Source of the DNA: Promethearchaeota archaeon
GTDB lineage: Archaea; Asgardarchaeota; Lokiarchaeia; Sigyniarchaeales; SOKP01
Reading direction: 5' to 3'
Assembly: GCA_048937405.1 (NCBI GenBank)
Contig: JBHLNF010000007.1
Location: 96,001 to 160,000, forward strand
DNA length: 64,000 bases
Shown here: positions 1 to 64,000 of the stretch, piece by piece
Numbering within the stretch: position 1 is the stretch's first letter
Layout: each line of letters starts with the position of its first letter
The notes under the pieces: model-generated
What the model was told of the DNA's origin: nothing
Seen by the model: only the letters and a program-made list of their open reading frames with translations
Databases searched by the model: none
Made by a program: the position numbers and the translations under genes

Positions 1-760
1 TAAGAGCGGTTACTTTTTTATTCATAATTGGAAATAGTGAATAGGATATTAATCCTAAAACTCCTCCCCACGCCAATCCGGTATAGATGGAAAAACTATC
101 TAATGGATATATTGATATTAGAGAGAGTCTCAATAAAACATAGAATAAAGCTGTAAATAAACAGCAAGTTATGTATAATTTTATCAAAAAATTTGTTCCA
201 AGGCTCATTTCAATATTTCTAGCCATAAAGTACAAAATAAATAACATGATAAATAAGAAGAATATGCTAATTACATCATATGAACTAACAAAAAGACTAG
301 TAAAAATTGTATAGTATGTAAATTTGTATATTAATCCATGTAAACTTAAATAAAAATATTCTGGAATCTGATAAGCAGCAAAAACTAAAGCGGTAATGGA
401 AAATATTATAATCACAGCAAATAAGATTTTCGACCCTTGATATTGGGAAGGCTTTCCATAAGACTTCTGATAGCTCCTTAATGTTCTTTCTCTTTGTTTT
501 TCTTGTCTTCTCAAATATTTCCTTAAGGTTTTAGGGCCTCTATCCAAATATAGTCTTGATTCTTGATTTTTTGCTATACTTTTCTGATATCTCTGTCGTG
601 GTTCTCTTGGAGAGGTAGGAACAACAGGTACATGCTTTAATTCAAATGTGCATTCATGATTTTCTGGTAAACGATGTTTTTTACAATATGTACCTCCGCA
701 GTATTTACACGTAAATGGTAAATAACTAATCTGATCTCCGCAAAATTCACAATATGTCAG
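1..760 (-). CDS. AN1-type zinc finger fused to a rhomboid-superfamily (probably inactive, Derlin-like) membrane domain; 3' end runs off the window
   Basis: Manual translation: (M)TYCEFCGDQISYLPFTCKYCGGTYCKKHRLPENHEC, then TM helices (FLYFMARNIEMSLGTNFLIKLY; TGLAWGGVLG where GxSG would be). The only plausible start is CTG at 760 (or ATA at 766), after GGTGA. Confidence 0.7.
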   Translation of the reverse strand, partial: MTYCEFCGDQISYLPFTCKYCGGTYCKKHRLPENHECTFELKHVPVVPTSPREPRQRYQKSIAKNQESRLYLDRGPKTLRKYLRRQEKQRERTLRSYQKSYGKPSQYQGSKILFAVIIIFSITALVFAAYQIPEYFYLSLHGLIYKFTYYTIFTSLFVSSYDVISIFFLFIMLFILYFMARNIEMSLGTNFLIKLYITCCLFTALFYVLLRLSLISIYPLDSFSIYTGLAWGGVLGLISYSLFPIMNKKVTAL

Positions 761-942
761 TCCTATTCACCAAGAAAGCAATAAAATATTTCAATACTAT
801 GATCAAAGAATTAAAAAGTATAATAATGAATAATCATAATCCTTGATAATTTTTACTTTTTATTTTTTTAAATACCTTTTAATCTTACTTAAAAATTTTA
901 AAAGTGAGTATTTAAAATAGAATGTCCTCCTAAAACATACGA

Positions 943-1956
943 TTAATCTGCTGCAATTGTCCAATATAGGTTCGTAGGAGGTGGAGTAAAGATCAGAACA
1001 TACGTTGTTATTAAAAATATCAGTAATGATCCACATAGAGCAATATATATTTTTTTATTCCATCTCCAGATGTTTTGTCCATCTAAAATGCCAATAGGAA
1101 TCATATTAAACGTACCAAGCATGAAATTTAAATTTGCTGCTAAACAAAATAATTGATTGAGGGGATAAATTGGAATTATAAATGAAATTATAAAGAGTAT
1201 ACTACCATATACAAGATTAACTGTTGGTCCTGCGGCTTTACATAATCCTGTGGTTCTGTCAATCGTACTTAATCCTAAGACAACAACAGCACCAGGTAAT
1301 GCCAAAGTAGGGAAATTTGTACCACCAGATATTAATGAGTAAATATTCATACCTATACCAATTACAGTTAACATCATCCCATAGGTCAATAATCTAAATT
1401 TTGTTTGAAGATTAAAATGACGTGCTACTTGTCTATGTCCTAACTCATGAAAAAGAAAAGCTGTGGCATAGAAACCAGCTAACATAAAAATTGCCCACTG
1501 ATATCCCTTAAGAGTTATTAAATTTGGTGTGAAGGTTATAATACCAATGAGATAAATTAATGATACACCTACTACAAAATGAAATAATTCCGATTTATGA
1601 GGTAATAAAATTCCCTTAAAATCGATTCCTGAATCAGGATCAAATGCATCTACTGGAATTTGACTCTCTTGGCGATACCAGGTATATGTTCCATCTGTGG
1701 TTCCTCGAACTACTCCTGGAGTAGTTGATTGTTGAGATCTGTATTCTTGAGAAATAGGCGCTACTTGTGTTGGCTGACTATAAGAAGGGGTTATAGTTGG
1801 AGCTTGTTGGAAACTACTAGATCCTCTTACAATACTACAATCGTGATTTTCTGGTTCTTTATGTCGTAAACAATAACCATACCCACACTCATTACAATAA
1901 AAGGGATCTCCAATTATTTCATCACCACAATGGGCACAATTTGTAATTATAAACAC
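943..1956 (-). CDS. AN1-type zinc finger fused to an M50/site-2 intramembrane metalloprotease
   Basis: N-terminal CAHC...CNEC...CLRHKEPENHDC; HELGH zinc motif; AAGP; NMIPIGILDG. Confidence 0.85.
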   Translation of the reverse strand: MFIITNCAHCGDEIIGDPFYCNECGYGYCLRHKEPENHDCSIVRGSSSFQQAPTITPSYSQPTQVAPISQEYRSQQSTTPGVVRGTTDGTYTWYRQESQIPVDAFDPDSGIDFKGILLPHKSELFHFVVGVSLIYLIGIITFTPNLITLKGYQWAIFMLAGFYATAFLFHELGHRQVARHFNLQTKFRLLTYGMMLTVIGIGMNIYSLISGGTNFPTLALPGAVVVLGLSTIDRTTGLCKAAGPTVNLVYGSILFIISFIIPIYPLNQLFCLAANLNFMLGTFNMIPIGILDGQNIWRWNKKIYIALCGSLLIFLITTYVLIFTPPPTNLYWTIAAD

Positions 1957-2154
1957 CTTTTTTTTCTGAAAGAAATATTTTTTATTAAATTATAATAATG
2001 AAGATTTAAAATTTTATTGAGAATATTATTAATTAATTATTTTCCTAAAGTTCTTAATAATCTTTACTTATACTTATTAACTCTAAATTAAGATAAATAT
2101 ATTAAGCCAAAGTATACTATTTAATTAAAGCTAAAGATTTTATTGGTCTATATT

Positions 2155-2316
2155 ATGAGTGAGAATGAAAATAATGATGACATGTCATTGGATGAGGAGC
2201 GTAAGAAATTAAAAGAAATGGGTGTCAACAGTACTTGGGGTATATTAACATCTGGAGAAAAGAAAAAAAAAAAGTCCGAGGATGAAGAAAAACCTGCTTT
2301 TAGAGGATTTCAATAG
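2155..2316 (+). CDS. small charged hypothetical protein (53 aa)
   Basis: ATG at 2155 to TAG at 2314-2316, MSENENNDDMSLDEERKKLKEMG...; below the ORF-track cutoff. Confidence 0.55.
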   Translation: MSENENNDDMSLDEERKKLKEMGVNSTWGILTSGEKKKKKSEDEEKPAFRGFQ

Positions 2317-2387
2317 AAAATTAAAAGTTTTCACATATTTAAATCGTAAATGATATAAATTTATTTCATTTATTTTAATACACTTTA

Positions 2388-3995
2388 TTGGCTAAATTAA
2401 TAAACCAATCTGATGACAATTTGTCTATACCAGTTTCAATTCAGGATGGATCGTTTACAACTAACACATTAGCCTCAAAATATTTCCTTATTCATTATAT
2501 TAGCCTTATTTGGTTCTCATCTCTTCCCTTATTATTAGAATCTTATTTATTTTGGAAACTTGTAGATAACAATTTGTTTTTAATCATTTTGCTTTTACCT
2601 CTCCAAATATATATTGGATATGTAACCTTGGTAATAAGTTCTATTTTGTTAGCAAAATGTTTTTTAATTGTAACCTATATCATCCATCAACCTAAAGAAG
2701 GATTTTTTAAGACAGCGAAATTAGATAAAGATTATTATTTTTGGAGTTTAAGAGCCGTAATAAAAAAATGGCCTATATGGATTTCTAAGTTTATAACATT
2801 ACCATTAATTAATAAAATAGTTCTAAGATGGTTTAACAATGATTCAGAGTTTATTCACTTTGGTAAAAACGTCGTTATTGGACAGGGAACTTCTATAAGA
2901 GCTAGTATGATTCTTGGAAATAGCCTTATTATTAAAAAAGTAAAGCTTGAAGATAATGTAACCATAGGTTCAAATTCTTTTATATCCCCAGGAACACATA
3001 TTTCCAAGAATATTACATTAGGAGCAATGTCATTGACAAAATTTAATCAAGAAATTAAATTAGATTCTGATTCAGTTTCACTTGCCATTACTTCGACTCC
3101 AAAATTAAATCAAATTTTATCAAAAAAAAAAGATAATAATATTAATAGTAATTTAAATGAAAATACTATTCCAGTTAAACAGAAATCTGAGAAATTTATT
3201 AAAAATTTAAAATTTAATATCTCTATCTTTGGATTTCTCTACTTTATTTCAAACTCAATTCCTATTTTAGGATTATGGTATTATTTGAGTAGAGTTTTTC
3301 AACCAATTTTTTTACGGAATTCTAATTTTCTAACAATTTTTATAAATACTAACGTTTTTGTAATATTTTTAATAACACCTTTATTTCTTATAATGTTATA
3401 TATTATAAACTTGCTACTTGTAATTCTTTTCACTAAATTACTTTATAAAATACTCCAATATTTAAATCCTATAAAAGAGGGCATATTTAAATGGGATAAT
3501 AAAAATAAAGATTATAAATATTATTTCAAACGCTCATTTATACTAAGATATATGAAATGGAAAATCGTGAAGAGCCCATTTCCTTGGTTAATGAAATTTG
3601 CTTTCAATTACATTGGAAATTGCCAAATTGGAAAAAATTCAGTCATAGAAGATTCTTATTTAGCTAAAGAATTAATGAAAGTTGGAAAAAATTCATATAT
3701 TGGCAAGGCATTATTAGCAAATCACTTATGGGATAAAAATTTGACAATAAAAAAGATTTCTATAGGAGATAATGTATCAATCCTAGATAATTGTTGTATT
3801 TCTCCAGGAACAGAAATTCAGGAAAATGTGTGTCTATTGCCATTGTCAATAACTACCAAAAATGATAAATTAATCACGCATTCAATAAATTTTAATATTC
3901 CTTCAAGTAAAACTTTAAATAATAAATTAATTGACATTTATAATTTGCCTTTTTGTGCTTTATTTAACTCGAAAAAAAAACCCGATGAAAACTAA
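2388..3995 (+). CDS. membrane protein with two (TM-hairpin + hexapeptide-repeat beta-helix) acyltransferase-like units
   Basis: Two copies of the PKEG.F...DY..F motif, each followed by hexapeptide repeats (LEDNVTIGSNSFISPGT; IGDNVSILDNCCISPGT). Confidence 0.7.
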   Translation: MAKLINQSDDNLSIPVSIQDGSFTTNTLASKYFLIHYISLIWFSSLPLLLESYLFWKLVDNNLFLIILLLPLQIYIGYVTLVISSILLAKCFLIVTYIIHQPKEGFFKTAKLDKDYYFWSLRAVIKKWPIWISKFITLPLINKIVLRWFNNDSEFIHFGKNVVIGQGTSIRASMILGNSLIIKKVKLEDNVTIGSNSFISPGTHISKNITLGAMSLTKFNQEIKLDSDSVSLAITSTPKLNQILSKKKDNNINSNLNENTIPVKQKSEKFIKNLKFNISIFGFLYFISNSIPILGLWYYLSRVFQPIFLRNSNFLTIFINTNVFVIFLITPLFLIMLYIINLLLVILFTKLLYKILQYLNPIKEGIFKWDNKNKDYKYYFKRSFILRYMKWKIVKSPFPWLMKFAFNYIGNCQIGKNSVIEDSYLAKELMKVGKNSYIGKALLANHLWDKNLTIKKISIGDNVSILDNCCISPGTEIQENVCLLPLSITTKNDKLITHSINFNIPSSKTLNNKLIDIYNLPFCALFNSKKKPDEN

Positions 3996-4013
3996 TAATT
4001 TAAAAGCATTTTA

Positions 4014-4766
4014 ATGACAAATATAAATTCTCTGATAATTACAAACAATCAATTAAGAGTTAATATTACTCATTGGTTATATCCAATCTTAATTTGGCTT
4101 GCATTTTTCCCTACTAGTCTAATTTTCATATTTTTTTTCAACTTTTTTTCCTTCTGGATTGATCCTATTATTATAATATGTTTTTTACCGCTGTCTATGG
4201 TAATTTACTATTCAATTTTCATTTTGTTTATTCTATTGTTTGCTAAACTATTTTTAGTTCTTATTAATGTAATTCATCAACCAAAAGAAGGTATTTTTCA
4301 TAGAACTTTACAGGATAAAGATTTCTTATTTTATTTGTTAAGAACAAATATAAAATCTTTTGTTCTAAAAATTTTTAATTACTTTCCGTTACCCTGGGCA
4401 AAAATATTAGCCTTGAAAATTTTTGATGTAGTAATTCCGTATAATGTAGGTTTATTGGACAGTTATATTGAATCAGAATTTATAGAAATAGGTAATAATA
4501 CAATAATCGGTGAAGGATCAATCGTTATGAGTTCAATGATATTAGGAGATTTCTTACTAGTAAAAAAAGTAATGTTAAAAGATAATTGTACAATCGGTGC
4601 ATTTAGTGTAGTGGCTCCTGGAACGATTGTAGAGGAAGGAGCGATTTTAGGGATGGGAAGTTATACAAAAATAAATCAATGCTTAGAGAAGTATCATATT
4701 CATTATGGTCGACCAGCGAAAAATTGGGGAGAAATAGATGATAATTTTATCTCAACCCAAAAATAA
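4014..4766 (+). CDS. membrane hexapeptide-repeat acyltransferase-like protein (paralog of the upstream units)
   Basis: HQPKEGIF, IGNNTIIGEG, LKDNCTIGAFSVVAPGT, YGRPAK. Confidence 0.75.
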   Translation: MTNINSLIITNNQLRVNITHWLYPILIWLAFFPTSLIFIFFFNFFSFWIDPIIIICFLPLSMVIYYSIFILFILLFAKLFLVLINVIHQPKEGIFHRTLQDKDFLFYLLRTNIKSFVLKIFNYFPLPWAKILALKIFDVVIPYNVGLLDSYIESEFIEIGNNTIIGEGSIVMSSMILGDFLLVKKVMLKDNCTIGAFSVVAPGTIVEEGAILGMGSYTKINQCLEKYHIHYGRPAKNWGEIDDNFISTQK

Positions 4767-4822
4767 ATAAAGTTCAAAATACTAATTTTAAATATTATAG
4801 ATAGATTTAAGGATAATTTAAC

Positions 4823-5089
4823 ATGGTTCATAAGGTATATTGCCCTACCTGTGAAGAAATTGTCACATTACGCAGGAAAAATTTTGATCATGTTTATCAT
4901 GAAGTTCTATGTTTCATGGTAATCCTAACTCTAGGGTTGGGCTTCATTATTTACTTTATCCTAAAGTATACTAAAAAACCGAATACTTGTCCTAATTGTG
5001 AATCTGAATTTGATTTAAAAAATCTATCAACAGAAACGATTAATATAGAAAAACCTTTTGAGTCGGGTTCTACATTTACTTTACCTTAG
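4823..5089 (+). CDS. LITAF-like zinc-ribbon membrane protein
   Basis: CPTC knuckle, hydrophobic segment, CPNC knuckle. Confidence 0.55.
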   Translation: MVHKVYCPTCEEIVTLRRKNFDHVYHEVLCFMVILTLGLGFIIYFILKYTKKPNTCPNCESEFDLKNLSTETINIEKPFESGSTFTLP

Positions 5090-5342
5090 GATTCATCTTT
5101 TTATTACATCTAGGACAAATGAGATCTTTATCAGTAAGTTCTTTTTTCATTATTCGTTTTTGATATTTGCATTTTGTATTTGAACAAATAAGGATATATT
5201 TAGTTAAGTGAATTAAAGGCTTATCAATAGAACTTTTCTGTTTTTGTTCAATCTGGTTTTCGGATTTTTGATCTATAGTTTCCTTTTTTTTCTTTTGTTT
5301 TTTTTTTTCATCTTCAGATTTGAGCCATTTGTCTAAACTCAT
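5076..5342 (-). CDS. small zinc-ribbon protein
   Basis: CSNTKC...CPRC; charged N-terminus. Confidence 0.6.
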   Translation of the reverse strand: MSLDKWLKSEDEKKKQKKKKETIDQKSENQIEQKQKSSIDKPLIHLTKYILICSNTKCKYQKRIMKKELTDKDLICPRCNKKMNPKVK

Positions 5343-5474
5343 TTAAACTCACTTAGACAATTTCTAATTTTATAGTGGTCTATGATGTCAAATTATTATA
5401 TTACTTAGTATAAATAAAACCTAATAATTAAAAAAAGAGAAAAAAATAAAAATTTGTTTATCAATATTAATTAA

Positions 5475-6719
5475 TTAAAAGACTTGTACCTCTCCAGCAA
5501 TAAGTCTTTTTCTTAGTTTAAGGAAACTTTCTTTACTTAAGCTATCAGCTGAAACTTCTTCTGCTATTTTCCTTATTGAATCAAAATTAACGTTATCTGC
5601 TGGGATCAATTCAATTGAATTAACCCAAGGGTCAGTTATTGGACGTCCTATTTGAGACAATAATTTAACATGGGCTTCTAATATATCTCCTTGCCCTCTT
5701 TTAATAATAAATCTTGCAATTTCAGTACTTAATACATTATATAATTTTCCTACGTGATTTATTGGATTTTTTCCACATACAGCTTCTAAACTCATCGTTC
5801 TACAAGGTGTGATAAGCCCGTTTGACCTATTTCCACGTCCTACTTCACCATCATCACCAGCTTCGGCAGACGTACCAGTTATAGTCAGATACATTATTCC
5901 TTTTTCTATATTATCACCAACATTTACTTGACATGATACATCTCGTTCTGGGATGATGTCTGCCGCTAAATCTAAAACTGCTTCTTTTATTTGATTTGTA
6001 TAGCTGACATATTCCCCAGCATCATTGATAAATTTACTTACCATCGCAGCAGCAATAGTAATACCCACATCATTTCCAACCCTCTCTACCATTACTTTTA
6101 TGTCTTCCCCTGAAGCTTTACATTTATCCTTGAATTTATCTGAATTAATTAACTTTTCTGCTTCCAATGCTATTTTATCAACATCAGAATATGGAGCATA
6201 TCCTACTCCAAAACTCGTATCATTAGCAAGTGGAACTTCTTCAGTATGATGAGATTCATCAAAAACTCCTGTTAAGTCTATTGATCCTGGTCGAACAGCA
6301 TAATCAAACTGGATATCTTTATTTAAATCAAGGTTTCTAAAAATATTAGAAAGAACTTTTCGCTGTGTTTCTATACAAATGGTTGGAATAGGAATATATT
6401 CAAGTTTACTGGTACCATCGCCACATTCTGTAAGTATCTGATTTATAGCTCGTCCAACAATGAGAAAATATTGTGGTTGGATAATCTGACCTCCACCAAA
6501 TTCCGGTCTCGCAGTACCTCCAACTAAAGCGGCTTTATCAACATTATGGTGATAAACCCTATCAAAATTTTCAAGATAATAATTACATAATGCCCTAGAA
6601 CAAGCATCAGCAACAGCATCACAAACAGTATCTGGATGTCCAATCCCTTTCCTTTCAACTAGCTCTGGGAATTCACTTTTTTCAATTGGTAAAAAGTTAG
6701 CGCGAGTTATTTTCAACAT
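5475..6719 (-). CDS. mat: archaeal S-adenosylmethionine synthetase
   Basis: [52 protein letters not shown]. Confidence 0.97.
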
Positions 6720-6868
6720 TTCGTGTAACCAACTTATTAATCTTATAAATAGTTCTTTTAAATATATTTCTAAATTTATTATCAGTTAAATTCCTTATTA
6801 AATCAAAAATGCAATCAATACATTTTAATTGATTAAAATAAAGTATCTTTATAAATATTTTATTCTTA

Positions 6869-6900
6869 TAATGCATAAGAATCATTTTATTATGCATAAG
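6869..6900. promoter_or_regulatory. candidate operator (two ATGCATAAG copies; TTATGCATAA palindrome at 6890-6899) in the mat / HTH-CBS divergent region
   Basis: Repeat at 6871 and 6892, just upstream of the regulator start. Confidence 0.4.
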
Positions 6901-6925
6901 CTTCATAAAAAATTATTGTTATACT

Positions 6926-7495
6926 ATGCAAATCTTACCATCATTGAGTGATATTAAGCGTTTACGCAAAAAATTAAATATTAGTCAAAAAGCTTTAGGA
7001 GAAAAATTAAAAATCTCTCAATCCTTAATCTCCAGAATAGAAAGTGGAGAAGTAGATCCTCCTTATTCTAAATTAAAAAAGATTTATGAATATTTAGAGA
7101 ATGAACGTAAGGTACGGGAAAAATCAAAAAAACATGCTAGTGATATTATGAGTCCAGATCTACATTCAATACAGCTTAATTCTACTATTAGAGATGCTGT
7201 CGATTTAATGAATAAATATGAAATTTCTCAATTGCCTATAATCGAAAAAAATATAAATTTAGGAAGTATAACCTCTAAAAAAGTACAGAAATCCATTACA
7301 GAGAATCCAGAGATTATTAAAATGGATGTGTCTCTCATAAAAGAATTACCTTTTCCTGAAATTGATAGAAATTGGAGTGTAAAAGATATATCTAATCTCC
7401 TTTTACAATATCCGGCTGTTCTAGTAAGAGAAAATAATTCTTATATTGGAATAATTACCGATTCTGATCTTCTTAAAATAAATAATAAAAATTAG
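6926..7495 (+). CDS. XRE-type HTH transcriptional regulator with a CBS domain pair
   Basis: LRKKLNISQKALGEKLKISQSLISRIESG..DP; CBS motifs ISQLPII and YIGIITDSDLL. Confidence 0.92.
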   Translation: MQILPSLSDIKRLRKKLNISQKALGEKLKISQSLISRIESGEVDPPYSKLKKIYEYLENERKVREKSKKHASDIMSPDLHSIQLNSTIRDAVDLMNKYEISQLPIIEKNINLGSITSKKVQKSITENPEIIKMDVSLIKELPFPEIDRNWSVKDISNLLLQYPAVLVRENNSYIGIITDSDLLKINNKN

Positions 7496-7547
7496 GATGA
7501 AAAAAAAAATAATTCTTTTATACAATACTGTGTTTTAATGATTAGAT

Positions 7548-8540
7548 TTGACAATTGAAAAGATACTTCAAAAGCTTAACGTTTTATTCAAACAGGCTAA
7601 TTATGAAACATTGGCATTAGGTAATTTTGCAGAAAAAAAAAATAAATTCTGCTTTGATCTTTTAGTCAAAAAGGAGGATTTGGTATTTAGTGTAAAAATT
7701 TTCCCCAATATTGATAATTTAAATCCCAATATCATTCAGGATATCAAATCTTTATCAGCAATCCTCAAATCAAAACCATTATTAATTGGAATTAGGAATA
7801 GATATCAAAATTTAGAAGACAATACAATATATATAAGAGAAAATTTACCTTTTATTACTATTAATACATTTGAAAATATCCTTAATAGCAATTATCCTCA
7901 TATTTTAGCAAGAAGGGGTGGTAAGGTCGTATTTTTAGAGGGATCATTAATGAAAACATTAAGAGAAGATCACTCTATAACAAGAAAAGAACTTTCGGAT
8001 AAATTAGGGATAACGAAAAGAACTGTATGCGCATATGAAAATGAATCTATGAGACCTTCAGAGAAAATTGCAAAAAAAATATCAGAAATATTAGAAAATG
8101 ATGAACTTTTTAAAAAAATTAACATATTTGGATGGCCAATTAAAGTAGATATCAAAAATTTTGAAGAGGAGGAATTGACTGAATTCGAGATTCATGTTCA
8201 AAATATTGTTAAAGATATTGGATTATCTTCATATTGGTATAGAAAAGGTTCTATCCCATTCAAATTATCTCTATATTCTACTTCTGACAAAAAAGAATCA
8301 GAAGGATTTTATCCTCTCTTCTCTGCTATCTCAGAAGAACAAAATAAAATTAATGAAATGAGTTTTAAATGCCTTAAAATGTTCACAGATTTATTCCACA
8401 AAACCTCATTATTTATTATAAACAATGGAATAAAAATACCTGAAATCTTTCATAAAGATAAAATTCCTATTGTCAAAATTAAAAATTTGGAAAAAGTAGA
8501 TGATGAAGAGGAATTCATTGAACTCATCCAAGATTCATGA
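7548..8540 (+). CDS. archaeal HTH-type transcriptional regulator (COG1395-like)
   Basis: CFDLLVKK, NIDNL, ARRGG, central HTH (TRKELSDKLGITKRTVCAYEN). Confidence 0.8.
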   Translation: MTIEKILQKLNVLFKQANYETLALGNFAEKKNKFCFDLLVKKEDLVFSVKIFPNIDNLNPNIIQDIKSLSAILKSKPLLIGIRNRYQNLEDNTIYIRENLPFITINTFENILNSNYPHILARRGGKVVFLEGSLMKTLREDHSITRKELSDKLGITKRTVCAYENESMRPSEKIAKKISEILENDELFKKINIFGWPIKVDIKNFEEEELTEFEIHVQNIVKDIGLSSYWYRKGSIPFKLSLYSTSDKKESEGFYPLFSAISEEQNKINEMSFKCLKMFTDLFHKTSLFIINNGIKIPEIFHKDKIPIVKIKNLEKVDDEEEFIELIQDS

Positions 8541-9245
8541 TGGTAGATCACAATTAATTTGTGGGATAGACGAGGCTGGCAGAATTTAATTCACTTCGAA
8601 TTTATGTTAAAAGGCTCTGTCTTAGGCCCAATGGTTATATGTGGTGTTTGTTTTACTAAATTAAATCTTGACACCCTTTCAGAAATTGGAGTCAAAGATT
8701 CAAAAAAGTTATCTCCTCAAAAAAGAAAAAATTTAGCTGAAATTATCAAAAAGAACTGTAATTCATATAAAATAATTGAGGTAACTGCTCAAGAGATTGA
8801 CGAGAGAGAACAAAAAAAAATTTCTCTGAACCGACTTGAGGAGCTTAAAATGGCTGAAATAGTTAATAACTTAAAACCTGATGTTATTTATATAGATGCT
8901 GCTGATGTCAATGAAAAAAGATTTGGAATATCAATAAAAAAATTATTAAATTATAATCCCAAAAACATCATTTCTAAACATAGAGCAGATGATATTTATC
9001 CTATCGTTTCTGCTGGTTCAATAATAGCTAAGGATAGAAGAGATTTCCTAATTGAAGAAATACATAAAAAATATGGAAATTTTGGTTCTGGTTACCCTTC
9101 GGATCCTAGAACGATCAAATTTCTAAGAGATTATATAAAAAAGTATAAAAAAGCTCCTGGAATTGCAAGAAAAACCTGGGATACTACAAAAAAAATAATA
9201 AATGAAGAAGTATCAAATAAGAAAATAACTGAGTTTTTTAGCTAG
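8500..9245 (+). CDS. rnhB: ribonuclease HII, spliced: join(8500..8582,8612..9245); alternative start TTG at 8518
   Basis: Exon 1 gives LICGIDEAGR and exon 2 gives GSVLGPMV...VKDSKKL...IDAAD...GSGYPSDP. The frames join only if 29 nt are removed. Confidence 0.92.
8583..8611 (+). other. 29-nt BHB-type mRNA intron in rnhB
   Basis: Helix UGGC(8577-80)/GUUA(8606-09), bulges AGA and AAA, inner AAUUC/GAAUU stem; canonical cuts give GGC-AG|A-GGC. Confidence 0.85.
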
Positions 9246-9937
9246 GTTCTTTTTTTTGCTATGAGAATTAAATGATTAGCGGCATATTTATGAATATCTA
9301 CACTTTCTAAAATATCCAAATTTGCATTTTCAAGGATTTTTTTCTCTTGTGCGTATACACGTTCAGATTTCTTAATACTATCTATAGATTGAGATTTTAT
9401 GATAATAATTAATAATCCATCATCTTTTAGATAATAATCGCAATTTTTTATCGCAATTTGGGCTTGTTGGGGTTGAGCAACATCTTGATATATTAAATCT
9501 ACCCTTGTAAAAATATAATTAGCATAACTTTCTGGATAACGAGCATCTGCTAATATTGGTATGATATTTCCTCTATTAGACGAATTCTGAATCAGTTGTC
9601 TCATACTTCTCTCGGCAAATTCTACACCATAAATAATTCCAGAATCTAAAATATCTGAAAGGTGAGAAATAGTCGTTCCTGAAGACGCGCCCAAATATAA
9701 ACAATTAATATTATCGGTAAAAAAATTTGTTAAAGGTTTTTCTAAAATTAGGGCTGCCAATTTACTTCTAAAAGGATCCCATTCTCTATATTCATTTCCC
9801 TTATGGGTTATTAATCTCTCTCCATATACTCTTTTTCCTTCAATTAAATTTTTTGTATAAAGCTTTAATCTTTCTTGAGGCCCAGAAATAAACACATTAC
9901 TATATTTAGGGTGATTTCTTATCTCTATTTTTGACAT
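9242..9937 (-). CDS. flpA: fibrillarin-like rRNA/tRNA 2'-O-methyltransferase
   Basis: VYGER, YREWDPFRSKLAA, LYLGASSGTTISHLSD, DVAQPQQ. Confidence 0.97.
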   Translation of the reverse strand: MSKIEIRNHPKYSNVFISGPQERLKLYTKNLIEGKRVYGERLITHKGNEYREWDPFRSKLAALILEKPLTNFFTDNINCLYLGASSGTTISHLSDILDSGIIYGVEFAERSMRQLIQNSSNRGNIIPILADARYPESYANYIFTRVDLIYQDVAQPQQAQIAIKNCDYYLKDDGLLIIIIKSQSIDSIKKSERVYAQEKKILENANLDILESVDIHKYAANHLILIAKKRT

Positions 9938-9954
9938 TTTCGATCTTTTTTATC

Positions 9955-11157
9955 TTATTTTCTTTTTTTTGATTTTTTTTTACTCCTTACTGATTGTCCT
10001 TTTTTAGGGGGATTTGGATATTTTTTTTCAAGTTCTCTTATTTTGTCCTCAATTTCTTTTGAAAAAACATCTGCTATGTATTCTCCAGAAAAAAAATCCA
10101 CTTTTGCTGAAAGTGCAATTTTTCCTGCCACAATACGCGCAATCTTGCCCCGAATCCAAATTTTAGCCGACCTAATTTGATTCCATTGAAATATCAATCC
10201 ATGTTTCGGTCTTTTTTCACCAGTTTTAAGGAATCTATATAATGCTTTTTCAGCTCCTAATAATTGAATTCTTGACGCTGGCATATATGCCAATTTCTGC
10301 AATCCTCCTGCTTTAGCTATTAATTTAGCCCCGATCAAAGAACCAATGAGAAAATTGACGTTTGGAGCTGTATTCTCCATTAATTCTTCTAAATAATTCT
10401 CTAATTGCTGACGATAAGTATCTAGAGAAATTATTTGTTCTGCGTAGCTCTGTAGAATGTTTAAATCAATATCTGCTCCCATCGATTCTATAGCATATTG
10501 TTCCAATCTTTTAACTTTACCTTCATCGAAATCAAAGATTTCTTCAATATTTTTAGAAGTATAATTTTTTCTAGGACCTATTTTTGAAACCATTTCTGCT
10601 AAAATGATATTATCATCAATTATTTTATCAGTTAATTCTGGGAAATGTAAACCATACCATTCCCTAAGATGACTTGAAAATAAACTAATTGATTTTTTAA
10701 TAACATCTAAAACAGTGATAATTTGAGTAATAATATTATCAGAATGTCCGCTTACCTGACTAACTTTTATCCTTGTTAATTCTTCACTAACTATTTTATA
10801 TTGATTAAGAATTTCTTCCCTTGTTTTACTAATTCCAATTTTTTTTAGATTTTCTTCTAAATTTAAGCGGAATTCTTTAAGTTCCATTGATTTAGGCTCA
10901 AGAATGGTCTTAATTTCAAACTTTTTTGAAGATAATGATTCCAATTTTGCATTATCAAATATAAATTCATTAAAACCTGAATTTTTTAATTCTAATATAA
11001 AATTATCAAATGCATTCTGAATTACATCGTTTTCTAATGCACTATAAAATTCAACAATTTTCACATGGTCATCATCAAAATCAATAAAATCTAAGATATT
11101 TCCAGTTTCATCAAATGCAAAAATTCCAATTAACGTATCTGCTATGAAAGACTTCAT
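9955..11157 (-). CDS. nop5: C/D box RNP protein Nop5 (Nop56/58)
   Basis: REWYGLHFPEL, PASRIQLLGAEKAL, PKHGLIF. Confidence 0.96.
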   Translation of the reverse strand: MKSFIADTLIGIFAFDETGNILDFIDFDDDHVKIVEFYSALENDVIQNAFDNFILELKNSGFNEFIFDNAKLESLSSKKFEIKTILEPKSMELKEFRLNLEENLKKIGISKTREEILNQYKIVSEELTRIKVSQVSGHSDNIITQIITVLDVIKKSISLFSSHLREWYGLHFPELTDKIIDDNIILAEMVSKIGPRKNYTSKNIEEIFDFDEGKVKRLEQYAIESMGADIDLNILQSYAEQIISLDTYRQQLENYLEELMENTAPNVNFLIGSLIGAKLIAKAGGLQKLAYMPASRIQLLGAEKALYRFLKTGEKRPKHGLIFQWNQIRSAKIWIRGKIARIVAGKIALSAKVDFFSGEYIADVFSKEIEDKIRELEKKYPNPPKKGQSVRSKKKSKKRK

Positions 11158-11236
11158 TTTGAAAGGGTAATTTCTTGTTTATTTTTCCTTCATTAATAAT
11201 TATTATAAAACTATAATCATTATTGTCTTTTAAAAA

Positions 11237-12163
11237 ATGCTAGAAGTAAATCTATCTGGGTTAAAATTAAAATCTCCTATTATTTTAGCCTCGGGAATTT
11301 TAGGAGTGTCTTTTTCTTCGATGAAAAGGGTGTTTGATGCTGGAGCTGGTGCAGTTACTACTAAATCCATTGGACCAAAACCAAGAAAGGGTTATAAAAA
11401 TCCATCTATAATTGAAATATATCCCGGAACTTTTATGAATAGCGTAGGTCTAGGTAATCCTGGTATCAATGAATTTATCTCAGAAATAAAAGAAATGAAA
11501 AAATTTGACATTCCACTAATCGTGAGTGTCTTTGGAAATACTAATGACGTTTATCTTGATGTAGCAGTTAAAGCAGAAAACGCAGGAGCTGATGCTATTG
11601 AAATTAATATTTCTTGTCCGCATGCAGAAGTATCTTCTATAGGGATTGATAAAGGATTAACTTTTGAAATTGTACAATTTTTAAAAAAAAAGCTTAAAGT
11701 TCCTCTTTTTGTCAAGTTAAACCCAAATGTGACAAATTTAGTAGAAATTGCTTTAGCAGCAGAAAAAGGAGGTGCTGATGGGGTAGTTGCTATAAATACC
11801 TTGTCAGCTTTGAAAATTGATATAAATACGAAAAGACCAATCCTATCACATGGAAGTGGAGGTCTTTCTGGCAAATCAATTCATCCCGTTGCTATAAAAA
11901 AAGTATATGACTTATATAAAGTCTTAAAAATTCCAATTATTGGATGTGGCGGTATAGATTCTTGGCAAGATGTAATAGAATTCTTTTTAGCTGGCGCCTC
12001 TGCAGTGCAAATCGGTACAGCGTTATATAAAACAACTGATATTATTTCTGAGATTAATAGCGGTATTTCTCAATATCTTAAAGATAATAATTATAAATCT
12101 ATTAATGATTTAAAAGGATTAGCTCATCAGTTTAAAACTCAGGAGGTACCAGATTTTGACTGA
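11237..12163 (+). CDS. pyrD: dihydroorotate dehydrogenase (family 1B) catalytic subunit
   Basis: NSVGLGNPG, EINISCPH, VKLNPN, INTL, GGLSG, GASAVQIGT. Confidence 0.96.
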   Translation: MLEVNLSGLKLKSPIILASGILGVSFSSMKRVFDAGAGAVTTKSIGPKPRKGYKNPSIIEIYPGTFMNSVGLGNPGINEFISEIKEMKKFDIPLIVSVFGNTNDVYLDVAVKAENAGADAIEINISCPHAEVSSIGIDKGLTFEIVQFLKKKLKVPLFVKLNPNVTNLVEIALAAEKGGADGVVAINTLSALKIDINTKRPILSHGSGGLSGKSIHPVAIKKVYDLYKVLKIPIIGCGGIDSWQDVIEFFLAGASAVQIGTALYKTTDIISEINSGISQYLKDNNYKSINDLKGLAHQFKTQEVPDFD

Positions 12164-13010
12164 AAATACAATTAAGACAGTGAAAGTCCGAAACATTATT
12201 GAGGAATGCAAGGATGTAAAAACCCTTGTTTTTAATATGAAAATTAGAAAAAGTGAAAAATATATTACTCCTAAACCTGGACAATTTGTTATGGTATGGA
12301 TACCTGGCATAGATGAGGTACCTATGTCCCTATCTGGATGTGATAGTAATGGAAATTGGTCAATCACAGTTAAAAATGTAGGAGAATGTACAAATGCCAT
12401 GCATAATCTTAATATTGGAGATTATATTGGCATAAGAGGCCCATTAGGCAATCATTTTAAACTAAAAAATCATAATTTAAAAGAAATCTTCTTAATTGGG
12501 GGTGGAATTGGGATGGCTCCATTAAAATACCTCTCTACCCAACTTACTCAGATGAATATTAAACATAGAATTATAGAAGGAGTAAAAAATGAAGATGATA
12601 TTATGTTTAATAACTATTTTCAAGAAGCTATAAGGAATCATTCTGAAATTCACTATTGTACTGATGATGGAAGTTATGGAATAAAAGGTGTTGCTTCTGA
12701 TGTTTTTAAAGAACTGATAAGTAAATCTAATAAAAAAAAACTGTCTAATCTAGTAGTTTATTCCTGTGGTCCAGAAGTTATGCTATTTAAATTATTTCAA
12801 ATATGTCAAGAACAAAAAATTGAGTTTTATGCGAGTCTTGAAAGAATAATGAGATGTGGGTGTGGATTATGTGGTTTATGCGCATTAGATCCATTAGGAT
12901 TACTTGTTTGTAAAGATGGTCCTATATTTAATTCAAAACAATTAGAAAAAATTAAAGACTTCGGAAAATATCAGCGTGATTTTACAGGAAAAAAAATTTT
13001 AGTTAATTGA
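12156..13010 (+). CDS. pyrK: dihydroorotate dehydrogenase electron-transfer subunit
   Basis: PGQFVMVW, RGPLG, GGGIGMAP, CGPEVM, MRCGCGLCGLC...CKDGP. Confidence 0.95.
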   Translation: MTENTIKTVKVRNIIEECKDVKTLVFNMKIRKSEKYITPKPGQFVMVWIPGIDEVPMSLSGCDSNGNWSITVKNVGECTNAMHNLNIGDYIGIRGPLGNHFKLKNHNLKEIFLIGGGIGMAPLKYLSTQLTQMNIKHRIIEGVKNEDDIMFNNYFQEAIRNHSEIHYCTDDGSYGIKGVASDVFKELISKSNKKKLSNLVVYSCGPEVMLFKLFQICQEQKIEFYASLERIMRCGCGLCGLCALDPLGLLVCKDGPIFNSKQLEKIKDFGKYQRDFTGKKILVN

Positions 13011-13252
13011 TTTAATTTTATTGTTTTTCTCTTTTTGATTTTTTTTTAAATATATTAGATTTCGTGAATATCCTCTCTAATTCTGATATCTCTTTTTTCT
13101 AATTTTTTTCTAAAAGAACAAAATCAAATCTAATCAAAGCTTACCAAAAAATCACATCTTACAGAATATTAATAATTTAAACATTAATTTTATAATATTA
13201 ATAAATTAAATAAAATTGATAGAAATTATAATAGAGTTTAATAAATAATTCC

Positions 13253-13822
13253 ATGTGCTTCTATATTACATCAACGCTTCCAAAAAAGGTTAAATTAGAA
13301 GATTTAGAAGAAGTTTTTAAAAAATATAATATGGCTTTTAAATCGATAAAGAATGTATCAATTCAAGATCAATTAAGACCAGAGGAACTTTATTTTAGAG
13401 CAACTAATGCATATTGTGATTGTAATACTATATTGGGTGCCCTAAACACTTCTGAAGAATATAAAAAATTGCTAGATTCTGAAAAGATAAGGAGTTTAAA
13501 AAAGAAAAAGTGGACATCGGAACAAATTGATATCTGGATCCATGAAAAAATTAAAGGGAAAAACCCAAAATTTGAGAAACTTACTGAGATCGAAAAAGAA
13601 AATGAAATAAAAAGATGGAAAGACTTTATTCAAGAGATATTAGCATCAAAAAAGGTTAAGAGAATTGGAATTTTAAAGCACTGGTATAATTCAAGTCTTT
13701 CTGAGGAAAAATTTAAAATTAGAGAATTTAAACAAATACAAATAGACCGATTAAATAAAAATTTACTTTTAAATTTAGAAGAAGATATTCTTTATGAGTT
13801 TATCCCACTTTACAAATATTAA
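13253..13822 (+). CDS. hypothetical protein
   Basis: 189-aa ORF with MC...YCDC...HWY; family not recognised. Confidence 0.65.
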   Translation: MCFYITSTLPKKVKLEDLEEVFKKYNMAFKSIKNVSIQDQLRPEELYFRATNAYCDCNTILGALNTSEEYKKLLDSEKIRSLKKKKWTSEQIDIWIHEKIKGKNPKFEKLTEIEKENEIKRWKDFIQEILASKKVKRIGILKHWYNSSLSEEKFKIREFKQIQIDRLNKNLLLNLEEDILYEFIPLYKY

Positions 13823-13986
13823 TGATATATAATCGTATTTAGACCATTTTTTCAAGAGTAATAATTTATTGAATAATAATCTTTTAAACAATTATTAAAA
13901 GCTTTTTTCATTTTATAGACTGAGGAATAACGATTTTCAGGTTTATAGGTCACAGTTTTTCGAAAGAATTAATTAAAACAATCTAA

Positions 13987-14127
13987 CGCGGTTTATGAGC
14001 ATTAGATCAATTATAATTGCTGGACTATAAGGATGGACAGATTTTTAATCTGGAAACTCTCAAAGAAATTCAGGATTTTGGGAAGTATAAAAGAGATTTT
14101 ACTGGTAAAAAGATATCATTAGAATAG
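13987..14127 (+). pseudogene. decayed duplicate of the pyrK 3' end
   Basis: Translates RGL*ALDQL*LLDYKDGQIFNLETLKEIQDFGKYKRDFTGKKISLE*, versus PyrK CGLCALDPLGLLVCKDGPIFNSKQLEKIKDFGKYQRDFTGKKILVN*. Confidence 0.88.
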
Positions 14128-14130
14128 TTT

Positions 14131-15414
14131 TTAAGTCTTTTTTGTTGGTCGAAGCCCTAAAATAGCTTCGCTTATTTTATTACCAATCTTAACAATTCCT
14201 AGCATATTAAGCAAGATATCAAAGAATAAATAAGGTTTCACAGGATTTTCATCATTTTTTAGAATCTCAGCTAATTTGGAATGAAACTCAAAGCTTAATG
14301 CCTCAACCTTCTTGTATTGGTCCTCAGATATAAACTGATAGTATATCAAGTTCTTCTCGAGTGCCTCCATAAGTACACTAATTATCTCTATCATTGGTAA
14401 TTCTTCCATAGATACAGATGTCAGGAGATGACTCTCTGTCGCTTCTAAATAACTATTAATGTAGTCTGAAATCATCTTAAGTTTTTTATATTCATAAGAG
14501 AATTTAGGTATATTTGCCAGAAGAGGTTCCCAATTATTCTCTCTTATTGCCTTTTCTAAATCAAATTCCTTTTTTTCCAATAGCAAATCAAAATCTTTAC
14601 TTAGCTTATAATATTTTCTCTTGATATTGCCAGGTTGTACCTCATCTTCTTTTGTGTATGATTGAATTAATCCCAATCGAATTAAATCTCTTGTGCAACG
14701 AGAAAGTTGTGCTTTACTTTTACCTGTATGATAAGACATTTCTTTAAGGCTTAATTCCTTATAAATTTTCAGTAATATGAATATTCTGAAGTCTAATTCA
14801 TTCCGAAAAACATCTACAAACTGCCTTTTAGGATATACCCTTTTAATTATTTTCGCAAAATTATTAAAAAGATCTACTATTTCTTTTTCTTTTTCTGAAG
14901 ATATTTCTATCGCTCCGATTAGATTTCTTGTGGAGGCTAACTTATTACCATGTTCGATAGAGACCTCTCTCTCATCTTGAAGATCTGCTTTAGTTCCAAT
15001 CATTAGAATCGGAATACTCACATTTCTTTTGGTTTTTTTAAATAATTTTAGCCACCATTCTAAATCGGCTAGACTAGATTTATCGGTTATATCATAAACA
15101 AATATAGCCCCCGCAGCACCTACAGTAAAAGGTTCAAAATAAGGTTGTGGTTTTTTTAATTTACCTTCCCTTTTTGTTTTTGTTAATTTAAGATCCTTAA
15201 ATTTTTCTGTACCTGTGAGTTCCCAAACATGCAATATTAAGTCTATATCATCTATTTTTAATGTCTTCTGATAGAATGTTACTCCTAAAGTTAATTTTGG
15301 GGGAGCACCTAAACTTTTATTATCAGCTTCTTTAAAATATTTACTTAATAATGTGGATTTTCCCACTCCACTTTCTCCAAAAACACATATTTTATAGATT
15401 TGTGGTTTTTTCAT
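14131..15414 (-). CDS. Rab/Ras-like small GTPase domain fused to a winged-HTH domain
   Basis: G1 GESGVGKS, G2 TLGV, G3 WELTG, FVYDIT, G4 TKAD; then LSLKEMSYHTGKSKAQLSRCTRDLIRLGLI...RKYYKLS. Confidence 0.85.
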   Translation of the reverse strand: MKKPQIYKICVFGESGVGKSTLLSKYFKEADNKSLGAPPKLTLGVTFYQKTLKIDDIDLILHVWELTGTEKFKDLKLTKTKREGKLKKPQPYFEPFTVGAAGAIFVYDITDKSSLADLEWWLKLFKKTKRNVSIPILMIGTKADLQDEREVSIEHGNKLASTRNLIGAIEISSEKEKEIVDLFNNFAKIIKRVYPKRQFVDVFRNELDFRIFILLKIYKELSLKEMSYHTGKSKAQLSRCTRDLIRLGLIQSYTKEDEVQPGNIKRKYYKLSKDFDLLLEKKEFDLEKAIRENNWEPLLANIPKFSYEYKKLKMISDYINSYLEATESHLLTSVSMEELPMIEIISVLMEALEKNLIYYQFISEDQYKKVEALSFEFHSKLAEILKNDENPVKPYLFFDILLNMLGIVKIGNKISEAILGLRPTKKT

Positions 15415-15454
15415 TTTTTTATTACCATTTTATTTTTATTTAATTTCATAAAAA

Positions 15455-15489
15455 ATGTAACGTTTCATATATATAAATATTATGCAACG
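15455..15489. promoter_or_regulatory. candidate operator upstream of the GTPase-wHTH gene
   Basis: Near-palindrome ATGTAACGTTTCAT (15455-15468) and related ATGCAACG (15482-15489) flank a TATA-like stretch. Confidence 0.35.
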
Positions 15490-15545
15490 CTGGAAATCAT
15501 CCCTAATCATTACAAAATCAACTTTAAAAATTTTTAAAAATCTTT

Positions 15546-15638
15546 AAAGATGACCCGATTTTCGATTTGGAATCGCTAAAAAAGATTCAAGATTTCGGAA
15601 AATCTCAAAGAGAATTCACAGGTAAAAAAATAAAAATT
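15546..15638 (+). pseudogene. second decayed duplicate of the pyrK 3' end
   Basis: Translates KDDPIFDLESLKKIQDFGKSQREFTGKKIKI. Confidence 0.85.
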
Positions 15639-15642
15639 TGCT

Positions 15643-17049
15643 TTATTGACTGAGGATACTACCTACATCGTTAATTAATTTTTTATAAAATTGATCTTCT
15701 TCCATCTCATGTTTTAATATTCCTTGTACTCTTCGAATCCGCATCTTTAATCCCGGACTTAAGTCTGTTTCTCTTAAATATATTGCTAAATATGGTTTCT
15801 TTTCATTCATAGCAAGATGAATTTCATCTTGAGTATTATCCGATTCCATCACATAAGGAGATATAAATGAAAGAAATAAACTGCATCCTAATAATTTTTC
15901 TGCAATAGTATTACACCAATCTGTACTTAAGGGAATTCCTTCATCATACCATATTCGAAAACCTTTATTATCTAATTTTTGTAGAATGGGGTATACCTCC
16001 GCTTTATCTTTATGAGTATAACTTACGAAAATAAATTTTTTATCTCCCATATATGCTGAGAAAGGAGGTTCAACTGATAATTCTGCTGTGGTTTGCTTTA
16101 AATTGCTTTTAAGATAAGTTTCCAAATCCTTTTCGTTTTTGGGTAGACTTGGATCATTAAGATCACCAAATTTCTTTAAAATTTTTTGAACATGCTTAGG
16201 ATTGTTCATTATTTTAGAAATAACATCATAATTATCTAATATTAATTTTGTTGGCTTTCCAGATTCTGCTCTTTCTTTTGGGATTTTTACAATTAAGCTT
16301 ACAACCTTTTTTGTTACCCAATTCTCAACACCTGTTTCTTCATTAAACAAATCTTTTGTCGTTTTACCGGCATATTCACCCCCCCACTCTAAAGTAACCA
16401 GCTCATCATTAATAAATATTTTATAATCACCTTCTAGCATAATAGCTGGATCTTCTTTGAACAAACTTTGAGTAGCTACAAGATCTATTCTTTTTTGGAT
16501 TGATTTAAAAAATTCTTTACTAACTTTGAACGGTAAATTATCTGATGTAATGATTTTTTTTCCTATTAGCATGAGATAAATTGCCGTCTGGTGCAAACAT
16601 AATCCTTTTTTTTTTCCAATAATACAAGAACAGCTTCTTTTTACAGCACCGTCGACAATTTGAAGGGAAGCTTTTTGAGATCCATATTTACTTGAAAACC
16701 AGACGTTATATCCTTTTCCACCACCTATAATAACAGCATTTTGAATTTTTTCGACCTTATGCTCTCCGCTAATTAGTGATACTGCATTTAATAATAATTG
16801 TTCTGCAAAATCCTTTTCAAAATCTTTGTATAATCTCTTTTTTTCATTATCTTCTAGTGAGGAGTCGAGAAAAGTCACTAATTCCTCCTTTTTAAGGTTT
16901 GAATATCCTTTCAAATTCTTTTCTTTGCTAATAGCGCCTTGATTATATCCCTTTATTATCTCCTTAATTTTTGGAATGGTTAGTGATTTCAAAAATGTCT
17001 CAAATGTGAAAGGCTCTAATCCTTTTACTTTTGGTTTCTTTTTTCCCAT
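15643..17049 (-). CDS. SWIM-type zinc finger plus C-terminal TIR domain protein
   Basis: CSC...LCLH (SWIM-like); TIR box IFVSYTHKD...FRIWYDEGI..., TQDEIHLA. Confidence 0.8.
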   Translation of the reverse strand: MGKKKPKVKGLEPFTFETFLKSLTIPKIKEIIKGYNQGAISKEKNLKGYSNLKKEELVTFLDSSLEDNEKKRLYKDFEKDFAEQLLLNAVSLISGEHKVEKIQNAVIIGGGKGYNVWFSSKYGSQKASLQIVDGAVKRSCSCIIGKKKGLCLHQTAIYLMLIGKKIITSDNLPFKVSKEFFKSIQKRIDLVATQSLFKEDPAIMLEGDYKIFINDELVTLEWGGEYAGKTTKDLFNEETGVENWVTKKVVSLIVKIPKERAESGKPTKLILDNYDVISKIMNNPKHVQKILKKFGDLNDPSLPKNEKDLETYLKSNLKQTTAELSVEPPFSAYMGDKKFIFVSYTHKDKAEVYPILQKLDNKGFRIWYDEGIPLSTDWCNTIAEKLLGCSLFLSFISPYVMESDNTQDEIHLAMNEKKPYLAIYLRETDLSPGLKMRIRRVQGILKHEMEEDQFYKKLINDVGSILSQ

Positions 17050-17181
17050 ATTTTATCAAATTCATTTTCCATAAAAAGTATTCCTATTGACTATTAAAGA
17101 ATATTTTTTAGATAAAAATTAAAATAATTTGCCCTATCTCATATTGGAATCTTTTTAATTAGAGACTAATTACTTTATATC

Positions 17182-17240
17182 TCAGAAGTCCTTAGTAATT
17201 TGGAAGATTTTAGAAAATATTAACATAAATTTCATAAAGA
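17182..17240 (+). pseudogene. possible third, heavily decayed pyrK 3'-end remnant
   Basis: SEVLSNLEDFRKY*HKF versus SKQLEKIKDFGKYQRDF. Confidence 0.35.
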
Positions 17241-17370
17241 AGGCAATATAAAATCGATTTTGATATCAAAAAGTAAAATTATGAACTTTAATTAATTGAG
17301 TTGTTTCTTGGATATTTAGAATTCTTTTTAAGATTTAAAAAAGATAAAAATTTTTTAAAGTGTTTTTTAG

Positions 17371-18246
17371 CTATACTATTTCGCTATAAAGGGGAGATCC
17401 GGCTTTCATATAACGATTCATTTGACGTAGAGAGGCAACTTCTTTGCCCCCTTCTTTTTCTTTTAAAATAGCATCGTACCAGTAATATTCTGTCTTTCGA
17501 CTAACACCCGCACATATTACTTTTCCAGTTGCTTCATAAGGAATCCCAACCATTACTGGTCCATTAATATTTTGAATTTCAGTAGCCCCATAAAATGGTA
17601 CACCTTGGGTCCTCGCAATGTCTAAGATATTTGAGTTTAGAGACATCGTCCAAAATATAGCTGTCGGTGATAGAATTGATTTTCCCCATGGTGAATTTCC
17701 CTTATAGTAATCAAGATGATCAGTTATCGTTTTTAATCCTTCATTAGCATCCTCTTGGAAGATTAAGACATCTTTCATATTAAGATCGTCTCCTACTTTC
17801 ATTCCTGCTAAAATTCGCAGTTCCTCTGGTTTACTATTTTTAAGTTCTATACTTTGAAGGTAAGATAATTCTTTTGGTTCACCAACTGCTGCTGTACCTG
17901 TTGCAACGACTTGTCCGTTTGGCATCTCAACTCGCGCTTCTACTTGAACATCTTTAGACTCCTCAGAAGGCATCTTAATAATCCCTCTTACCTTTTCTTT
18001 ATGAGTTGTAGCAAATGTGTAATACATACTTAATGATCCTCTTTCAAACCATCGCTGCCCAAAAATTTCAAGTAATAACGGAGCGAATAAACTCAAATGG
18101 ATTGTTCCAGGAATTGTCCCACCTCGCATTCCTACTTTTTTTGCAGTAGCATCATCATGAATTGATGTTTTTAAATTGCTCCAAAGGTTTTCTGGGGCTC
18201 TCCAAGCGCCATACATAAATCCATCTTTAATAGTAATTTCAGTCAT
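17371..18246 (-). CDS. double hotdog-fold (MaoC-like) protein
   Basis: SIHDDATAKKVGMRGGTIPG; second unit SPWGKSILSP...GPVMVG. Confidence 0.6.
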   Translation of the reverse strand: MTEITIKDGFMYGAWRAPENLWSNLKTSIHDDATAKKVGMRGGTIPGTIHLSLFAPLLLEIFGQRWFERGSLSMYYTFATTHKEKVRGIIKMPSEESKDVQVEARVEMPNGQVVATGTAAVGEPKELSYLQSIELKNSKPEELRILAGMKVGDDLNMKDVLIFQEDANEGLKTITDHLDYYKGNSPWGKSILSPTAIFWTMSLNSNILDIARTQGVPFYGATEIQNINGPVMVGIPYEATGKVICAGVSRKTEYYWYDAILKEKEGGKEVASLRQMNRYMKAGSPLYSEIV

Positions 18247-18535
18247 TTAAATAACCTAAAAATTATTTACTGCTATAAGAAAATTATGTCTAATCTATTA
18301 AATCTTTTGATTCAAATTATCGAAATAAAGGATAAAAAATATTCTTAAATGATTATTTCCCTAAATTGCGGAAGATAAATAAAAAAAAGTAAAATCTTCT
18401 TTTTATTGGAGTTCTAATACAAATTAGGTTGATATTCTCTCTATTTTTACTTTAACAATTTTCTAGATAAATTCTATCATTATACAAACCAATACTCCTA
18501 ATTGTGGAGAGGAATTAAGAAAAAAATTGTTTTAG

Positions 18536-19567
18536 TCAATCTGGTTTAAGAAGATCATATACTATCTCTGGTTCAAGTGGCTGATATGGTGTCTTCTTGA
18601 AGTGTTCTTTGCATAATTCATAAAGAATTTTATTAAACGGAGCATCCACTCCAAGTAAATTAGCTAATTTTATAAAATAACCATTAAGGGATTCTAGTTC
18701 TGATCGACCTTTTTGACGAATTATCATATCCTGTATCATACTGTTTGGCCCCCTATCTATGAAAAATCTCGAAAATATTTTATCTGCTATTTCGGTGGGT
18801 AAATTTACAGCATCTTGTAACTCTTTCCAAGGTAAAAAACCTGGTAAACTGTATTCATGATACCCAGCAGCTTGAACTATATTGATACCTTCATTCAATG
18901 TAGTGACAATGATCTCTCTCAGAATTGAGATTGAGTTTGGACTAGGATTTTTATGATTGATTAGTGTTAAAATGGAATTTAAAAGGTTGAAAATCATTTT
19001 ACCATGAATAGCATCCTGTATTTTCTCTGAGATTTGAACTTTCGTAGCTTTACTTAATATTTCACACATTTCTTTTAGTTCTTTTTGTAAACTATTGTCA
19101 AGCGTACCAAGAATGAGGTATCCCCGATTTAAGTATCCAAAAATGCCTGGTTCATCCCTCCATGCCGATATCATTATAACACCGTATATAATTTTAGAAA
19201 AATATTTAGGCAACACTTTTTGGTTTTCAGTACCATTTTGTAATGTGATAATGATTGGGTTATCTCCTAATTTCTCATGAATATCTTTCGCAACTTCCTC
19301 CAAGTCATAATTCTTTACAACTATGATTACGACATTAGTTGAAGGCTTTTCGTTTAAATCTTGAATAATTTTCACAGGAATTGGATTTTTCGGGGGATTT
19401 TCTTTTCTGTATAGAATTATTCCTTTATTCATCATAACTTTGGCGTTTTGACCACGTGCCAACAGATAAACTTTATCATAATAAGGTGATAGCCATGCAC
19501 CAATTGAAGCGCCTATTGCACCCGCGCCATATATCACAATCTCATAATCCTTATTCAAATTTGACAT
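18536..19567 (-). CDS. panE: 2-dehydropantoate 2-reductase family protein
   Basis: IYGAGAIG, VVKNYD, TLQNG, KMIFN, SMIQD, ELESLNG. Confidence 0.85.
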   Translation of the reverse strand: MSNLNKDYEIVIYGAGAIGASIGAWLSPYYDKVYLLARGQNAKVMMNKGIILYRKENPPKNPIPVKIIQDLNEKPSTNVVIIVVKNYDLEEVAKDIHEKLGDNPIIITLQNGTENQKVLPKYFSKIIYGVIMISAWRDEPGIFGYLNRGYLILGTLDNSLQKELKEMCEILSKATKVQISEKIQDAIHGKMIFNLLNSILTLINHKNPSPNSISILREIIVTTLNEGINIVQAAGYHEYSLPGFLPWKELQDAVNLPTEIADKIFSRFFIDRGPNSMIQDMIIRQKGRSELESLNGYFIKLANLLGVDAPFNKILYELCKEHFKKTPYQPLEPEIVYDLLKPD

Positions 19568-19741
19568 GTCAAATATAGTTGTACTTTAACTTTAAATTTT
19601 AATAATTATCTAACTGAAAATAAGAAATTAATAGATTAGAAAGAGAAATCATATTATAAAATCTTTATATTAGAACTTAAATCAAAAAGTATAATTTTCA
19701 TGAATGTTTAAATCATTTTAACAAATTGATTAATTTTAAGA

Positions 19742-21401
19742 ATGGAACAATCAGAGAATATAAACTTAAGTAAAGTAAAGAAAATAGCAAGGGAAATAAT
19801 TGAATATCTGTTAATAAATCCTAATACTTCCCGCAGAAAAATTACAAACCTTAAAGGACAAATTGGCAAAAAATATAATTATGATCGAGTAATAAAAAAT
19901 GCCACAATCTTGTCTCATGCAACAAATGAAGAAAAAGAGATTATCACTAAATTATTGAAGAGAAGAACAACAAGAACTATTTCAGGAGTTTCAGTAATTG
20001 CTATTATGACAAAACCTCTTCCTTGTCCTGGAACATGTATTTATTGTCCAGGTGTAAAATCCCAACCAGGAGAAAAAGTTGCCCAATCATATACAGGAAG
20101 AGAACCCGCAGCTATGAGATCAATATATAATAATTATGATCCCTACAAGCAAGTTCAATCTCGAATTAAAGATTTAGAAGCAATTGGGCATAAAGTGGAC
20201 ATGGTTTACGCTTGGTTGTATTCCACCATAAAAGATTGAACTTATTATAATGGGAGGGACATTTTTATCAATAGATTCAGAATATCAAAAACAATTCGTA
20301 AAAGGAGCATTAGAGGGAATAATAGAACAGAAAACAAATACCATAGAAGAAGCTAAGATATTAGCAGAAAAGGCTAAGCGAAGAGTTATAGGAATTACAG
20401 TTGAAACAAGACCAGACTATTGTAAAGAAACCCATATTGATAATATGTTACACTTTGGAACTACTCGAGTCGAAATTGGTATTCAAACAATTTATAATGA
20501 AATCTATGATTTGATAAAAAGAGGACATACTACTGCTGATAGCATTGAATCGATAAGACTTGCTAAAGATGCTGGGTTAAAGATCAATGCTCATATAATG
20601 CCAAATTTACCGGGTTCCAATTATTCTCTAGATTTAAAACTATTTGCCAATTTGTTCTCTATACCAGATTATCGCCCAGATATGTTAAAGATTTATCCCA
20701 CTCTGGTAATAAATGGAACTGAATTATATGATTGGTGGAAAAGTGGTAAATATATGCCCTATTCTGATAAAGAATTAATAGAACTAATTGTAAAAGCTAA
20801 AATCGATCTCCCTCCTTATGTTAGAATTCAAAGAATTATGCGAGATATCCCTGCTACCTTAATTGAAGCAGGTTGTAAGAATAGTAACTTAAGACAGTTA
20901 GTACAAGAACGATTAAAAGAAACTAATCAAATTTGTAAATGTATTAGGTGCAGAGAATATGGAATCAGTAAAAGAAAAGATATTCTCAATGAAGATTCAT
21001 TTGATGATATAAAACTATATCGTTTGGATTATGATGCCTCGCTAGGAAAAGAAATTTTCTTATCTTATGAAAATAAAAAAGAAGGTTATTTAATTGGATA
21101 TTTACGCTTAAGAAAGCCTTCTGAATTTGCTCATAGACCTGAATTGAATGATGGAAAAACAATGATTGTAAGGGAGATTAAAGTCGTTGGTGAATTAGTT
21201 CCTAAAGACATGAAACCAAATAGATATACTCAAATCCAACATAGAGGATATGGTAAACTTTTAATGGAAAATGCTGAGAAAATATCGTTTAAAGATTTCA
21301 AAATGAGTAAATTAGCTGTAATTAGTGGTCTTGGCGCAAAAGACTGGTTTTATGATTTAGGATATAAACCAGATGGTGTATATGTCTCGAAAATTCTTTA
21401 A
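19742..21401 (+). CDS. elp3: Elp3 tRNA U34 acetyltransferase (radical SAM + GNAT), spliced: join(19742..20200,20232..21401), 542 aa
   Basis: CPGTCIYCPG, QSYTGREPA, then GHKVD|KIELIIMGGTF after removing 31 nt; ETRPD, KIYPT, QHRGYG. Confidence 0.93.
20201..20231 (+). other. 31-nt BHB-type mRNA intron in elp3
   Basis: Helix GUGG(20195-98)/CCAU(20226-29), bulges ACA and AAA, inner stems UGG/CCA and UACG/UGUA. Confidence 0.87.
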
Positions 21402-22006
21402 TTTTAAAAATCGAATTTGTTAGTAATTTGATTATAATTATTTTATTGAATCCTTTTTAAAACATTTTATTATTTAAAAAAAAGGCATTAAAAATTAATA
21501 AAAATAGAGGAGAATTAAAGGAGGATTTCTCGCTCCTTCAATCTGTTTTTTTTCATTTAAATTGAAATTGTGGCAAGGCTACAGTCAAACTTTGAATCTT
21601 ATCAAGAAAAACTGTACAAAGATAGTTTTTCGAGATCATTTATAAAGATAGTTGTAATAATTTTAATTTAAAGATCACTACTCTAAAGATTCTACAAAAC
21701 AAAAGTAATGAAAAAATAGCATATAACCTATCAATATGGAGAAATCATATTTCTGAAAATTCCCAGACACTAATCAAAACAACAACAAGTAAATTAAATT
21801 ACATAGATTTTAATTTCTCATTTAACAACAATTTATATCATTGAGAAGAATATCATCTTTTCAAGTTCTTTTTTAATTATATTTAAGAATTTACCATTAT
21901 CCTTGTTAATCTTATTATTTTATCATAAACCTTTTTTGAAAATAAGTATAAGATTTATTACTTCACTATTTATAGTATTGGATAATCATTAAAAAATAAA
22001 ATTTGA

Positions 22007-23935
22007 TTGAGTATGACTCAACAATATGATTATAAAAAATTGGGTCTTAAGTGTGGATTAGAGATCCATCAGCAACTTGATACAAAAAAAAAATTGTTTT
22101 GTAGATGTCCAACTAATCTTCAAGGAACTCGAGAACCAGATTTTACAATTAGTAGAGAAATGAGACCCGTATTGGGCGAAATGGGAACTTATGATCAAGC
22201 AATGCTCACAGAATATGAAAAGGGAATGGGAATTATTTATGAAGGTTATAATGACGTGGTATGTACTTATGAACTTGATGATACACCGCCTTTTTCATGT
22301 AATAATGAAGCAAGGAGGATAGCATTACAAATTGCTACGCTCTTAAACGCTAATATAATCGAGGAAATGCATGTATGCCGAAAAAATTATTTAGATGGAA
22401 GTGTTCCAAGTGGATTTCAAAGAACAATGATCTTAGGTACTGAAGGGTATATAACATTAGAAAACGGTAAAAAAATTCGGATAGATATATTAAGTTTGGA
22501 AGAAGAAGCTGCGAGAAAAATTAAAACAGAAAATAAAACAAATTACTTTCGATTAGATCGATTAGGAATTCCATTAATAGAAGTTACTACCAAACCTGAT
22601 ATAGATACTCCCGATGAGTGTCGAGAGTGTGCTGAAAGGATTGGACTACTCTTATGGTCAACAAATGTTAAAAAAGTTCTTGGATCAATTAGACAAGATG
22701 TTAATGTAAGTATTGAAGCAGGAACGAGAATTGAAATTAAAGGAGTTCAAAAATTAGGTTGGATCCCTCTCTTAATTAATCATGAGATTTCACGTCAATT
22801 AAAGCTTCTTGAAATAAAAGATGAACTTCAAAGAAGAAAGTTAAATGCTGAAGGTATTCTAAATAAACCAGTTGATTTATCAAAACTATTAACTAACACA
22901 AAATCATCTTTCATAGCTAAAGGTATTAAATCAGGAAAAAAATTATACGGAATAAATTTCAAGGGATTTAAGGATCTATTTGGGAAAGAATTAATGGAAA
23001 ATTATAGATTTGGAACAGAAGTTAGTAGTAAAGTAAAACTGATCTCAGGACTAAAAGGAATTATTCATTCCGATGAAGAACTAAGTAAATATAATTTAAA
23101 TAACAGAGATATTAGTTTAATTAAAGAGAAATTAAATACAAAAGAAAAAGATTGTTTCGTGTTAGTATTAGGTACAATGAAAGAATGCATTAAAGCCATG
23201 AATGTTATAATAACCAGAGTTAAGTTTGCTTTTAAAGGTGTACCACCGGAGACTAGAAAGGCTTTAGAAAGTGGAGAAACAGAATTTTTGAGAGAACTTC
23301 ATGGAGGTGCAAGATTGTATCCTGACACAGATTCAGAAGCTATTTTTAATTCTGAAGAAGAACTTAACGAAATTAGAAAGAATCTTCCAGAATATCCGTG
23401 GATAACTATAAAACAATATTCTGAAAAATTTAAAACAGAAGATAGAATCATAAAAGACTTAATATTTACTGGGAAAATTGAGTTATTCAATAAATTAATT
23501 GAATTATATCCAAATAATCCCTCGTTAATTTTTACTACTCTATTGGAAACTACAACCGCTTTAAGAAGGGAATCGAAAAATATAGAAAATATAACTGATG
23601 ATGATTATATTAAAATTTTTACTCTCTTAAAAAAAAAAGAAATTAGTAAAGAGGCTATTGAAGAATTAATGAGTCTTAAAGCTGATTCTCCAGAACTTTC
23701 TATTAACCAGATTAAGAAGAAATTGAAAATAGAAAGTATTTCTATTGATGAACTCAAAAACTTAATTTATGAAATTGTTAAGAATAACCTCAATTTAATA
23801 AAAGAAAAAGAAATAAGAGCAAAAGGACCATTAATGGGAGAAGTTATGAAAAAAGTAAGAGGAAAAATTGACGGCGCTATAGTTTCCAAAGAATTAGAGA
23901 ATTCTATAAAAGAAATATTAAAGGAGATGAAATAA
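22007..23935 (+). CDS. gatE: Glu-tRNA(Gln) amidotransferase subunit E
   Basis: GLEIHQQLDT.KKLFC, DGSVPSGFQRT, RLDRLGIPLIE, IRQDVNVSI, GVPPETR. Confidence 0.97.
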   Translation: MSMTQQYDYKKLGLKCGLEIHQQLDTKKKLFCRCPTNLQGTREPDFTISREMRPVLGEMGTYDQAMLTEYEKGMGIIYEGYNDVVCTYELDDTPPFSCNNEARRIALQIATLLNANIIEEMHVCRKNYLDGSVPSGFQRTMILGTEGYITLENGKKIRIDILSLEEEAARKIKTENKTNYFRLDRLGIPLIEVTTKPDIDTPDECRECAERIGLLLWSTNVKKVLGSIRQDVNVSIEAGTRIEIKGVQKLGWIPLLINHEISRQLKLLEIKDELQRRKLNAEGILNKPVDLSKLLTNTKSSFIAKGIKSGKKLYGINFKGFKDLFGKELMENYRFGTEVSSKVKLISGLKGIIHSDEELSKYNLNNRDISLIKEKLNTKEKDCFVLVLGTMKECIKAMNVIITRVKFAFKGVPPETRKALESGETEFLRELHGGARLYPDTDSEAIFNSEEELNEIRKNLPEYPWITIKQYSEKFKTEDRIIKDLIFTGKIELFNKLIELYPNNPSLIFTTLLETTTALRRESKNIENITDDDYIKIFTLLKKKEISKEAIEELMSLKADSPELSINQIKKKLKIESISIDELKNLIYEIVKNNLNLIKEKEIRAKGPLMGEVMKKVRGKIDGAIVSKELENSIKEILKEMK

Positions 23936-25294
23936 ATGGTTGAAAAACTTAAAGGATATAGAGAAGAAGGTAAAGAACTCCTTAAAAAAAATCAATTAGA
24001 AATTTGGGATATTGTCCAAATAAAAACAAAAAATACTCAATATGAGGGGATTATATTACCAAGAATTGAACATTCAGCCCCGAATTTCATAAATATTAAA
24101 TTAGAAAACAATTACAACATAGGAATAAAGGTTTCTGAAATTTTAGAAATCAATAAAATTGGAAAAAGAGAAGCTTCATATAAAATACCGGAAAAAGATT
24201 TCCCTTATAACAAAATTCTTCCGACTCTAAAATTGTTTGGTACAGGAGGTACTATTGCTTCACGACTAGATTATACTACTGGAGCCGTAATTCCTTCATT
24301 TACCCCAGGAGAATTATTCAGTGCTGTTCCAGAATTAGCAGAAATCTGTAACCTCGAATGTGAAATTCTATTTGAAATTCTTTCAGAAAACATGAAACCT
24401 CATAACTGGCAAAAACTCGCAGAAAAAGTCAAAGATGCCGCAAATTCAGGAATTGATGGTGTTGTAATAGGCCATGGAACCGATACAATGTCATATACTA
24501 GTGCTGCCCTCTCGTTTATGTTAAAAGATTTATCTATTCCAGTAGTTTTAGTAGGAAGCCAAAGAAGTTCTGATAGACCTTCTTCTGATGCTGCTTTAAA
24601 CCTCATTAATGCCGCTGTAGTAGCAAGTTCTGATATTGCAGAAGTAGTAATTACAATGTTAGGATCCCCTTCTCATGATTATGGTTTGATTCATAGAGGA
24701 ACTCTGGTAAGAAAAATGCATTCTTCTGTTAGACATACTTTTAGAACAATTGATAGTATTCCACTAGGATTAGTTCAAAACAGAAAAATAAAGATGTTTA
24801 CCTCAGATTATAAAAAAAGATCAAAAATAAAAACTAAGACTAATACTAATTTTGAAGAAAAAGTCGCTCTTGTGTATTTCTATCCAGGTAGTGATAAGGA
24901 AATCATTGATTTTTACATTGACAAAGGCTATAAGGGAATTGTACTTGTTGGAACGGGATTAGGGCACATATCTACTAATTTATATGAGTCGATAGAAAGA
25001 GCTATTGAAGAAGAGATAACAGTAATAATGACTACTCAAACACTCCATGGATTTGTAGGAATGAATGTTTATTCCACAGGAAGAGAATTATTGAATATGG
25101 GTGTCATTCCTGGTAGAAATTTATTACCAGAAGTAGCATATATTAAACTAGGGTGGGTATTAGGACAAACTAATATTCCTGAAGAAATTAAGCATTTAAT
25201 CTCACAAAATATTGCCGGTGAATTTCTAGAAAGAGAAATTCCTATAGCATTCAATTACAATATCGATGAACTATTGAGAAATAAAAAGCTCTAA
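23936..25294 (+). CDS. gatD: Glu-tRNA(Gln) amidotransferase subunit D
   Basis: TGGTIASRLDY.TG, HGTDT, GSQRSSDRPSSD. Confidence 0.97.
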   Translation: MVEKLKGYREEGKELLKKNQLEIWDIVQIKTKNTQYEGIILPRIEHSAPNFINIKLENNYNIGIKVSEILEINKIGKREASYKIPEKDFPYNKILPTLKLFGTGGTIASRLDYTTGAVIPSFTPGELFSAVPELAEICNLECEILFEILSENMKPHNWQKLAEKVKDAANSGIDGVVIGHGTDTMSYTSAALSFMLKDLSIPVVLVGSQRSSDRPSSDAALNLINAAVVASSDIAEVVITMLGSPSHDYGLIHRGTLVRKMHSSVRHTFRTIDSIPLGLVQNRKIKMFTSDYKKRSKIKTKTNTNFEEKVALVYFYPGSDKEIIDFYIDKGYKGIVLVGTGLGHISTNLYESIERAIEEEITVIMTTQTLHGFVGMNVYSTGRELLNMGVIPGRNLLPEVAYIKLGWVLGQTNIPEEIKHLISQNIAGEFLEREIPIAFNYNIDELLRNKKL

Positions 25295-25423
25295 AATATT
25301 AGATTTAGCTCATTTTAATCAAAACTTCTTAATTTTCAAATCTTTATTTAAAATCAATTAAAAAGATAAAAATTTTAAAGTTTGCATAATTCAAGTTCAT
25401 ATTCTGAGAATAATGTGAAGTAA

Positions 25424-26152
25424 ATGGGAAAACGAATTTTAGCTCAAAGGAAAGGCAGAGGTGTCCTAGGATTCAGAAGTCCAAGTCATCGACATATAGG
25501 ACAAGTAAAATATCGTCCATTCAAGAAAAATGAGAAACTTTTTAAATTTAAAGTATTAGATCTCATTCATTCTCCAGGAAGAGGTGCTCCAATAGCCAAA
25601 ATTCAATATGATGATAATACAAAAGGTCTATGGTTACCTCCAGAGGGAGTTTTTGTAGGTCAAGAATTTATCCAATCCAAAACGGGATACGGACAACCAA
25701 TAGAAGTTGGAAATATTTTACCTTTAAAAAAGATGCCTTTAGGAACTCTTGTTTTCAACATTGAATCAACACCTCAAGATGGTGGTAAATTTGCCAGAGC
25801 ATCTGGAGTAGCTGCAATTGTGAGAAACAGATCAGGAAACAAAGTCGAACTGCTCTTTCGATCAAAAAAAACTAAATGGATACATGGGGAGTGTTTAGCT
25901 ACTGTTGGTGTAGTAGCTGGAGGCGGAAGAACAGATAAACCTTTTCTTAAAGCAGGAAATAAGTTCCACTATGTAAAATCTAAGGCTAAAAAATGGCCTG
26001 TCGTTCGTGGTGTCGCTATGGTAGCAGCTTCTCATCCCTATGGTGGAGGGGCCAAACAGAGTCCGCATAAACCCACAACTACCAGTAGAAACGCCCCACC
26101 TGGCAGAAAAGTAGGACAAATAGCTGCGAGAAGAACTGGACACCAAAACTAA
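25424..26152 (+). CDS. rpl2: 50S ribosomal protein L2 (uL2)
   Basis: MGKRILAQRKGRG, WPVVRGVAM...HPYGGG, PPGRKVG. Confidence 0.98.
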   Translation: MGKRILAQRKGRGVLGFRSPSHRHIGQVKYRPFKKNEKLFKFKVLDLIHSPGRGAPIAKIQYDDNTKGLWLPPEGVFVGQEFIQSKTGYGQPIEVGNILPLKKMPLGTLVFNIESTPQDGGKFARASGVAAIVRNRSGNKVELLFRSKKTKWIHGECLATVGVVAGGGRTDKPFLKAGNKFHYVKSKAKKWPVVRGVAMVAASHPYGGGAKQSPHKPTTTSRNAPPGRKVGQIAARRTGHQN

Positions 26153-26378
26153 TCAATTTCATATATACTATTAATCTTAACATTTTCTATACAATAATTT
26201 TCTTCTTTTTCATTATTTTCGCCTTTATAATGATTATCAACAGATTTAAATATTCTATTCATTTAATATAATAATATATAATTATATATGATATTAATGC
26301 CAAAAATATACAAAGATATAAAAAATTTAAAAATTAATTGAATTATCTTTAAATTAGAAAATAAAAAGGACATCCAAT

Positions 26379-27149
26379 TTGAATATAAAAATTGTTTGCG
26401 GAACTCTAGTTGGTGGAAGCCCTCGACTTAGTGGAAGATATGACTATAAATTGAATTTAGAATTAGTAGGAATTGGAACTATGGACAAACCCTATTTAAT
26501 TACATCTAAACTAGCATACCAAGATAAATTAGACCAGTTATATTTAAAAAAAAAAAAGGATTATAATTATGTTGATTTAAAGAATTATCCTTCTTTTTTA
26601 AAACAGCAGTACACTTTGAAAGGATATAAAATTATATATACATCTACACCTCAAAATAATTCTGATTCTTATAATAATGGGCTTTTTTCTATTTTTTTAT
26701 CTGATTCAAATTCTTTCCTTGAATTTAAATATTTATACTTAAAAAGCTTAGATCTGAGTAATTGCCAAAATATTTCAATTTCAGACAGTATACTAGAAGA
26801 TATAATACTCAAAAATTGTTCTAATATCTCAATTCAGGAAGCAAATATTGGAAACCAAATGAAACTGTTAAATAGCTATGAAGTAAAATTTTCTAATTCT
26901 TATATTTATAAAATAGACGCATTATCATGTGGTAATATAATTATTTCAAACTGCTCTATTGAGAAAATCTCAAAAAAATCAAAAAAAAATGTTCAAATAA
27001 TAACTAAAGATAAAGCACCAATATTAAAAGATAAAACTGAATTCCAAAATAACCAATTAAAACAAAAAACAATGTTTTGTCAGTATTGCAAATCAAAAAT
27101 CAATTTGGATTCATTATTTTGTGATAATTGTGGTGAGAGAATTAATTAA
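26379..27149 (+). CDS. beta-helix-like repeat protein with a C-terminal zinc ribbon
   Basis: GIGTMDKPYLI; repeats L.NC.NI.I; CQYC...CDNCG. Confidence 0.55.
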   Translation: MNIKIVCGTLVGGSPRLSGRYDYKLNLELVGIGTMDKPYLITSKLAYQDKLDQLYLKKKKDYNYVDLKNYPSFLKQQYTLKGYKIIYTSTPQNNSDSYNNGLFSIFLSDSNSFLEFKYLYLKSLDLSNCQNISISDSILEDIILKNCSNISIQEANIGNQMKLLNSYEVKFSNSYIYKIDALSCGNIIISNCSIEKISKKSKKNVQIITKDKAPILKDKTEFQNNQLKQKTMFCQYCKSKINLDSLFCDNCGERIN

Positions 27150-27215
27150 TATCTAAAATCTCAAATTAAATAGAATATTAAATAAAAAAATAAATTTTAA
27201 TACTGATAATCGAAT

Positions 27216-27521
27216 ATGGTTGAAAAAAAAAATAAAATAATAATTGTACGAATTTCAGCATTTTTAATAATTTTTTTAGCTTTTTTTTCTTCCTTGGCTT
27301 ATTTTTGGATTTTTTCATTACCAATAATATTCGTTATTTTTACCTATAATTATATATTAATAAAGAAAAAATCAGTAAAGATTAATGTCCTATCATTGAA
27401 AGAAAACTTGGATAAGTCAAATAATAAAGGGAAATCTATTAATTTTTATTGCAAATTTTGTTTTTCAAAAAACAAAAAAGGGTCTCTAATTTGTAAGTTT
27501 TGTGGTAGTAAATTCAACTAA
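27216..27521 (+). CDS. small membrane protein with a C-terminal zinc ribbon
   Basis: Hydrophobic N-half; CKFC...CKFCG. Confidence 0.6.
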   Translation: MVEKKNKIIIVRISAFLIIFLAFFSSLAYFWIFSLPIIFVIFTYNYILIKKKSVKINVLSLKENLDKSNNKGKSINFYCKFCFSKNKKGSLICKFCGSKFN

Positions 27522-27607
27522 TATTAAAATTAATTATATAATTAAAAAATTGGCCCCCAACCCTGGATAATTTAAAAAAAATGGAAATGGAAAAAAAAAA
27601 CTTTTGC

Positions 27608-28504
27608 TTAATTTAGATTAACATTAAAATTAAATGTTACATTATGTAAAAATTCTTTATATCGAGAGCGAAGTGTTACTTCAGTGACTCCTATTATTTT
27701 AGATATATCTTTCTGACTTACTTTTTGATTTTTTAGTTTCGCTACCAAATATATTGCACCTGCACATAAACCTTTAGGATCTTTTCCACAGATAGAAGTG
27801 TTCTCTATGAAATTCTGTAACACTTTTATAGCTTCCTTCTCTATATTAATCGATAAACCTAAATCAGCACAGTAGCGTGGAATAAGGGATACAGGATCAA
27901 TATGAGGTGATTTTAAGTTCAATTCTCTTACTAAGATCTTATAGCACTTCTTCACAATATTATCATTTATAGAAGCCTCATCTAAGATTTCTTGAAGAGT
28001 AATAGGAACTTTCTCCTGTTTGCATACATAATAAGCACATGCAGCAATCATACCATTTATAGATCTGCCCCTTAAGAGATTCCTTTTAAATACTTCTTTA
28101 TATAATCGAACGGCTGATTTTTTTACACGTTCTGGAAAATTGAGATTACCTCCAATTCTCTTTAATTCAGTTATAGCAATTAACATATTACGTTTTTCCC
28201 AAGATAAGTGAGTATTCCATTTCGCGGCTCTTCTTAAATCGGGATTTTTAATTTTTGTCCGATCAATTATCGTACTCAACCCGATGTCAGGCATTAAAAT
28301 TGAAATCGGACATCCCGTTCGTTCTTTTTTATCTTTCTCTTGCTTAGAATAAGCCCTTATACCACTGTGAGATACATCAACGGCTTTTTCAGATACTACT
28401 AAACCGCAATGTTGACATACTATCTCCCCTCTCTGATGAATATCTATTGTTGATCCACCACATTCAGGACAAAAACCAGTTTGAGGTGAAATTTCTACAA
28501 CCAT
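27608..28504 (-). CDS. tfb: transcription initiation factor IIB
   Basis: CPECG...GEIVCQHCGLV, LLRGRS, GKDPKGLCAGAIY, VTEVTLRSRYKE. Confidence 0.97.
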   Translation of the reverse strand: MVVEISPQTGFCPECGGSTIDIHQRGEIVCQHCGLVVSEKAVDVSHSGIRAYSKQEKDKKERTGCPISILMPDIGLSTIIDRTKIKNPDLRRAAKWNTHLSWEKRNMLIAITELKRIGGNLNFPERVKKSAVRLYKEVFKRNLLRGRSINGMIAACAYYVCKQEKVPITLQEILDEASINDNIVKKCYKILVRELNLKSPHIDPVSLIPRYCADLGLSINIEKEAIKVLQNFIENTSICGKDPKGLCAGAIYLVAKLKNQKVSQKDISKIIGVTEVTLRSRYKEFLHNVTFNFNVNLN

Positions 28505-29109
28505 TGTTTAAACCCTTATCAAAAAATATTTAATATTAGCTTTTTTTACACACACAATAGAAAAGAATTTTTCTTTTGTTGTAAAAAAGAATATTTGTTA
28601 TTATAAAATATTAATCATTTACTGATATTTAAATGTTATTGTGATAACAAATAATTATTAATACTCTTTATTTGTATAAAAAGATATCTAGATAAATTTT
28701 TTTTTATAATTATTGTTAGTACAAACTATTAATTAATTTGTTTAAAATTATTATAATATACACAATATATTTTTATTCGATTTATTTTATAACAAATAAA
28801 ATAACCTACTCTAATTTTAATGAAATACAAGATAAGTAGGGCAATAATTCTAATTTTTTCATATACAAATACGAATTAATCAAAATTTTTTTTATCTTTT
28901 TGTGTACAAATTAATATTCACAAGAACGATTATCAAATAAAAAAATGTTAAATAATAGTTTTTTTATTAAATGTTCAAGCAAAAACTAGTTAGGATTAGG
29001 TTGTACAAAAATTAACCCCATTAAAAATACTGAGGAAAATGACAGCAATGATGATGAAGAAGAGTATCATATCAATAATAATGACAATTCTTTTGAAAAA
29101 ACAGAAGAA

Positions 29110-29943
29110 ATGAAAAAATATGAGAAGGAAACTGGGCGTTATGCTATTTGGCGGGGTGTAATAACTGAAGGTTTTAGAAGGTGGCAAAAAGGAGAGAAAG
29201 TGTATCATAGAGATAAAGAACGTATCTCTTTGTATGTATCTGAAGATACAAAATTAAAATGGTTAAATTATACTAAAAATAATGGAGAATTAACCATTTC
29301 TAAGTTAATAAGGGAAGCAGTTTCATCATTTATAGAAAGTAAATCTAATGGATCTCAACATAGTTTATCAAAATTAAATCCTCAAACAATTTCAAATATT
29401 TCTCACACCTTAAAAGAACCATTAACTTCAATTAAGGGGTATTCACAATTATTACTTGAGAATTACAGGGAGAAATTGAATAATCAGGTTCTAGATACTG
29501 TAAGAAATATCTTTGAACAGAGCATCCTCCTTGAGAAGAAAATAATAAATATTTTAGATAATATAAAAGTAGAATCTGAGTATGATGTGTTATTAATAGA
29601 AGATGATCTCGCGACTATTAGATTAATATCAAGTTATTTTGAGAGTAAGGGATTCAGATGTAGAGGTGTAGTGAGCGGTTCAAAAGGTTTGGAGGAATTA
29701 GGAAACACAATTCCAAAATTAATTTTATTGGATATAATCTTGCCTGATCTGAGTGGGTATGATATCTGTAAAACGATCAAGTCGGATAAAGAATGGACTA
29801 AAATTCCAATTTTCTTTTTAACAGCTATAGCGGGAAGTGAAGTCGAAAAGAACTTATCTGACACAAAAGCAGATGGCTATATTTTAAAACCTTTTAATTT
29901 CTCTGATTTTGAAATAATTTTTGATATATTAAATAAAAGTTAA
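29110..29943 (+). CDS. RHH - HisKA - receiver domain protein (no HATPase domain)
   Basis: KERISLYVS...TISKLIREAV (RHH); ISHTLKEPLTSIKGYSQLL (H-box); IEDD, LLD, LTA, LKP (REC). Confidence 0.82.
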   Translation: MKKYEKETGRYAIWRGVITEGFRRWQKGEKVYHRDKERISLYVSEDTKLKWLNYTKNNGELTISKLIREAVSSFIESKSNGSQHSLSKLNPQTISNISHTLKEPLTSIKGYSQLLLENYREKLNNQVLDTVRNIFEQSILLEKKIINILDNIKVESEYDVLLIEDDLATIRLISSYFESKGFRCRGVVSGSKGLEELGNTIPKLILLDIILPDLSGYDICKTIKSDKEWTKIPIFFLTAIAGSEVEKNLSDTKADGYILKPFNFSDFEIIFDILNKS

Positions 29944-30218
29944 GACGAAAATAGCTCTTTAACAATTATACTATTCTTAAAGATTGATTAAATTAGATCT
30001 TAAAAATATAAGTATTGGCTTTTATTGTGATAATATTATTAATAGATAATAAAAAAAATATATAAGTGGATAAAAAACTACATTATAGTGAAATTAATTG
30101 TAAATATTAATTGAATCCATCTAGATTGTTATTAAAAAAGAAAAATGGATGGAGTTTGATATAAAAAACGTAAAATGTTTTTGCATATCTTTGCATATCT
30201 ATTCACCAGTACCTATTA

Positions 30219-31229
30219 GTGTTTACAAAAATTGTAAGATATGATAAAAAAAGAGAGATGAGAAAAATTTCAAAAGATTCTAAAACCAAAAAAAATACGA
30301 GTGAAAAACCTACAAGAGATGCATCCGAAAGAAGAAGTATGACTGATAAAGAGATTGCTAATCTTGATTTAGAGAGTAAGGAAGCTAAACAACTCATGGA
30401 AGAATATCAAGAAGAAACCGATAAATATGCTATTTGGCGTGGTTCTATTACAGAAGGATTTAAAAAGTGGTTAAAAGGTGAAAAAATATATGACAGAGAT
30501 AAAGAAAGAATCTCTCTTTACGTATCAGAAGAGACTAAGCAGAATTGGCAAGATTTTAAAGAATTAAATAATTATTCAACAATCTCAGCTTTGATTAGAG
30601 AGAGTGTTGACTATTATATTGAACAAAAATCAGATCTTTTTGGAGAAGGATTGCGTAGGATGGATGATAAGACCATTTCAAACATCTCTCATGCCTTAAA
30701 GGAGCCATTAACAACCATTAAGGGGTTCAGTCAGCTTCTTTTAGAAAATTATAATGATGAATTAAATGAAGAAGTACTGGTTACTATCAAAAATATTTTT
30801 GATCAGAGTTTACTCCTTGAAAATAAGATTATTAATATTTTAGATAATATTGCTATAGAAGAACCACATCCCCAATATGATATATTATTAATTGAAGATG
30901 ATTTAGCAACAATTCGATTACTTACGAGTTACTTCGAAAGCAAAGGATATAAATGTAAAGGAGTGGTGAGCGGAACAAAAGGCTTAGAAGAGTTAAGAGG
31001 AGGTATTCCTAGACTTATTTTATTAGATATCATCCTACCAGATATTTCAGGTTATGAAATCTGCAAAATGATTAAGGATCATAAAAAGTATAAAGATATA
31101 CCTGTGTATTTATTAACAGCAATCCCGGGATCAGAAGTAGAGAAGAAAATGGGTGAAACTCATGCTGATGGATATATTTTAAAACCATTTGATTTTTCGG
31201 ATTTTGAAGTTGTATTTAAATATTTATAA
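30219..31229 (+). CDS. RHH - HisKA - receiver domain protein, tandem paralog
   Basis: Same architecture; ISHALKEPLTTIKGFSQLL; the true start may be ATG 30258 or later. Confidence 0.82.
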   Translation: MFTKIVRYDKKREMRKISKDSKTKKNTSEKPTRDASERRSMTDKEIANLDLESKEAKQLMEEYQEETDKYAIWRGSITEGFKKWLKGEKIYDRDKERISLYVSEETKQNWQDFKELNNYSTISALIRESVDYYIEQKSDLFGEGLRRMDDKTISNISHALKEPLTTIKGFSQLLLENYNDELNEEVLVTIKNIFDQSLLLENKIINILDNIAIEEPHPQYDILLIEDDLATIRLLTSYFESKGYKCKGVVSGTKGLEELRGGIPRLILLDIILPDISGYEICKMIKDHKKYKDIPVYLLTAIPGSEVEKKMGETHADGYILKPFDFSDFEVVFKYL

Positions 31230-31277
31230 TTTTTTTAGATTAATTCTAAGTTTTATCCTTTTTTCTCAAAAAATTAA

Positions 31278-31381
31278 CGGGCTATGAGGGAATTTCGCGC
31301 TCACCATTCTTTAAAGAGCGATTCGAACCCCCGACCTGCCGGTTAAGAGCCGGTTGCGCTACCTGCCTGCGCCAATAGCCC
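31278..31381 (-). tRNA. tRNA-Lys(CTT) with a 30-nt T-loop intron (59/60) at 31292-31321
   Basis: Acceptor GGGCUAU/AUAGCCC; loop CU-CUU-AA; BHB UUCG/CGAA with bulges AAU/AUU and inner CGCUC/GAGCG. Confidence 0.95.
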
Positions 31382-31420
31382 ATATATTATACCATATATT
31401 ACCGATTGAAAGCTATAATA

Positions 31421-31522
31421 CGCAGATGGAGGGACTCGAACCCCCGAGCGCTCACGCGCACCGGCTCACTCGGTTGTGAAAAACACTCAAGGCCGGCGTC
31501 TTACCAGCTAGGCTACATCTGC
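31421..31522 (-). tRNA. tRNA-Ser(TGA) with a canonical 19-nt 37/38 intron at 31467-31485
   Basis: Acceptor GCAGAUG/CAUCUGC, long variable arm, CCGGC-CUUGAG|A-GCCGG; BHB CUUG/CGAG. Confidence 0.93.
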
Positions 31523-31700
31523 AATTATATAACCATAAATAAATTGTTCATAAATCGTAATTAATGGCTATTAAATTAGAGTATATTCTATAAAATAAAT
31601 TTTTTTCATTTTGTACTGCTTTTAAAACTATTTTCTTGCATTAGATAAAGAAAACTATAAATTTTATGCTACATTGACCTCTAATTGAGTTGGGTAAGAA

Positions 31701-32189
31701 ATGAGCGCGGCAAAGGATTTTCGTTATTTAATACCTGAAAGTTTATTCAAAGAGATTACTCAAAAGGCAGCGGAAGAGTACCCTATGATAGTTCATGGGT
31801 GGTTGTTTGCCGATCGTAAAGAAAATTTTGGAATCTGCAAAAAGTTCATTATGAACCCTGATTTACGAAAAAACAAAGTCCATGTCAAACCAAGAAGTTG
31901 GATGCGCTACAAAAAGTCTAAAATCTATAACATGCGCAAGTTTAAAGCCGAACTGGGGGTAGACATTGTATGGATGTGGCATAGTCACCCTTCTGGTAAT
32001 GACAAACTTCATACAATTGATAAAAGAATATTAAAATATTTATCTAATGGTGTTATGATTATCGTAGTACCTCCAGTTCCAGATAAAACACCAGAACAAA
32101 AAGCTCATTTAGTAGGCTGGTATTACGATAAACGATACACAAAAAAACCAATCATCGAAAAAATGGTTTTTGAGATAATTTCTGAATAG
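31701..32189 (+). CDS. JAB/MPN (JAMM-like) domain protein
   Basis: EEYP...GWL; WMWHSHPSGNDKLHTID. Confidence 0.7.
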   Translation: MSAAKDFRYLIPESLFKEITQKAAEEYPMIVHGWLFADRKENFGICKKFIMNPDLRKNKVHVKPRSWMRYKKSKIYNMRKFKAELGVDIVWMWHSHPSGNDKLHTIDKRILKYLSNGVMIIVVPPVPDKTPEQKAHLVGWYYDKRYTKKPIIEKMVFEIISE

Positions 32190-32278
32190 AAAGTATTTTT
32201 AAATAGTTTAATTTCTTTTTCCTTTATTTTTTTGAGTTTTATAATAAAATATTAAAGTGTTATATTTGATGTATCAAA

Positions 32279-32391
32279 CGCTCAGGGTGGGATTTTCCAA
32301 AATATGCTAAATGCAACATTTTTTCGAACCCACGAATCCATTGGACACCGGTTTAGCAGACCGGCGCTCTACCAGGCTAAGCGACCTGAGC
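32279..32391 (-). tRNA. tRNA-Ser(GCT) with a 30-nt T-loop intron at about 32293-32322
   Basis: Acceptor GCUCAGG/CCUGAGC, CCGGU-CUGCUAA-ACCGG; T-loop region is 37 nt instead of 7; relaxed BHB (UUCG/GGAA). Confidence 0.93.
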
Positions 32392-32485
32392 AGGAACTTA
32401 AAAAGAAATGCTGTAATTGAATTAATTTAAATTCAATTATTTTATAAATAACAATTAAAAACTTTAATAATTTTTGTTTTGATAC

Positions 32486-32677
32486 TTACTCTTTGCCTTC
32501 TTTAATATCCTTTTTAGACCAATATCCTCTCGGTGGAGTGTTAATATCCCAGATTTTGCACCATTTACATATAGTATGGTCCGAGACTTGATTTTTTTTG
32601 GCAATTTCTGTCTTCGACATCTTCCATACAAGTTCTTTAAGTTATTCCTTGTTTAATTTAAATTTTCTTTTTGAATG
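32486..32677 (-). pseudogene. remnant of an HTH module of the kind seen in mobile endonuclease-type proteins
   Basis: HSKRKFKLNKE*LKELVWKMSKTEIAKKNQVSDHTICKWCKIWDINTPPRGYWSKK; internal stop at 32642-32644. Confidence 0.55.
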
Positions 32678-32804
32678 AATTTATAATGTTTCTTACTATT
32701 CTTTAATATGTTTTGGATGATTTCATATTTTAAAAGAGAAACCAGTGAAGAAAGCGCTATTTCTAGTTAGAATAATATTTAGAAAAAATGGTAAAAATAA
32801 AAAA

Positions 32805-34319
32805 TTAGAGTTTATAAAAATCTGCCCAGACCATTCGCTCTTCCTTAAAAGGATCATCGACTAATTTTACTTCAGGTCCAAAGAACATTGTGGACCTATT
32901 TTCAATGTCATAAGGATTCCATTTGGAAATACCCTCATGGTTAGGATTACCGTTTTGAGCAAATGAAATCCAAGAGCTCATCATCTTTTCACTCAGAATA
33001 TCGGTTTCTTTACTTCTTTTTGGATAAATCAAACTTGCTTTATCGCCAAGTGTTCCAAAAACAAACTCAATTTCGAGGGCATGACACGCACCTAAAATTC
33101 CTCCCATTTCAGGTGTTTTATAAGTAAAAAGATAAGAATAGACATTAGGTTGGTGTTTAAATTGAGCTTCTGCTAATCGTATAGCAGACATTCTAAATCT
33201 GAAATCTGTTGATATTGCGTCTAAAATATCCTGAGGGTTTGTTGGTAGTTTTCCCTCCCGTGCTTTTTTATATGTCTCGATAATTTTCCGAGCCACTGCT
33301 TCATCTTGATTAAAAAGACGTATCATCCTATGGGTACTATTAAATAAGCCCTCTTCGCTAAGTATTTCCCTTGAAGGCATTAAAGCTGTATATAGTTTCG
33401 CTTCATCCTGGTTTGTACCAACAATAAGTTCCACATCGGAGGCAAATCCTTCACGAAGTGCTTCAAGGGGATGTTTTGGCAATGTTTTTTTATCGATATA
33501 AACACCGTATGGAAAATTTCTTCCTGTTGCACGAGCTTCCAACTCCATTTTCGTTTGGACTTCTACTATTTTTTGTGTTGGGACCTTTTTTAATGCTTCA
33601 ATGTTGATTTTTTTTATACCTAAAGTTGTCATAATACGTTCAGCGCCTCTGGTTCCATTTTCAGGTTTATACCATAGAGGATGAGCTGCTCCACTTTGAG
33701 AAATTACCCGATTAAATAAACCTTTTGCTGGAGGCATAGCCAATAAAGTAGAAACTGCTGCTCCACCAGCTGATTCACCAAAAATTGTCACATTGTTTGG
33801 ATCACCTCCAAAAAGCATGACATTATCTCGAACCCATTGAAGTGCGGTGATTTGATCCAATTGTCCTAAATTCGCAATTTCGTCTTGAATGAAAATATAC
33901 CCGAATATTCCAAGACGATAATTTATTGAAATGACTACAACATCACCAAATTTGACCATATTAGTTCCATTCGTAAGTGAACCACTACCAAAAGAAAATC
34001 CCCCCCCATGTATCCAAAATAGAACGGGTCGCTTCATATCATCTATTCCTGGTGTCCACACATTTAAGGTTAAACATTTTTCTTCATCTTGTGGTGGGCG
34101 TGGCTTAGGAGTAAATGGTGAATCTCTCTGAGGTACTTCAGGACCGAATTTTGTACAATCGAGAATACCACTCCAAGGCTTTTTTCGGATTGAGGGTTTG
34201 AATCTTAGTTCTCCAACAGGTGGTTCTGCATATGGAATTCCTTTGAAGATATTTATCCCATCTGCTTCATATCCTTTAATTTTGCCCTGTTTGATTTCAA
34301 TAATTATCTCTTTTTCCAT
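32805..34319 (-). CDS. type-B carboxylesterase/lipase
   Basis: FKGIPYAEPPVGELRF, WIHGGGF, FGGDPNNVTIFGESAG, GACHALE. Confidence 0.95.
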   Translation of the reverse strand: MEKEIIIEIKQGKIKGYEADGINIFKGIPYAEPPVGELRFKPSIRKKPWSGILDCTKFGPEVPQRDSPFTPKPRPPQDEEKCLTLNVWTPGIDDMKRPVLFWIHGGGFSFGSGSLTNGTNMVKFGDVVVISINYRLGIFGYIFIQDEIANLGQLDQITALQWVRDNVMLFGGDPNNVTIFGESAGGAAVSTLLAMPPAKGLFNRVISQSGAAHPLWYKPENGTRGAERIMTTLGIKKINIEALKKVPTQKIVEVQTKMELEARATGRNFPYGVYIDKKTLPKHPLEALREGFASDVELIVGTNQDEAKLYTALMPSREILSEEGLFNSTHRMIRLFNQDEAVARKIIETYKKAREGKLPTNPQDILDAISTDFRFRMSAIRLAEAQFKHQPNVYSYLFTYKTPEMGGILGACHALEIEFVFGTLGDKASLIYPKRSKETDILSEKMMSSWISFAQNGNPNHEGISKWNPYDIENRSTMFFGPEVKLVDDPFKEERMVWADFYKL

Positions 34320-34759
34320 TATTATACCATCAATTTAAATTATTTCAGTGTTATTTTTAAATATACTTATAAATAAAATTCTCTTATGAACTAAAATCTT
34401 TAGGAATTTTATCATCAATTTAATTTTTAGATCATTTAATTGCATTTTCGTTAGATTTTCTACTCTCAACAGTTGCTCCCTAAAATTAAAAAAAAAAAAT
34501 TTGTATTGCAAGTTTAAAACCAATGATAATAGTATCCTCATATAATTTGGAAAGTTATATATTTTGGGTTGAGCTCCCTGAATAAGAAAGATATTTTATA
34601 GAAAAATCGTTTTAGACTAGTAATTCGGAAAAGAAGAAAGCAAAATTTTGATGTTCCTTATTTTTACAAAGAATCATTAAAGAGATGTCATAAAAAAGCT
34701 TTTTATACAAAAATTTTAATTAAAGTCAAAATTAATCCTTATTATAAATTTATTAAATT

Positions 34760-34925
34760 GGGCCAGTGGTCTAGTGGTTATGGTTCAATTTTTTTAAAAA
34801 CTTGAATAATAGACGTCGCGCTAATTTAATAGTAAATATATTAAATCGTGACTACACCGCGAAGGTCGAGAGTTCAATTAGAAAAAAAAATTCTTTTCTT
34901 CTTGGAATCCTCTCCTGGCCCACCA
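34760..34925 (+). tRNA. tRNA-Val(TAC) with three 30-nt introns (34783-34812, 34823-34852, 34879-34908); CCA encoded
   Basis: Spliced: GGGCCAGUGGUCUAGUGGUUAUG|ACGUCGCGCU|UACACCGCGAAGGUCGAGAGUUCAAU|CCUCUCCUGGCCCACCA; each junction is a BHB. Confidence 0.93.
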
Positions 34926-34938
34926 TTTTTTTTTCATA

Positions 34939-35721
34939 TTAGAGGATTTTTTTTATCTTGCTAGGTCTTATTGCACTTAATTTACAATTAGTAAAATTGT
35001 TTCCTACATGAGAAATAATTCCAGGAGCATCAGATCCCTCTTTTAGTAATACTATATTTTCTAAAAATCCAAATCTCTTTACAGTTATAATATCTCTGAA
35101 ATGACCTTTTTTGTTTATTATTTTCTTGAATTGACCTTTAGTTTCACCGCTTAAAAACACACCCTCAATGTTTTCTTCAAGTATTTTCTTATAGAATTCC
35201 AAAGTTTTTGGTGCAATTTCCCCTAGTAATTTATTGTTTATTGTATCAATTTCAGTAATTTTAATATTTACAGGAAAATGATCAATAAAATCATAAGCAT
35301 CAATAATTTGTTTTAAAGATCTCTCCTTTCCTTGACATAATTGTTTTCTTAAAGTATGTAAATTTATAAGAACATCTGCATGTGGATTTACAATGGCACA
35401 ATCAACAAACAGACCGAATCCAACTTTCCCTACATCAACTAACGATCCCCTATATTCCTTGCCCACCTTAATATCCTTAAATTCATTAACGCTTCCGATT
35501 TCTTTCTTTAATAAATTATAGATAAACCTTTCTTCTGGACCACTGATTGTAATCTCGAATCTTTTATCAAATTTTCTTAATTTCTTAATCATTATTGAAG
35601 TCTGTAAAAACCCCTTTATGTGTTCTTTCAAATATTTAAGATATCTAAGGTAAATATCTTCTTTCTTTCCTCGATTCGAGATATTATAGACTTTATCAAA
35701 TAATACTAACTTTTGTACCAT
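34939..35721 (-). CDS. DUF2110-like archaeal protein (S1/OB-like segment)
   Basis: YRGSLVDVGKVGFGLFVD...DAPGII pattern. Confidence 0.65.
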   Translation of the reverse strand: MVQKLVLFDKVYNISNRGKKEDIYLRYLKYLKEHIKGFLQTSIMIKKLRKFDKRFEITISGPEERFIYNLLKKEIGSVNEFKDIKVGKEYRGSLVDVGKVGFGLFVDCAIVNPHADVLINLHTLRKQLCQGKERSLKQIIDAYDFIDHFPVNIKITEIDTINNKLLGEIAPKTLEFYKKILEENIEGVFLSGETKGQFKKIINKKGHFRDIITVKRFGFLENIVLLKEGSDAPGIISHVGNNFTNCKLSAIRPSKIKKIL

Positions 35722-35881
35722 AAGAAAACAATATAGTGCTGCTATGAATTAGAACTTAAATATACTAATGAGTTTTAAGAAAAATAGTTTTCTCAAAATC
35801 TTTTTTTCTGAAAAGATTTATATTACAAAATTTTTATCTTTCAATAAATCAAATACAGATTTTTGCGAAAGATGGAATATT

Positions 35882-36253
35882 ATGGAAGAACAAAGATTTA
35901 ATCAATTGATCAATGCCTTAAACGAATATGAAGGTGTGGAAGATGTTTTCTTATTAAATAACCAAGGTGATATAATTTTTAAATCTGGAGATTTTCCTTT
36001 AACGCCTGAGGAAGCTAAAACAATACTCAATTCATGGAAATCTAAAGAACCTTCTCTAACATTTCAGGGATATCGGTTTGCAATTTTAAAAAATGATGAT
36101 ATTCAATTAGCTGCTAAAAATATTGGTGCGGGAAAAGGAAATATTGTTGGTTCAATTACCAAAGAAGGAGATTACCTAGTAGCTCATACTAGAGATGAAG
36201 GAATGATATTATTAGAATGGTCAATTTTCATTAATAAAGTTGCATGGTCCTAA
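35882..36253 (+). CDS. profilin-like protein (123 aa, from ATG 35882)
   Basis: VFLLNNQGDIIFKSGDFPLTPEEAKTIL...SLTFQGYRFAILKNDD...GKGNIV...YLVAH follows the profilin residue pattern. Confidence 0.7.
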   Translation: MEEQRFNQLINALNEYEGVEDVFLLNNQGDIIFKSGDFPLTPEEAKTILNSWKSKEPSLTFQGYRFAILKNDDIQLAAKNIGAGKGNIVGSITKEGDYLVAHTRDEGMILLEWSIFINKVAWS

Positions 36254-36446
36254 TTTGTCCTTAGAATACGATAAACAATACAAATTTTCTCTATATTGTA
36301 TTTTCTATCATATATTATCCCTTTTTTAAAATATTTAAACAAAATATTTATTTTAGGATTTATTACTACTTTTTAACTAATGTAAAATAAAAATTAAAAA
36401 AATAATATAAATAGATAAATATTAAAAACTTTTAAGGTGCATCTAA

Positions 36447-37163
36447 GTGTTCCAACAAGCTGGAAGAGGCTATGATATGGCCATAACCCAATTCTCCCCT
36501 GAAGGTCGGCTTTTTCAAGTTGAATATGCAATTGAAGCCGTCCGACGAGGTACAACTGCAATTGTGTGTAGAAATAAGAATTCTGTTGTATTTGCAGTTG
36601 AAAAGAAAAGTTCAGAACTTCAAGATGATAGTACAGGTTCAGAAAAAATATTTAAAATAGATGATCATATTGGGGTGGCTATTGCGGGATTAACCGCAGA
36701 TGCCCGAGTCTTAATCGATAGAGCCAGGGTTCAAGCCCAAGTAAATATATTAAATTATGATGAAAGAATCTCTGTTAAAGACAGTACACTAAATATATGT
36801 GAATACAAACAGGTCTTCACTCAAAATGCAGGGGTAAGACCATTTGGTGTATCATTTTTAATAGCAGGTATAGATTCTAATGGGCCTTCCTTATATTTAA
36901 CAGACCCTTCTGGAGCGATGTGGTCATATTACTCGTTTGCTATCGGTTCAGGAGCAGCTGAAGCAAGGGCTTACCTTGAAGAGCATTACAATGAGGATAT
37001 GAGTGATGAAGAATTAAAATTATTACCTTTAAGAACGTTAAAAGAGGTAATGGGTGATAATTTAAATAAAAATACATATGATATAGCCTATATATTGAAA
37101 GAAGATAAAACGTTTAGGCTATTAAATTTAGATGAAAAGGAAGAATTGTTAACTAAAGTATAA
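36447..37163 (+). CDS. psmA: proteasome alpha subunit
   Basis: GYDMAITQFSPEGRLFQVEYA, RPFGVSFL. Confidence 0.97.
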   Translation: MFQQAGRGYDMAITQFSPEGRLFQVEYAIEAVRRGTTAIVCRNKNSVVFAVEKKSSELQDDSTGSEKIFKIDDHIGVAIAGLTADARVLIDRARVQAQVNILNYDERISVKDSTLNICEYKQVFTQNAGVRPFGVSFLIAGIDSNGPSLYLTDPSGAMWSYYSFAIGSGAAEARAYLEEHYNEDMSDEELKLLPLRTLKEVMGDNLNKNTYDIAYILKEDKTFRLLNLDEKEELLTKV

Positions 37164-37288
37164 TATCCTTAGGTTGTGAATATAAAGATAAAGGGAATCC
37201 CTTTCATATTTATCTTGTAACATAAGACAAAAGAATTGGAAAACAATAAGTTGAGATAATTCAATCAGTTAATTTGTGACATAATTCT

Positions 37289-38080
37289 ATGATTGATAGG
37301 GCAAGGATTGATTTGGGAGGATATATTATTGGCCGTATTGAGAATTCAGGAAGAGCTTTTGAAATGCTAATGGATCCTGAGAAAGCTTGGGAGGCTAAAA
37401 AAATAATTCGTGAAGAAATCAATACTCGACTGAAAGAAGGAGAAGAAAAATCACGTCTCACCGTAGAAGATCTATTAAATGATAGGAAAATAGATTTAGA
37501 ACTTATTTTTGAGAGCTTTACTGTATTTGAAGACTTACGCAGAGGAAAAAAAGCAACAGATGGAGATATGGAAGCAGTATTTAATACTACAGAGGGAATG
37601 ACAATAGCTGCTCATATTCTATTAGACGGAGAAATACACTGGACAAAAGCTCAACGAGAGGAAGAAATGCAAAAAAAATTAAAACAAATAATAAATATTA
37701 TAAGTAAAAATGCGATAAATCCTCAGAATAAAAAACCTCATCCTTATCAACGAATAGAAAAAGCAATTGAAGAAGCAAATGTTAAAATTGATTTAATGAG
37801 AAATGCTGAAGAGCAAGTTGAAGATGTTGTTAAAAGTATTCGTGCAATTATTCCAATTAGAATAGAGCAAGTGGAGATGGCTATAAAGATTCCATCAGCA
37901 TTTACAGCAAAAGGTTATAATATTGTAGCTCAATATGTTCAAATTAAGAAAGAAGAATGGCAATCTGATGGATCCTGGGTTTCGGTAGTAAGTTTGCCTG
38001 CGGGATTGCAAATGGAACTGATTGATAAATTAAATAAATTAACCCATGGAAGAGTTCAGACAAAAATCTTAAAGGCTTAG
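37289..38080 (+). CDS. ribosome maturation protein SBDS/SDO1
   Basis: INPQNKKPHP, EEWQSDGSW; position in the exosome superoperon. Confidence 0.92.
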   Translation: MIDRARIDLGGYIIGRIENSGRAFEMLMDPEKAWEAKKIIREEINTRLKEGEEKSRLTVEDLLNDRKIDLELIFESFTVFEDLRRGKKATDGDMEAVFNTTEGMTIAAHILLDGEIHWTKAQREEEMQKKLKQIINIISKNAINPQNKKPHPYQRIEKAIEEANVKIDLMRNAEEQVEDVVKSIRAIIPIRIEQVEMAIKIPSAFTAKGYNIVAQYVQIKKEEWQSDGSWVSVVSLPAGLQMELIDKLNKLTHGRVQTKILKA

Positions 38081-38158
38081 CCTAAAAATTTTTAATTTAT
38101 TTTCGTTTGTATTATTTTTTTCATTAGGTTAGGAGAATAACAAAATTATAGAAAAAAT

Positions 38159-38962
38159 GTGAGTAGTATTATGGAAGAAGATGAAGAATCTATAGAAACT
38201 GTCGATGATGATTTTGAAGATTATGAAAATGATGAAGAAGATGTAAGAGATGTTGTAGTTCCTGGAGAAATTCTGACTGAAGATGTTAATAACTACATAC
38301 CAGGAAGGGGAACAATATTAAATAAAGAAAAGAATAAAATTATCTCTTTAAACATTGGTTTAAAACAAATAAAAAAGAATTATATAAATGTTATTCCTCT
38401 TCGGGGATTTTACACACCACGTCCAGGAGATAAGGTTATAGCTTTAGTAGTTGACAAGAACCCTGTTAAATATAAATGTGATATTAATGCAAAAGATTAC
38501 GGTCAACTCAAGCCTAAGAATACAATGAAAAAAGGGAGAGCTAGAGGTTTTAAAGGAGGAGGTTCTTCTCATGAGGAAGTAACTACAGAAAAATTTGATA
38601 TAGGAGATATATTAGTCGTAAAAATACTTTCTGCTGATCGTTTAAATAAACCTGAATTAACTACGGTTGGAAAATACTTAGGAAAAAAGGTAGGAGGAAT
38701 AGTAATATCAATAGATCCACCTAAAATTCCAAGAGTAATTGGTAGAGACGGATCAATGATTAAAATGTTAAAAAATTTAACTAAATGTAATATATTTGTA
38801 ACCCAAAACGGGCGTATTTGGCTGAAAGGTGAAAGTATTGCTCATGAAAGATTGCTTATTGAATCAATCAATAAAATTTCTTTGGAAGCTCACACTGTTG
38901 GGTTAACGGATAGAATGCAAGAGTATATTATAAATGAAAAAAAGAAAAGAGGTATAGAATAG
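38159..38962 (+). CDS. rrp4: exosome RNA-binding subunit Rrp4
   Basis: VVPGE, YTPRPGD, KIPRVIGRDGSMI, QNGRIW. Confidence 0.95.
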   Translation: MSSIMEEDEESIETVDDDFEDYENDEEDVRDVVVPGEILTEDVNNYIPGRGTILNKEKNKIISLNIGLKQIKKNYINVIPLRGFYTPRPGDKVIALVVDKNPVKYKCDINAKDYGQLKPKNTMKKGRARGFKGGGSSHEEVTTEKFDIGDILVVKILSADRLNKPELTTVGKYLGKKVGGIVISIDPPKIPRVIGRDGSMIKMLKNLTKCNIFVTQNGRIWLKGESIAHERLLIESINKISLEAHTVGLTDRMQEYIINEKKKRGIE

Positions 38963-39748
38963 ATGCCGTTAATAATTAAAGACGAGTATCCAGAGACTTT
39001 ATTTCGTAAAGATGGAAAGAGACTTGATGGTAGAGAAGTTGATGAATTAAGACCCATTAAAATGGAAGTTGGAGTAATAAAGAATGCTGATGGATCAGCA
39101 TATCTTGAATGGGGAAATAATAAGATTTTCGCAGCGGTTTATGGTCCTCGAGAAGTACATCCTCATCACCTAGCAAAACCAGATAAAGGCGTCTTAAGAG
39201 TGTTTTATAGAATGGCCACTTTTTCTGTTTTTGATAGAAAAAGACCCGCTCCTGGACGCCGGGAAAAAGAAATTTCTATGATTGTTACTGATTGTATTGA
39301 ACCTTTACTTTTTCTTGAACTTTATCCTGGAACAAGTTTTGAAGTTTTTATCGAAGTAATGGACGCTGATGGCGGTACAAGATGTGCAAGTACTACAGTG
39401 GCAGCATTAGCATTAGCCGATGCGGGAATACCTATGAAAAGTCTAGTGTCAGCACTCGCAGTAGGAAAAATAGATGGAAAGAAAGTATTAGATCTTTCTG
39501 GTATTGAAGATAAAGCCGGAGATGCAGATTTACCAATTGCAATAACTTGGTATAATGAGGAAATTTCATTATTACAATTTGATGGAGATATGGACTTGGA
39601 AGAGATGCATGAATTCTTGGATTTGGCACATAATGGATTGAAAAAAATTCACCAAATTCAATTAGAAGCTTTAAAAAGTAAATATATAAAATTACAAGAA
39701 GAAGTAATCATAACCCAAAAAAATAAAGATACTAAAGGTGATGACTAA
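38963..39748 (+). CDS. rrp41: exosome exonuclease Rrp41
   Basis: RLDGR..ELRP, ADGSAY, VYGPRE, DADGGTR. Confidence 0.97.
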   Translation: MPLIIKDEYPETLFRKDGKRLDGREVDELRPIKMEVGVIKNADGSAYLEWGNNKIFAAVYGPREVHPHHLAKPDKGVLRVFYRMATFSVFDRKRPAPGRREKEISMIVTDCIEPLLFLELYPGTSFEVFIEVMDADGGTRCASTTVAALALADAGIPMKSLVSALAVGKIDGKKVLDLSGIEDKAGDADLPIAITWYNEEISLLQFDGDMDLEEMHEFLDLAHNGLKKIHQIQLEALKSKYIKLQEEVIITQKNKDTKGDD

Positions 39749-39750
39749 AA

Positions 39751-40584
39751 GTGATGGATGTCAAGCGAATAATATCAAAAATCGAAAGAGATTATATAGT
39801 ATCCAATTTGAAAAAAGAAGAAAGAATTGATGATAGAGGTCTTTGGGAATATCGTGATTTTCAGATTAAAAGCGATACTATAACATCAGCAGAAGGTTCA
39901 GCTGATGTATCTTTAGGAGATACAAGAATTATAACTGGATTAAAATATGAAGTAGGTGAACCTTTTCCAGATTTGCCTGATGAAGGGGTTTGTACCATTA
40001 TGGCAGAGTTATTACCAATCGCATCTCCACTCTTTGAAAGAGGACCTCCTGATGAACAATCAATAGAATTAGCAAGAGTAGTAGATCGTGGAATTCGTCA
40101 TGCTGATTGTGTTCAAACAAAAAAACTATGTATTAAAGAAAAAGAAGCTGTTTATATTCTATTTGTTGATATGTATGTAATTAATTACGCCGGAAATTTA
40201 ATTGATGCTGGTGGTGTTAGTGCATTAACTTCATTAATTTCAGCTCATATACCTGAAGGTATTTGGAATGAAGAAAAGAAAGAAACAGAATGGACGGGAA
40301 AATATCTAACTGGAAAAACTATTGTAAATGAATTACCTTTTGTATTAACTTATGGTAAAATTGAAGATATTATCTTCTTAGACCCTAATCTACCAGAAGA
40401 ATTAGTTTGTGATGGAAAAATTTCTATCTCGGTTACAGAAGATAAAATTACTTCAATTCAAAAAAGTGGAGCTGCTACATTTACTATCGATGAAATCAAA
40501 ATGCTAGGAAGTAAATCCTTAGAAATCGGCAAAAATATGAGAAAAGAACTTAATCTTTTACAATATTTAAATGAAATTAAATAA
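39751..40584 (+). CDS. rrp42: exosome subunit Rrp42
   Basis: AEGSA.V.LG.T, GEPFPDLPDEG, ELARVVDRGIR. Confidence 0.96.
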   Translation: MMDVKRIISKIERDYIVSNLKKEERIDDRGLWEYRDFQIKSDTITSAEGSADVSLGDTRIITGLKYEVGEPFPDLPDEGVCTIMAELLPIASPLFERGPPDEQSIELARVVDRGIRHADCVQTKKLCIKEKEAVYILFVDMYVINYAGNLIDAGGVSALTSLISAHIPEGIWNEEKKETEWTGKYLTGKTIVNELPFVLTYGKIEDIIFLDPNLPEELVCDGKISISVTEDKITSIQKSGAATFTIDEIKMLGSKSLEIGKNMRKELNLLQYLNEIK

Positions 40585-40771
40585 TTTCATAAAAAAATTT
40601 TTTTCTTTCTTATTTTAACTTTTTAATTTTTGATATAGTAACTATTTTTTTAAAGATAATTAAGAACATAATCTAAATTAAAAGATTAGTGTAGTAAAAG
40701 ATTTTACTAAAATAGTAAAATTTATAGTTTATTCTATTTTTTAATGTAATATCAATTATTTAATTCTAATT

Positions 40772-41068
40772 TTGATTAAAATGGTAAAAACGAAGAAAGT
40801 TGGAATCACAGGGAAATATGGAGCTAGATATGGAAGTACTCTTCGGAAAAGAACACGATTAATTTTAGAAAAAGAAAAAGGAAATATTAAATGCCCTAGA
40901 TGTATAACTAATGGTGCAGTCCATCGAATATCAACTGGTATTTGGTATTGCAAAAAATGTAATGCTAAGTTTACTGGTGGTGCGTACTATATTGAAACAC
41001 CAAGAGGAGCAGAATCTTTCAGAATTGCAAAACGAAAACAAAGAGAATTAGAAGTTATAGAAGAATAA
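40772..41068 (+). CDS. rpl37ae: 50S ribosomal protein L37Ae (eL43); likely start ATG 40781
   Basis: KKVGITGKYGARYG, CPRC...GIWYCKKC..KFTGGAY. Confidence 0.97.
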   Translation: MIKMVKTKKVGITGKYGARYGSTLRKRTRLILEKEKGNIKCPRCITNGAVHRISTGIWYCKKCNAKFTGGAYYIETPRGAESFRIAKRKQRELEVIEE

Positions 41069-41343
41069 TGAGTGATAATTATACTTCTTTTTCAATAAAA
41101 TCAATGATAGAATTCATATTTAAAAGTACTAAAAAACGAGATATTTCATATAATTCATTTTTACCAGAGTTTAAAAAATTACAAACCAAACGATCTGAGG
41201 TTTCTGTGGAAAAAAAAAAAGATAATACGATAGTGTTTAATCTAATTTGCAATGATATAACAGCTTTTCGTGCTTCTATTAATGAGATTATTAGTTTTGG
41301 GAAAGTAATTGATGATACTATAAGAATAGTTGAAAATTCATAG
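41068..41343 (+). CDS. pcc1: KEOPS subunit Pcc1
   Basis: RSEV...DITAFRASIN; conserved position after rpl37ae. Confidence 0.8.
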   Translation: MSDNYTSFSIKSMIEFIFKSTKKRDISYNSFLPEFKKLQTKRSEVSVEKKKDNTIVFNLICNDITAFRASINEIISFGKVIDDTIRIVENS

Positions 41344-41412
41344 AAAAAAATATAATATTTTTAATATAAAGTTAAATTAAAAAAAAAATAAATCTAATTT
41401 AGTGAAATTTTA

Positions 41413-41766
41413 ATGACGATTAATTTAGACGACCTAAATGAGGAACAAAAAAAGAAAATTCTAAATTTCAATAATTTAAAACAATCACTTGAATTTATTA
41501 CTTCTCAAAGAATACAATTTGAAACTACCCTTAGAGACACAGAACTTGCAATTGAAGAATTGGAAAAAATAAACCAAGAAGACGCAGTATACAAAGCAAT
41601 AGGCGGGATTTTAGTTAAAAGTGAAAAAAACAAATTATTGGATGAGAAAAAAAGTTTAAAAGTCACTTTAGAGATGAGATTAAAGACTTTAAAACAAAAA
41701 GAAGAACGAACGAAAAATCAACTTGAAACAATGAGTAAATCTCTTCAAGCGGACTTTCAAAAATAA
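41413..41766 (+). CDS. pfdB: prefoldin beta subunit
   Basis: Coiled coil, VYKAIGGILVK. Confidence 0.92.
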   Translation: MTINLDDLNEEQKKKILNFNNLKQSLEFITSQRIQFETTLRDTELAIEELEKINQEDAVYKAIGGILVKSEKNKLLDEKKSLKVTLEMRLKTLKQKEERTKNQLETMSKSLQADFQK

Positions 41767-41782
41767 TATTTGAAGAAATTTT

Positions 41783-42796
41783 ATGTTAAAATCCAAATTT
41801 GATGATCTTTTAGTTTTTTTAGACAAAAAGAAAATTCTAATTACCACACACAATTTAGTAGACATTGATGGTTTAGTCTCTTGTTTTACCTTAAAATTTT
41901 TTTTGATACAATATTTTAAAACTAATGAGATTTCAATATATTTCTCGGATCTTTCAAAATCAACAAAAAATTTCATAAAGAACTATGCAGCAAAATTTCC
42001 TGAGTTCAATTTATCATATGAAAACTCTTTTTCTGCTTTCAAGGCTGAAATATTATTAATAGTAGATACAAATAATTTGGATCAAATAAAAATCAATGCT
42101 AATTCACATACAACACACCCAAATATTCCTTATATCTTTATAGATCATCATTATTTAGGAGATAGAACAGAAAAAAAAAAATTAAATATCAAATCATTAA
42201 ATATAATATTTACAAATTATTCTTCCACAGCAGAAATAATATTAGATTTATTTGAATCATATAACACTCCATTAAATAATTCATTGAAAACTCTCTTTAT
42301 TGCAGCTATTCTAATAGATTCAGGTTTCTTTAAACACGGTAATAATAATGCAATTCAAAATGTAGGAAAATTATTAAGTGAAGATATAAAATTTCAAGAC
42401 ATTCGTGCACTTCTTAAAAATGATATTGATATATCTGAAAAAATAGCTAAAATAAAAAGTTTACAACGGGTAGAATTAATTAGAGAAGGGCAATATTTAA
42501 TTGGTATTACAAATATTAGCAGTTTTGGGGCAAGTGCAGCTTCAATGTTAATAAAAATTGGATTTGATGTTTCAATAGCTATATCAAAAGAAGATAATCT
42601 TTCTAGAATTAATGTTCGTGCTAGAAAAAAGGTTTGTGAAGAAACAGGATTAAATTTAGCAAAAATCTTGGAGGAAATTTCCGAACGATATGAAGGAAGC
42701 GGTGGTGGCCATGATGGAGCTGCCTCTTTAACTATCAATAATAAATCTGATTATAATATTGCAGAACTCATTGAAAATATTAAAAAATATTTATAA
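41783..42796 (+). CDS. DHH-family phosphoesterase (DHH + DHHA1)
   Basis: THNLVDIDG, IVDT, IDHH, DSG.F, GGGHDGAA. Confidence 0.9.
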   Translation: MLKSKFDDLLVFLDKKKILITTHNLVDIDGLVSCFTLKFFLIQYFKTNEISIYFSDLSKSTKNFIKNYAAKFPEFNLSYENSFSAFKAEILLIVDTNNLDQIKINANSHTTHPNIPYIFIDHHYLGDRTEKKKLNIKSLNIIFTNYSSTAEIILDLFESYNTPLNNSLKTLFIAAILIDSGFFKHGNNNAIQNVGKLLSEDIKFQDIRALLKNDIDISEKIAKIKSLQRVELIREGQYLIGITNISSFGASAASMLIKIGFDVSIAISKEDNLSRINVRARKKVCEETGLNLAKILEEISERYEGSGGGHDGAASLTINNKSDYNIAELIENIKKYL

Positions 42797-42858
42797 TCCA
42801 AGTTTTAAATAATTAAGAACTAATGAAGAACAACACTTTCAGTTGATTAAATCCTATC

Positions 42859-43698
42859 ATGAAATATATCAAATTTGATAATTTCTACTACCGATATAAA
42901 GGAAATGAAGAATATGCTTTAAATAATATTAATTTAGATATTGAAGATAACGAGAATAAATTTATCCTGTTGAGTGGAGAAACGGGTTCTGGAAAAACAA
43001 GCCTAATTAGGTGTATGAATGGTTTGATCCCTCAGTTTTATACTGGTTTTTATAAGGGGAAAGTTATTATAAATGGTAATGATACAACCAAAACTCCAAT
43101 AGCAGATTTAAGTACTAATGTAGGAATAGTTTTTCAGAATCCAGAAAATCAGCTAATAACTTTGAATGTTGAGCATGAAATTGCTTTTGGGTTAGAAAAT
43201 TTAGGCTTTTCACCAAAAGAAATTTCAAGTCGAATTGAAGAAAGTACATCATTAACGGAAATTGAACATTTACTAGATAAAGCTCCTTTTGAATTGAGTG
43301 GTGGTGAACAACAACGGGTTGCTATTGCATCTATTCTGGTATTAGAACCAAAAATATTAGTATTAGATGAACCTACTGCGTTATTGGATCCATATATGGC
43401 AAAAAAAATAATTAATTTACTGCAAGAGATAAAGGAGGAAAAAAAGATAACAATTCTGATAAGTGAACATCGTCTTGATTTAATTTTACCATTTACTGAT
43501 CAGTTGATTTTAATGAAGAATGGTAAGGTGCTTGAATATGGGTCATGTGAGAAAGTCATAAACGGTGAAACATTTCAACATTTAAAACTGAACAAACCTG
43601 TTCTTTACTTAATCTTTAATAAGCTTAAAAAAGAGAATCTATTTAATAAAAATATCCCTATTTCAATTCCAGAGGCAATAAAATCTTTAAAAATATAA
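42859..43698 (+). CDS. ECF transporter ATPase (EcfA)
   Basis: GETGSGKT, FQNP, LSGGE, LDEP. Confidence 0.92.
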   Translation: MKYIKFDNFYYRYKGNEEYALNNINLDIEDNENKFILLSGETGSGKTSLIRCMNGLIPQFYTGFYKGKVIINGNDTTKTPIADLSTNVGIVFQNPENQLITLNVEHEIAFGLENLGFSPKEISSRIEESTSLTEIEHLLDKAPFELSGGEQQRVAIASILVLEPKILVLDEPTALLDPYMAKKIINLLQEIKEEKKITILISEHRLDLILPFTDQLILMKNGKVLEYGSCEKVINGETFQHLKLNKPVLYLIFNKLKKENLFNKNIPISIPEAIKSLKI

Positions 43699-43713
43699 AA
43701 AAGAAACAAGAAA

Positions 43714-44577
43714 ATGATGCAAAAGGTTAAAGAAATACCTATAGTAATCTTGAAAGAAATCGGATATTCTTATCCAAACGGAACAAAGGCTTTAACTAAT
43801 ATAAATTTGAATATTTTTAAAGGGGAATTAGTAGGAATAATGGGTAAAAATGGAGCGGGAAAGACTACTCTTATCAGAACCTTAAATGGATTAATACGAC
43901 CAACAAATGGTACAATTTATATGGATAATGAAAATACTAGTTCTAAAAGCGTTGCAACCTTATCGAAAAAAGTTGGAATAATTTTTCAAAATCCTTTCCA
44001 TCAATTATTTGCAAACTCTGTAGAGGAGGAAATTAAATTTTCACTAAAAAGCTATAATCTTCCTAAAGAAGAAATTCAAATTAAAGTAGATCAAATATTA
44101 TCTGAATTTAATCTCGAAAAATATAGAAATCGCTCACCACTTAATTTATCTGGAGGGGAGTCAAAAAAGCTAGCTATAGCTTCTATAATTTGTAGGGATC
44201 CTGAAATCTTGATTTTTGATGAGCCAACATTAGGTCAAGATGCTAAAGAGATTGAATTTTTTATAGATTTAATCGAGAAGGAAAGAAAAAATGGAAAAAC
44301 AATAATAATAATTACTCATAATATAGAATTTGCTTATGAGTTTATACCTCGATCGATATTAATGGCGGATGGACAGATAATTTGTGATGGACCAACCCAA
44401 AAATTATTGAATAATGAATTTCTCATAAAAAAATCATCATTAATTTTACCGCAAATTCGTCAATTTGCTTTAGAATTACAAAAAAAGGGATTTCATGAAG
44501 TAGAAAATGTCCTTTCTAAAATTGAGATGATTAATTACCTAAGAAATCTAATACAAAATAAATCTTCATATAATTAG
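43714..44577 (+). CDS. ECF transporter ATPase (EcfA')
   Basis: GKNGAGKT, FQNP, LSGGE, FDEPTLGQD. Confidence 0.92.
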   Translation: MMQKVKEIPIVILKEIGYSYPNGTKALTNINLNIFKGELVGIMGKNGAGKTTLIRTLNGLIRPTNGTIYMDNENTSSKSVATLSKKVGIIFQNPFHQLFANSVEEEIKFSLKSYNLPKEEIQIKVDQILSEFNLEKYRNRSPLNLSGGESKKLAIASIICRDPEILIFDEPTLGQDAKEIEFFIDLIEKERKNGKTIIIITHNIEFAYEFIPRSILMADGQIICDGPTQKLLNNEFLIKKSSLILPQIRQFALELQKKGFHEVENVLSKIEMINYLRNLIQNKSSYN

Positions 44578-44592
44578 GGAGGATACATTAAA

Positions 44593-45360
44593 ATGTCTTT
44601 AGAATTCCTTAATGCTTTTAAATTTATGAAAAAAAAATCAATTCTCCACAGAATGGATCCTAGAGTCAAATTGGTATTTTCGATTATATATACCATTATT
44701 GCTTTACTTTTTAACAAAATTATCCCTTTATTCTTCATTTTTTTAAGTATAATTCCTATAATTGTTTTAGGAAAATTGTTTAAACAGTGGATTAAAAGTA
44801 TTCGAGGACTTTCCTTCTTAATTATATTCATTATTATTTTAAATACCTTATTTGATTCCTTGTCTTTTGCTATTGCTATGGTTTTTAGAATTCTAATTAT
44901 GGTATCTGCATATTCAATTTTCTTTTTAACAGTTGATCCAAATGATTTAGCACTCTCTCTTATTTCTATGAAAATACCATATGAATTTGCATTTTCATTT
45001 TCATTAGCATTTAGGTTTGTCCCAACGATTGCGACTGAAGCTCAAAATATATTAGATGCTCAACAAAGCAGAGGGTATGAAATGCAAGAAAAAGGACTTA
45101 TAAGCCAAATTAAAAATCTTTTTCCCCTCTTAGTTCCATTAATAATATGTTCTATTAGGAGAGCTTTTAATGTTGCTGAAGCACTTGAATCAAGAGGATT
45201 TGGGAGTAGTAAAGAGCGTTCTTATTATTACACCATTAAATATAGCTTAAAAGATTGGATTTTTACTTTTTATTTGTTATTTTTCTTAATATTTTCAATT
45301 TATATTAGAATACAAATTAATATTATGCCAGAATTCTTAACATGGAGTTTACCAGTGTGA
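44593..45360 (+). CDS. ECF transporter transmembrane component EcfT
   Basis: HRMDPRVKL, AFRFVP, AQQSRG, ALESRG. Confidence 0.92.
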   Translation: MSLEFLNAFKFMKKKSILHRMDPRVKLVFSIIYTIIALLFNKIIPLFFIFLSIIPIIVLGKLFKQWIKSIRGLSFLIIFIIILNTLFDSLSFAIAMVFRILIMVSAYSIFFLTVDPNDLALSLISMKIPYEFAFSFSLAFRFVPTIATEAQNILDAQQSRGYEMQEKGLISQIKNLFPLLVPLIICSIRRAFNVAEALESRGFGSSKERSYYYTIKYSLKDWIFTFYLLFFLIFSIYIRIQINIMPEFLTWSLPV

Positions 45361-46022
45361 TTATTAAAGATTTTGATATTACAGAGCTAAATTTGAAATA
45401 CTTTGTGGGAATTAGTCAAATTAAAATGAATTTAGATAAGTTTATGAATTTTTACAATATAATGGGTAAAAATGAAGCTTTAAATCAATTTTTAAATATA
45501 ATGGATGAAGTTCAAAATGAATATGAAAATACAGTTGTCCAATTTATTATGGACAAGTATATATTAAATCAAGATCACATATTTATAGCATGTTACCACT
45601 TTCTTAAAGCATTTCAACTTAATTTTAATATTTCAAATAAAAAAAATATCGAATTCTTACTGTATATGGCCACTAATCGGCAAATTAATAAAAGTATAGA
45701 AGCTTTTGGTGTTAATTTTTCCCAATTAAATCATAATAATCTTATTCTCTGTATAGTTTCTCCTATAAACAATTTAAAAATTATTTCAGAAAAATTACTA
45801 TCGACTCTAAATGCTGAAAAAATGGAATTATCAATTAATAAACAATCACATTCTAAGTTTAATATGATTAAGGAATTTTTCGAGATAAATAATAACCAAA
45901 TTAATTCTGTTTTAAGATCTTATGGAATCGACATAAAAAAATCAGTAACTAATTTACCCAACTTATTTTCAGCCCTTTTTGATTTAATTTGTGAAAAAAT
46001 GTCTATATTATTCCTACAATAA
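45342..46022 (+). CDS. cgi121: KEOPS subunit Cgi121
   Basis: NISNKKNIEFLLYMATNRQINKSIEAFG. Confidence 0.75.
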   Translation: MEFTSVIIKDFDITELNLKYFVGISQIKMNLDKFMNFYNIMGKNEALNQFLNIMDEVQNEYENTVVQFIMDKYILNQDHIFIACYHFLKAFQLNFNISNKKNIEFLLYMATNRQINKSIEAFGVNFSQLNHNNLILCIVSPINNLKIISEKLLSTLNAEKMELSINKQSHSKFNMIKEFFEINNNQINSVLRSYGIDIKKSVTNLPNLFSALFDLICEKMSILFLQ

Positions 46023-46043
46023 ATCCTCTAAATAATATAAAAA

Positions 46044-46259
46044 TTATCTAATAACATTGAAAGATATATAGATTATTATAAATATAATTAATGTTAATAT
46101 CATGATACAATACAAATTTCGAGTTTTTTTAATGTCCTTCATTTTTTGAGAGTTTATCTCTGTTCCACACTTAGGACAATATTTCAAATCCGCTACTTCC
46201 CACCAACGACCATTAAATAAAAACTTTCCACAATTATCACATCTACAATTCATATTCAT
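46044..46259 (-). CDS. small zinc-ribbon membrane protein
   Basis: CDNCG...CPKCG, C-terminal TM. Confidence 0.6.
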   Translation of the reverse strand: MNMNCRCDNCGKFLFNGRWWEVADLKYCPKCGTEINSQKMKDIKKTRNLYCIMILTLIIFIIIYISFNVIR

Positions 46260-46315
46260 GCACTTCTTTATTTCTTGATTTTCCGCGTATTTAATTTAAA
46301 ATTAAAGAGTCTCTT

Positions 46316-46852
46316 CTAAATTTTTCGTATATATTTTAATTTAATAATATCACTTTCCTCTAAAAAAGAAATTCCACATATATTATCTAAAATTTCAATT
46401 CTAATAACTTTATCTGGATTTTCAAGATTTACTTTATTATCAATATCTTTAGTAATTGTATCAATAAAATTTGTCCTTTCTATTTTTTCATGTTTTCGAC
46501 GCTTCAATGTTATTCTGAACGTTTCATCTTCATTAATGAAATCTTTATAATTCTCTTGTATCAAGTAATTTATAGTCTTTATATCAGTTTCACATATAAA
46601 ATCAATAGGTACAATTTTTAAAATAAATTGAAAGAAATCAGGATTTTTTTTTATTATCCCCCTTATCTCTGATATTACTTTTTTTTTATCTAAATCAGTT
46701 AGAGCAGTAATTAATCCTTGAAACGGAATTCCTGAAATAATGGGATAGGTATCACCACACATTAATAAAGTAAACCATAATTCTGCTTTTGCTTCTGTTT
46801 CATTATATCTTGGAGTTGAAACTAAAAGATTAAAATTCTTCAATTGTATCAC
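46316..46852 (-). CDS. stand-alone THUMP-domain protein (Tan1-like)
   Basis: FNLLVST, ILKIVPID, TFRITLKRR, KVNLENPD. Confidence 0.88.
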   Translation of the reverse strand: MIQLKNFNLLVSTPRYNETEAKAELWFTLLMCGDTYPIISGIPFQGLITALTDLDKKKVISEIRGIIKKNPDFFQFILKIVPIDFICETDIKTINYLIQENYKDFINEDETFRITLKRRKHEKIERTNFIDTITKDIDNKVNLENPDKVIRIEILDNICGISFLEESDIIKLKYIRKI

Positions 46853-46857
46853 TTCAT

Positions 46858-47517
46858 TTATTTTGATAAAAATTCCAATATTTCTTCTTCAGAAATCTTT
46901 CCTTTTCGTAAAAATCTTACACTTTCACCTGTACAATCTACTATAGTAGTTGGAATTCGTGATTTTGACTTACCACCATCAATTATCAGATCTATAGGGC
47001 TTAAAATTTTCTTAGATACTTCTTCCCCGCTAATAGAGGGAGATTCTCCAGAATAATTCGCCGAAGTTCCTATTATTCCACCGAAATATCCTTCTGATTT
47101 CAAAAGTTTTAATATATTTAATATTATTTCATTTTCAGGAACTCGTAAACCTATAGTGTCTTGATAGGCAGTTACTTCGGGAGGTATAATGCTTGGTTCC
47201 TTTTTTTTTAAAATTAAAGTTAATTGACCTGGCCAATAGTGTTTTGCTAATCTTTCAGCGTAATTATTGAATTCAGCAATTTTAATGGCCTCTTCAAAGT
47301 CAGAAATTAGTAATAATAATCCTTTTGATCTATCACGAAATTTAATATCATAAATCTTGTTTATAACTTCAAGATTTTGAGGATCTCCTCCTATTCCATA
47401 TACGGAATTAGTAGGGAATGCAAAAATCTTTCCTTCAATAATGTTCTCAACAGCAATCTTTAAATAGAAATTAATATCCTTTAGTTCTTTTCCGGCTAAT
47501 CTAATTAAAAATCCCAT
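46858..47517 (-). CDS. threonylcarbamoyl-AMP synthase (TsaC/Sua5, YrdC domain)
   Basis: FPTNSVYGIG, WPGQLTLIL, IGLRVP, TSANYSG. Confidence 0.93.
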   Translation of the reverse strand: MGFLIRLAGKELKDINFYLKIAVENIIEGKIFAFPTNSVYGIGGDPQNLEVINKIYDIKFRDRSKGLLLLISDFEEAIKIAEFNNYAERLAKHYWPGQLTLILKKKEPSIIPPEVTAYQDTIGLRVPENEIILNILKLLKSEGYFGGIIGTSANYSGESPSISGEEVSKKILSPIDLIIDGGKSKSRIPTTIVDCTGESVRFLRKGKISEEEILEFLSK

Positions 47518-47578
47518 TTAAAATCTAGCTGTATTTTAATACAATATTGAAAAAATAATATAATAAAAAATATAAAGA

Positions 47579-48520
47579 TTATTTTGGATATTGTTCCTGG
47601 CAGCTTAGGTCCGCTTCTAAACGTTTCCAAGTATGATCCAAGTATTCTTGGAGTCCAATGATTTCTTTTTCTGAAATATTTGCAAATCTTTTCTGTTTAG
47701 ACAGGTAATCCATCATTGGAGCTCTTTTGGAAGGATCCAGTAATGATTTACTTGCTTTTGATAATGTCATGATTCCATTTTCTACTTCGTATAAAATCCA
47801 TGAACCTGTTTTTACAGCTAATCTTGCTACTTCTATTGATTCTGAACTATCCATACCCCAACCAGGTGGACAAGGAGCTAGAATATGAATATATCTGCAA
47901 CCTTTAATCGACTTTGCTTTCTTAAACTTATCATATAAATCAAGTGGTTCACTAATCGAACAAGTAGCTACATAAGGTATATCATGAGCAGCCATAATTG
48001 CTGGAAGATTCTTTTTGAAACGTTCCTTTCCTTTTGTAGTTGTCGTGGTCCATGCTCCATGTGGTGTACTTGAAGATCGTTGAATGCCTGTATTCATATA
48101 TGCCTCATTATCATAACATACATAAATTTGATCAGAATTTCTTTCTGCTGCTCCACTTAAACCTTGAATTCCAATATCCGCTGTTCCACCATCTCCTGCA
48201 AATGTAATTGCTGTCATATCATCCCAGCCCTTACCAGGAAATCTATATGCTTTAGCCTTAAAAGCGGCAGATAAACCTGTTGCAGCTGCGGCTCCCGCAG
48301 CAAAAGCCATATTTGTAAATGGAAAATTTGGAGCTGTTTTAGGCCATAATCCGACAACAACATTAAGACAGGAAGCGGGAGTAACAAGGGCTGTATTGGG
48401 GCCCAATGCTTTCATTGCCCATCTTAGAGCGATTTCTAAACCACATCCTGCACAGCATGAATTTCCTGGAAGAAAATATTCTTCTTGGCAAGATTCTAAT
48501 GCTTCTTTTAATTTTGTCAT
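47579..48520 (-). CDS. porB: pyruvate/2-ketoacid:ferredoxin oxidoreductase beta subunit
   Basis: CAGCG, GDGGTADIG, DNEAYMNTGIQRS. Confidence 0.93.
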   Translation of the reverse strand: MTKLKEALESCQEEYFLPGNSCCAGCGLEIALRWAMKALGPNTALVTPASCLNVVVGLWPKTAPNFPFTNMAFAAGAAAATGLSAAFKAKAYRFPGKGWDDMTAITFAGDGGTADIGIQGLSGAAERNSDQIYVCYDNEAYMNTGIQRSSSTPHGAWTTTTTKGKERFKKNLPAIMAAHDIPYVATCSISEPLDLYDKFKKAKSIKGCRYIHILAPCPPGWGMDSSESIEVARLAVKTGSWILYEVENGIMTLSKASKSLLDPSKRAPMMDYLSKQKRFANISEKEIIGLQEYLDHTWKRLEADLSCQEQYPK

Positions 48521-48524
48521 TATA

Positions 48525-49781
48525 TCATTCCACCTCTAATAATCCGTCCCAGAGAGTTCCATGAATTATATCTTTTGGAAGTTCTCCGGTTTCATTATAT
48601 TTAACTAATTTTTTTAATTGCTCTTTTTGCTGCTCAAGAGAAACTTCTCTTCCCCCTAAACCATTAATTATTGGTAATATTGTGGCAGTTCCTTTGGTTT
48701 CATGAAGTACACCTTTAACTTCACAACTCACTGGTCCTCCTGTTTGAGAACCAAAAGCTGTAGCTCTATCTATAACTCCAAGAACTTTCACCTTTTTAGC
48801 AACATCAAGAATATCTTCTGTAGGAAAGGGTCTAAAATGTCGAAGCTTTACCATACCAACTTTATAACCTTCATCTCTTAATTGATCTACAGCTTCTTCC
48901 ATTTGTAATGCTAAATCTCCATATATAATTACCGCCACGTCTGCATTATCCATTTTGTATTCTTGAATTAGACCATTACCATAATCTCTACCAAATACCT
49001 TCTTAAATTCTGCTGCTGCTTGCTTAATTTTCTCTTTAGCTTTCATAAATGCATCATGAATCTTTAATCGAAATTCATAATAAAAACCAGAAGGCATGAT
49101 AAGATTGCCAAACATCATTGGTCTTTTTGGGTCCATCCAAATATGTGGCCAACCTTCCTCACTCGGTAATGGCGGTATGTATTTATCTACAAGATCTTGA
49201 TCTTCAATAATAACAGGTTTAGAAGTATGTGAGAGAATAAATCCTCCATATGCAACAAATTTAGGCAAAAGAATATCCTGATCTTCGCAAACCTTATACG
49301 ACATTAATATTTCATCATAAATTTCTTGATGGGCAGCACAGAAAGAACTCATCCATCCTGTATCACGCTGACTTATTACGTCAGTAAAATCCGCCCAAAT
49401 ATTCCAGGGTGGTGCGGGTGCTCGAGATGCTATAGCGACTACAATAGGAAGTCTAGCACCACCAGCCCAATGAATCATTTCATGAGCATAAAATATACCC
49501 TGACCAGATGTTGCAGTGAAAGTTCTAGTACCTGCTTTACTGGCACCCACCACTGCTCCGAAAACACTATGTTCTGATTCCACTTTAATATATTCAGTTC
49601 CAGGCATTTCCCCATTGTCAACGAATTCTGATAATTTTTCGACAACAGTGGTTTGTGGAGTGATAGGATAAGCACTAATCACCTGCACTCGTGCGGATTT
49701 TGCTGCATAAGCTGCTGCTACATTTCCTTTTATAATAATAGTTTCTCTTTCTTGAATAAAATCTTTCTGAGCTTCAGTCAT
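48525..49781 (-). CDS. porA: pyruvate/2-ketoacid:ferredoxin oxidoreductase alpha subunit
   Basis: AYPITPQT, ESEHS, TFTATSGQG, FRPFP, GLGGR. Confidence 0.93.
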   Translation of the reverse strand: MTEAQKDFIQERETIIIKGNVAAAYAAKSARVQVISAYPITPQTTVVEKLSEFVDNGEMPGTEYIKVESEHSVFGAVVGASKAGTRTFTATSGQGIFYAHEMIHWAGGARLPIVVAIASRAPAPPWNIWADFTDVISQRDTGWMSSFCAAHQEIYDEILMSYKVCEDQDILLPKFVAYGGFILSHTSKPVIIEDQDLVDKYIPPLPSEEGWPHIWMDPKRPMMFGNLIMPSGFYYEFRLKIHDAFMKAKEKIKQAAAEFKKVFGRDYGNGLIQEYKMDNADVAVIIYGDLALQMEEAVDQLRDEGYKVGMVKLRHFRPFPTEDILDVAKKVKVLGVIDRATAFGSQTGGPVSCEVKGVLHETKGTATILPIINGLGGREVSLEQQKEQLKKLVKYNETGELPKDIIHGTLWDGLLEVE

Positions 49782-50121
49782 TTTTTATATCACTCTCCCT
49801 TATCATATCTATGTTATTTGTTGGGCATTCTTTTGCACATATACCACATCCTTTACAGTATAACAAATCAATTTCGAATGTGCCATCTTCTTTTCTTTTA
49901 ATTACACCCTCTGGACAATACATCCAGCATATTCCACACTTATTACATCCTTCTTTAATTATAGGTCTAAAAGTTCTCCAATCGCCAGTTGTACCAATAT
50001 TTCCTTCAATGGGTAATGATATTGGAATTGGAGGTAATTCTTTCCAATTTTTATATTCTTGAACCTTAGGACGCTCTTTTATTGATTTATTAATTTTCTT
50101 CCATTTTTTTGATTCTGACAT
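49774..50121 (-). CDS. porD: 2-ketoacid oxidoreductase delta (ferredoxin) subunit
   Basis: TGDWRTFRP, CNKCGICWMYCP, CKGCGICAKECP. Confidence 0.93.
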   Translation of the reverse strand: MSESKKWKKINKSIKERPKVQEYKNWKELPPIPISLPIEGNIGTTGDWRTFRPIIKEGCNKCGICWMYCPEGVIKRKEDGTFEIDLLYCKGCGICAKECPTNNIDMIRESDIKND

Positions 50122-50123
50122 GA

Positions 50124-50699
50124 TTAAACCTCTTTAACTGATTCATATGCATCTTTAGCAACGCTCATATTTTTCTCTAATCTGTTTTCTCCAAATTCCT
50201 TCGTAATAACTTTCTCCATAGTTTCTAAATTATAGTATCCTGTAACCTTCCCGAAAGCTCCTAACATAGGTATATTTAAAATTGGTCCACTTGCATGCAT
50301 AAAATTCCTTTTAATACATATCCCTGTGGCATCTACAAGAAAGATCTTAATGTTATTTGGGAGATCACTTTTATCTATTTTATTAGCACTATTAATTATG
50401 AGATTAACTCCTTCTTTTATTGTACTTCTAATCGTGGGAATCTCTAATAATGAAGTATCAAAAATAAGCATATAATCAGGATTTTTTACACTATCATACG
50501 TTTTAATTGATTTATTTTTCGAAACTTTTGTAAATGCTTGAATTGGAGCACCTCTTCGTTCAGCTCCAATTATCGGAATTGCAATTGTATCCTTGAAATC
50601 TTCCTCGTATGCCATTTCTGCTAACAATTGACTCGCAGTAATACATGTCTGACCACCTCTACAATGCATCGATATTTCTACTATCTTTTCATTCGACAT
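50124..50699 (-). CDS. porG: 2-ketoacid oxidoreductase gamma subunit
   Basis: RGGQ, GAERRGAP, VDATGI, NIPMLGA. Confidence 0.9.
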   Translation of the reverse strand: MSNEKIVEISMHCRGGQTCITASQLLAEMAYEEDFKDTIAIPIIGAERRGAPIQAFTKVSKNKSIKTYDSVKNPDYMLIFDTSLLEIPTIRSTIKEGVNLIINSANKIDKSDLPNNIKIFLVDATGICIKRNFMHASGPILNIPMLGAFGKVTGYYNLETMEKVITKEFGENRLEKNMSVAKDAYESVKEV

Positions 50700-51101
50700 T
50701 TTTTTCCACTTTTTTCTTTTTTAATTTTTATATGCAATTTTCTCAGAACAACCAACAAAAACGCCGAGATATAACTTTTCTGGGTTGTCTGTTAGTTAAA
50801 TTCTTATACTAATACAAGAATAAGAATTAATGATAATAATACTAATAAGTTTCGGATAATAATACTATGATTTTTGCCTATAATCATCATTATTTCCTCG
50901 ACGTTATAATATTATTCAAAAATTTATAATACTTTTATTTAATATCTTAAAAAACAGTGATCAATAAAAAATTTTCGAAATAGATTTATAATTTTGGGAA
51001 TAATAAACAAAAAAGTAATTAGCTTAATTAGATAAATATCAAAACAGAAAAAAAGTAGTGTTTATTATTTTAAATTAAATAAACCGTTTTATATTGAAGT
51101 T

Positions 51102-51665
51102 ATGTCAGAAAAGGCAGCAAATTCAGAAGAAGTTTTTTCCTTCAAGTGCCCAACTTGTAAAAATGGTATAATTGCCATTAAAAAAGCGATATATGACTTG
51201 CCAGATGGGGATAAAATGCTGATATTAAAATTTGAATGCAATTCCTGTAATTTCCATAAAAACGATATAATCCCCTTAACTACAAATATGGAATCGGGAA
51301 TTATGACCTTAAGAATTACCGAAGAGAATGACCTAAAATCTAAGATTTACCGATCACCTACAGGTAAATTAGAGATTCCTGAACTAGATATAATAGTAGA
51401 ACCGGGTCCCAGAGCTGATTTCTATTATACTAACGTACAAGGTATATTATTTCGATTTGAACAGGCAGTCTCAATATATAGAAATAGCCTTGAAAAGAAT
51501 GATCCAGCTAAAAGTGAAATGGATGAACTTTTATCTACTTTAAAACATGCTATAGAAGGTAAATTTAAGTTTACTTTAAAATTGACAGATTTCCAGGGAG
51601 GTAGTTATATCATTCCTGAAGATAAATCAAAATACACTTTCAAGAAAATTCAGAAAGAGGAATGA
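51102..51665 (+). CDS. ZPR1-type zinc finger protein
   Basis: CPTC...CNSC, IPEL.I.VEPG, TNVQGIL. Confidence 0.88.
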   Translation: MSEKAANSEEVFSFKCPTCKNGIIAIKKAIYDLPDGDKMLILKFECNSCNFHKNDIIPLTTNMESGIMTLRITEENDLKSKIYRSPTGKLEIPELDIIVEPGPRADFYYTNVQGILFRFEQAVSIYRNSLEKNDPAKSEMDELLSTLKHAIEGKFKFTLKLTDFQGGSYIIPEDKSKYTFKKIQKEE

Positions 51666-51800
51666 TTTAGGATTTTTTTCTAATTTTATAATCTTTTTAT
51701 GAAAATTAAAAAATCAGAAAGTTAAGAAAGCTAAGAGATTTAAGAAGGAAGTTAATCAATTTATTGTAACAAGAAATTCTTAGCTAGAAAGAGACAAATA

Positions 51801-52877
51801 ATGCAGCGAGAGATAAAACACTACAATAGGTGGTTAACTAATAATATTCAAGGTTATCTAAAAGGACTTAAGGGTGAAATCAGGGTCCTATTTGAACCAT
51901 ATATAGAATTCAAAAAAATGGGTACACTTTTTGGGCTTTACAAAAATTACATTCCAACTAATAGGATGCATAAATATTGTAGAAAAATTATAGCTAAAAA
52001 TACTTTAGATAAAATGCGTGCTAAATTCAAAAAATTTATTGAAATTTGGATAGAAAAATACCCACATTTGGTTCAGTCATTATTATTAGTACAATCTTAT
52101 ATTATGAAGTATATTGATGAATATGAGGTAATTCTTCAACCAAAACCTTCCCCAGATTATCAAATGTACAAATTCCATCCTGCTTTTAAAAGAAACTATT
52201 TTGAAATAATCGATACATATGAAAAAGCATATTGGCTTGGATTTCTATTTGCTGATGGATGGATTGCAATAGAACATAAGAAATCTGGAGATTATTATCG
52301 AATGGGGCTCCAATTATCATATAGCGATAAAAGAGTTGTTAAGGAACTTTGTAAATGTATAGGATTAAATCCCAGTTTTATTAAAATTCGTCTAGTAAAA
52401 AGTGATTTTAGTACGAAAATATATCCTATAAGTGAAATTAGATGGGGAGATCAGAAAATGGCTCAAGATCTATTAAAAATAGGGATGAGATATGAAAATA
52501 ATGAAGAAAAAGGAAGACGAGTTAAAACACCAAAACTTCCAAACTTAAAAAACCGAAATTTGATGCTAGCATTTTTATTAGGTTTCTATGATGGTGATGG
52601 CACCCTTGGATATGATAAAAAGACTGGTAAAATTCGTCCTAGAATTGCTTCCTCAGATATTGAATTTTTACGACAAATAAAAAATTTTTTTGGAATTAAA
52701 TACAAAATTTCTTCCACTGCGATGTTATATTTCAATATTAGAAAAAAGAAAATGATTAAAACAAGAGGGAGTAGACTTGATATTGAAAAAGAGATTTTTA
52801 AAAAAATGTTAAGTGTATATAAAAAAAGTCTTGAAAGGAAAAGAGTTTCATTAGATTATTTTAATGGTACTCATTAA
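51801..52877 (+). CDS. free-standing two-motif LAGLIDADG homing endonuclease-like protein
   Basis: YWLGFLFADG and AFLLGFYDGDG; no intein termini or host-gene flanks seen. Confidence 0.85.
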   Translation: MQREIKHYNRWLTNNIQGYLKGLKGEIRVLFEPYIEFKKMGTLFGLYKNYIPTNRMHKYCRKIIAKNTLDKMRAKFKKFIEIWIEKYPHLVQSLLLVQSYIMKYIDEYEVILQPKPSPDYQMYKFHPAFKRNYFEIIDTYEKAYWLGFLFADGWIAIEHKKSGDYYRMGLQLSYSDKRVVKELCKCIGLNPSFIKIRLVKSDFSTKIYPISEIRWGDQKMAQDLLKIGMRYENNEEKGRRVKTPKLPNLKNRNLMLAFLLGFYDGDGTLGYDKKTGKIRPRIASSDIEFLRQIKNFFGIKYKISSTAMLYFNIRKKKMIKTRGSRLDIEKEIFKKMLSVYKKSLERKRVSLDYFNGTH

Positions 52878-52975
52878 AATTGAATAAAATAGTTATTGAT
52901 ATAAGATATTTTTTTTATAATTTGCATTCTTTCTAATAGATATAATATCAAAAAACGTTTTAGAAGAAGGTTTAT

Positions 52976-54155
52976 ATGACAATAAAACGAGTAGGAATTT
53001 TAACAGGCGGCGGAGTCATGTCTAAGATTTAACTTAACTGCCGTTTACTGTCCTGGGTTAAATTCTGTTCTCTATGGAATCATGCTTAAAGGTTATGATG
53101 CAGGAATTGAATGTGTTGGGATCCTGAAAGGATGGAAAGGATTTGTGGAAAATCAAACAATTCCACTTGATATTGCAGAACATGATGATTTACATACTGT
53201 TGGTGGAACAATTTTATATACAAGTAGAACAAATCCCTTTAAAAATGTGAGTTCAAAAGAGCAAAAAGCAAAAAATTTAACCAAAAAATTTGAAGAATTA
53301 GGAATTGATGCTCTAATTGCTATCGGTGGAGATGATACTCTTGGAGTAGCTGATACTATATATAAGTTTGGAGATGCTAAGGTAGTTGGAGTGCCCAAAA
53401 CCATTGATAATGATTTAGCAGGGACTCATTATACATTTGGATTTTGGAGTGCTGTACAATTAGCTTCAAATACTCTCGATAATCTTACTACTACTGCTCA
53501 TTCACATCAGAGAGTATTTGTTGTAGAAATTATGGGAAGGGATGCTGGTTTTTTAACAATGTATAGCGGAATTTCTGCAGGAGCAGATATAATCTTAATT
53601 CCAGAAACTCCATTTGATTTAGAAAAAGATATAATAAATGTTTTGAAAAATCGAGTTGATGCAGGATATAAATATCACATTATTGCTACATCAGAAGGAG
53701 CATATCCTAAATTAGAATCGCTAAATAGAGATTTTAAAACTATTTCAAAAGAAACAATTGATAAACTACCGAAGGATACATATGGAAATCCTTTATTGGC
53801 TAAATTAGGTATGTCTAAAATAATTGTCGATGAACTTGATTTAAGAGATGATTTAAAAGAAAAATTTCAAGAAAATGGAGTAGAATTTGAGTGTAGAAGT
53901 GTAGTACTTGGTCATACTATGCGAGCAGGAACTCCAAATTCATTTGATAGAATATTAGGGTTAAGATTTGGATTAGCAGCAATGAAACTTGTTTTAAACG
54001 GTGAATTTGGGAATATGGTCTCTCTTCAAGGAAATAAAATTCAAACAGTTCCCTTATCAGAAGGAGTTAAAAAGAAATATATCACCACCGAGAATGATAA
54101 AATGGAATTAAGAGATCTTTTAGTAAAAATCCGCTATTTATCCAAACAAAAATAA
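52976..54155 (+). CDS. pfp: phosphofructokinase, PPi-type signature, spliced: join(52976..53015,53047..54155), 382 aa
   Basis: MTIKRVGILTGGGDCPGLN after removing 31 nt; GGDDT and PKTIDND (PPi-type residues); MGRDAG. Confidence 0.92.
53016..53046 (+). other. 31-nt BHB-type mRNA intron in pfk
   Basis: Helix GCGG(53010-13)/CCGU(53041-44), bulges AGU and UUA, inner CA/UG, GU/AC and UAAG/CUUA stems; cuts give GGA-G|AC-UGU. Confidence 0.9.
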
Positions 54156-54211
54156 AACATAGTTAATCTAAATAGAATGTTAAATTAAAATATAATCTCA
54201 TTCTCTAATTT

Positions 54212-54472
54212 ATGAATGAAATAAAAGGAATTCTTTTTGTAAGAATAGAAAGAAAGGGAACACGATCAGAAGGACCTGAATATTTCATTAAGCCAATAGA
54301 TGATTACAAAAAAAGATGGTCTGAAGTTATTGTAAGGAAAAGAACTCACTTATGGGAGAATGATCCTAAATTACATAAATTTCTAAATAAAAATGTGATG
54401 ATAAGTGGAGATATCATCGAAACGAAAAATACCATTACTATTGATTACTTAAAAGTGGAACTTTTGGTTTAA
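54212..54472 (+). CDS. small hypothetical protein (OB-fold-like)
   Basis: 86-aa ORF, GTRSEGPEY motif. Confidence 0.6.
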   Translation: MNEIKGILFVRIERKGTRSEGPEYFIKPIDDYKKRWSEVIVRKRTHLWENDPKLHKFLNKNVMISGDIIETKNTITIDYLKVELLV

Positions 54473-54574
54473 TTCTTGAGCATTATTTTTAATTAATAAG
54501 AAGAAAAAGTGGGGAATTTAAATCTCTCAGTAAAGATATATCACTACAAACCATTTTAATTAGGTATAAGAATA

Positions 54575-55801
54575 ATGCAATTAAAAAGTAAATCAGTTGT
54601 ATTACTACTTGTTTTGGGTGTAAGTTTTTTTTCAGGGTTTATAACAATTGCTAATGCATGTAGACCTGATTACACTGAACGTAATTATGCAGAATGGAGA
54701 ACTAATAACAATCAACCCTATTTATATGTGAAAGCTGATGATTACTATACCCTTGGATTTTTAGAAGGTCAAAATTTAGCTTTTCAAATAGCTTGGATGA
54801 AACTGATGATTATGCTTCAAGCTCAAGAATTAGGACTTTCCTATGAAATGGCACTTTCCTATACTTTAGAATATCTTGATTTTATTCCAGAAGACTATTT
54901 AACTGAAATGCAAGGAATGGCGGATGCTATTGATGTTGTATCTATTCCATTTATGGGGAATACCTATGAAATATCAATTGATTTTATGGATATCTTAGCT
55001 CAAAACTGTTTTTGGGATATTTATTATGGGAAAATCATTCCAATGCTAACTGGATATCCACAATCTCCATTAATAGCGGGAGGATGCACTGCAATAGGAT
55101 CCTACACTAATAGAAAAACGGTTTTCGGACAAACAATTGATCTTTCTCAATTAATGATGCCAACAGTGTCATGGGTCTATACCAGAATAAATAACAAAAG
55201 ACTATTCTCATTTAGAATAGGTAGTATGTTGGCTATGGGTGGAATAAATAAATGGGGCCTTTCAATATCTGTTAACCTAATTGAAGTATTTAATTACGGA
55301 TGTTCAGGTATTCCGCTATCTATTATTTATAGGAGTATATTAGAAAACACCAGATCTGTTAAGCAAGCAACAAATAAAATTATTTCTAACGACTTTACAT
55401 TAGGATGGAACTACATAATAAGAACTAAAAGAATTATGGTAGCTATCGAAACTATTCCTAATTCTTACTCATTAGAGAGAGTTGCAAGAGGAAGCTATAC
55501 TTTTGATGCTAACATTTATGAAAATGCCTTATTCAAGATGCTTATGATTTACCCCACTAAATACTTAGAACGATATAATAGAGTTTCTGAATTATGTCAA
55601 GATAATAACCAAGATGGGAACTTAGATATCAACGAATTAGTCAATATTTGCTCAGATACTCAAATTTCAAGAATATTCACTTCCGCAGATCCTATGGAAA
55701 TAGGCACAGTCGGTTCTTTTTTCGTTGATCACAAAAATAGAGTTTACTTTTGCTTAGGAAATCCATTAGACTCAAACTTAGGATTAATAACATTTATTTA
55801 A
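54575..55801 (+). CDS. secreted C45-family (Ntn-hydrolase) peptidase/acyltransferase
   Basis: Signal peptide; EMQGMAD; GGCTAIG nucleophile; GQTID; GINKWGL. Confidence 0.8.
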   Translation: MQLKSKSVVLLLVLGVSFFSGFITIANACRPDYTERNYAEWRTNNNQPYLYVKADDYYTLGFLEGQNLAFQIAWMKLMIMLQAQELGLSYEMALSYTLEYLDFIPEDYLTEMQGMADAIDVVSIPFMGNTYEISIDFMDILAQNCFWDIYYGKIIPMLTGYPQSPLIAGGCTAIGSYTNRKTVFGQTIDLSQLMMPTVSWVYTRINNKRLFSFRIGSMLAMGGINKWGLSISVNLIEVFNYGCSGIPLSIIYRSILENTRSVKQATNKIISNDFTLGWNYIIRTKRIMVAIETIPNSYSLERVARGSYTFDANIYENALFKMLMIYPTKYLERYNRVSELCQDNNQDGNLDINELVNICSDTQISRIFTSADPMEIGTVGSFFVDHKNRVYFCLGNPLDSNLGLITFI

Positions 55802-55906
55802 ATAAATTAAATAAGTACTAAAGTCAATTTTAAATCTTTTTTTTTTTAATTTTTGTTTTTCAAATCTTTATTATCAAAATCCTCATTTTATCATCTACTT
55901 CAATAT

Positions 55907-56452
55907 CTAAAGTACATTGATAATTTTAGTAAAATTATATGTTTTATCTATTCTTTCAGCAAGTCTAAATAGACCTGATTTTAAAATTTCTGTTTCAATG
56001 TCCTTCATATGATGACAATCTAATGAGAAAATAGAATCTGGTTTTAGAACACGGTGAAATTCCTTTAAAACTCTCTTTGGATCATTTAACATATGGAACA
56101 TATCAAAACATAAAATAACATCAATAGAATTATTCTCTAAGCCTGTTGAGCAATCTGTTGTTATAGTATAAATATTGGTTAAACCTTCTTTTAAAGCTTT
56201 TTTCTGAACTTTTTCAGCAGATAATGGGTGTATATCTGCAGCATATACTTTTCCAGAATCACCGACAACTTTTGCCGCACAAATAGAATAACTTCCAGGA
56301 CCACATCCGTAATCAAGCACAATATCACCATCTTTTACCTTCGCTTTAATAATCTTTTTTAACGGATCAGAGAATTTATCACGTATAACAAATAAGGCGG
56401 ACATCACATTGAACGACATTCTTTTCATGGGTTTATCAATTTTACCTTCCAT
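55907..56452 (-). CDS. class I SAM-dependent methyltransferase
   Basis: VLDYGCGPG, VYAADI, EFHRVLKP. Confidence 0.92.
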   Translation of the reverse strand: MEGKIDKPMKRMSFNVMSALFVIRDKFSDPLKKIIKAKVKDGDIVLDYGCGPGSYSICAAKVVGDSGKVYAADIHPLSAEKVQKKALKEGLTNIYTITTDCSTGLENNSIDVILCFDMFHMLNDPKRVLKEFHRVLKPDSIFSLDCHHMKDIETEILKSGLFRLAERIDKTYNFTKIINVL

Positions 56453-56571
56453 AGAATTTACTTCCTATTATCTTATATTGGTTAAAATATTAGCGGTTGA
56501 GAAATAATACACGCCAATTTTATCTAAAAGATTGTAAGAATTTTCTTTATTTATCATTCTTTTTTTAAATC

Positions 56572-56603
56572 ATAAGTAATTACTTATATAAGTATTCACT
56601 TAT
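56572..56603. promoter_or_regulatory. tandem palindromic operator upstream of the methyltransferase gene
   Basis: ATAAGTAATTACTTAT (56572-87) followed by ATAAGTATTCACTTAT (56588-603). Confidence 0.65.
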
Positions 56604-56680
56604 ATTTAAAATTTTGTATCTTTAAATCAATTTAAACTTGTTCAGTTAAAATATGGGAAAATCAAAATTTTTAGATATTT

Positions 56681-57040
56681 TTAGTTTAAATTATTATGGA
56701 CAGGATTTAGAGGACATTCACTACATTTTCCTTTAAATGTACATTTCATTGAGGATACTTCGAGTACAGTATTAAGGACTCTTTTATAAGATTTAAATTT
56801 ACCCCTGTTCACATAGTAATAGTTTCGATTCTGTTCTTTATTTGATTTAATTAGTCCCAATTCTTTTAATATATTAATATGCTGAGTAATAGCAGGTTGA
56901 GATATACCTACCTTGTCTGCTATATCAATTACTTTTAGTTTATTTTCATCATTGAACATCAATAGACGAAGTAATTTAAGTCTGGTTGGATCAGCTAGAG
57001 CCTTAAAGAATTGAGATAAATCTTCTACAACATCTGTCAT
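56681..57040 (-). CDS. ArsR/SmtB-family regulator with a C-terminal Cys cluster
   Basis: FKALADPTRLKLL, SQPAITQH..LKELGLI; CTFKGKCSEC. Confidence 0.92.
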   Translation of the reverse strand: MTDVVEDLSQFFKALADPTRLKLLRLLMFNDENKLKVIDIADKVGISQPAITQHINILKELGLIKSNKEQNRNYYYVNRGKFKSYKRVLNTVLEVSSMKCTFKGKCSECPLNPVHNNLN

Positions 57041-57067
57041 GGTATTAGTAAAATAATTCTCTACATA

Positions 57068-57087
57068 ATATAAGTAATTACTTATAT
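57068..57087. promoter_or_regulatory. perfect 20-bp palindromic operator upstream of the ArsR gene
   Basis: ATATAAGTAATTACTTATAT, same core as 56572-56587. Confidence 0.65.
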
Positions 57088-57269
57088 AACAATCTATTGG
57101 TTCAAAAAGGGAGATTTATTAATTAAGAGACATATTTTTAACCAAAATATTTTTCTTCTTTAACACCAGCATCAATAACATCATTTTGAATATTTTGACC
57201 ATGCCATTTCTTGCTTAAAATTTAGAGATAATATTCATATTGAATTATTAAATTCATTATTTTTGTTGT

Positions 57270-57465
57270 TGTAGGCTATATTTTTATGGCTGGAAACTTG
57301 AGGATATTTCTGAGGATCTCATTTGCCATAAATTTGGTATATGTCAGAATGGTATATTCTACCATAATTAATTTCTATACCATTATCTCCCTAAGTTATT
57401 CGTTCAAATGACCAAGACCTTAATATAACTGAAAAATCTCTTCCAATGTAACCTTTTGATTAAAA
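57270..57465 (-). pseudogene. decayed 5' part of a Zn-dependent (cinnamyl/YahK-type) alcohol dehydrogenase gene
   Basis: SKGYIGRDFSVILRSWSFERIT*GDNGIEINYGRIYHSDIYQIYGK*DPQKYPQVSSHK resembles GICHSD.H...W....YP.VPGHE. Confidence 0.6.
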
Positions 57466-57525
57466 TTTCTTTTCTATTTTAATTTTCTTCCGTTTTCTAG
57501 TTTTAAAAAAAATTCACATACTTTT

Positions 57526-57945
57526 TTACTCATTGATATCATTGTATTCTTCATTTGTAACAGGTTCTAACCATTCAACAGGTCCCTTTTGGGAATTAGG
57601 CATTATCGCAATATGCACAAGCCAGCTATCTGACGAAGCTCCATGCCAATGATTTACACCAGAGGGAATCTTTACCACATCGCCTTTACGAATCACTTGA
57701 GCTTTTTTACCTTTTTCTTGAAAATATCCCTTTCCAGCTGTAACAAGCAGAATTTGACCTCCTTGATGTATATGCCAATTAGTTCTTGCGCCAGGTTCAA
57801 AAGAAACATTACCGATCGGACAATTAAAAGTACTATCGTCTGGAACTAACCTACTAAACCAGGCTGTTCCTGTGAAATGATCACTCGTAAATTTTTCACC
57901 TTTAGGAAAGATAATACTTTCGCTTAAATTATTTAATTTATCCAT
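57526..57945 (-). CDS. cupin domain protein
   Basis: FEPGARTNWHIHQGGQ, GDVVKIP.GVNHWHGA, VEWLEPV. Confidence 0.9.
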   Translation of the reverse strand: MDKLNNLSESIIFPKGEKFTSDHFTGTAWFSRLVPDDSTFNCPIGNVSFEPGARTNWHIHQGGQILLVTAGKGYFQEKGKKAQVIRKGDVVKIPSGVNHWHGASSDSWLVHIAIMPNSQKGPVEWLEPVTNEEYNDINE

Positions 57946-57998
57946 TTTTCATTCTTCACCTTTTTTTATTTATTTTTTTTTGTTTGAAATAATATTTT

Positions 57999-59243
57999 TT
58001 ATCCAAAGTGTTTTTCTTCTTCAGCATCACTATCAATGGCATCTTTTTCGATGTCTCGACCTTGCCATTTCTCACTTAGAATATCCTTATAATATTCATG
58101 TTGGATAATGAGGTTCATAATTTCAGTAGTCCCGGTCCATAATTCGCCGATTCTTGCATCCCGTAATAACCTTTCAATTGGATAAACTGTTGTATAACCA
58201 ATCCCTCCCATAACTTGCATGGAATTATTTATTACTTTCCAACATGATTTCGTTGAAAATTTCTTTGCTTCAGAAACCAATCTTCTTTGAAGAGCAGGTG
58301 GAGCTCCAGCATCAATACTTCTAGCAGTATTATAAACAAGGGATCGTGTTGCGTCTAATAACGTAATGCTATCAGCAATCAGAAAATTCACAGCTTGAAA
58401 GTTCCTTATCGTTTGCCCGAACGCTTTTCTTTTTGTACTATATTTTGTAGCAATTCTTAAACATGCCCTTGCAAGACCGATAAAACCCGACGCTGTAGTT
58501 AAACGTTCAGGAACCATCATTTGATAAAAAATCTTTCCGCCAGCACCTTCTTCAAGAATAATATTTTCTTCTGGGACGATAACATTATTAAATTTAATTC
58601 TGCCTGCGCCACCACCTCTAGTCCCTAATATACCATAAATATATTCAACAGAAACATTTTCGGTTCTATCTACTATAAATAAACTTAAAGCATTATGAGG
58701 ATCCGCATTTGGATCTAAATTGGTTTTAGCATACACCAGAAAGAAATCTGCTCCCTCTGCTCCTACTACAAACCGTTTTTCTCCATTTAAGATATAATGA
58801 TTCCCTTCTTTTTCAGCTGTGGATGTAGCTCCAAAGAAATCAGATCCTCCTCTTGGTTCAGTTAAAGCTTCAGCTGTGAATTTCTTCCCTTCACACATTG
58901 GTTTAAGATATTTCTGTTTTTGATCCTCAGTCCCAAACATATTCAGAGCTTCTCCACAAATACTAGGTAAAGAAAATAAACATGCAAGTGAACTCCCTAA
59001 TACTCCAATTTCTTCCTGAGCTATAATTTCACTCTCCCAATTCAATCCCCTTCCCCCATATTCCTTTGGAAATCTTATTCCTATTAAATTTTGTTTAGCT
59101 AATGCATTTAACCATTCAGTAGGGTATTGAATCTCATCTTTATCCATTTTTTTTAAGAGTGAGGGTGGAACTGTACTTTTTACAAATTTTCGTACTTCTT
59201 CTCTAAACTTTTTGTTTTCGTTACTAAGTAGATAATCATACAT
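57999..59243 (-). CDS. acyl-CoA dehydrogenase
   Basis: ALTEPRGGSD, LNGEKRF, RKAFGQ, QVMGGIGY, GTTEI. Confidence 0.95.
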   Translation of the reverse strand: MYDYLLSNENKKFREEVRKFVKSTVPPSLLKKMDKDEIQYPTEWLNALAKQNLIGIRFPKEYGGRGLNWESEIIAQEEIGVLGSSLACLFSLPSICGEALNMFGTEDQKQKYLKPMCEGKKFTAEALTEPRGGSDFFGATSTAEKEGNHYILNGEKRFVVGAEGADFFLVYAKTNLDPNADPHNALSLFIVDRTENVSVEYIYGILGTRGGGAGRIKFNNVIVPEENIILEEGAGGKIFYQMMVPERLTTASGFIGLARACLRIATKYSTKRKAFGQTIRNFQAVNFLIADSITLLDATRSLVYNTARSIDAGAPPALQRRLVSEAKKFSTKSCWKVINNSMQVMGGIGYTTVYPIERLLRDARIGELWTGTTEIMNLIIQHEYYKDILSEKWQGRDIEKDAIDSDAEEEKHFG

Positions 59244-59509
59244 TTTTGATACTCTCTAAATGATATATTCTATTACGAAAAAATAATGATGGGTTTAATA
59301 AAAATAATAATTTGAATAAAATTCATTTTTTTTTATTATTAACCTCTAATTCGAAGTTCCATTGTAGTTCATTAGTTAAAACTATAAATATTCAAAATTA
59401 CTTATCTTGCACACTATATAGTAAATTTATCGCTTTTTTTCTATATATTATTCGAAAAATCATAAAACTATACTGTATAATCTTGAAAAATTAAAAATAC
59501 AATTCACCA

Positions 59510-60778
59510 ATGTTCGCTAAAATTAAAAAAATCTATAAGGAATATCCCAAGGCATTTAAAGTACTGACTTTCGCCACTTTCATTGACCAAATAGGGTCTT
59601 TCTTATTATATCCTTTTTTTGCTTGGTATGTAACAGAACGTTTTGGTGTAGGAATGATAGAAGTAGGAATCCTATTTTCAATCTTTTCTATAGGAAACAT
59701 ATTTGGTAGTACAATCGGAGGTGCCTTAGCTGATAAATATGGACGTCGTGTAATTGTTTTAATTGGTTTAATTGTAAGTGGGATAGGAAGTATCTTAATG
59801 GGATTAGCTAATAATTTAAACACTTTTTATTTAATCGCTGCGTTTCTAGGTTTAATAGGCAATTTTGGAGGTCCTGCACGTCAAGCAATGGTGCCAGATT
59901 TACTTCCAAAAGAAAAACAAGCTGAAGGATTTGGAATCCTACGAGTTGCTTTTAATCTCTCAGCTGTGATTGGGCCTATATTAGGTGGATTTATGGCAAC
60001 CAGATCCTTTATGTTATTATTTATTTCTGATGCAATAAGCAGTATTATTACTGCTATTATAGTCTTTGTTGTCATCCCAGAAACTAAACCTCAAACTCAG
60101 GATGTAACTTCAAAAGAATCAGTCATGAAAACACTAATAGGATATAAAGATGTTGTAAAGGACTGGAAATTTATGATTTTCATTGCGGTATCAGCCATAA
60201 CAGTTTTAGTATATATGCAGATGAATGGTCCACTATCAGTTTATTTAAGAGATATTCATGGTTTTCCCATTGAAAATTTTGCTTGGTTAGTGAGTATGAA
60301 TGCATTAATAGTCGTTGTTTTTCAATTCTGGATAACTAAAATGATTTCGAAATATGCTCCTATGAAAATGATGGCTTTTGGAACGATATTTCTAATGATT
60401 GGTTTTGGGATGTATGGTTTTGTGTCTGAACCATATCTGTTTTTTGTTGCTATGGCTATTATCACTGTGGGTGAATGTATTGTATTCCCTCTTGGACAAA
60501 GTACTGCAGCTGCATTTGCTCCAGAAGATAAGCGCGGAAGGTATATGGCTATGTATGCTTTTCAATGGATGATTCCAAATCTGTTTGGTATTTTAGTTGC
60601 TGGATTAGTTATGGAATATATTGGACCAAACTGGTTATGGTATTTCGCTGCGCTTTTATCTCTTCTTTCAATAATTGGATTTTTATTACTTGAAAAGATT
60701 ACTACAGTACGTATTCTTAAAGAAAAAGAGCCAATAGAGGATGAATTTACTGAAATGGCGATTCCATCAATTGAATGA
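59510..60778 (+). CDS. MFS transporter
   Basis: GGALADKYGRR motif A; about 12 TM segments. Confidence 0.93.
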   Translation: MFAKIKKIYKEYPKAFKVLTFATFIDQIGSFLLYPFFAWYVTERFGVGMIEVGILFSIFSIGNIFGSTIGGALADKYGRRVIVLIGLIVSGIGSILMGLANNLNTFYLIAAFLGLIGNFGGPARQAMVPDLLPKEKQAEGFGILRVAFNLSAVIGPILGGFMATRSFMLLFISDAISSIITAIIVFVVIPETKPQTQDVTSKESVMKTLIGYKDVVKDWKFMIFIAVSAITVLVYMQMNGPLSVYLRDIHGFPIENFAWLVSMNALIVVVFQFWITKMISKYAPMKMMAFGTIFLMIGFGMYGFVSEPYLFFVAMAIITVGECIVFPLGQSTAAAFAPEDKRGRYMAMYAFQWMIPNLFGILVAGLVMEYIGPNWLWYFAALLSLLSIIGFLLLEKITTVRILKEKEPIEDEFTEMAIPSIE

Positions 60779-60851
60779 AAGATCTCTGACTTTTTATTAT
60801 TAATTACTGCCCATCGATTAGCATTTTAACATTAAAAATTCATCATTTAAG

Positions 60852-60875
60852 ATCGTGAAACGCATCTTTCACGAT
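60852..60875. terminator. hairpin between convergent genes
   Basis: ATCGTGAAA-cgcatc-TTTCACGAT. Confidence 0.4.
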
Positions 60876-60887
60876 GAATTGAATCAA

Positions 60888-62039
60888 TCATTTTTCAATC
60901 TCAAAAATAATCTTGAGATAATCATACTTAGAATTGAGTAATATTAAAATTTCGTTAATAAAGATCCTTAAATTTTTCGCTTGAATTTTCTTTTCATCTT
61001 TCTGTTCAAGTAAAAATTCATGTAGCATCTTTCTTGTCTCGTCAGGACCATTTTCCTTAAAAAATTTCATCCAATGAATTGAAATATTACATATTTTTTT
61101 TATACTCTCATTTGGATATTCATTTATATCAAGTATTTTCTCATGATATTTATTTATGGCATTACTTACCCTTTCTAAATAATCGGCAGTACCCAATGAA
61201 TATCTACATAAACTGATTAGATTTGAGGTGATTCTAGAGTTCCTAGTATTAGTTGCAGCTTCAAAAGATTCCCATATTTCATTCATTTTGTCATTATTTC
61301 TACTTGCTAAATCGGAATTATGTAAGGCTACATTCATAATATCACTAAGATCAACATCATGTCCTCTTTTAAGCTTTTTATTAAAAATTTCTTTCAATCC
61401 TGTACCTTCAAGATAGCTTCCCGCTCCAAAATCAAGTAACTGATTTAAATTGTTTGCTGCACACAGCGCCTCATATCTTACTTCACCAGTATCAGGATTA
61501 GTCCATTGAACTTGTTTCTCAAACTCACCAGTTTCTTTATTCTTAACCCATCCACACTCTTTTAATGCATGATCTAAAACTCCTACCTCAAAACACCAAA
61601 AATCTATATCATCAGTAAAGCGTTTTCTCCTCCAATCTCTTGAAGTATATTTACCCAAGTATAATTTTAAAGTACCTCTTACTAAAGATTTTTTCCCATC
61701 TTTTAATGCTTTTCTAGCATTAACACAGTAAGGATTATTTGAATCTTCTGAACAAGTCATAATATGATTTAAAACTGTCCTAGCTTCACCCGCCACGATA
61801 TCACAAGGAATCTTCCCATCAGAAGGATACATTCTTGATCCACCATCTAAATATTTTTGAAATAATTCTATTTCATTTTCAGGAATTTTATACCAAGGAT
61901 TATTAAACATTCTCTTGGAAAATACATAGTGAGTGAAACCGTTTTTATCGATTCTTGTTTTATCTGGTAAAGGTGAGACATCTCTAAGATTATCTCCTTT
62001 TTGTTGCGCATCAGCTTTAATATCCCAAATTGAGGTCAT
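60888..62039 (-). CDS. hypothetical protein with a nucleotidyltransferase-like (AbiEii/MNT-type) motif
   Basis: RGT.......RFTDDIDFW and KKLKRGHDVDLSD. Confidence 0.5.
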   Translation of the reverse strand: MTSIWDIKADAQQKGDNLRDVSPLPDKTRIDKNGFTHYVFSKRMFNNPWYKIPENEIELFQKYLDGGSRMYPSDGKIPCDIVAGEARTVLNHIMTCSEDSNNPYCVNARKALKDGKKSLVRGTLKLYLGKYTSRDWRRKRFTDDIDFWCFEVGVLDHALKECGWVKNKETGEFEKQVQWTNPDTGEVRYEALCAANNLNQLLDFGAGSYLEGTGLKEIFNKKLKRGHDVDLSDIMNVALHNSDLASRNNDKMNEIWESFEAATNTRNSRITSNLISLCRYSLGTADYLERVSNAINKYHEKILDINEYPNESIKKICNISIHWMKFFKENGPDETRKMLHEFLLEQKDEKKIQAKNLRIFINEILILLNSKYDYLKIIFEIEK

Positions 62040-62125
62040 ACGAGTTATTATATTGAATGTTGCTTTTAAAAATTATTAATTTAAAATATAAAATTTATTA
62101 TAAACATAGACTCTATTGATAATAT

Positions 62126-62809
62126 ATGAGTAATTTTTTTCGTATCTTTACTCTCACTCCCTGGGATTCACTTAATTTAAAAAATTTAACCGAAGTGAAA
62201 TTATATTCATTGAAAAATATTTTTAAATCCTTTCCTGTAATTGAACCGGAATTTTTCGATGATCTACTTTCAAATTTGTATAAATTTAATCATTATTCCT
62301 TGACTGAAAGCATCAAGCGGATCGTTGGTCCTGAAAATGAAGATTATGATATAAATCCATGGAATTTAGTGTGGGGAATGGATATTGAAAGAAGAATTTT
62401 TCAGTTTTTATTTCAAAAAGTTAAGAATGAATTAAAAGGATCTCAAGCGACATTAGTTGCCCTAGCTCCTCCGGAACTAGGTAAATTATTTAATCAATAT
62501 AAAAAAGAAGCAATATTAAGAACTCTATCTCTTTTAAATAATCCAAAAAAAATGAAATTTCTTATGGTATTAGCCCCTAAAGGAAAATCAGTTGCGGAAG
62601 AACAACAATTACTTCGAATAACTAAGAAAGATTATGAAAAATTGAAATTCAAAGAGATGCTTCAACAAATGCCAAATATTAAAGGGGAGTGGATGTTAAC
62701 CCATACTCCGCGATGCTCCAACTGTGGAAAGGAGTTTCCAGAGATAAAGGCTTTGAATGTATGGTCTTTTAAATTTAAATGTCCATATTGTGGGCATCAG
62801 AATGAATAA
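62126..62809 (+). CDS. hypothetical protein with a C-terminal zinc ribbon
   Basis: CSNCG...CPYCG. Confidence 0.65.
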   Translation: MSNFFRIFTLTPWDSLNLKNLTEVKLYSLKNIFKSFPVIEPEFFDDLLSNLYKFNHYSLTESIKRIVGPENEDYDINPWNLVWGMDIERRIFQFLFQKVKNELKGSQATLVALAPPELGKLFNQYKKEAILRTLSLLNNPKKMKFLMVLAPKGKSVAEEQQLLRITKKDYEKLKFKEMLQQMPNIKGEWMLTHTPRCSNCGKEFPEIKALNVWSFKFKCPYCGHQNE

Positions 62810-62906
62810 TGAACCTCACTCTTCAGGTCATATTTTAATATTAATTTTTATTGAATCGTACGATATATAACTTATTAAAAAAAAAATAATCGGAGCTAAT
62901 TTTGAA

Positions 62907-64000
62907 ATGTTTATAGCCGCTTTAGATTTAGGAACAACTGGATGTAGAACTTTCATTTTTGATTTAGCAGGTACGATTATTGCTAGTGATTATCAAGAAT
63001 GGCAGAGTTTTTATCCATCTCCCTCATTTGTTGAACAAGATGCCAATACGTGGTGGGATTCCATTAAAATAACAATTGAAAAAGCAATAAAAAAAAGTGG
63101 AATTGATAAAACTGAGATTGTTAGTCTTTCAGTAACCAATCAGAGAGAAACTATTGTTCCTGTAGATAAAGATGGTAATCCACTTCATAATGCTTTAGTA
63201 TGGCAGGACAGGAGGACAATAAAGCAGGTTGAATATATTAAAGAAAAAATTGGTATTGATAAGATTTATGAGACAACAGGATTAACAATTGATCCATACT
63301 TTTCAGCTACAAAAATACTTTGGTTTAAAGATGAAAAACCACAAATTTATCAGAAGACTCACAAATTTTTATTGGTATCTGATTACATAATTTATAAGCT
63401 AACAGGGAAATATGTCAGTGATTTTAGTAATTTAAGTAGAACAATGCTATTTGATATTAGGAGATTAAAATACTCCGACGATATTGCTTCTGAATTAGAA
63501 ATAGACATAGATAAAATGCCAGAAGCCTTGGAAAGTGGAGTTGATATCGGAGAAATTGTAACTGAAGAAACGTTATTTGATAAAAAAACCTTGGTTGTAT
63601 CTGGTGCTGGAGATCAACAATCTGCTGCTTTAGGTGTAGGTGTGGTATCCCCAGGTGAAATTAAATGCACAACTGGAACTGGTAGTTTCATTTTGGCTTA
63701 TTTATCGCAACCCAAATTCGATCCAGAGAAACGTGTTCTATGTAGTTGTCATGCAGTTCCAGGAGCATGGGTACAAGAAGCTAGTATTTTTACAACTGGA
63801 GCAGTACTTAGATGGTTTCGAGATGAATTAGGACTTGCAGAATGTCAAGCTGCTCAAGAAGGCCAAGACCCTTATGATCTAATTTCTAGTGAAGCAGAAA
63901 AATCATCAATTGGGGCAAATGGAATACTTCTCATTCCCCATTTCGTTGGAGCTGGAGCACCTCATTGGAATCCATTTGCAAAAGGTATCTTATTCGGTTT
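62907..64000 (+). CDS. FGGY-family sugar kinase (xylulokinase/glycerol kinase-like); 3' end runs off the window
   Basis: Manual translation: MFIAALDLGTTG, VEQD, TNQRET, VWQDRR, SRTMLFD, GAGDQQSA, TTGTG. Confidence 0.92.
   Translation, partial: MFIAALDLGTTGCRTFIFDLAGTIIASDYQEWQSFYPSPSFVEQDANTWWDSIKITIEKAIKKSGIDKTEIVSLSVTNQRETIVPVDKDGNPLHNALVWQDRRTIKQVEYIKEKIGIDKIYETTGLTIDPYFSATKILWFKDEKPQIYQKTHKFLLVSDYIIYKLTGKYVSDFSNLSRTMLFDIRRLKYSDDIASELEIDIDKMPEALESGVDIGEIVTEETLFDKKTLVVSGAGDQQSAALGVGVVSPGEIKCTTGTGSFILAYLSQPKFDPEKRVLCSCHAVPGAWVQEASIFTTGAVLRWFRDELGLAECQAAQEGQDPYDLISSEAEKSSIGANGILLIPHFVGAGAPHWNPFAKGILFG

What the first reader, a model, noticed from the sequence alone, without database searches (positions are those of the whole stretch)
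8500..54155. A family of ~30-nt BHB micro-introns in both protein-coding genes and tRNAs of a probable Asgard archaeon
Seen: three unrelated housekeeping genes (rnhB, elp3, pfk) are each broken at a conserved motif by a 29-31 nt insert. Each junction has a 4-bp exon/intron helix flanked by 3-nt bulges. Cutting after the second bulge nucleotide, the standard archaeal EndA rule, restores both the frame and the motif in all three. The same geometry is present at six tRNA introns in the window. Known: EndA/RtcB splice BHB introns in archaeal tRNA and rRNA; as far as I know mRNA cases are rare (cbf5 of some crenarchaea is the classic one). Inference: three in 64 kb suggests many per genome, i.e. 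routine mRNA splicing by the tRNA machinery in a relative of eukaryotes. Annotation pipelines would call these genes split or pseudogenes.
Basis: partly seen in the sequence, partly recalled or inferred. Interest (0 to 1): 0.97.

Follow-up and report, generated by a model that had tools for sequence, protein, structure and literature searches.

The report
tRNA-type mini-introns in Asgard protein genes
Three ordinary single-copy genes (RNase HII, Elp3, phosphofructokinase) of a Loki-type Asgard archaeon are each broken by a 29-31-base insert shaped like an archaeal tRNA intron, and comparison with dozens of related genomes shows these are real, selected and apparently mobile introns that must be cut out of the mRNA, which papers report inside a coding sequence for only one archaeal gene (cbf5).

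Summary
The core observation holds. rnhB (intron 8583-8611), elp3 (20201-20231) and pfk (53016-53046) are each interrupted inside a conserved motif. Intron-less orthologues in related genomes are contiguous at exactly the predicted junctions. Each insert stops or shifts the frame. Each shows the canonical bulge-helix-bulge (BHB) geometry: a 4-bp exon/intron helix, 3-nt bulges, and a cut after the second bulge base.

- All three genes are single-copy and under strong purifying selection (dN/dS 0.06-0.16).
- The rnhB helices show compensatory changes in 22 species.
- The genome encodes two EndA paralogues and RtcB.
- A structure-blind comparison with a sister genome found seven more such introns in this genome, so at least ten exist. 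This window is richer than average.
- The pfk intron sits in 18 of 76 species and needs 15 changes on the gene tree. A free-standing LAGLIDADG gene or its remnants lies upstream only in carriers, so the intron looks mobile as DNA.
- Only three tRNA introns are present, not six.
- No RNA data could be obtained, so splicing is inferred, not observed.

This scan has reported the same phenomenon before, elsewhere in this genome and in other Asgard genomes. I found no paper describing it.

The parts
8500..8582 (+). rnhB exon 1, ending ...ICGIDEAG + AG of the Arg codon. The start codon is uncertain. An in-frame ATG at 8500 overlaps the upstream gene. The conserved part is 8557-8582.
   Evidence: All five variable columns of exon 1 across 22 species are synonymous third-codon positions in this frame.
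8583..8611 (+). rnhB BHB intron, 29 nt (30 nt in the 22 other species scored). The unspliced frame meets TAA two codons into the intron.
   Evidence: 92% of cells paired, 4 pairs with changes on both sides, 0 of 500 shuffles reach this.
8612..9245 (+). rnhB exon 2 (RNase HII from Pfam profile position 9 onward).
   Evidence: dN/dS 0.10-0.16.
19742..20200 (+). elp3 exon 1 (ELP3_N domain, ends ...GHKVD).
20201..20231 (+). elp3 BHB intron, 31 nt, relaxed HBh' form with no outer helix. The unspliced frame ends at TGA 20237-20239.
   Evidence: The MFE fold gives exactly GUGG/CCAU, bulge ACA and UGG/CCA. Present in 2 of 43 genomes of the genus.
20232..21401 (+). elp3 exon 2 (KIELIIMGGTF..., radical SAM plus Radical_SAM_C).
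   Evidence: dN/dS 0.07-0.13.
52976..53015 (+). pfk exon 1 (MTIKRVGILTGGG plus G of the Asp codon).
53016..53046 (+). pfk BHB intron, 31 nt. The unspliced frame meets TAA.
   Evidence: Structure 96.7% paired in 16 carriers against 33-52% for slid controls.
53047..54155 (+). pfk exon 2 (AC of the Asp codon, then CPGLN...; PFK from Pfam profile position 11 onward).
   Evidence: dN/dS 0.06-0.10.
31421..31522 (-). tRNA-Ser(UGA) with a 19-nt BHB intron at 37/38 (31467-31485).
   Evidence: The BHB rule gives anticodon UGA, which fits the long variable arm. ARAGORN misplaces the intron and calls it Thr.
31278..31381 (-). tRNA-Lys(CUU) with a 30-nt canonical hBHBh' intron at 59/60 in the T-loop (31292-31321).
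32279..32391 (-). tRNA-Ser(GCU) with a 30-nt BHB intron at 59/60 (32293-32322). The central helix has 3 of 4 pairs.
51801..52877 (+). Free-standing LAGLIDADG endonuclease gene. It ends 98 nt before the pfk start and 139 nt before the pfk intron site.
   Evidence: Pfam LAGLIDADG_3. Homologues or remnants lie upstream of pfk in 6 of 18 intron carriers and 0 of 58 non-carriers.

Best explanation

Proposed mechanism (inferred):
1. After transcription, four bases of the 5' exon pair with four bases near the 3' end of the intron.
2. An AT-rich intron hairpin stacks on one side. In rnhB and pfk an exon-exon helix stacks on the other.
3. Each splice site then lies in a 3-nt bulge.
4. The archaeal splicing endonuclease EndA cuts after the second bulge base on each strand. 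EndA is present as two paralogues, one resembling the catalytic alpha subunit of crenarchaeal heterotetramers.
5. RtcB joins the exons.
6. This restores the frame and the catalytic motifs GIDEAGRG, GHxVDKIE and GGGDCPG.

The same geometry serves the three tRNA introns in the window.

Shown here: the inserts are real and lie exactly where intron-less orthologues are contiguous. The structure is conserved with compensation. The genes are single-copy and selected. The enzymes are encoded.

Inferred: the cleavage and ligation themselves.

At the DNA level the introns come and go. The pfk and elp3 introns are patchily distributed. The pfk intron is linked to a neighbouring free-standing LAGLIDADG endonuclease gene, and elp3 shows a recombination tract. 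This suggests spread by homing or gene conversion (inference, about 50%).
For: Junctions and motifs.

Orthologue comparison:
- rnhB carries the insert at this site in all 22 genus genomes that could be scored, and the gene is contiguous in 6 genomes of other families.
- The rnhB intron is 30 nt with an in-frame TAA elsewhere and 29 nt (frameshifting) here. Only precise excision gives one product in both cases.
- elp3 carries the intron in 2 of 43 genus genomes. The rest read GHxVD|KIEL without a break.
- pfk carries the intron in 18 of 76 species. The rest read GGGD without a break.

Structure:
- rnhB: 92% of cells paired against 23-46% for slid controls. Four pairs change on both sides (0 of 500 shuffles). 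The exon Gly wobble base covaries with the intron: UG, CG, UA, GC.
- pfk: 96.7% paired. A divergent allele pairs gtgg with CCAC.

Structure-blind census against a sister genome: 11 homology-defined 29-31-nt inserts, of which 8 have a 4/4 central helix exactly at the junction. The random rate is 2.6%. Pfam profiles run continuously across the junctions.

Selection: dN/dS 0.06-0.16, including pairs where both lineages carry the intron. All exon-1 variation in rnhB is synonymous.

Copy number: one copy of each gene in the genome.

Machinery: two EndA paralogues and one RtcB. Asgard EndA is reported as the broad-specificity (alpha-beta)2 type (PMC5829648).

Mobility:
- 15 state changes for 18 carriers on the pfk tree.
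- LAGLIDADG gene or remnants in 6 of 18 carriers against 0 of 58 non-carriers.
- The 5' part of elp3 is 87-95% identical to the other carrier, against 50-85% to non-carriers.
Against: - No spliced transcript, circular intron or junction peptide has been seen.
- The hairpins are not unusually stable: z-scores are -1.1, +0.5 and -0.8 against shuffles.
- For rnhB and pfk, the MFE fold of this genome's own sequence prefers a slightly different register from the BHB register.
- In this genome the rnhB central helix has two G-U pairs, and elp3 lacks the outer helix. Cleavage would therefore need a broad-specificity EndA, which was not tested.
- A relaxed BHB pattern alone is common in this AT-rich genome. 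A structure-only genome scan showed no enrichment over a mirror-image control.
- elp3 covariation rests on two sequences only.
Confidence: 0.85

Rival explanations
1. The genes are pseudogenes, or split genes in decay, and the inserts are neutral debris.
For: Each insert stops or shifts the frame. Annotation pipelines would call these genes broken.
Against: dN/dS is 0.06-0.16, including between two intron-bearing lineages at dS 0.6-1.4. Exons are full-length with no other stops. Each gene is the only copy in the genome. The rnhB insert is kept in 22 species, with compensatory changes and only synonymous exon-1 changes.
Confidence: 0.02
2. The inserts stay in the mRNA and the ribosome skips them, by translational bypass (as in T4 gene 60) or by frameshifting.
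For: rnhB has matching GGC/GGY codons before and after the insert. A hairpin and a nearby stop follow the take-off site.
Against: In pfk the Asp codon is split G|AC, and no landing codon would regenerate GGGDC. In elp3 the only GAT landing site is followed by TGA. A hop in rnhB would delete the conserved Arg-Gly. The exon/intron helix covariation and the identical geometry in tRNA introns have no role in bypassing.
Confidence: 0.03
3. The inserts are real and are removed from RNA, but by something other than EndA/RtcB: another nuclease/ligase pair, or cleavage without re-ligation as a regulatory switch.
For: The helices are weak in places, and no enzyme assay exists. In Haloferax, EndA cuts a 5'-UTR BHB with a regulatory effect (PMC7714728).
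Against: The cut sites required by protein homology coincide with the EndA rule in 3 of 3 window genes. In the genome census, 8 of 11 inserts have a 4/4 central helix at the homology-defined junction. EndA and RtcB are both present. Selection on exon 1 requires the exons to be rejoined.
Confidence: 0.07
4. The inserts are assembly or binning artefacts.
For: The genome is a 29-contig MAG with 5.7% estimated contamination.
Against: The same inserts at the same sites occur in many independently assembled MAGs from different studies and in two closed chromosomes. They differ between assemblies by point substitutions.
Confidence: 0.01

Closest known systems
BHB intron in the cbf5 (pseudouridine synthase) pre-mRNA of Crenarchaeota (Watanabe 2002; Yokobori 2009, PMC2738675)
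   Same: A short BHB intron inside a coding sequence. It is presumed to be cut by a heteromeric EndA and re-ligated. It has been gained and lost among related species.
   Different: cbf5 is one gene in thermophilic Crenarchaeota, and its splicing has been demonstrated. Here at least 10 unrelated housekeeping genes in one Asgard genome carry such introns. The size class is narrow (29-31 nt). Presence varies between species of one genus, one intron is linked to a homing-endonuclease gene, and there is no RNA evidence yet.
Intron-rich tRNA genes of Asgard archaea (Valentin-Alvarado 2024, PMC11291895; bioRxiv 10.64898/2026.10.13.758758)
   Same: The same lineage and the same BHB geometry. Non-canonical positions occur, such as 59/60 in two tRNAs of this window. 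Gains are repeated.
   Different: Those studies cover tRNA genes only. Neither mentions introns in protein-coding genes.
BHB element in the 5' UTR of Haloferax volcanii HVO_1309 mRNA (Schwarz 2020, PMC7714728)
   Same: EndA acts on an mRNA.
   Different: That element lies in an untranslated region, so no reading frame has to be restored.
Archaeal rRNA BHB introns that encode LAGLIDADG homing endonucleases, and 'collaborative homing' of phage introns with free-standing endonucleases (from my own knowledge, not checked here)
   Same: A LAGLIDADG gene is associated with an intron that is patchily distributed, and flanking sequence is co-converted.
   Different: Here the endonuclease gene lies outside a 31-nt intron, in the upstream intergenic region. 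Its target and activity are unknown.
IRE1/RtcB splicing of XBP1 and HAC1 mRNA in eukaryotes
   Same: Spliceosome-independent mRNA splicing by a structure-specific endonuclease plus the tRNA ligase. It shifts or restores a reading frame.
   Different: The endonuclease (IRE1) and the RNA motif are different, and that event is regulated by stress. Here splicing appears constitutive and obligatory.

Membership tests
Archaeal BHB introns (EndA/RtcB substrates) | Two 3-nt bulges on opposite strands separated by a 4-bp helix, with cleavage after the second bulge nucleotide. | tested here: met
   rnhB UGGC/GUUA, elp3 GUGG/CCAU and pfk GCGG/CCGU, with bulges AG|A, AC|A and AG|U (5') and AA|A, AA|A and UU|A (3'). 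elp3 lacks the outer helix (relaxed HBh'). The chance rate of the pattern is 0.41% per site.
Archaeal BHB introns (EndA/RtcB substrates) | Precise excision restores a functional sequence. | tested here: met
   Intron-less orthologues are contiguous at exactly these junctions. Pfam profiles continue across them.
Archaeal BHB introns (EndA/RtcB substrates) | The helices are maintained by selection (compensatory change). | tested here: met
   rnhB: 4 pairs with changes on both sides, 0 of 500 shuffles. pfk: conserved, with little variation. elp3: only 2 sequences, so inconclusive.
Archaeal BHB introns (EndA/RtcB substrates) | The host encodes the splicing endonuclease and the RtcB ligase. | tested here: met
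   Two EndA paralogues above the Pfam cut-off; one is closest to the A. pernix catalytic subunit 3P1Z_B. One RtcB. Broad substrate range is taken from PMC5829648 and was not assayed.
Archaeal BHB introns (EndA/RtcB substrates) | Spliced RNA and an excised (often circular) intron are observed. | not testable with these tools
   No RNA run is listed for this DNA. The read-laying run failed.
Mobile introns that spread by homing with an endonuclease | Patchy distribution that is incongruent with the host gene tree. | tested here: met
   pfk intron: 18 carriers need 15 changes on the pfk tree. elp3 intron: 2 of 43 genomes, and the two carriers are not each other's closest relatives by elp3 identity.
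Mobile introns that spread by homing with an endonuclease | A homing-endonuclease gene is physically linked to the intron. | tested here: met
   For pfk only. A LAGLIDADG gene sits at 51801-52877. Homologues or remnants lie upstream of pfk in 6 of 18 carriers and 0 of 58 non-carriers. No linked endonuclease gene was seen beside rnhB or elp3.
Mobile introns that spread by homing with an endonuclease | The flanking exon sequence is co-converted. | tested here: inconclusive
   The 5' part of elp3 is 87-95% identical to the other carrier, against 50-85% to non-carriers. Most pfk carriers share a different 5' end, MTIK... instead of MGNQIKK.... This is suggestive, but no formal recombination test was run.
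Mobile introns that spread by homing with an endonuclease | The endonuclease cuts the intron-less allele and spares the intron-bearing one. | not testable with these tools
   This needs a biochemical assay.

The most novel reading that the evidence does not exclude
In Lokiarchaeia-type Asgard archaea, the tRNA-splicing enzymes EndA and RtcB routinely splice messenger RNAs. A class of roughly 30-nt mini-introns invades ordinary protein-coding genes as DNA, helped in some cases by free-standing LAGLIDADG endonucleases. The closest archaeal relatives of eukaryotes would then already live with mobile, obligatorily spliced introns in their protein genes.
Probability: 0.45. Interest if true: 0.95.

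Novelty: new variant of a known kind. Interest (0 to 1): 0.85.

Why it matters
Papers I could search report BHB splicing inside an archaeal coding sequence for one gene only, cbf5. They also report one 5'-UTR case.

Here at least ten unrelated housekeeping genes in one Asgard genome depend on it. These include RNase HII, Elp3, phosphofructokinase, a histone and UppS. A sister genome carries such introns in EF-2 and purA.

Consequences:
- mRNA splicing by protein enzymes is an ordinary part of gene expression in the archaeal lineage closest to eukaryotes.
- Standard annotation of these genomes miscalls essential genes as broken or truncated.
- Presence/absence differences between species, together with a linked homing-endonuclease gene, offer a tractable system for studying how introns colonise protein-coding genes.

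The claim can be tested directly with RT-PCR on enrichment cultures or with metatranscriptomes.

Tried and rejected
1. RNA evidence. The run search listed no RNA holder for this DNA ('no RNA holder listed'). Neither expression nor raw-read support could be examined.

2. Structure-only discovery across the genome. I combined a relaxed BHB pattern with an open-reading-frame fusion test, and compared it with a mirror-image (non-substrate) geometry as control. There was no enrichment at any score threshold.

3. The same scan, with the added requirement that the BHB and the ORF fusion be conserved in the sister genome. Again no enrichment: 173 loci against 193 for the control. Introns shared by both genomes, such as rnhB, therefore could not be counted, and the total of 10 is a lower bound.

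4. ARAGORN finds none of the tRNAs by default. With introns allowed it finds one and misplaces its intron.

5. Thermodynamic stability. z-scores of the three mRNA elements are unremarkable, so stability is not used as evidence.

6. Neighbouring same-strand ORF pairs in the window were checked with Pfam for further split genes: fibrillarin/Nop5, PyrD/PyrK, GatE/GatD, L37ae/Pcc1 and the POR subunits. All are separate genes.

7. Tocchini-Valentini 2011 (PMC3064391) could not be read.

Full report
**What is in the sequence**

The window is G000:C25:96001-160000 of a 4.47-Mb, 29% G+C genome in 29 contigs. Three genes are interrupted.

- rnhB reads ...ATA GAC GAG GCT GGC AG, then 29 nt (8583-8611), then A GGC TCT GTC....
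- elp3 reads ...CAT AAA GTG GAC, then 31 nt (20201-20231), then AAG ATT GAA....
- pfk reads ...GGC GGC GGA G, then 31 nt (53016-53046), then AC TGT CCT GGG....

Unspliced, the upstream frames end at TAA, TGA and TAA within or just after the inserts. Removing the inserts gives GIDEAG-R-GSVLGP, GHKVD-KIELIIMGGTF and GILTGGG-D-CPGLN.

Pfam places exon 2 of rnhB at profile position 9 of RNase_HII and exon 2 of pfk at position 11 of PFK. It splits Elp3 between ELP3_N and the later part of the radical-SAM domain.

**Geometry**

In the canonical archaeal BHB motif, four exon bases lying two bases upstream of the 5' cut pair with four intron bases lying two bases upstream of the 3' cut. Each cut follows the second base of a 3-nt bulge. 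At the junctions fixed by the protein sequence I find:

| Gene | Central helix | 5' bulge | 3' bulge | Inner helix | Outer helix |
|---|---|---|---|---|---|
| rnhB | UGGC/GUUA | AG\|A | AA\|A | 2 bp, then a 5-bp hairpin | yes, with one mismatch |
| elp3 | GUGG/CCAU | AC\|A | AA\|A | UGG/CCA | none (relaxed HBh' form) |
| pfk | GCGG/CCGU | AG\|U | UU\|A | 2 bp, then a hairpin | yes, with one bulged U |

The pattern of a 4/4 central helix plus at least 2 bp of inner helix occurs at 0.41% of random position pairs with a 29-31 nt spacing in this genome. Allowing for one or two equivalent registers, three of three is about 3e-7.

RNAfold recovers the exact BHB for elp3 and for the three pre-tRNAs. 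For rnhB and pfk it prefers a neighbouring register. None of the three mRNA elements is unusually stable. The case therefore rests on position and comparison, not on folding energy.

**tRNAs**

Rfam, a G+C-island scan and a T-arm scan find three tRNA genes, each with one intron.

- Ser(UGA): 19 nt at 37/38.
- Lys(CUU): 30 nt at 59/60, a textbook hBHBh'.
- Ser(GCU): 30 nt at 59/60, with 3 of 4 central pairs.

The same cutting rule gives correct mature tRNAs. ARAGORN misplaces the Ser(UGA) intron and calls it Thr.

**Comparison with relatives**

Relatives are deposited as Promethearchaeota or Promethearchaeia (Lokiarchaeia-type Asgard) MAGs, including two closed chromosomes.

*rnhB.* All 22 same-genus genomes that could be scored carry the insert at the same site. 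Six genomes of other families in the order read G[IL]DEAGRG without a break. In the other 22 species the insert is 30 nt with an in-frame TAA. Here it is 29 nt and shifts the frame. Only exact excision gives the same protein in both cases.

The five variable columns of exon 1 are all synonymous third-codon positions. On the alignment, 92% of cells are paired, against 23-46% when partners are slid. Four pairs change on both sides (0 of 500 shuffles). The wobble base of the exon Gly codon covaries with its intron partner: UG 13, CG 4, UA 4, GC 1.

*elp3.* Only this genome and G024, of 43 genus genomes with the gene, carry the insert. All others read GHxVD|KIEL contiguously.

*pfk.* 18 of 76 species carry the insert and 58 read GGGD contiguously. 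In 16 carriers the structure is 96.7% paired, against 33-52% for slid controls. Two carriers hold a divergent intron in which exon gtgg pairs with CCAC or CCAT, instead of gcgg with CCGU. Carriers use GGC GGC GGA GAC TGC CCx where non-carriers use GGA GGA GGA GAT TGT CCT. These synonymous choices build the exon helices.

**Are the genes alive?**

Each gene has one copy in the genome. dN/dS of the exons is 0.06-0.16. This includes pairs in which both lineages carry the intron, at dS 0.6-1.4. The catalytic Asp of GIDEAG and the GGD of PFK lie in or across exon 1, so products of exon 2 alone would be inactive (established knowledge of these families).

Translational bypass cannot rebuild the split Asp codon of pfk or read through elp3 (sequence).

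**Machinery**

The genome encodes two EndA paralogues, each with N-terminal and catalytic domains. One is closest to the catalytic subunit of the Aeropyrum pernix heterotetramer (3P1Z_B). It also encodes one RtcB, 35 kb upstream of the window. Asgard EndA has been described as the (alpha-beta)2 type with the loop that confers broad specificity (PMC5829648).

**How many per genome?**

Structure-only scans cannot find these introns. Candidates were no more frequent than under a mirror-image control.

I therefore fetched the closed 2.27-Mb genome of a sister species, G023 = CP070805.1. I compared all ORFs in both directions by tblastn and looked for short inserts that break otherwise collinear alignments. 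About 670,000 residues aligned.

This gave nine 29-31-nt inserts in G000 that are absent from G023:
- elp3 and pfk (both in this window)
- methylmalonyl-CoA mutase
- UppS
- a GHMP (mevalonate-type) kinase
- a histone
- a Glycos_transf_3 phosphorylase
- an Fe-S protein
- an AIR-synthase-family protein

It also gave two inserts in G023 that are absent from G000, in EF-2 and purA. Pfam profiles run continuously across the junctions.

Although defined without reference to structure, 8 of the 11 have a 4/4 central helix exactly at the junction (2.6% expected). Ten of the 11 have at least 3/4 plus an inner hairpin.

Adding rnhB, which both genomes share, this genome has at least ten mRNA introns. 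Introns shared by the two genomes are otherwise uncounted. The true density is well below the three per 64 kb of this window.

**Mobility**

On a tree of the pfk coding sequence, built without the intron regions, 18 carriers among 77 rows need 15 changes of state. Yet the 31-nt introns of 16 carriers have 92% mean column identity.

A 358-aa LAGLIDADG gene (51801-52877) ends 98 nt before the pfk start. Among 76 species scored for the intron, a full-length homologue (L242), a degraded one (L264) or short remnants (L215, L234, L268) lie upstream of pfk only in intron carriers. That is 6 of 18 against 0 of 58. A simple hypergeometric p is about 1e-4, not corrected for relatedness. Most carriers also share a different pfk 5' end.

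For elp3, the 5' part of the gene is 87-95% identical between the two carriers but 50-85% identical to non-carriers. The 3' part shows no such excess.

These patterns fit spread of intron-bearing segments by homing or gene conversion. The endonuclease's target is unknown, and rnhB and elp3 have no linked endonuclease gene.

**Literature**

Full-text searches found BHB splicing of an archaeal coding sequence only for cbf5 (PMC2738675). They also found one 5'-UTR case in Haloferax (PMC7714728, which states that cbf5 is the only other example). Asgard intron papers deal with tRNA genes only (PMC11291895; bioRxiv 10.64898/2026.10.13.758758).

Earlier notes of this scan report the same kind of intron in other genes of this genome and in other Asgard genomes. 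My census independently recovered three of them: uppS, the mevalonate-type kinase and the phosphorylase.

**Verdict**

It is a new variant of a known kind: the cbf5-type mRNA BHB intron, here as a multi-gene, polymorphic and probably mobile system in Asgard archaea.

Noticed in passing
window 51801-52877 (+): A free-standing LAGLIDADG endonuclease gene lies directly upstream of the intron-bearing pfk. Homologues or remnants occur upstream of pfk only in species whose pfk carries the intron (6 of 18 against 0 of 58). Five paralogues lie elsewhere in the genome (C20, C10, C28, C7 twice).
   Followed up: partly
L217, L226, L234-L237, L239, L245, L246, L249, L255, L262, L264, L268 (pfk loci of relatives); equivalent to window position after 53331: A second 30-nt insert splits pfk at IGG|DD(T), again after GGAG and before AC, in 14 of 80 relatives but not in this genome. 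Its central helix has only 2-3 pairs, so it is a relaxed BHB.
   Followed up: partly
window 8500-8560: rnhB has no canonical start codon close to GIDEAG in this genome (TTA ATT TGT GGG...). Seven relatives have TTG or GTG nine codons before the junction. Otherwise the nearest in-frame starts are a TTG at 8518 and the ATG pair at 8500/8503, all inside the 3' end of the upstream HTH gene.
   Followed up: partly
G000 C23:740-769 (-), locus L305: A histone-fold gene (CBFD_NFYB_HMF) is split by a 30-nt BHB intron 13 codons before its stop.
   Followed up: partly
G023 (CP070805.1) around 1,382,055 (+) and at the position equivalent to 1,973,889 on the minus strand: The sister genome has 30-31-nt BHB inserts in EF-2 (inside ...DSD|DEEQERGITI) and in adenylosuccinate synthetase (SWGD|EGKGK). 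Both are absent from this genome.
   Followed up: partly
window 31421-31522 (-): ARAGORN calls this class-II tRNA Thr(UGU) because it misplaces the intron. The BHB rule gives Ser(UGA), which matches the long variable arm.
   Followed up: yes
window 19680-20560: The 5' third of elp3, including the intron, is much closer to G024 than the rest of the gene is. This indicates a recombination tract of roughly 0.7-0.9 kb.
   Followed up: partly
all ten verified mRNA introns of G000: All are 29-31 nt long, the same as the two T-loop tRNA introns (30 nt). They have no evident sequence similarity beyond an AT-rich hairpin. Intron phases are mixed (0, 1 and 2). The reason for the narrow size class is unexplained.
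   Followed up: no

Follow-up and report, generated by a model that had tools for sequence, protein, structure and literature searches.

Three 30-nt introns in a tRNA-Val(UAC) gene of a Promethearchaeota archaeon and the standard intron size of its genus

The locus described here raises two linked questions: what kind of gene is a stretch of 166 nt in which 90 nt are intronic, and why does each of its three introns measure exactly 30 nt? It lies at positions 34760..34925 (+) of the window, as the whole 64,000-nt stretch of DNA under analysis is called here, in a Lokiarchaeia genome (G000) of 4.47 Mb and ~29% G+C. An earlier note had read it as tRNA-Val(UAC) with introns at 23/24, 33/34 and 59/60, and its figure of 90 intronic nt out of 166 was reproduced.

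The tRNA-Val(UAC) gene and its BHB motifs

The gene comprises tRNA positions 1-76 with an encoded CCA (34923-34925), and all its parts lie on the + strand. Exon 1 (34760..34782; positions 1-23, 23 nt) is separated by intron 1 (34783..34812, 30 nt), inserted at 23/24 in the D stem, from exon 2 (34813..34822; positions 24-33, 10 nt). Intron 2 (34823..34852, 30 nt), at 33/34 just 5′ of U34, is followed by exon 3 (34853..34878; positions 34-59, 26 nt), which contains the anticodon UAC (34853-34855), while intron 3 (34879..34908, 30 nt), at 59/60 in the T loop, precedes exon 4 (34909..34925; positions 60-76, 17 nt). The run of nine T residues at 34926..34934 (+) is probably a terminator. An A/T motif upstream (34706..34721, +), probably a promoter element, is common to the relatives in which the Val gene is detached from tRNA-Ser(GCU), namely L004, L008, L035, L037, L044, L048 and L146.

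Identity is given by the spliced product, a 76-mer of 59% G+C which ARAGORN calls as tRNA-Val(tac) with encoded CCA and which forms a cloverleaf with the invariant bases, the anticodon UAC and A73. The G+C-rich exons contrast with A+T-rich inserts, each intron having only 17-20% G+C. In its unspliced form the gene is missed both by ARAGORN, which reports 0 tRNAs in the window, and by Rfam, which reports only a Ser gene, so the warning that ordinary tRNA finders may miss it was well founded. The exons are colinear and each occurs once in the assembly, making this the sole copy genome-wide, which excludes a split or permuted tRNA.

Each intron is bounded by a clean BHB, as the earlier note had described. 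The central helices GUUA/UAAU, CGCG/CGUG and UUCA/UGGA have 4/4 pairs each and two 3-nt bulges, with the cut predicted after the second base; their 5′ strands (34777-34780, 34817-34820 and 34873-34876) pair with 34807-34810, 34847-34850 and 34903-34906, respectively. The intron helices of BHB1, BHB2 and BHB3 comprise 5, 6 and 4 pairs and the exon helices 3, 2 and 5 pairs. When the introns are shuffled in place, the combination of 4/4 central pairs with 4 or more pairs in the intron helix arises with P = 0.002, 0.0001 and 0.00015. A motif-free check of the boundaries comes from relatives in which the Val(UAC) locus, beside the same DUF2110 gene, has 0, 1, 2 or 3 introns. Orthologues with 0, 1 or 2 introns give an identical or near-identical mature sequence, that of the intron-free ones being identical or 1 nt different. 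Together with the spliced product, the orthologues with 0-3 introns fix the three sites and the length of 30 nt apiece.

The same three introns recur in L004, L005, L037, L044 and L146, with compensatory changes. Homologues of intron 1 comprise 11 distinct sequences with 80/81 hairpin cells paired, and those of intron 2 comprise 13 distinct sequences with 84/90 cells paired and 4 double changes. At the 59/60 site, 15 distinct sequences, all 30 nt long, fall into two dissimilar groups, the main one with 97/99 cells paired. Double changes are found in two of the three orthologous Val intron families. The chance that the locus is a pseudogene or an assembly artefact is negligible: the genome is a draft with 5.7% contamination, but this sole Val(UAC) has intact exons, its three introns recur with compensatory changes in the five relatives named above, and independent assemblies contradict an artefact. 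In every feature that can be tested on sequence, the gene is an archaeal BHB multi-intron tRNA gene. The best explanation, and for the whole account a probable one, is a functional single-copy gene whose precursor would contain three independent BHB introns.

A BHB-aware census of the genome, incomplete in that it has no full Ala(UGC), Pro(CGG), Arg(CCG) or Sec, for example, found 43 tRNA loci, 37 of them with introns and 21 with at least two. Because the parser demands a relaxed BHB, the resulting list of introns depends on the motif, and 11 doubtful parses were excluded; by eye, two doubtful parses resemble Leu(CAA) (C29:13746) and Tyr(GUA) (C18:217945). The question whether this is the only Val(UAC) gene can be answered in the affirmative for these 43 loci. 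GUA makes up 38% of the valine codons, and by standard wobble rules Val(GAC) and Val(CAC) should not read it; as the only valine tRNA able to read GUA here, Val(UAC) is expected to be essential. A candidate second Val(GAC) on C18 proved to be Trp(CCA). The ARAGORN default run also missed three further genes on the − strand of the window: Lys(CUU), with a 30-nt 59/60 intron (31278-31381), Ser(UGA), with a 19-nt 37/38 intron (31421-31522), and Ser(GCU), with a 30-nt 59/60 intron (32279-32391).

Several other tRNA genes of the genome deserve mention in their own right. A tRNA-Ile with the anticodon UAU (C7:233103-233283, −) has counterparts in three other genomes of the order (L072, L084, L097); the TiaS_FLD domain was not found in G000, where AUA may be decoded without agmatidine. 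The same C7 gene and the one at C25:48567-48773 (+) contain inserts of 53 and 59 nt, respectively, maybe nested or adjacent pairs of ~30-nt introns. Lys(UUU) (C25:45856-45959, −) has a ~30-nt insert near 44/45 without a clear BHB, the homologue of which in G006 parses as a 30-nt BHB intron. In the 81-nt tRNA-Cys(GCA) (C26:162647-162727, −) the variable arm is long and the T loop unusual, and the Cys tRNAs of G006 and G033 are class I.

Splicing machinery and order of excision

Two EndA paralogues are encoded in the genome. The alpha paralogue (L001) has Y138, H146 and K177, and its loop G-x-P-L-G-x-x-K-P-R (K55-P56-R57) aligns with the CSL of Aeropyrum, an (alpha-beta)2 enzyme; the beta paralogue (L002) is without the His. 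RtcB is also encoded (E 1.8e-169). According to published work, the CSL/L1 loop enables the enzyme to cleave non-canonical introns and is conserved among Asgard archaea (PMC5829648; PMC12397907). The subunit stoichiometry of the EndA encoded here would likewise be (alpha-beta)2. By established archaeal biochemistry, such an enzyme with its CSL/L1 loop would cut both bulges of each motif, and RtcB would join the exons.

The earlier note had further pointed out that the BHBs compete with the D and anticodon stems and had suggested that splicing may be ordered. The competition holds, both stems being displaced by the motifs, while an obligate order is not supported. Such an order, in which the removal of one intron would be needed to form the next BHB and would serve as a folding checkpoint, is improbable, even though BHB1 and BHB2 share G26/U27 in their exon-side helices and are separated by an exon of only 10 nt, so that two enzymes may not fit together. 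BHB1 is moreover disfavoured in naked RNA: predicted folding of the full precursor gives central-helix probabilities of 0.03 for BHB1, 0.96 for BHB2 and 0.93 for BHB3. These values nevertheless stay at 0.03, 0.96-0.99 and 0.92-0.93 whichever other introns are removed; the central helix of each BHB uses only its own upstream exon, and no motif is created by the removal of another intron. Introns also occur singly or in pairs, in relatives with 23/24 alone, 59/60 alone, 33/34 with 59/60, or 23/24 with 33/34. The low probability of BHB1 is due to the end of intron 1, which mimics the D stem, a mimicry that is not kept in all orthologues. Splicing would need no fixed order, and the D-arm intron may be the slowest or the last to be spliced, as a kinetic bias.

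A standard size of ~30 nt for non-canonical introns

The exact length of 30 nt had been taken as a feature of this gene. The lengths themselves are right, but they are not special to the gene and belong to a size class found throughout the genome and the genus. Among 49 cleanly parsed non-canonical tRNA introns in the genome, the median is 30 nt, 41 fall within 28-33 nt and 15 measure exactly 30 nt; the 7 canonical 37/38 introns range from 17 to 30 nt. Three equal lengths would arise with a probability of ~0.03 per gene, and ~8 genes have at least three introns; the three exact 30s are a mildly unusual draw from a narrow distribution. Non-canonical introns of 16, 22, 23 and 35-37 nt coexist in the same genome. 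In the genus-mate G006, 8 of the 14 introns are exactly 30 nt long, while other families of the order peak more loosely, in small samples, near 25-32 nt. In the genome and the genus, non-canonical introns have a standard size of ~30 nt, at more than 20 tRNA positions and in mostly unrelated sequences.

These introns also share a layout, made of 1 nt, a ~9-bp hairpin with a ~5-nt loop, 4 nt and 2 nt (1+9+5+9+4+2 = 30), in which the last 4 nt before the 2 bulge nt pair with the exon just upstream. When the 30-mers are read in this fixed register, 110 of 135 cells are paired, versus 57 ± 5 in the shuffled null. Although they contain homopolymer runs, orthologous Val introns have changed in length only ~4 times, versus ~121 substitutions. 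The three Val introns are mutually 0.20-0.33 identical, and unrelated introns at other Val sites in relatives (22/23, 53/54, 58/59 and the second, dissimilar 59/60 group) are all 30-32 nt long. Copying of introns between tRNA genes was not detected, the best cross-tRNA identity among 51 introns being 0.70, with shuffled maxima of 0.61-0.72.

The size class extends from tRNA to mRNA, given two BHB-shaped inserts in protein genes of the window, each with 4/4 central pairs. In the RNase HII gene, an insert of 29 nt (8583-8611, +) lies inside the DEAGR-GS motif, and its removal restores a 237-aa frame through this conserved motif. In the Elp3 gene, removal of a 31-nt insert (20201-20231, +) joins two ORFs into a 542-aa frame through conserved motifs.

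The size would arise from the birth or the retention of introns rather than from an absolute limit of the enzyme; a strict length limit is unlikely because non-canonical introns of 16 to 37 nt exist in the genome. That the length is set at birth is conceivable, with a confidence slightly below an even chance. Somewhat less probable is a processing ruler acting after insertion, whereby EndA/RtcB would favour a 9-bp intron stem on non-canonical BHBs and other lengths would be purged. A ruler of this kind fits the orthologous introns, which keep length and hairpin in spite of homopolymer runs, as well as the 37/38 introns, which vary more (17-30 nt) and can use the anticodon stem as second helix. 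It fits less well with the presence of 16-, 22-, 23- and 35-37-nt non-canonical introns in the same genome, with the other families of the order, which in small samples are also near 25-32 nt, more loosely, and with an Asgard census in which intron burden was not clearly linked to EndA features (bioRxiv 10.64898/2026.10.13.758758). It is very improbable that a Cas1-Cas2-like integrase captured fragments of fixed length, or that the introns were kept as 30-nt guide RNAs. Their length is spacer-like and their sequences are unrelated at many sites, yet they are self-complementary hairpins, unlike random captures, no target-site duplication flanks the inserts, and no donor match above chance was found in the genome; Cas1 was found in 1 of the 41 genus genomes searched and not in G000.

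Comparison with known systems places the gene among the multi-intron tRNAs of Asgard archaea. The earlier note had named Thermoproteales as the best-known source of such genes; the fitting comparator is not Thermoproteales only but Asgard archaea, from which multi-intron tRNAs have been published (PMC11291895; bioRxiv 10.64898/2026.10.13.758758). In three complete Asgard genomes, introns occur in over half of the tRNA genes (Valentin-Alvarado 2024, PMC11291895), and the Asgard census of Goswami et al. gives a mean of 2.2 and up to five introns per gene, with a median length of 22-23 nt (bioRxiv 10.64898/2026.10.13.758758). Val(UAC) has in common with these genes several non-canonical BHB introns, sites in the D arm and the T arm, and the fact that annotators miss them; two EndA paralogues, repeated gains and almost no copying between tRNA genes are also shared (PMC11291895; bioRxiv 10.64898/2026.10.13.758758). 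The published focal families are Freyr-, Jord- and Atabeyarchaeaceae, and ‘Loki’ and ‘Promethe’ are absent from the main text of the preprint; no standard size is reported there, in contrast to the tight 30-nt mode found here.

In Thermoproteales, too, a tRNA may contain as many as three BHB introns in non-canonical positions, and EndA is an (alpha-beta)2 enzyme with CSL (review PMC4090602), and archaeal intron-length medians are mostly 12-25 nt (PMC4090602). Near-identical introns recur there across the tRNAs of one genome by transposition, whereas the best identity here, 0.70, stays within the shuffled range (PMC4090602 for the former). Transposing introns of the Thermoproteales type were rejected on this test, no near-identical introns being shared between tRNA genes here. 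The 31-nt non-canonical T-loop intron of Lokiarchaeum tRNA-Sec (Mariotti 2016, PMC4989117) belongs to the same class and fits the ~30-nt size, but it is a single intron and was not recognised as a member of a size class. In the literature searched, with most subscription journals outside its reach, no paper was found that deals with introns of fixed size, with the splicing of Promethearchaeum tRNAs, or with a standard intron size or interspecies allele exchange in Asgard.

Intron states in relatives and the neighbourhood of the gene

Mapped on a neighbour-gene tree of 35 rows, the 23/24, 33/34 and 59/60 introns must have changed state at least 6, 7 and 10 times, respectively, counts that do not tell whether introns were gained or lost. 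AU tests reject the grouping of the 23/24 carriers in one clade (p-AU 1e-5) as well as the monophyly of a 74-nt intron-free Val allele, which is scattered over the tree (p-AU 1e-49). The groups for these AU tests were named after the first tree had been seen, one marker gene was used, and all genomes are metagenome assemblies.

Exon substitutions move together with the introns. L039, with introns at 33/34 and 59/60, differs from the intron-free L012 at 11 positions of the mature tRNA, while their neighbour genes are 97% identical; its mature tRNA is identical to that of L003, L006 and L034, with which neighbour-gene identity is only 79%. Both genes flanking the L039 locus are nearest the L038/L012 group. 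In L035, the 23/24 and 33/34 introns stand beside one at 58/59 that elsewhere turned up in the L022/L156/L198 group, as would be expected from a crossover in exon 3. In that case, the 29/30 identity between the 58/59 introns of L022 and L035 was not retained as proof, by itself, of recent transfer, given the slow change of introns and a non-significant tree test of L022+L035 (AU p 0.087); because these introns evolve slowly, high identity alone cannot date a transfer. The 23/24 and 33/34 introns are old, since homologues occur in the distant L047-L050 group, with 58% neighbour-protein identity.

Those distant homologues would suit a purely vertical history, with a three-intron ancestor, many precise losses and no transfer between species, but such a history is unlikely. 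Exon substitutions travel with the intron state, as the 11 differences between 97%-identical neighbours illustrate, and the 74-nt intron-free allele is itself non-monophyletic. Precise loss via cDNA would moreover leave the exons of the host unchanged, and a search of this genome for RVT_1 found none. The patchy distribution of intron states and of whole tRNA alleles on the neighbour-gene tree points to allele swapping between related species. By such homologous recombination, with the conserved exons as crossover sites, the three-intron state would have been assembled and would still be reshuffled.

The surroundings of the gene vary as well. The usual arrangement among relatives is Ser(GCU) followed, about 5-15 nt later, by Val(UAC); here and in the majority of 23/24 carriers the two are apart, with variable cargo between them, and Val(UAC) has an upstream motif of its own. 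Within 32279-34759 of the window, Ser(GCU) has the opposite orientation to that in most relatives, and a carboxylesterase gene separates it from Val(UAC); the cargo differs by species (carboxylesterase, small GTPase or other). The interval thus resembles a hot spot of exchange anchored at tRNA genes; the flanks examined showed no integrase. In L004, Ser(GCU) is directly followed by a duplicated 22-nt 5′ fragment of tRNA-Val (~221-242, +); the full gene lies 1.3 kb further downstream, beyond a small-GTPase-like ORF. This arrangement resembles tRNA-Thr(GGU) of Caldiarchaeum subterraneum, where a single locus exists as one- and two-intron alleles, 1.8 kb downstream of a 5′ tRNA fragment (Sugahara 2012, PMC3293823), a heterogeneity explained by integration and recombination (PMC3293823). 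The Caldiarchaeum case concerns one population and a recombinase gene in the insert (PMC3293823); here many species and other cargo are involved. A viral carrier of the Val 5′ exon was sought without an exact match in IMG/VR, and most hits of a metagenome scan belonged to an intron-free Val gene of another lineage that has the same 5′ exon, with a few informative alleles besides. Downstream of Val(UAC), a profilin-like gene (window 35768-36253, +) lies just upstream of a proteasome-exosome operon; together with named relatives such as Promethearchaeota Loki_b32, these genes identify the host as an Asgard archaeon of the Loki type.

A broader scenario can be put forward as a tentative and rather doubtful proposal. 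A standard mini-intron module (1 nt, 9-bp hairpin, 5-nt loop, 4 nt and 2 nt) in the genus would come from an undescribed length-setting process that populates tRNAs and mRNAs; the introns would then spread and stack by interspecies recombination through conserved exons, Val(UAC) being a record of this stacking. The Goswami et al. census leaves the route of intron arrival open and contains no test of interspecies allele exchange (bioRxiv 10.64898/2026.10.13.758758).

By itself, the Val(UAC) gene adds a further case to the known multi-intron tRNA genes of Asgard archaea, and it illustrates well a standard-size variant that is still unpublished; a tRNA essential here is overlooked by standard tools. 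One size and one layout in unrelated introns at more than 20 positions constitute a constraint on the birth or retention of archaeal introns, and how introns are born or kept is a question left open by the 2026 Asgard census. Sister species with differing intron combinations and travelling exon changes offer a concrete test of interspecies allele recombination, a possible route of intron gain and loss, and the Val(UAC) variants provide a ready set of natural substrates for Asgard EndA.

What the first reader, a model, noticed from the sequence alone, without database searches (positions are those of the whole stretch)
53010..53048. Intron splitting the GGGD motif codon of phosphofructokinase
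The ORF track starts pfk at 53082, missing the universal N-terminus. MTIKRVGILTGGG starts at 52976 in another frame. Removing 53016-53046 joins G|AC into the Asp of GGGDCPG. The split falls mid-codon exactly where the BHB (GCGG/CCGU; AG^U, UU^A) predicts, and only this register restores Asp. Unspliced RNA stops at 53030-53032. A central-metabolism gene would then depend on splicing.
Basis: partly seen in the sequence, partly recalled or inferred. Interest (0 to 1): 0.9.

Follow-up and report, generated by a model that had tools for sequence, protein, structure and literature searches.

The report
tRNA-type mini-intron in Asgard phosphofructokinase
The only phosphofructokinase gene of this Loki-type Asgard archaeon is broken by a 31-base insert shaped like an archaeal tRNA intron, so its mRNA almost certainly has to be spliced (published for only one archaeal coding sequence, cbf5, in the papers I could search), and a neighbouring homing-endonuclease gene probably helped the insert spread.

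Summary
Confirmed. Removing 53016-53046 is the only 31-nt excision that restores GGGDCPG, and it gives a 382-aa PFK, the genome's only copy. Thirty species of the family carry a 30-32-nt insert at this exact G|AY junction; 89 pfk copies lack it. The 4-bp central helix pairs fully in 29 of 30, including an exon-intron compensatory change (C-G to U-A). Lengths 30/31/32 and internal stops rule out one frameshift or bypass rule. The genome encodes a two-subunit EndA with a CSL-like lysine loop, and RtcB. One correction: in this allele the motif is relaxed and not the predicted lowest-energy fold (helix probability about 0.1). No RNA data were available, so splicing is inferred. A free-standing LAGLIDADG gene lies 99 nt upstream. 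It or its remnant occurs beside 8 of 30 intron alleles and 0 of 89 intron-less ones. The intron is scattered on the gene tree with short conversion tracts, which suggests collaborative homing (about 60%). This scan has already noted the same kind of intron, and the nuclease pairing, in other Asgard genes and genomes, including pfk. I found no published report.

The parts
52976..53015 (+). pfk exon 1 (13 codons plus the G of the Asp codon); its N-terminus differs from the MGxQIKK start typical of intron-less members of the genus
53016..53046 (+). 31-nt BHB/BHL-type intron (type A); holds the in-frame TAA 53030-32 of the unspliced RNA; inner stem 53017-26 with 53033-40
53010..53013 (+). exon strand of the 4-bp central helix (GCGG), followed by the 5' bulge 53014-16, cut after the second base
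53041..53044 (+). intron strand of the central helix (CCGT), followed by the 3' bulge/loop 53045-47, cut after the second base
53047..54155 (+). pfk exon 2; PF00365; GGDD, PKTIDND and MGR motifs intact; only pfk copy in the genome
51801..52877 (+). free-standing two-motif LAGLIDADG endonuclease gene (358 aa; acidic residues D152 and D266 present; I-DmoI-like fold), inserted between zpr1 and pfk
52878..52975 (+). spacer and replacement 5' region of pfk; 76% identical to that of G053 (nuclease remnant plus intron) and 55% to the intron-less nearest relative G044
51102..51665 (+). zpr1-like gene, the left anchor; lies within 260 nt of pfk in 81 of 89 intron-less copies

Best explanation
53016-53046 is an ORF-less intron of the archaeal tRNA type inside the pfk mRNA. 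Shown: the coordinates, the conserved junction inside the Asp codon, the covarying helix, and the presence of EndA and RtcB genes. Inferred: the pre-mRNA adopts the relaxed bulge-helix-bulge/loop fold, the two-subunit EndA cuts after the second base of each 3-nt bulge, RtcB joins the exons, and the mRNA then encodes full-length 382-aa PFK. Unspliced RNA gives an 18-aa peptide. As this is the only pfk, the enzyme depends on splicing. More weakly inferred (about 0.6): the intron spreads at the DNA level together with the neighbouring free-standing LAGLIDADG nuclease. On that model the nuclease cuts intron-less pfk at or near the GGGDCPG codons, and repair copies the intron, exon 1, the first ~30 nt of exon 2 and often the nuclease gene. 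The intron protects the carrier's own gene, and the nuclease later decays.
For: Unique register. Same junction in 30 species of 5 genera, lengths 31 (23), 32 (6) and 30 with stops (1). Central helix fully paired in 29/30; a C-G to U-A double change between the exon wobble base and the intron in 3 species; 94% of cells paired against 39-58% in slid controls. Exon codons that build the motif are nearly fixed in carriers: third Gly GGA 30/30 vs 46/89, Asp GAC 28/30 vs 16/89, second Gly GGC 27/30 vs 14/89. Exon 2 has no lesion other than a second intron in some carriers, and 65 synonymous against 26 non-synonymous codon differences to G044. EndA catalytic subunit is closest to crenarchaeal (alpha-beta)2 enzymes and aligns through the loop with its Lys; a second, His-less paralogue and RtcB are present. 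A second 30-nt insert with the same geometry splits the GGDD codon in about 21 species. Mobility: nuclease or remnant beside 8/30 intron alleles and 0/89 intron-less copies; 18 state changes on the exon-2 tree; G240/G242 differ at 9 of the first 30 nt of exon 2, then 1, 0, 0, 0, 0, 0 per 30 nt.
Against: No spliced RNA was observed. In this allele the BHB register has a predicted probability of only 0.06-0.13 and lies 4 kcal/mol above the slipped fold. Related sequences are not independent, so the shuffle controls overstate, and the shared codons could partly be hitch-hiking. For the mobility part: 18 of 30 carriers have zpr1 next to pfk with no trace of the nuclease; the independent-pairs test for the nuclease is 4-5 against 0 and not significant (p 0.06-0.125); the nuclease's target site is unknown.
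Confidence: 0.9

Rival explanations
1. Recoding instead of splicing: a +1 ribosomal frameshift or a gene-60-type translational bypass across the hairpin.
For: In this allele the exon-2 frame is open through the insert, so a +1 shift would give a full-length protein with about 10 extra residues. A hairpin with a stop codon next to a homing nuclease recalls T4 gene 60 and mobA (PMC2988022; the bypass mechanism is from my own knowledge).
Against: Insert lengths of 30, 31 and 32 need three different shifts. Seven of 30 carriers have a stop in the exon-2 frame inside the insert. No carrier has a GGA landing codon, and the junction is mid-codon. A shift here gives Tyr instead of the conserved Asp.
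Confidence: 0.03
2. pfk is a pseudogene or makes an N-truncated protein from ATG 53082; the insert is a mobile-element scar.
For: The insert sits beside a mobile nuclease gene, and public gene calls list the 357-aa truncated form.
Against: It is the only copy. No decay in exon 2 of any full-length carrier, and synonymous changes dominate. The structure covaries. Truncation removes the first strand and the GGGD loop that all solved PFKs align over.
Confidence: 0.04
3. The intron is real, but it is old, vertically inherited and repeatedly lost. The nuclease is a later passenger that lands only where the site is already protected, or is linked by chance.
For: 18 of 30 carriers show no nuclease trace. 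Three diverged intron types exist and type C is clade-restricted. Changes on the tree (18) are fewer than in any of 300 shuffles (mean 23.6, minimum 19), so some inheritance is vertical. An unrooted count cannot tell gain from loss.
Against: The same 31-mer occurs in two genera (G057; G242, G262, G266) whose exon 2 sequences lie far apart on the tree. No intron-less copy keeps all five carrier-type codons; one (G254) keeps four and looks recombinant. The window's two nearest relatives have no intron and a different intron type, respectively.
Confidence: 0.35
4. Assembly or sequencing artefact.
For: The genome is a metagenome assembly and no reads could be laid on it.
Against: 48 distinct insert-plus-flank sequences at the same base from independent assemblies.
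Confidence: 0.005

Closest known systems
cbf5 pre-mRNA intron of Crenarchaeota (Watanabe 2002; Yoshinari 2006; Yokobori 2009, PMC2738675)
   Same: Short ORF-less intron in a coding sequence; borders between the first and second base of a conserved Asp codon; cuts after the second base of each bulge; often a relaxed motif; hetero-oligomeric EndA.
   Different: Different phylum (Asgard, Promethearchaeia/Lokiarchaeia by record titles) and a central-metabolism gene. Polymorphic between sister species, with a second intron site in the same gene and a linked free-standing nuclease. Splicing is shown by cDNA for cbf5 and not here.
BHB intron in the 5' UTR of Haloferax HVO_1309 (Schwarz 2020, PMC7714728)
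   Same: mRNA substrate of the splicing endonuclease; the paper names cbf5 as the only other mRNA case.
   Different: Lies in the untranslated leader, so it does not break a reading frame.
Asgard tRNA introns (bioRxiv 10.64898/2026.10.13.758758)
   Same: Same motif and two-subunit EndA; repeated gains; route of arrival stated to be open.
   Different: tRNA genes only; term searches of its text found no mRNA intron.
Collaborative homing in phages (T3/T7-like phages, cyanophage; PMC2988022, PMC10448857)
   Same: Free-standing nuclease next to an ORF-less intron in a conserved motif of the neighbouring gene; co-conversion of flanking exon sequence.
   Different: There the intron is a self-splicing group I intron in a phage. 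Here it is a 31-nt host-spliced intron on an archaeal chromosome with a LAGLIDADG enzyme, and cleavage is untested.
I-DmoI-type nucleases of archaeal rRNA BHB introns
   Same: Two-motif LAGLIDADG fold; best Foldseek match E 1.6e-5; association with a BHB intron.
   Different: I-DmoI is encoded inside its intron (PDB title); this gene is outside, about 140 nt upstream of the intron, and has an extra ~110-aa helical N-terminal part.

Membership tests
Archaeal EndA-spliced (BHB/BHL) intron | 4-bp central helix between two 3-nt bulges, borders after the second bulge base | tested here: met
   Geometry matches the only register that restores Asp; 29/30 species fully paired; one compensatory pair
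Archaeal EndA-spliced (BHB/BHL) intron | Intron-side flanking helix | tested here: met
   First two inner pairs C-G/A-U in type A and U-A/U-A in type B; inner hairpin mean z -2.0 over 43 introns
Archaeal EndA-spliced (BHB/BHL) intron | Exon-side flanking helix (canonical hBHBh') | tested here: inconclusive
   One G-C pair, a 2x2 loop, then two pairs in most carriers; weaker in this allele, which reads as BHL-like and competes with a slipped fold
Archaeal EndA-spliced (BHB/BHL) intron | Host encodes EndA of a type able to cut relaxed motifs, and an RNA ligase | tested here: met
   Two EndA paralogues, one with the Tyr/His/Lys motifs and a loop aligning to the crenarchaeal Lys loop; RtcB. Specificity is inferred from likeness (PMC12397907)
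Archaeal EndA-spliced (BHB/BHL) intron | Exon-joined RNA exists; EndA cuts the precursor | not testable with these tools
   No RNA holder listed
Group I / group II self-splicing intron | Ribozyme core of hundreds of nucleotides | tested here: not met
   31 nt; no Rfam match in 51600-54300
Translational bypass / programmed frameshift | Matched take-off and landing codons, or one constant frame shift | tested here: not met
   No GGA landing codon in 30 carriers; lengths 30, 31 and 32
Collaborative homing unit | Free-standing nuclease adjacent to the intron-bearing gene and absent beside intron-less alleles | tested here: met
   8/30 versus 0/89; independent pairs 4-5 to 0, not significant
Collaborative homing unit | Co-conversion of flanking exon sequence | tested here: met
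   Sharp tract in G242/G240, G266/G240 and G244/G254; not resolved in more distant pairs
Collaborative homing unit | Nuclease cuts the intron-less site and not the intron-containing site | not testable with these tools
   Needs a cleavage assay
LAGLIDADG homing endonuclease | Two LAGLIDADG helices ending in acidic residues; I-DmoI/I-AniI-like fold | tested here: met
   PF14528 E 8e-9; D152 and D266 present in all four aligned homologues; fold match with a moderate model, pLDDT 65
PPi-dependent PFK (PfkA family) | GGDD and PKTIDND signature | tested here: met
   Both motifs present; their link to PPi use is from my own knowledge and activity was not tested

The most novel reading that the evidence does not exclude
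Lokiarchaeia splice tRNA-type mini-introns out of mRNAs for core enzymes, and these introns are mobile: a free-standing LAGLIDADG nuclease, a replacement first exon and an ORF-less 30-32-nt intron act as one homing cassette between species and genera. That would be a concrete route for intron gain in protein genes of the archaea closest to eukaryotes.
Probability: 0.55. Interest if true: 0.88.

Novelty: new variant of a known kind. Interest (0 to 1): 0.74.

Why it matters
The papers I could search report endonuclease-type splicing inside an archaeal coding sequence only for cbf5. A splicing-dependent, single-copy glycolytic enzyme in Asgard archaea means mRNA splicing is part of ordinary gene expression in the lineage nearest to eukaryotes, although by a chemistry unrelated to the spliceosome. 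It also means public annotations truncate such genes. The locus offers a natural series (no intron, two or three intron types, nuclease intact, decayed or absent, in close relatives) that makes an open question, how BHB introns arrive, testable with one cleavage assay and one splicing assay.

Tried and rejected
RNA evidence: no RNA holder listed, so read laying could not be used; this is no evidence either way. A search of metagenome contigs for the exon-joined carrier signature found nothing; uninformative, as the collection is not known to hold transcripts. The protein search returned no full-length protein near 100% identity. My de novo BHB-plus-ORF scanner missed its positive control, the pfk intron itself, so I give no genome-wide count and no enrichment figure. 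The single-sequence structure model of the nuclease was useless (pLDDT 35); only the 4-sequence model was used. Codon counts from the pattern-selected metagenome loci are biased by the search pattern, so only the 30 species from the codon-free pattern were counted. Fisher tests on nuclease by intron (p 7e-6) treat kin as independent and are not relied on. In-frame 6-10-aa insertions near residue 82-90 in other genera are ordinary charged protein insertions, not introns. ARAGORN's tRNA calls in this genome look unreliable (21 genes, odd anticodons) and show only that intron-bearing tRNAs are common. Six literature searches aimed at prior reports found none for Asgard mRNA introns; most subscription journals are not covered. 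One search failed on wrong coordinates and was replaced.

Full report
Observation. The window sequence reads MTIKRVGILTGGG from ATG 52976; the frame then runs V-M-S-K-I and stops at TAA 53030-32. The ORF list starts pfk at 53082, and the exon-2 frame has no other common start codon upstream. I tried all 28-, 31- and 34-nt excisions. Only 53016-53046 gives GGGDCPG with three glycines, and the joined frame is 382 aa. It is the only pfk in the 4.47-Mb, 100%-complete genome. Record titles of close relatives place the genome among Promethearchaeia/Lokiarchaeia. The GGDD and PKTIDND motifs suggest a PPi-type enzyme (own knowledge, untested).

Distribution. A codon-free pattern search of 399 Asgard genomes found the insert in 30 species, all in the window's family and in 5 of its 13 genera. 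The other matches, mostly outside the family, read as unrelated sequence; those fetched did not align to pfk. pfk was found in 125 of 134 family genomes. Of 119 copies I could score, 30 carry the insert and 89 do not, and the empty site is exactly G|AY. With metagenome contigs there are 48 distinct insert-plus-flank sequences. Lengths among the 30 species are 31 (23), 32 (6) and 30 (1, with in-frame stops). They fall into three sequence types that share an AAG...CTT hairpin closure in most cases. About 21 species carry a second, 30-nt insert in the first Asp codon of GGDD, with the same bulge spacing, a good outer helix and a poorer central helix; 12 of the 20 scored also have the first. The window's gene lacks this second insert.

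Structure. In the window, GCGG 53010-13 pairs with CCGU 53041-44 between the bulges AG^U and UU^A, with an 8-pair inner stem. The central helix is fully paired in 29 of 30 species. Where the exon wobble base changes (GTGG), the intron changes to CCAC or CCAT. On a 20-species alignment 94% of cells pair, against 39-58% when the partners are slid, and 5 of 12 pairs show double changes (kinship inflates the shuffle control, and the structure was drawn from these sequences). Exon codons that build the motif are nearly fixed in carriers and free in non-carriers: third Gly GGA 30/30 vs 46/89, second Gly GGC 27/30 vs 14/89, Asp GAC 28/30 vs 16/89, Thr ACG 24/30 vs 20/89. Selection on the RNA fold and co-inheritance would both produce this. 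The main caveat is specific to this allele. Its tandem Gly codons and its ACA/TGT codons allow a fold slipped by 3 nt that is predicted to dominate (0.85-0.92 against 0.06-0.13; a 4 kcal/mol gap). With the central helix formed, the 3' site reads as an internal loop, so the motif is BHL-like. The slipped register has probability 0.16 or less in the other 29 species, and in the four type-B alleles the constrained BHB equals the minimum-energy fold. The BHB register is therefore the conserved one. Whether this allele is spliced less efficiently is open.

Machinery. The genome has two EndA paralogues and RtcB. One paralogue has the Tyr, His and Lys motifs and is closest to crenarchaeal (alpha-beta)2 catalytic subunits, aligning through the loop that carries their Lys. 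The other lacks the His. Such loops are reported to allow cutting of relaxed motifs (PMC12397907). That this enzyme does so is inference.

Rivals to splicing. A +1 frameshift is formally open in this allele but gives Tyr for Asp and about 10 extra residues in the loop. It cannot serve the 32- and 30-nt inserts, and 7 of 30 carriers have a stop in that frame. No carrier has a matching landing codon for bypass. A pseudogene is unlikely: single copy, intact motifs in all full-length carriers, and 65 synonymous against 26 non-synonymous codon differences from G044. No RNA could be examined, so splicing remains an inference at about 0.9.

The neighbouring nuclease. A 358-aa two-motif LAGLIDADG gene (51801-52877) lies between zpr1 and pfk. 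In 81 of 89 intron-less copies zpr1 directly precedes pfk, and none of the 89 has the nuclease in the stretch examined. Among 30 carriers, 7 have it or a fragment by HMM and G053 has a remnant (E 3e-6); 12 have a disrupted spacer, against 1 of 82 non-carriers. On an exon-2 tree of 112 copies the intron changes state 18 times (shuffles: mean 23.6, minimum 19), so it is scattered with some vertical signal. The window's nearest relatives are G044 (no intron, no nuclease) and G053 (type-B intron, nuclease remnant), while its own type-A intron is most like those of more distant species (81%). Its 5' region follows G053 (76%) rather than G044 (55%). G242 and G240 are nearly identical in exon 2 except for 9 differences in the first 30 nt, and they differ in exon 1 and upstream: a conversion tract centred on the insertion site. 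Independent pairs go 4-5 to 0 for the nuclease (p 0.06-0.125) and about 6 to 0 for spacer disruption (median p 0.03). Homologous nucleases elsewhere also sit beside split genes: a korC-like gene in G052 and cobO in G044 and G004, where the window's genome has an intact cobO with no nuclease. This fits collaborative homing as described for phages. But 18 carriers show no nuclease trace, direction cannot be read from an unrooted count, and the cut site is unknown, so I give it about 0.6.

Comparison with what is known. The closest case is the cbf5 intron of Crenarchaeota, which also splits an Asp codon after its first base and often has a relaxed motif (PMC2738675). A 2020 study names it as the only other mRNA case besides a Haloferax 5' UTR intron (PMC7714728). 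A 2026 preprint on Asgard tRNA introns leaves their route of arrival open, and term searches of its text found no mRNA intron. I found no paper on Asgard mRNA introns, within the limits of the library. Earlier notes of this scan describe the same kind of intron in many Lokiarchaeia genes, two in pfk of other genomes, and the nuclease pairing, including at this locus. These are unchecked notes and are not used as support; I had both readings before consulting them.

Verdict. A real, conserved tRNA-type intron in the coding sequence of an Asgard pfk: a new variant of a known kind. Splicing is very likely but not shown, and nuclease-assisted spread is plausible and directly testable. Interest 0.74.

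Noticed in passing
L013, L016, L018, L022 and others (pfk codon 109): Second 30-nt insert splitting the first Asp codon of GGDD in about 21 species; perfect outer helix and inner stem but a central helix with a mismatch. Absent from the window's gene.
   Followed up: partly
window 8500-8620: rnhB-like gene broken just after GIDEAGR by an insert of about 30 nt with an in-frame stop; borders not worked out.
   Followed up: partly
L135:3228-3256 (G052): korC/porG-like gene split by a 29-nt BHB-shaped insert in GFGGQG, about 100 nt after a 1036-aa LAGLIDADG gene that is 50% identical to the window's nuclease.
   Followed up: partly
L083:2930-2990 (G044) and L088 (G004): cobO/btuR-like gene with a 30-nt insert in the GRGKGKT motif beside a LAGLIDADG gene; the orthologue in the window's genome (C15, near 19500) is intact with no nuclease, the reverse of the pfk case.
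   Followed up: partly
L081 minus strand (G005): Glycoside-hydrolase-like gene with a 30-nt hairpin insert after ETHWDRE, a few hundred bases from a LAGLIDADG gene.
   Followed up: no
L240 (G254): Intron-less pfk whose exon 1 has carrier-type codons and matches G244, while the first 30 nt of exon 2 match intron-less G235: an apparent recombinant.
   Followed up: partly
L134 (G061), L135 (G052), L137 (G020): Relatives of the window's nuclease have long charged N-terminal extensions (open frames of 518 to about 1300 aa); the window's copy is a short form. Six further hits of this nuclease family lie in the genome.
   Followed up: no
L181 (G002), L195 (G062), L134 (G061), L216 (G242): Several pfk alleles have no ATG at the expected start and appear to begin at ATA, ATT, TTG or ACG.
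   Followed up: no
L004 (G006): The pfk 5' end is a run of N exactly over the intron site, so its state is unknown.
   Followed up: no
PDB 44xa, 44xf, 9cir: A solved 6-phosphofructokinase that matches intron-less orthologue P0002 far better than any other entry (E 4e-146); probably an Asgard enzyme and usable as a structural reference.
   Followed up: no
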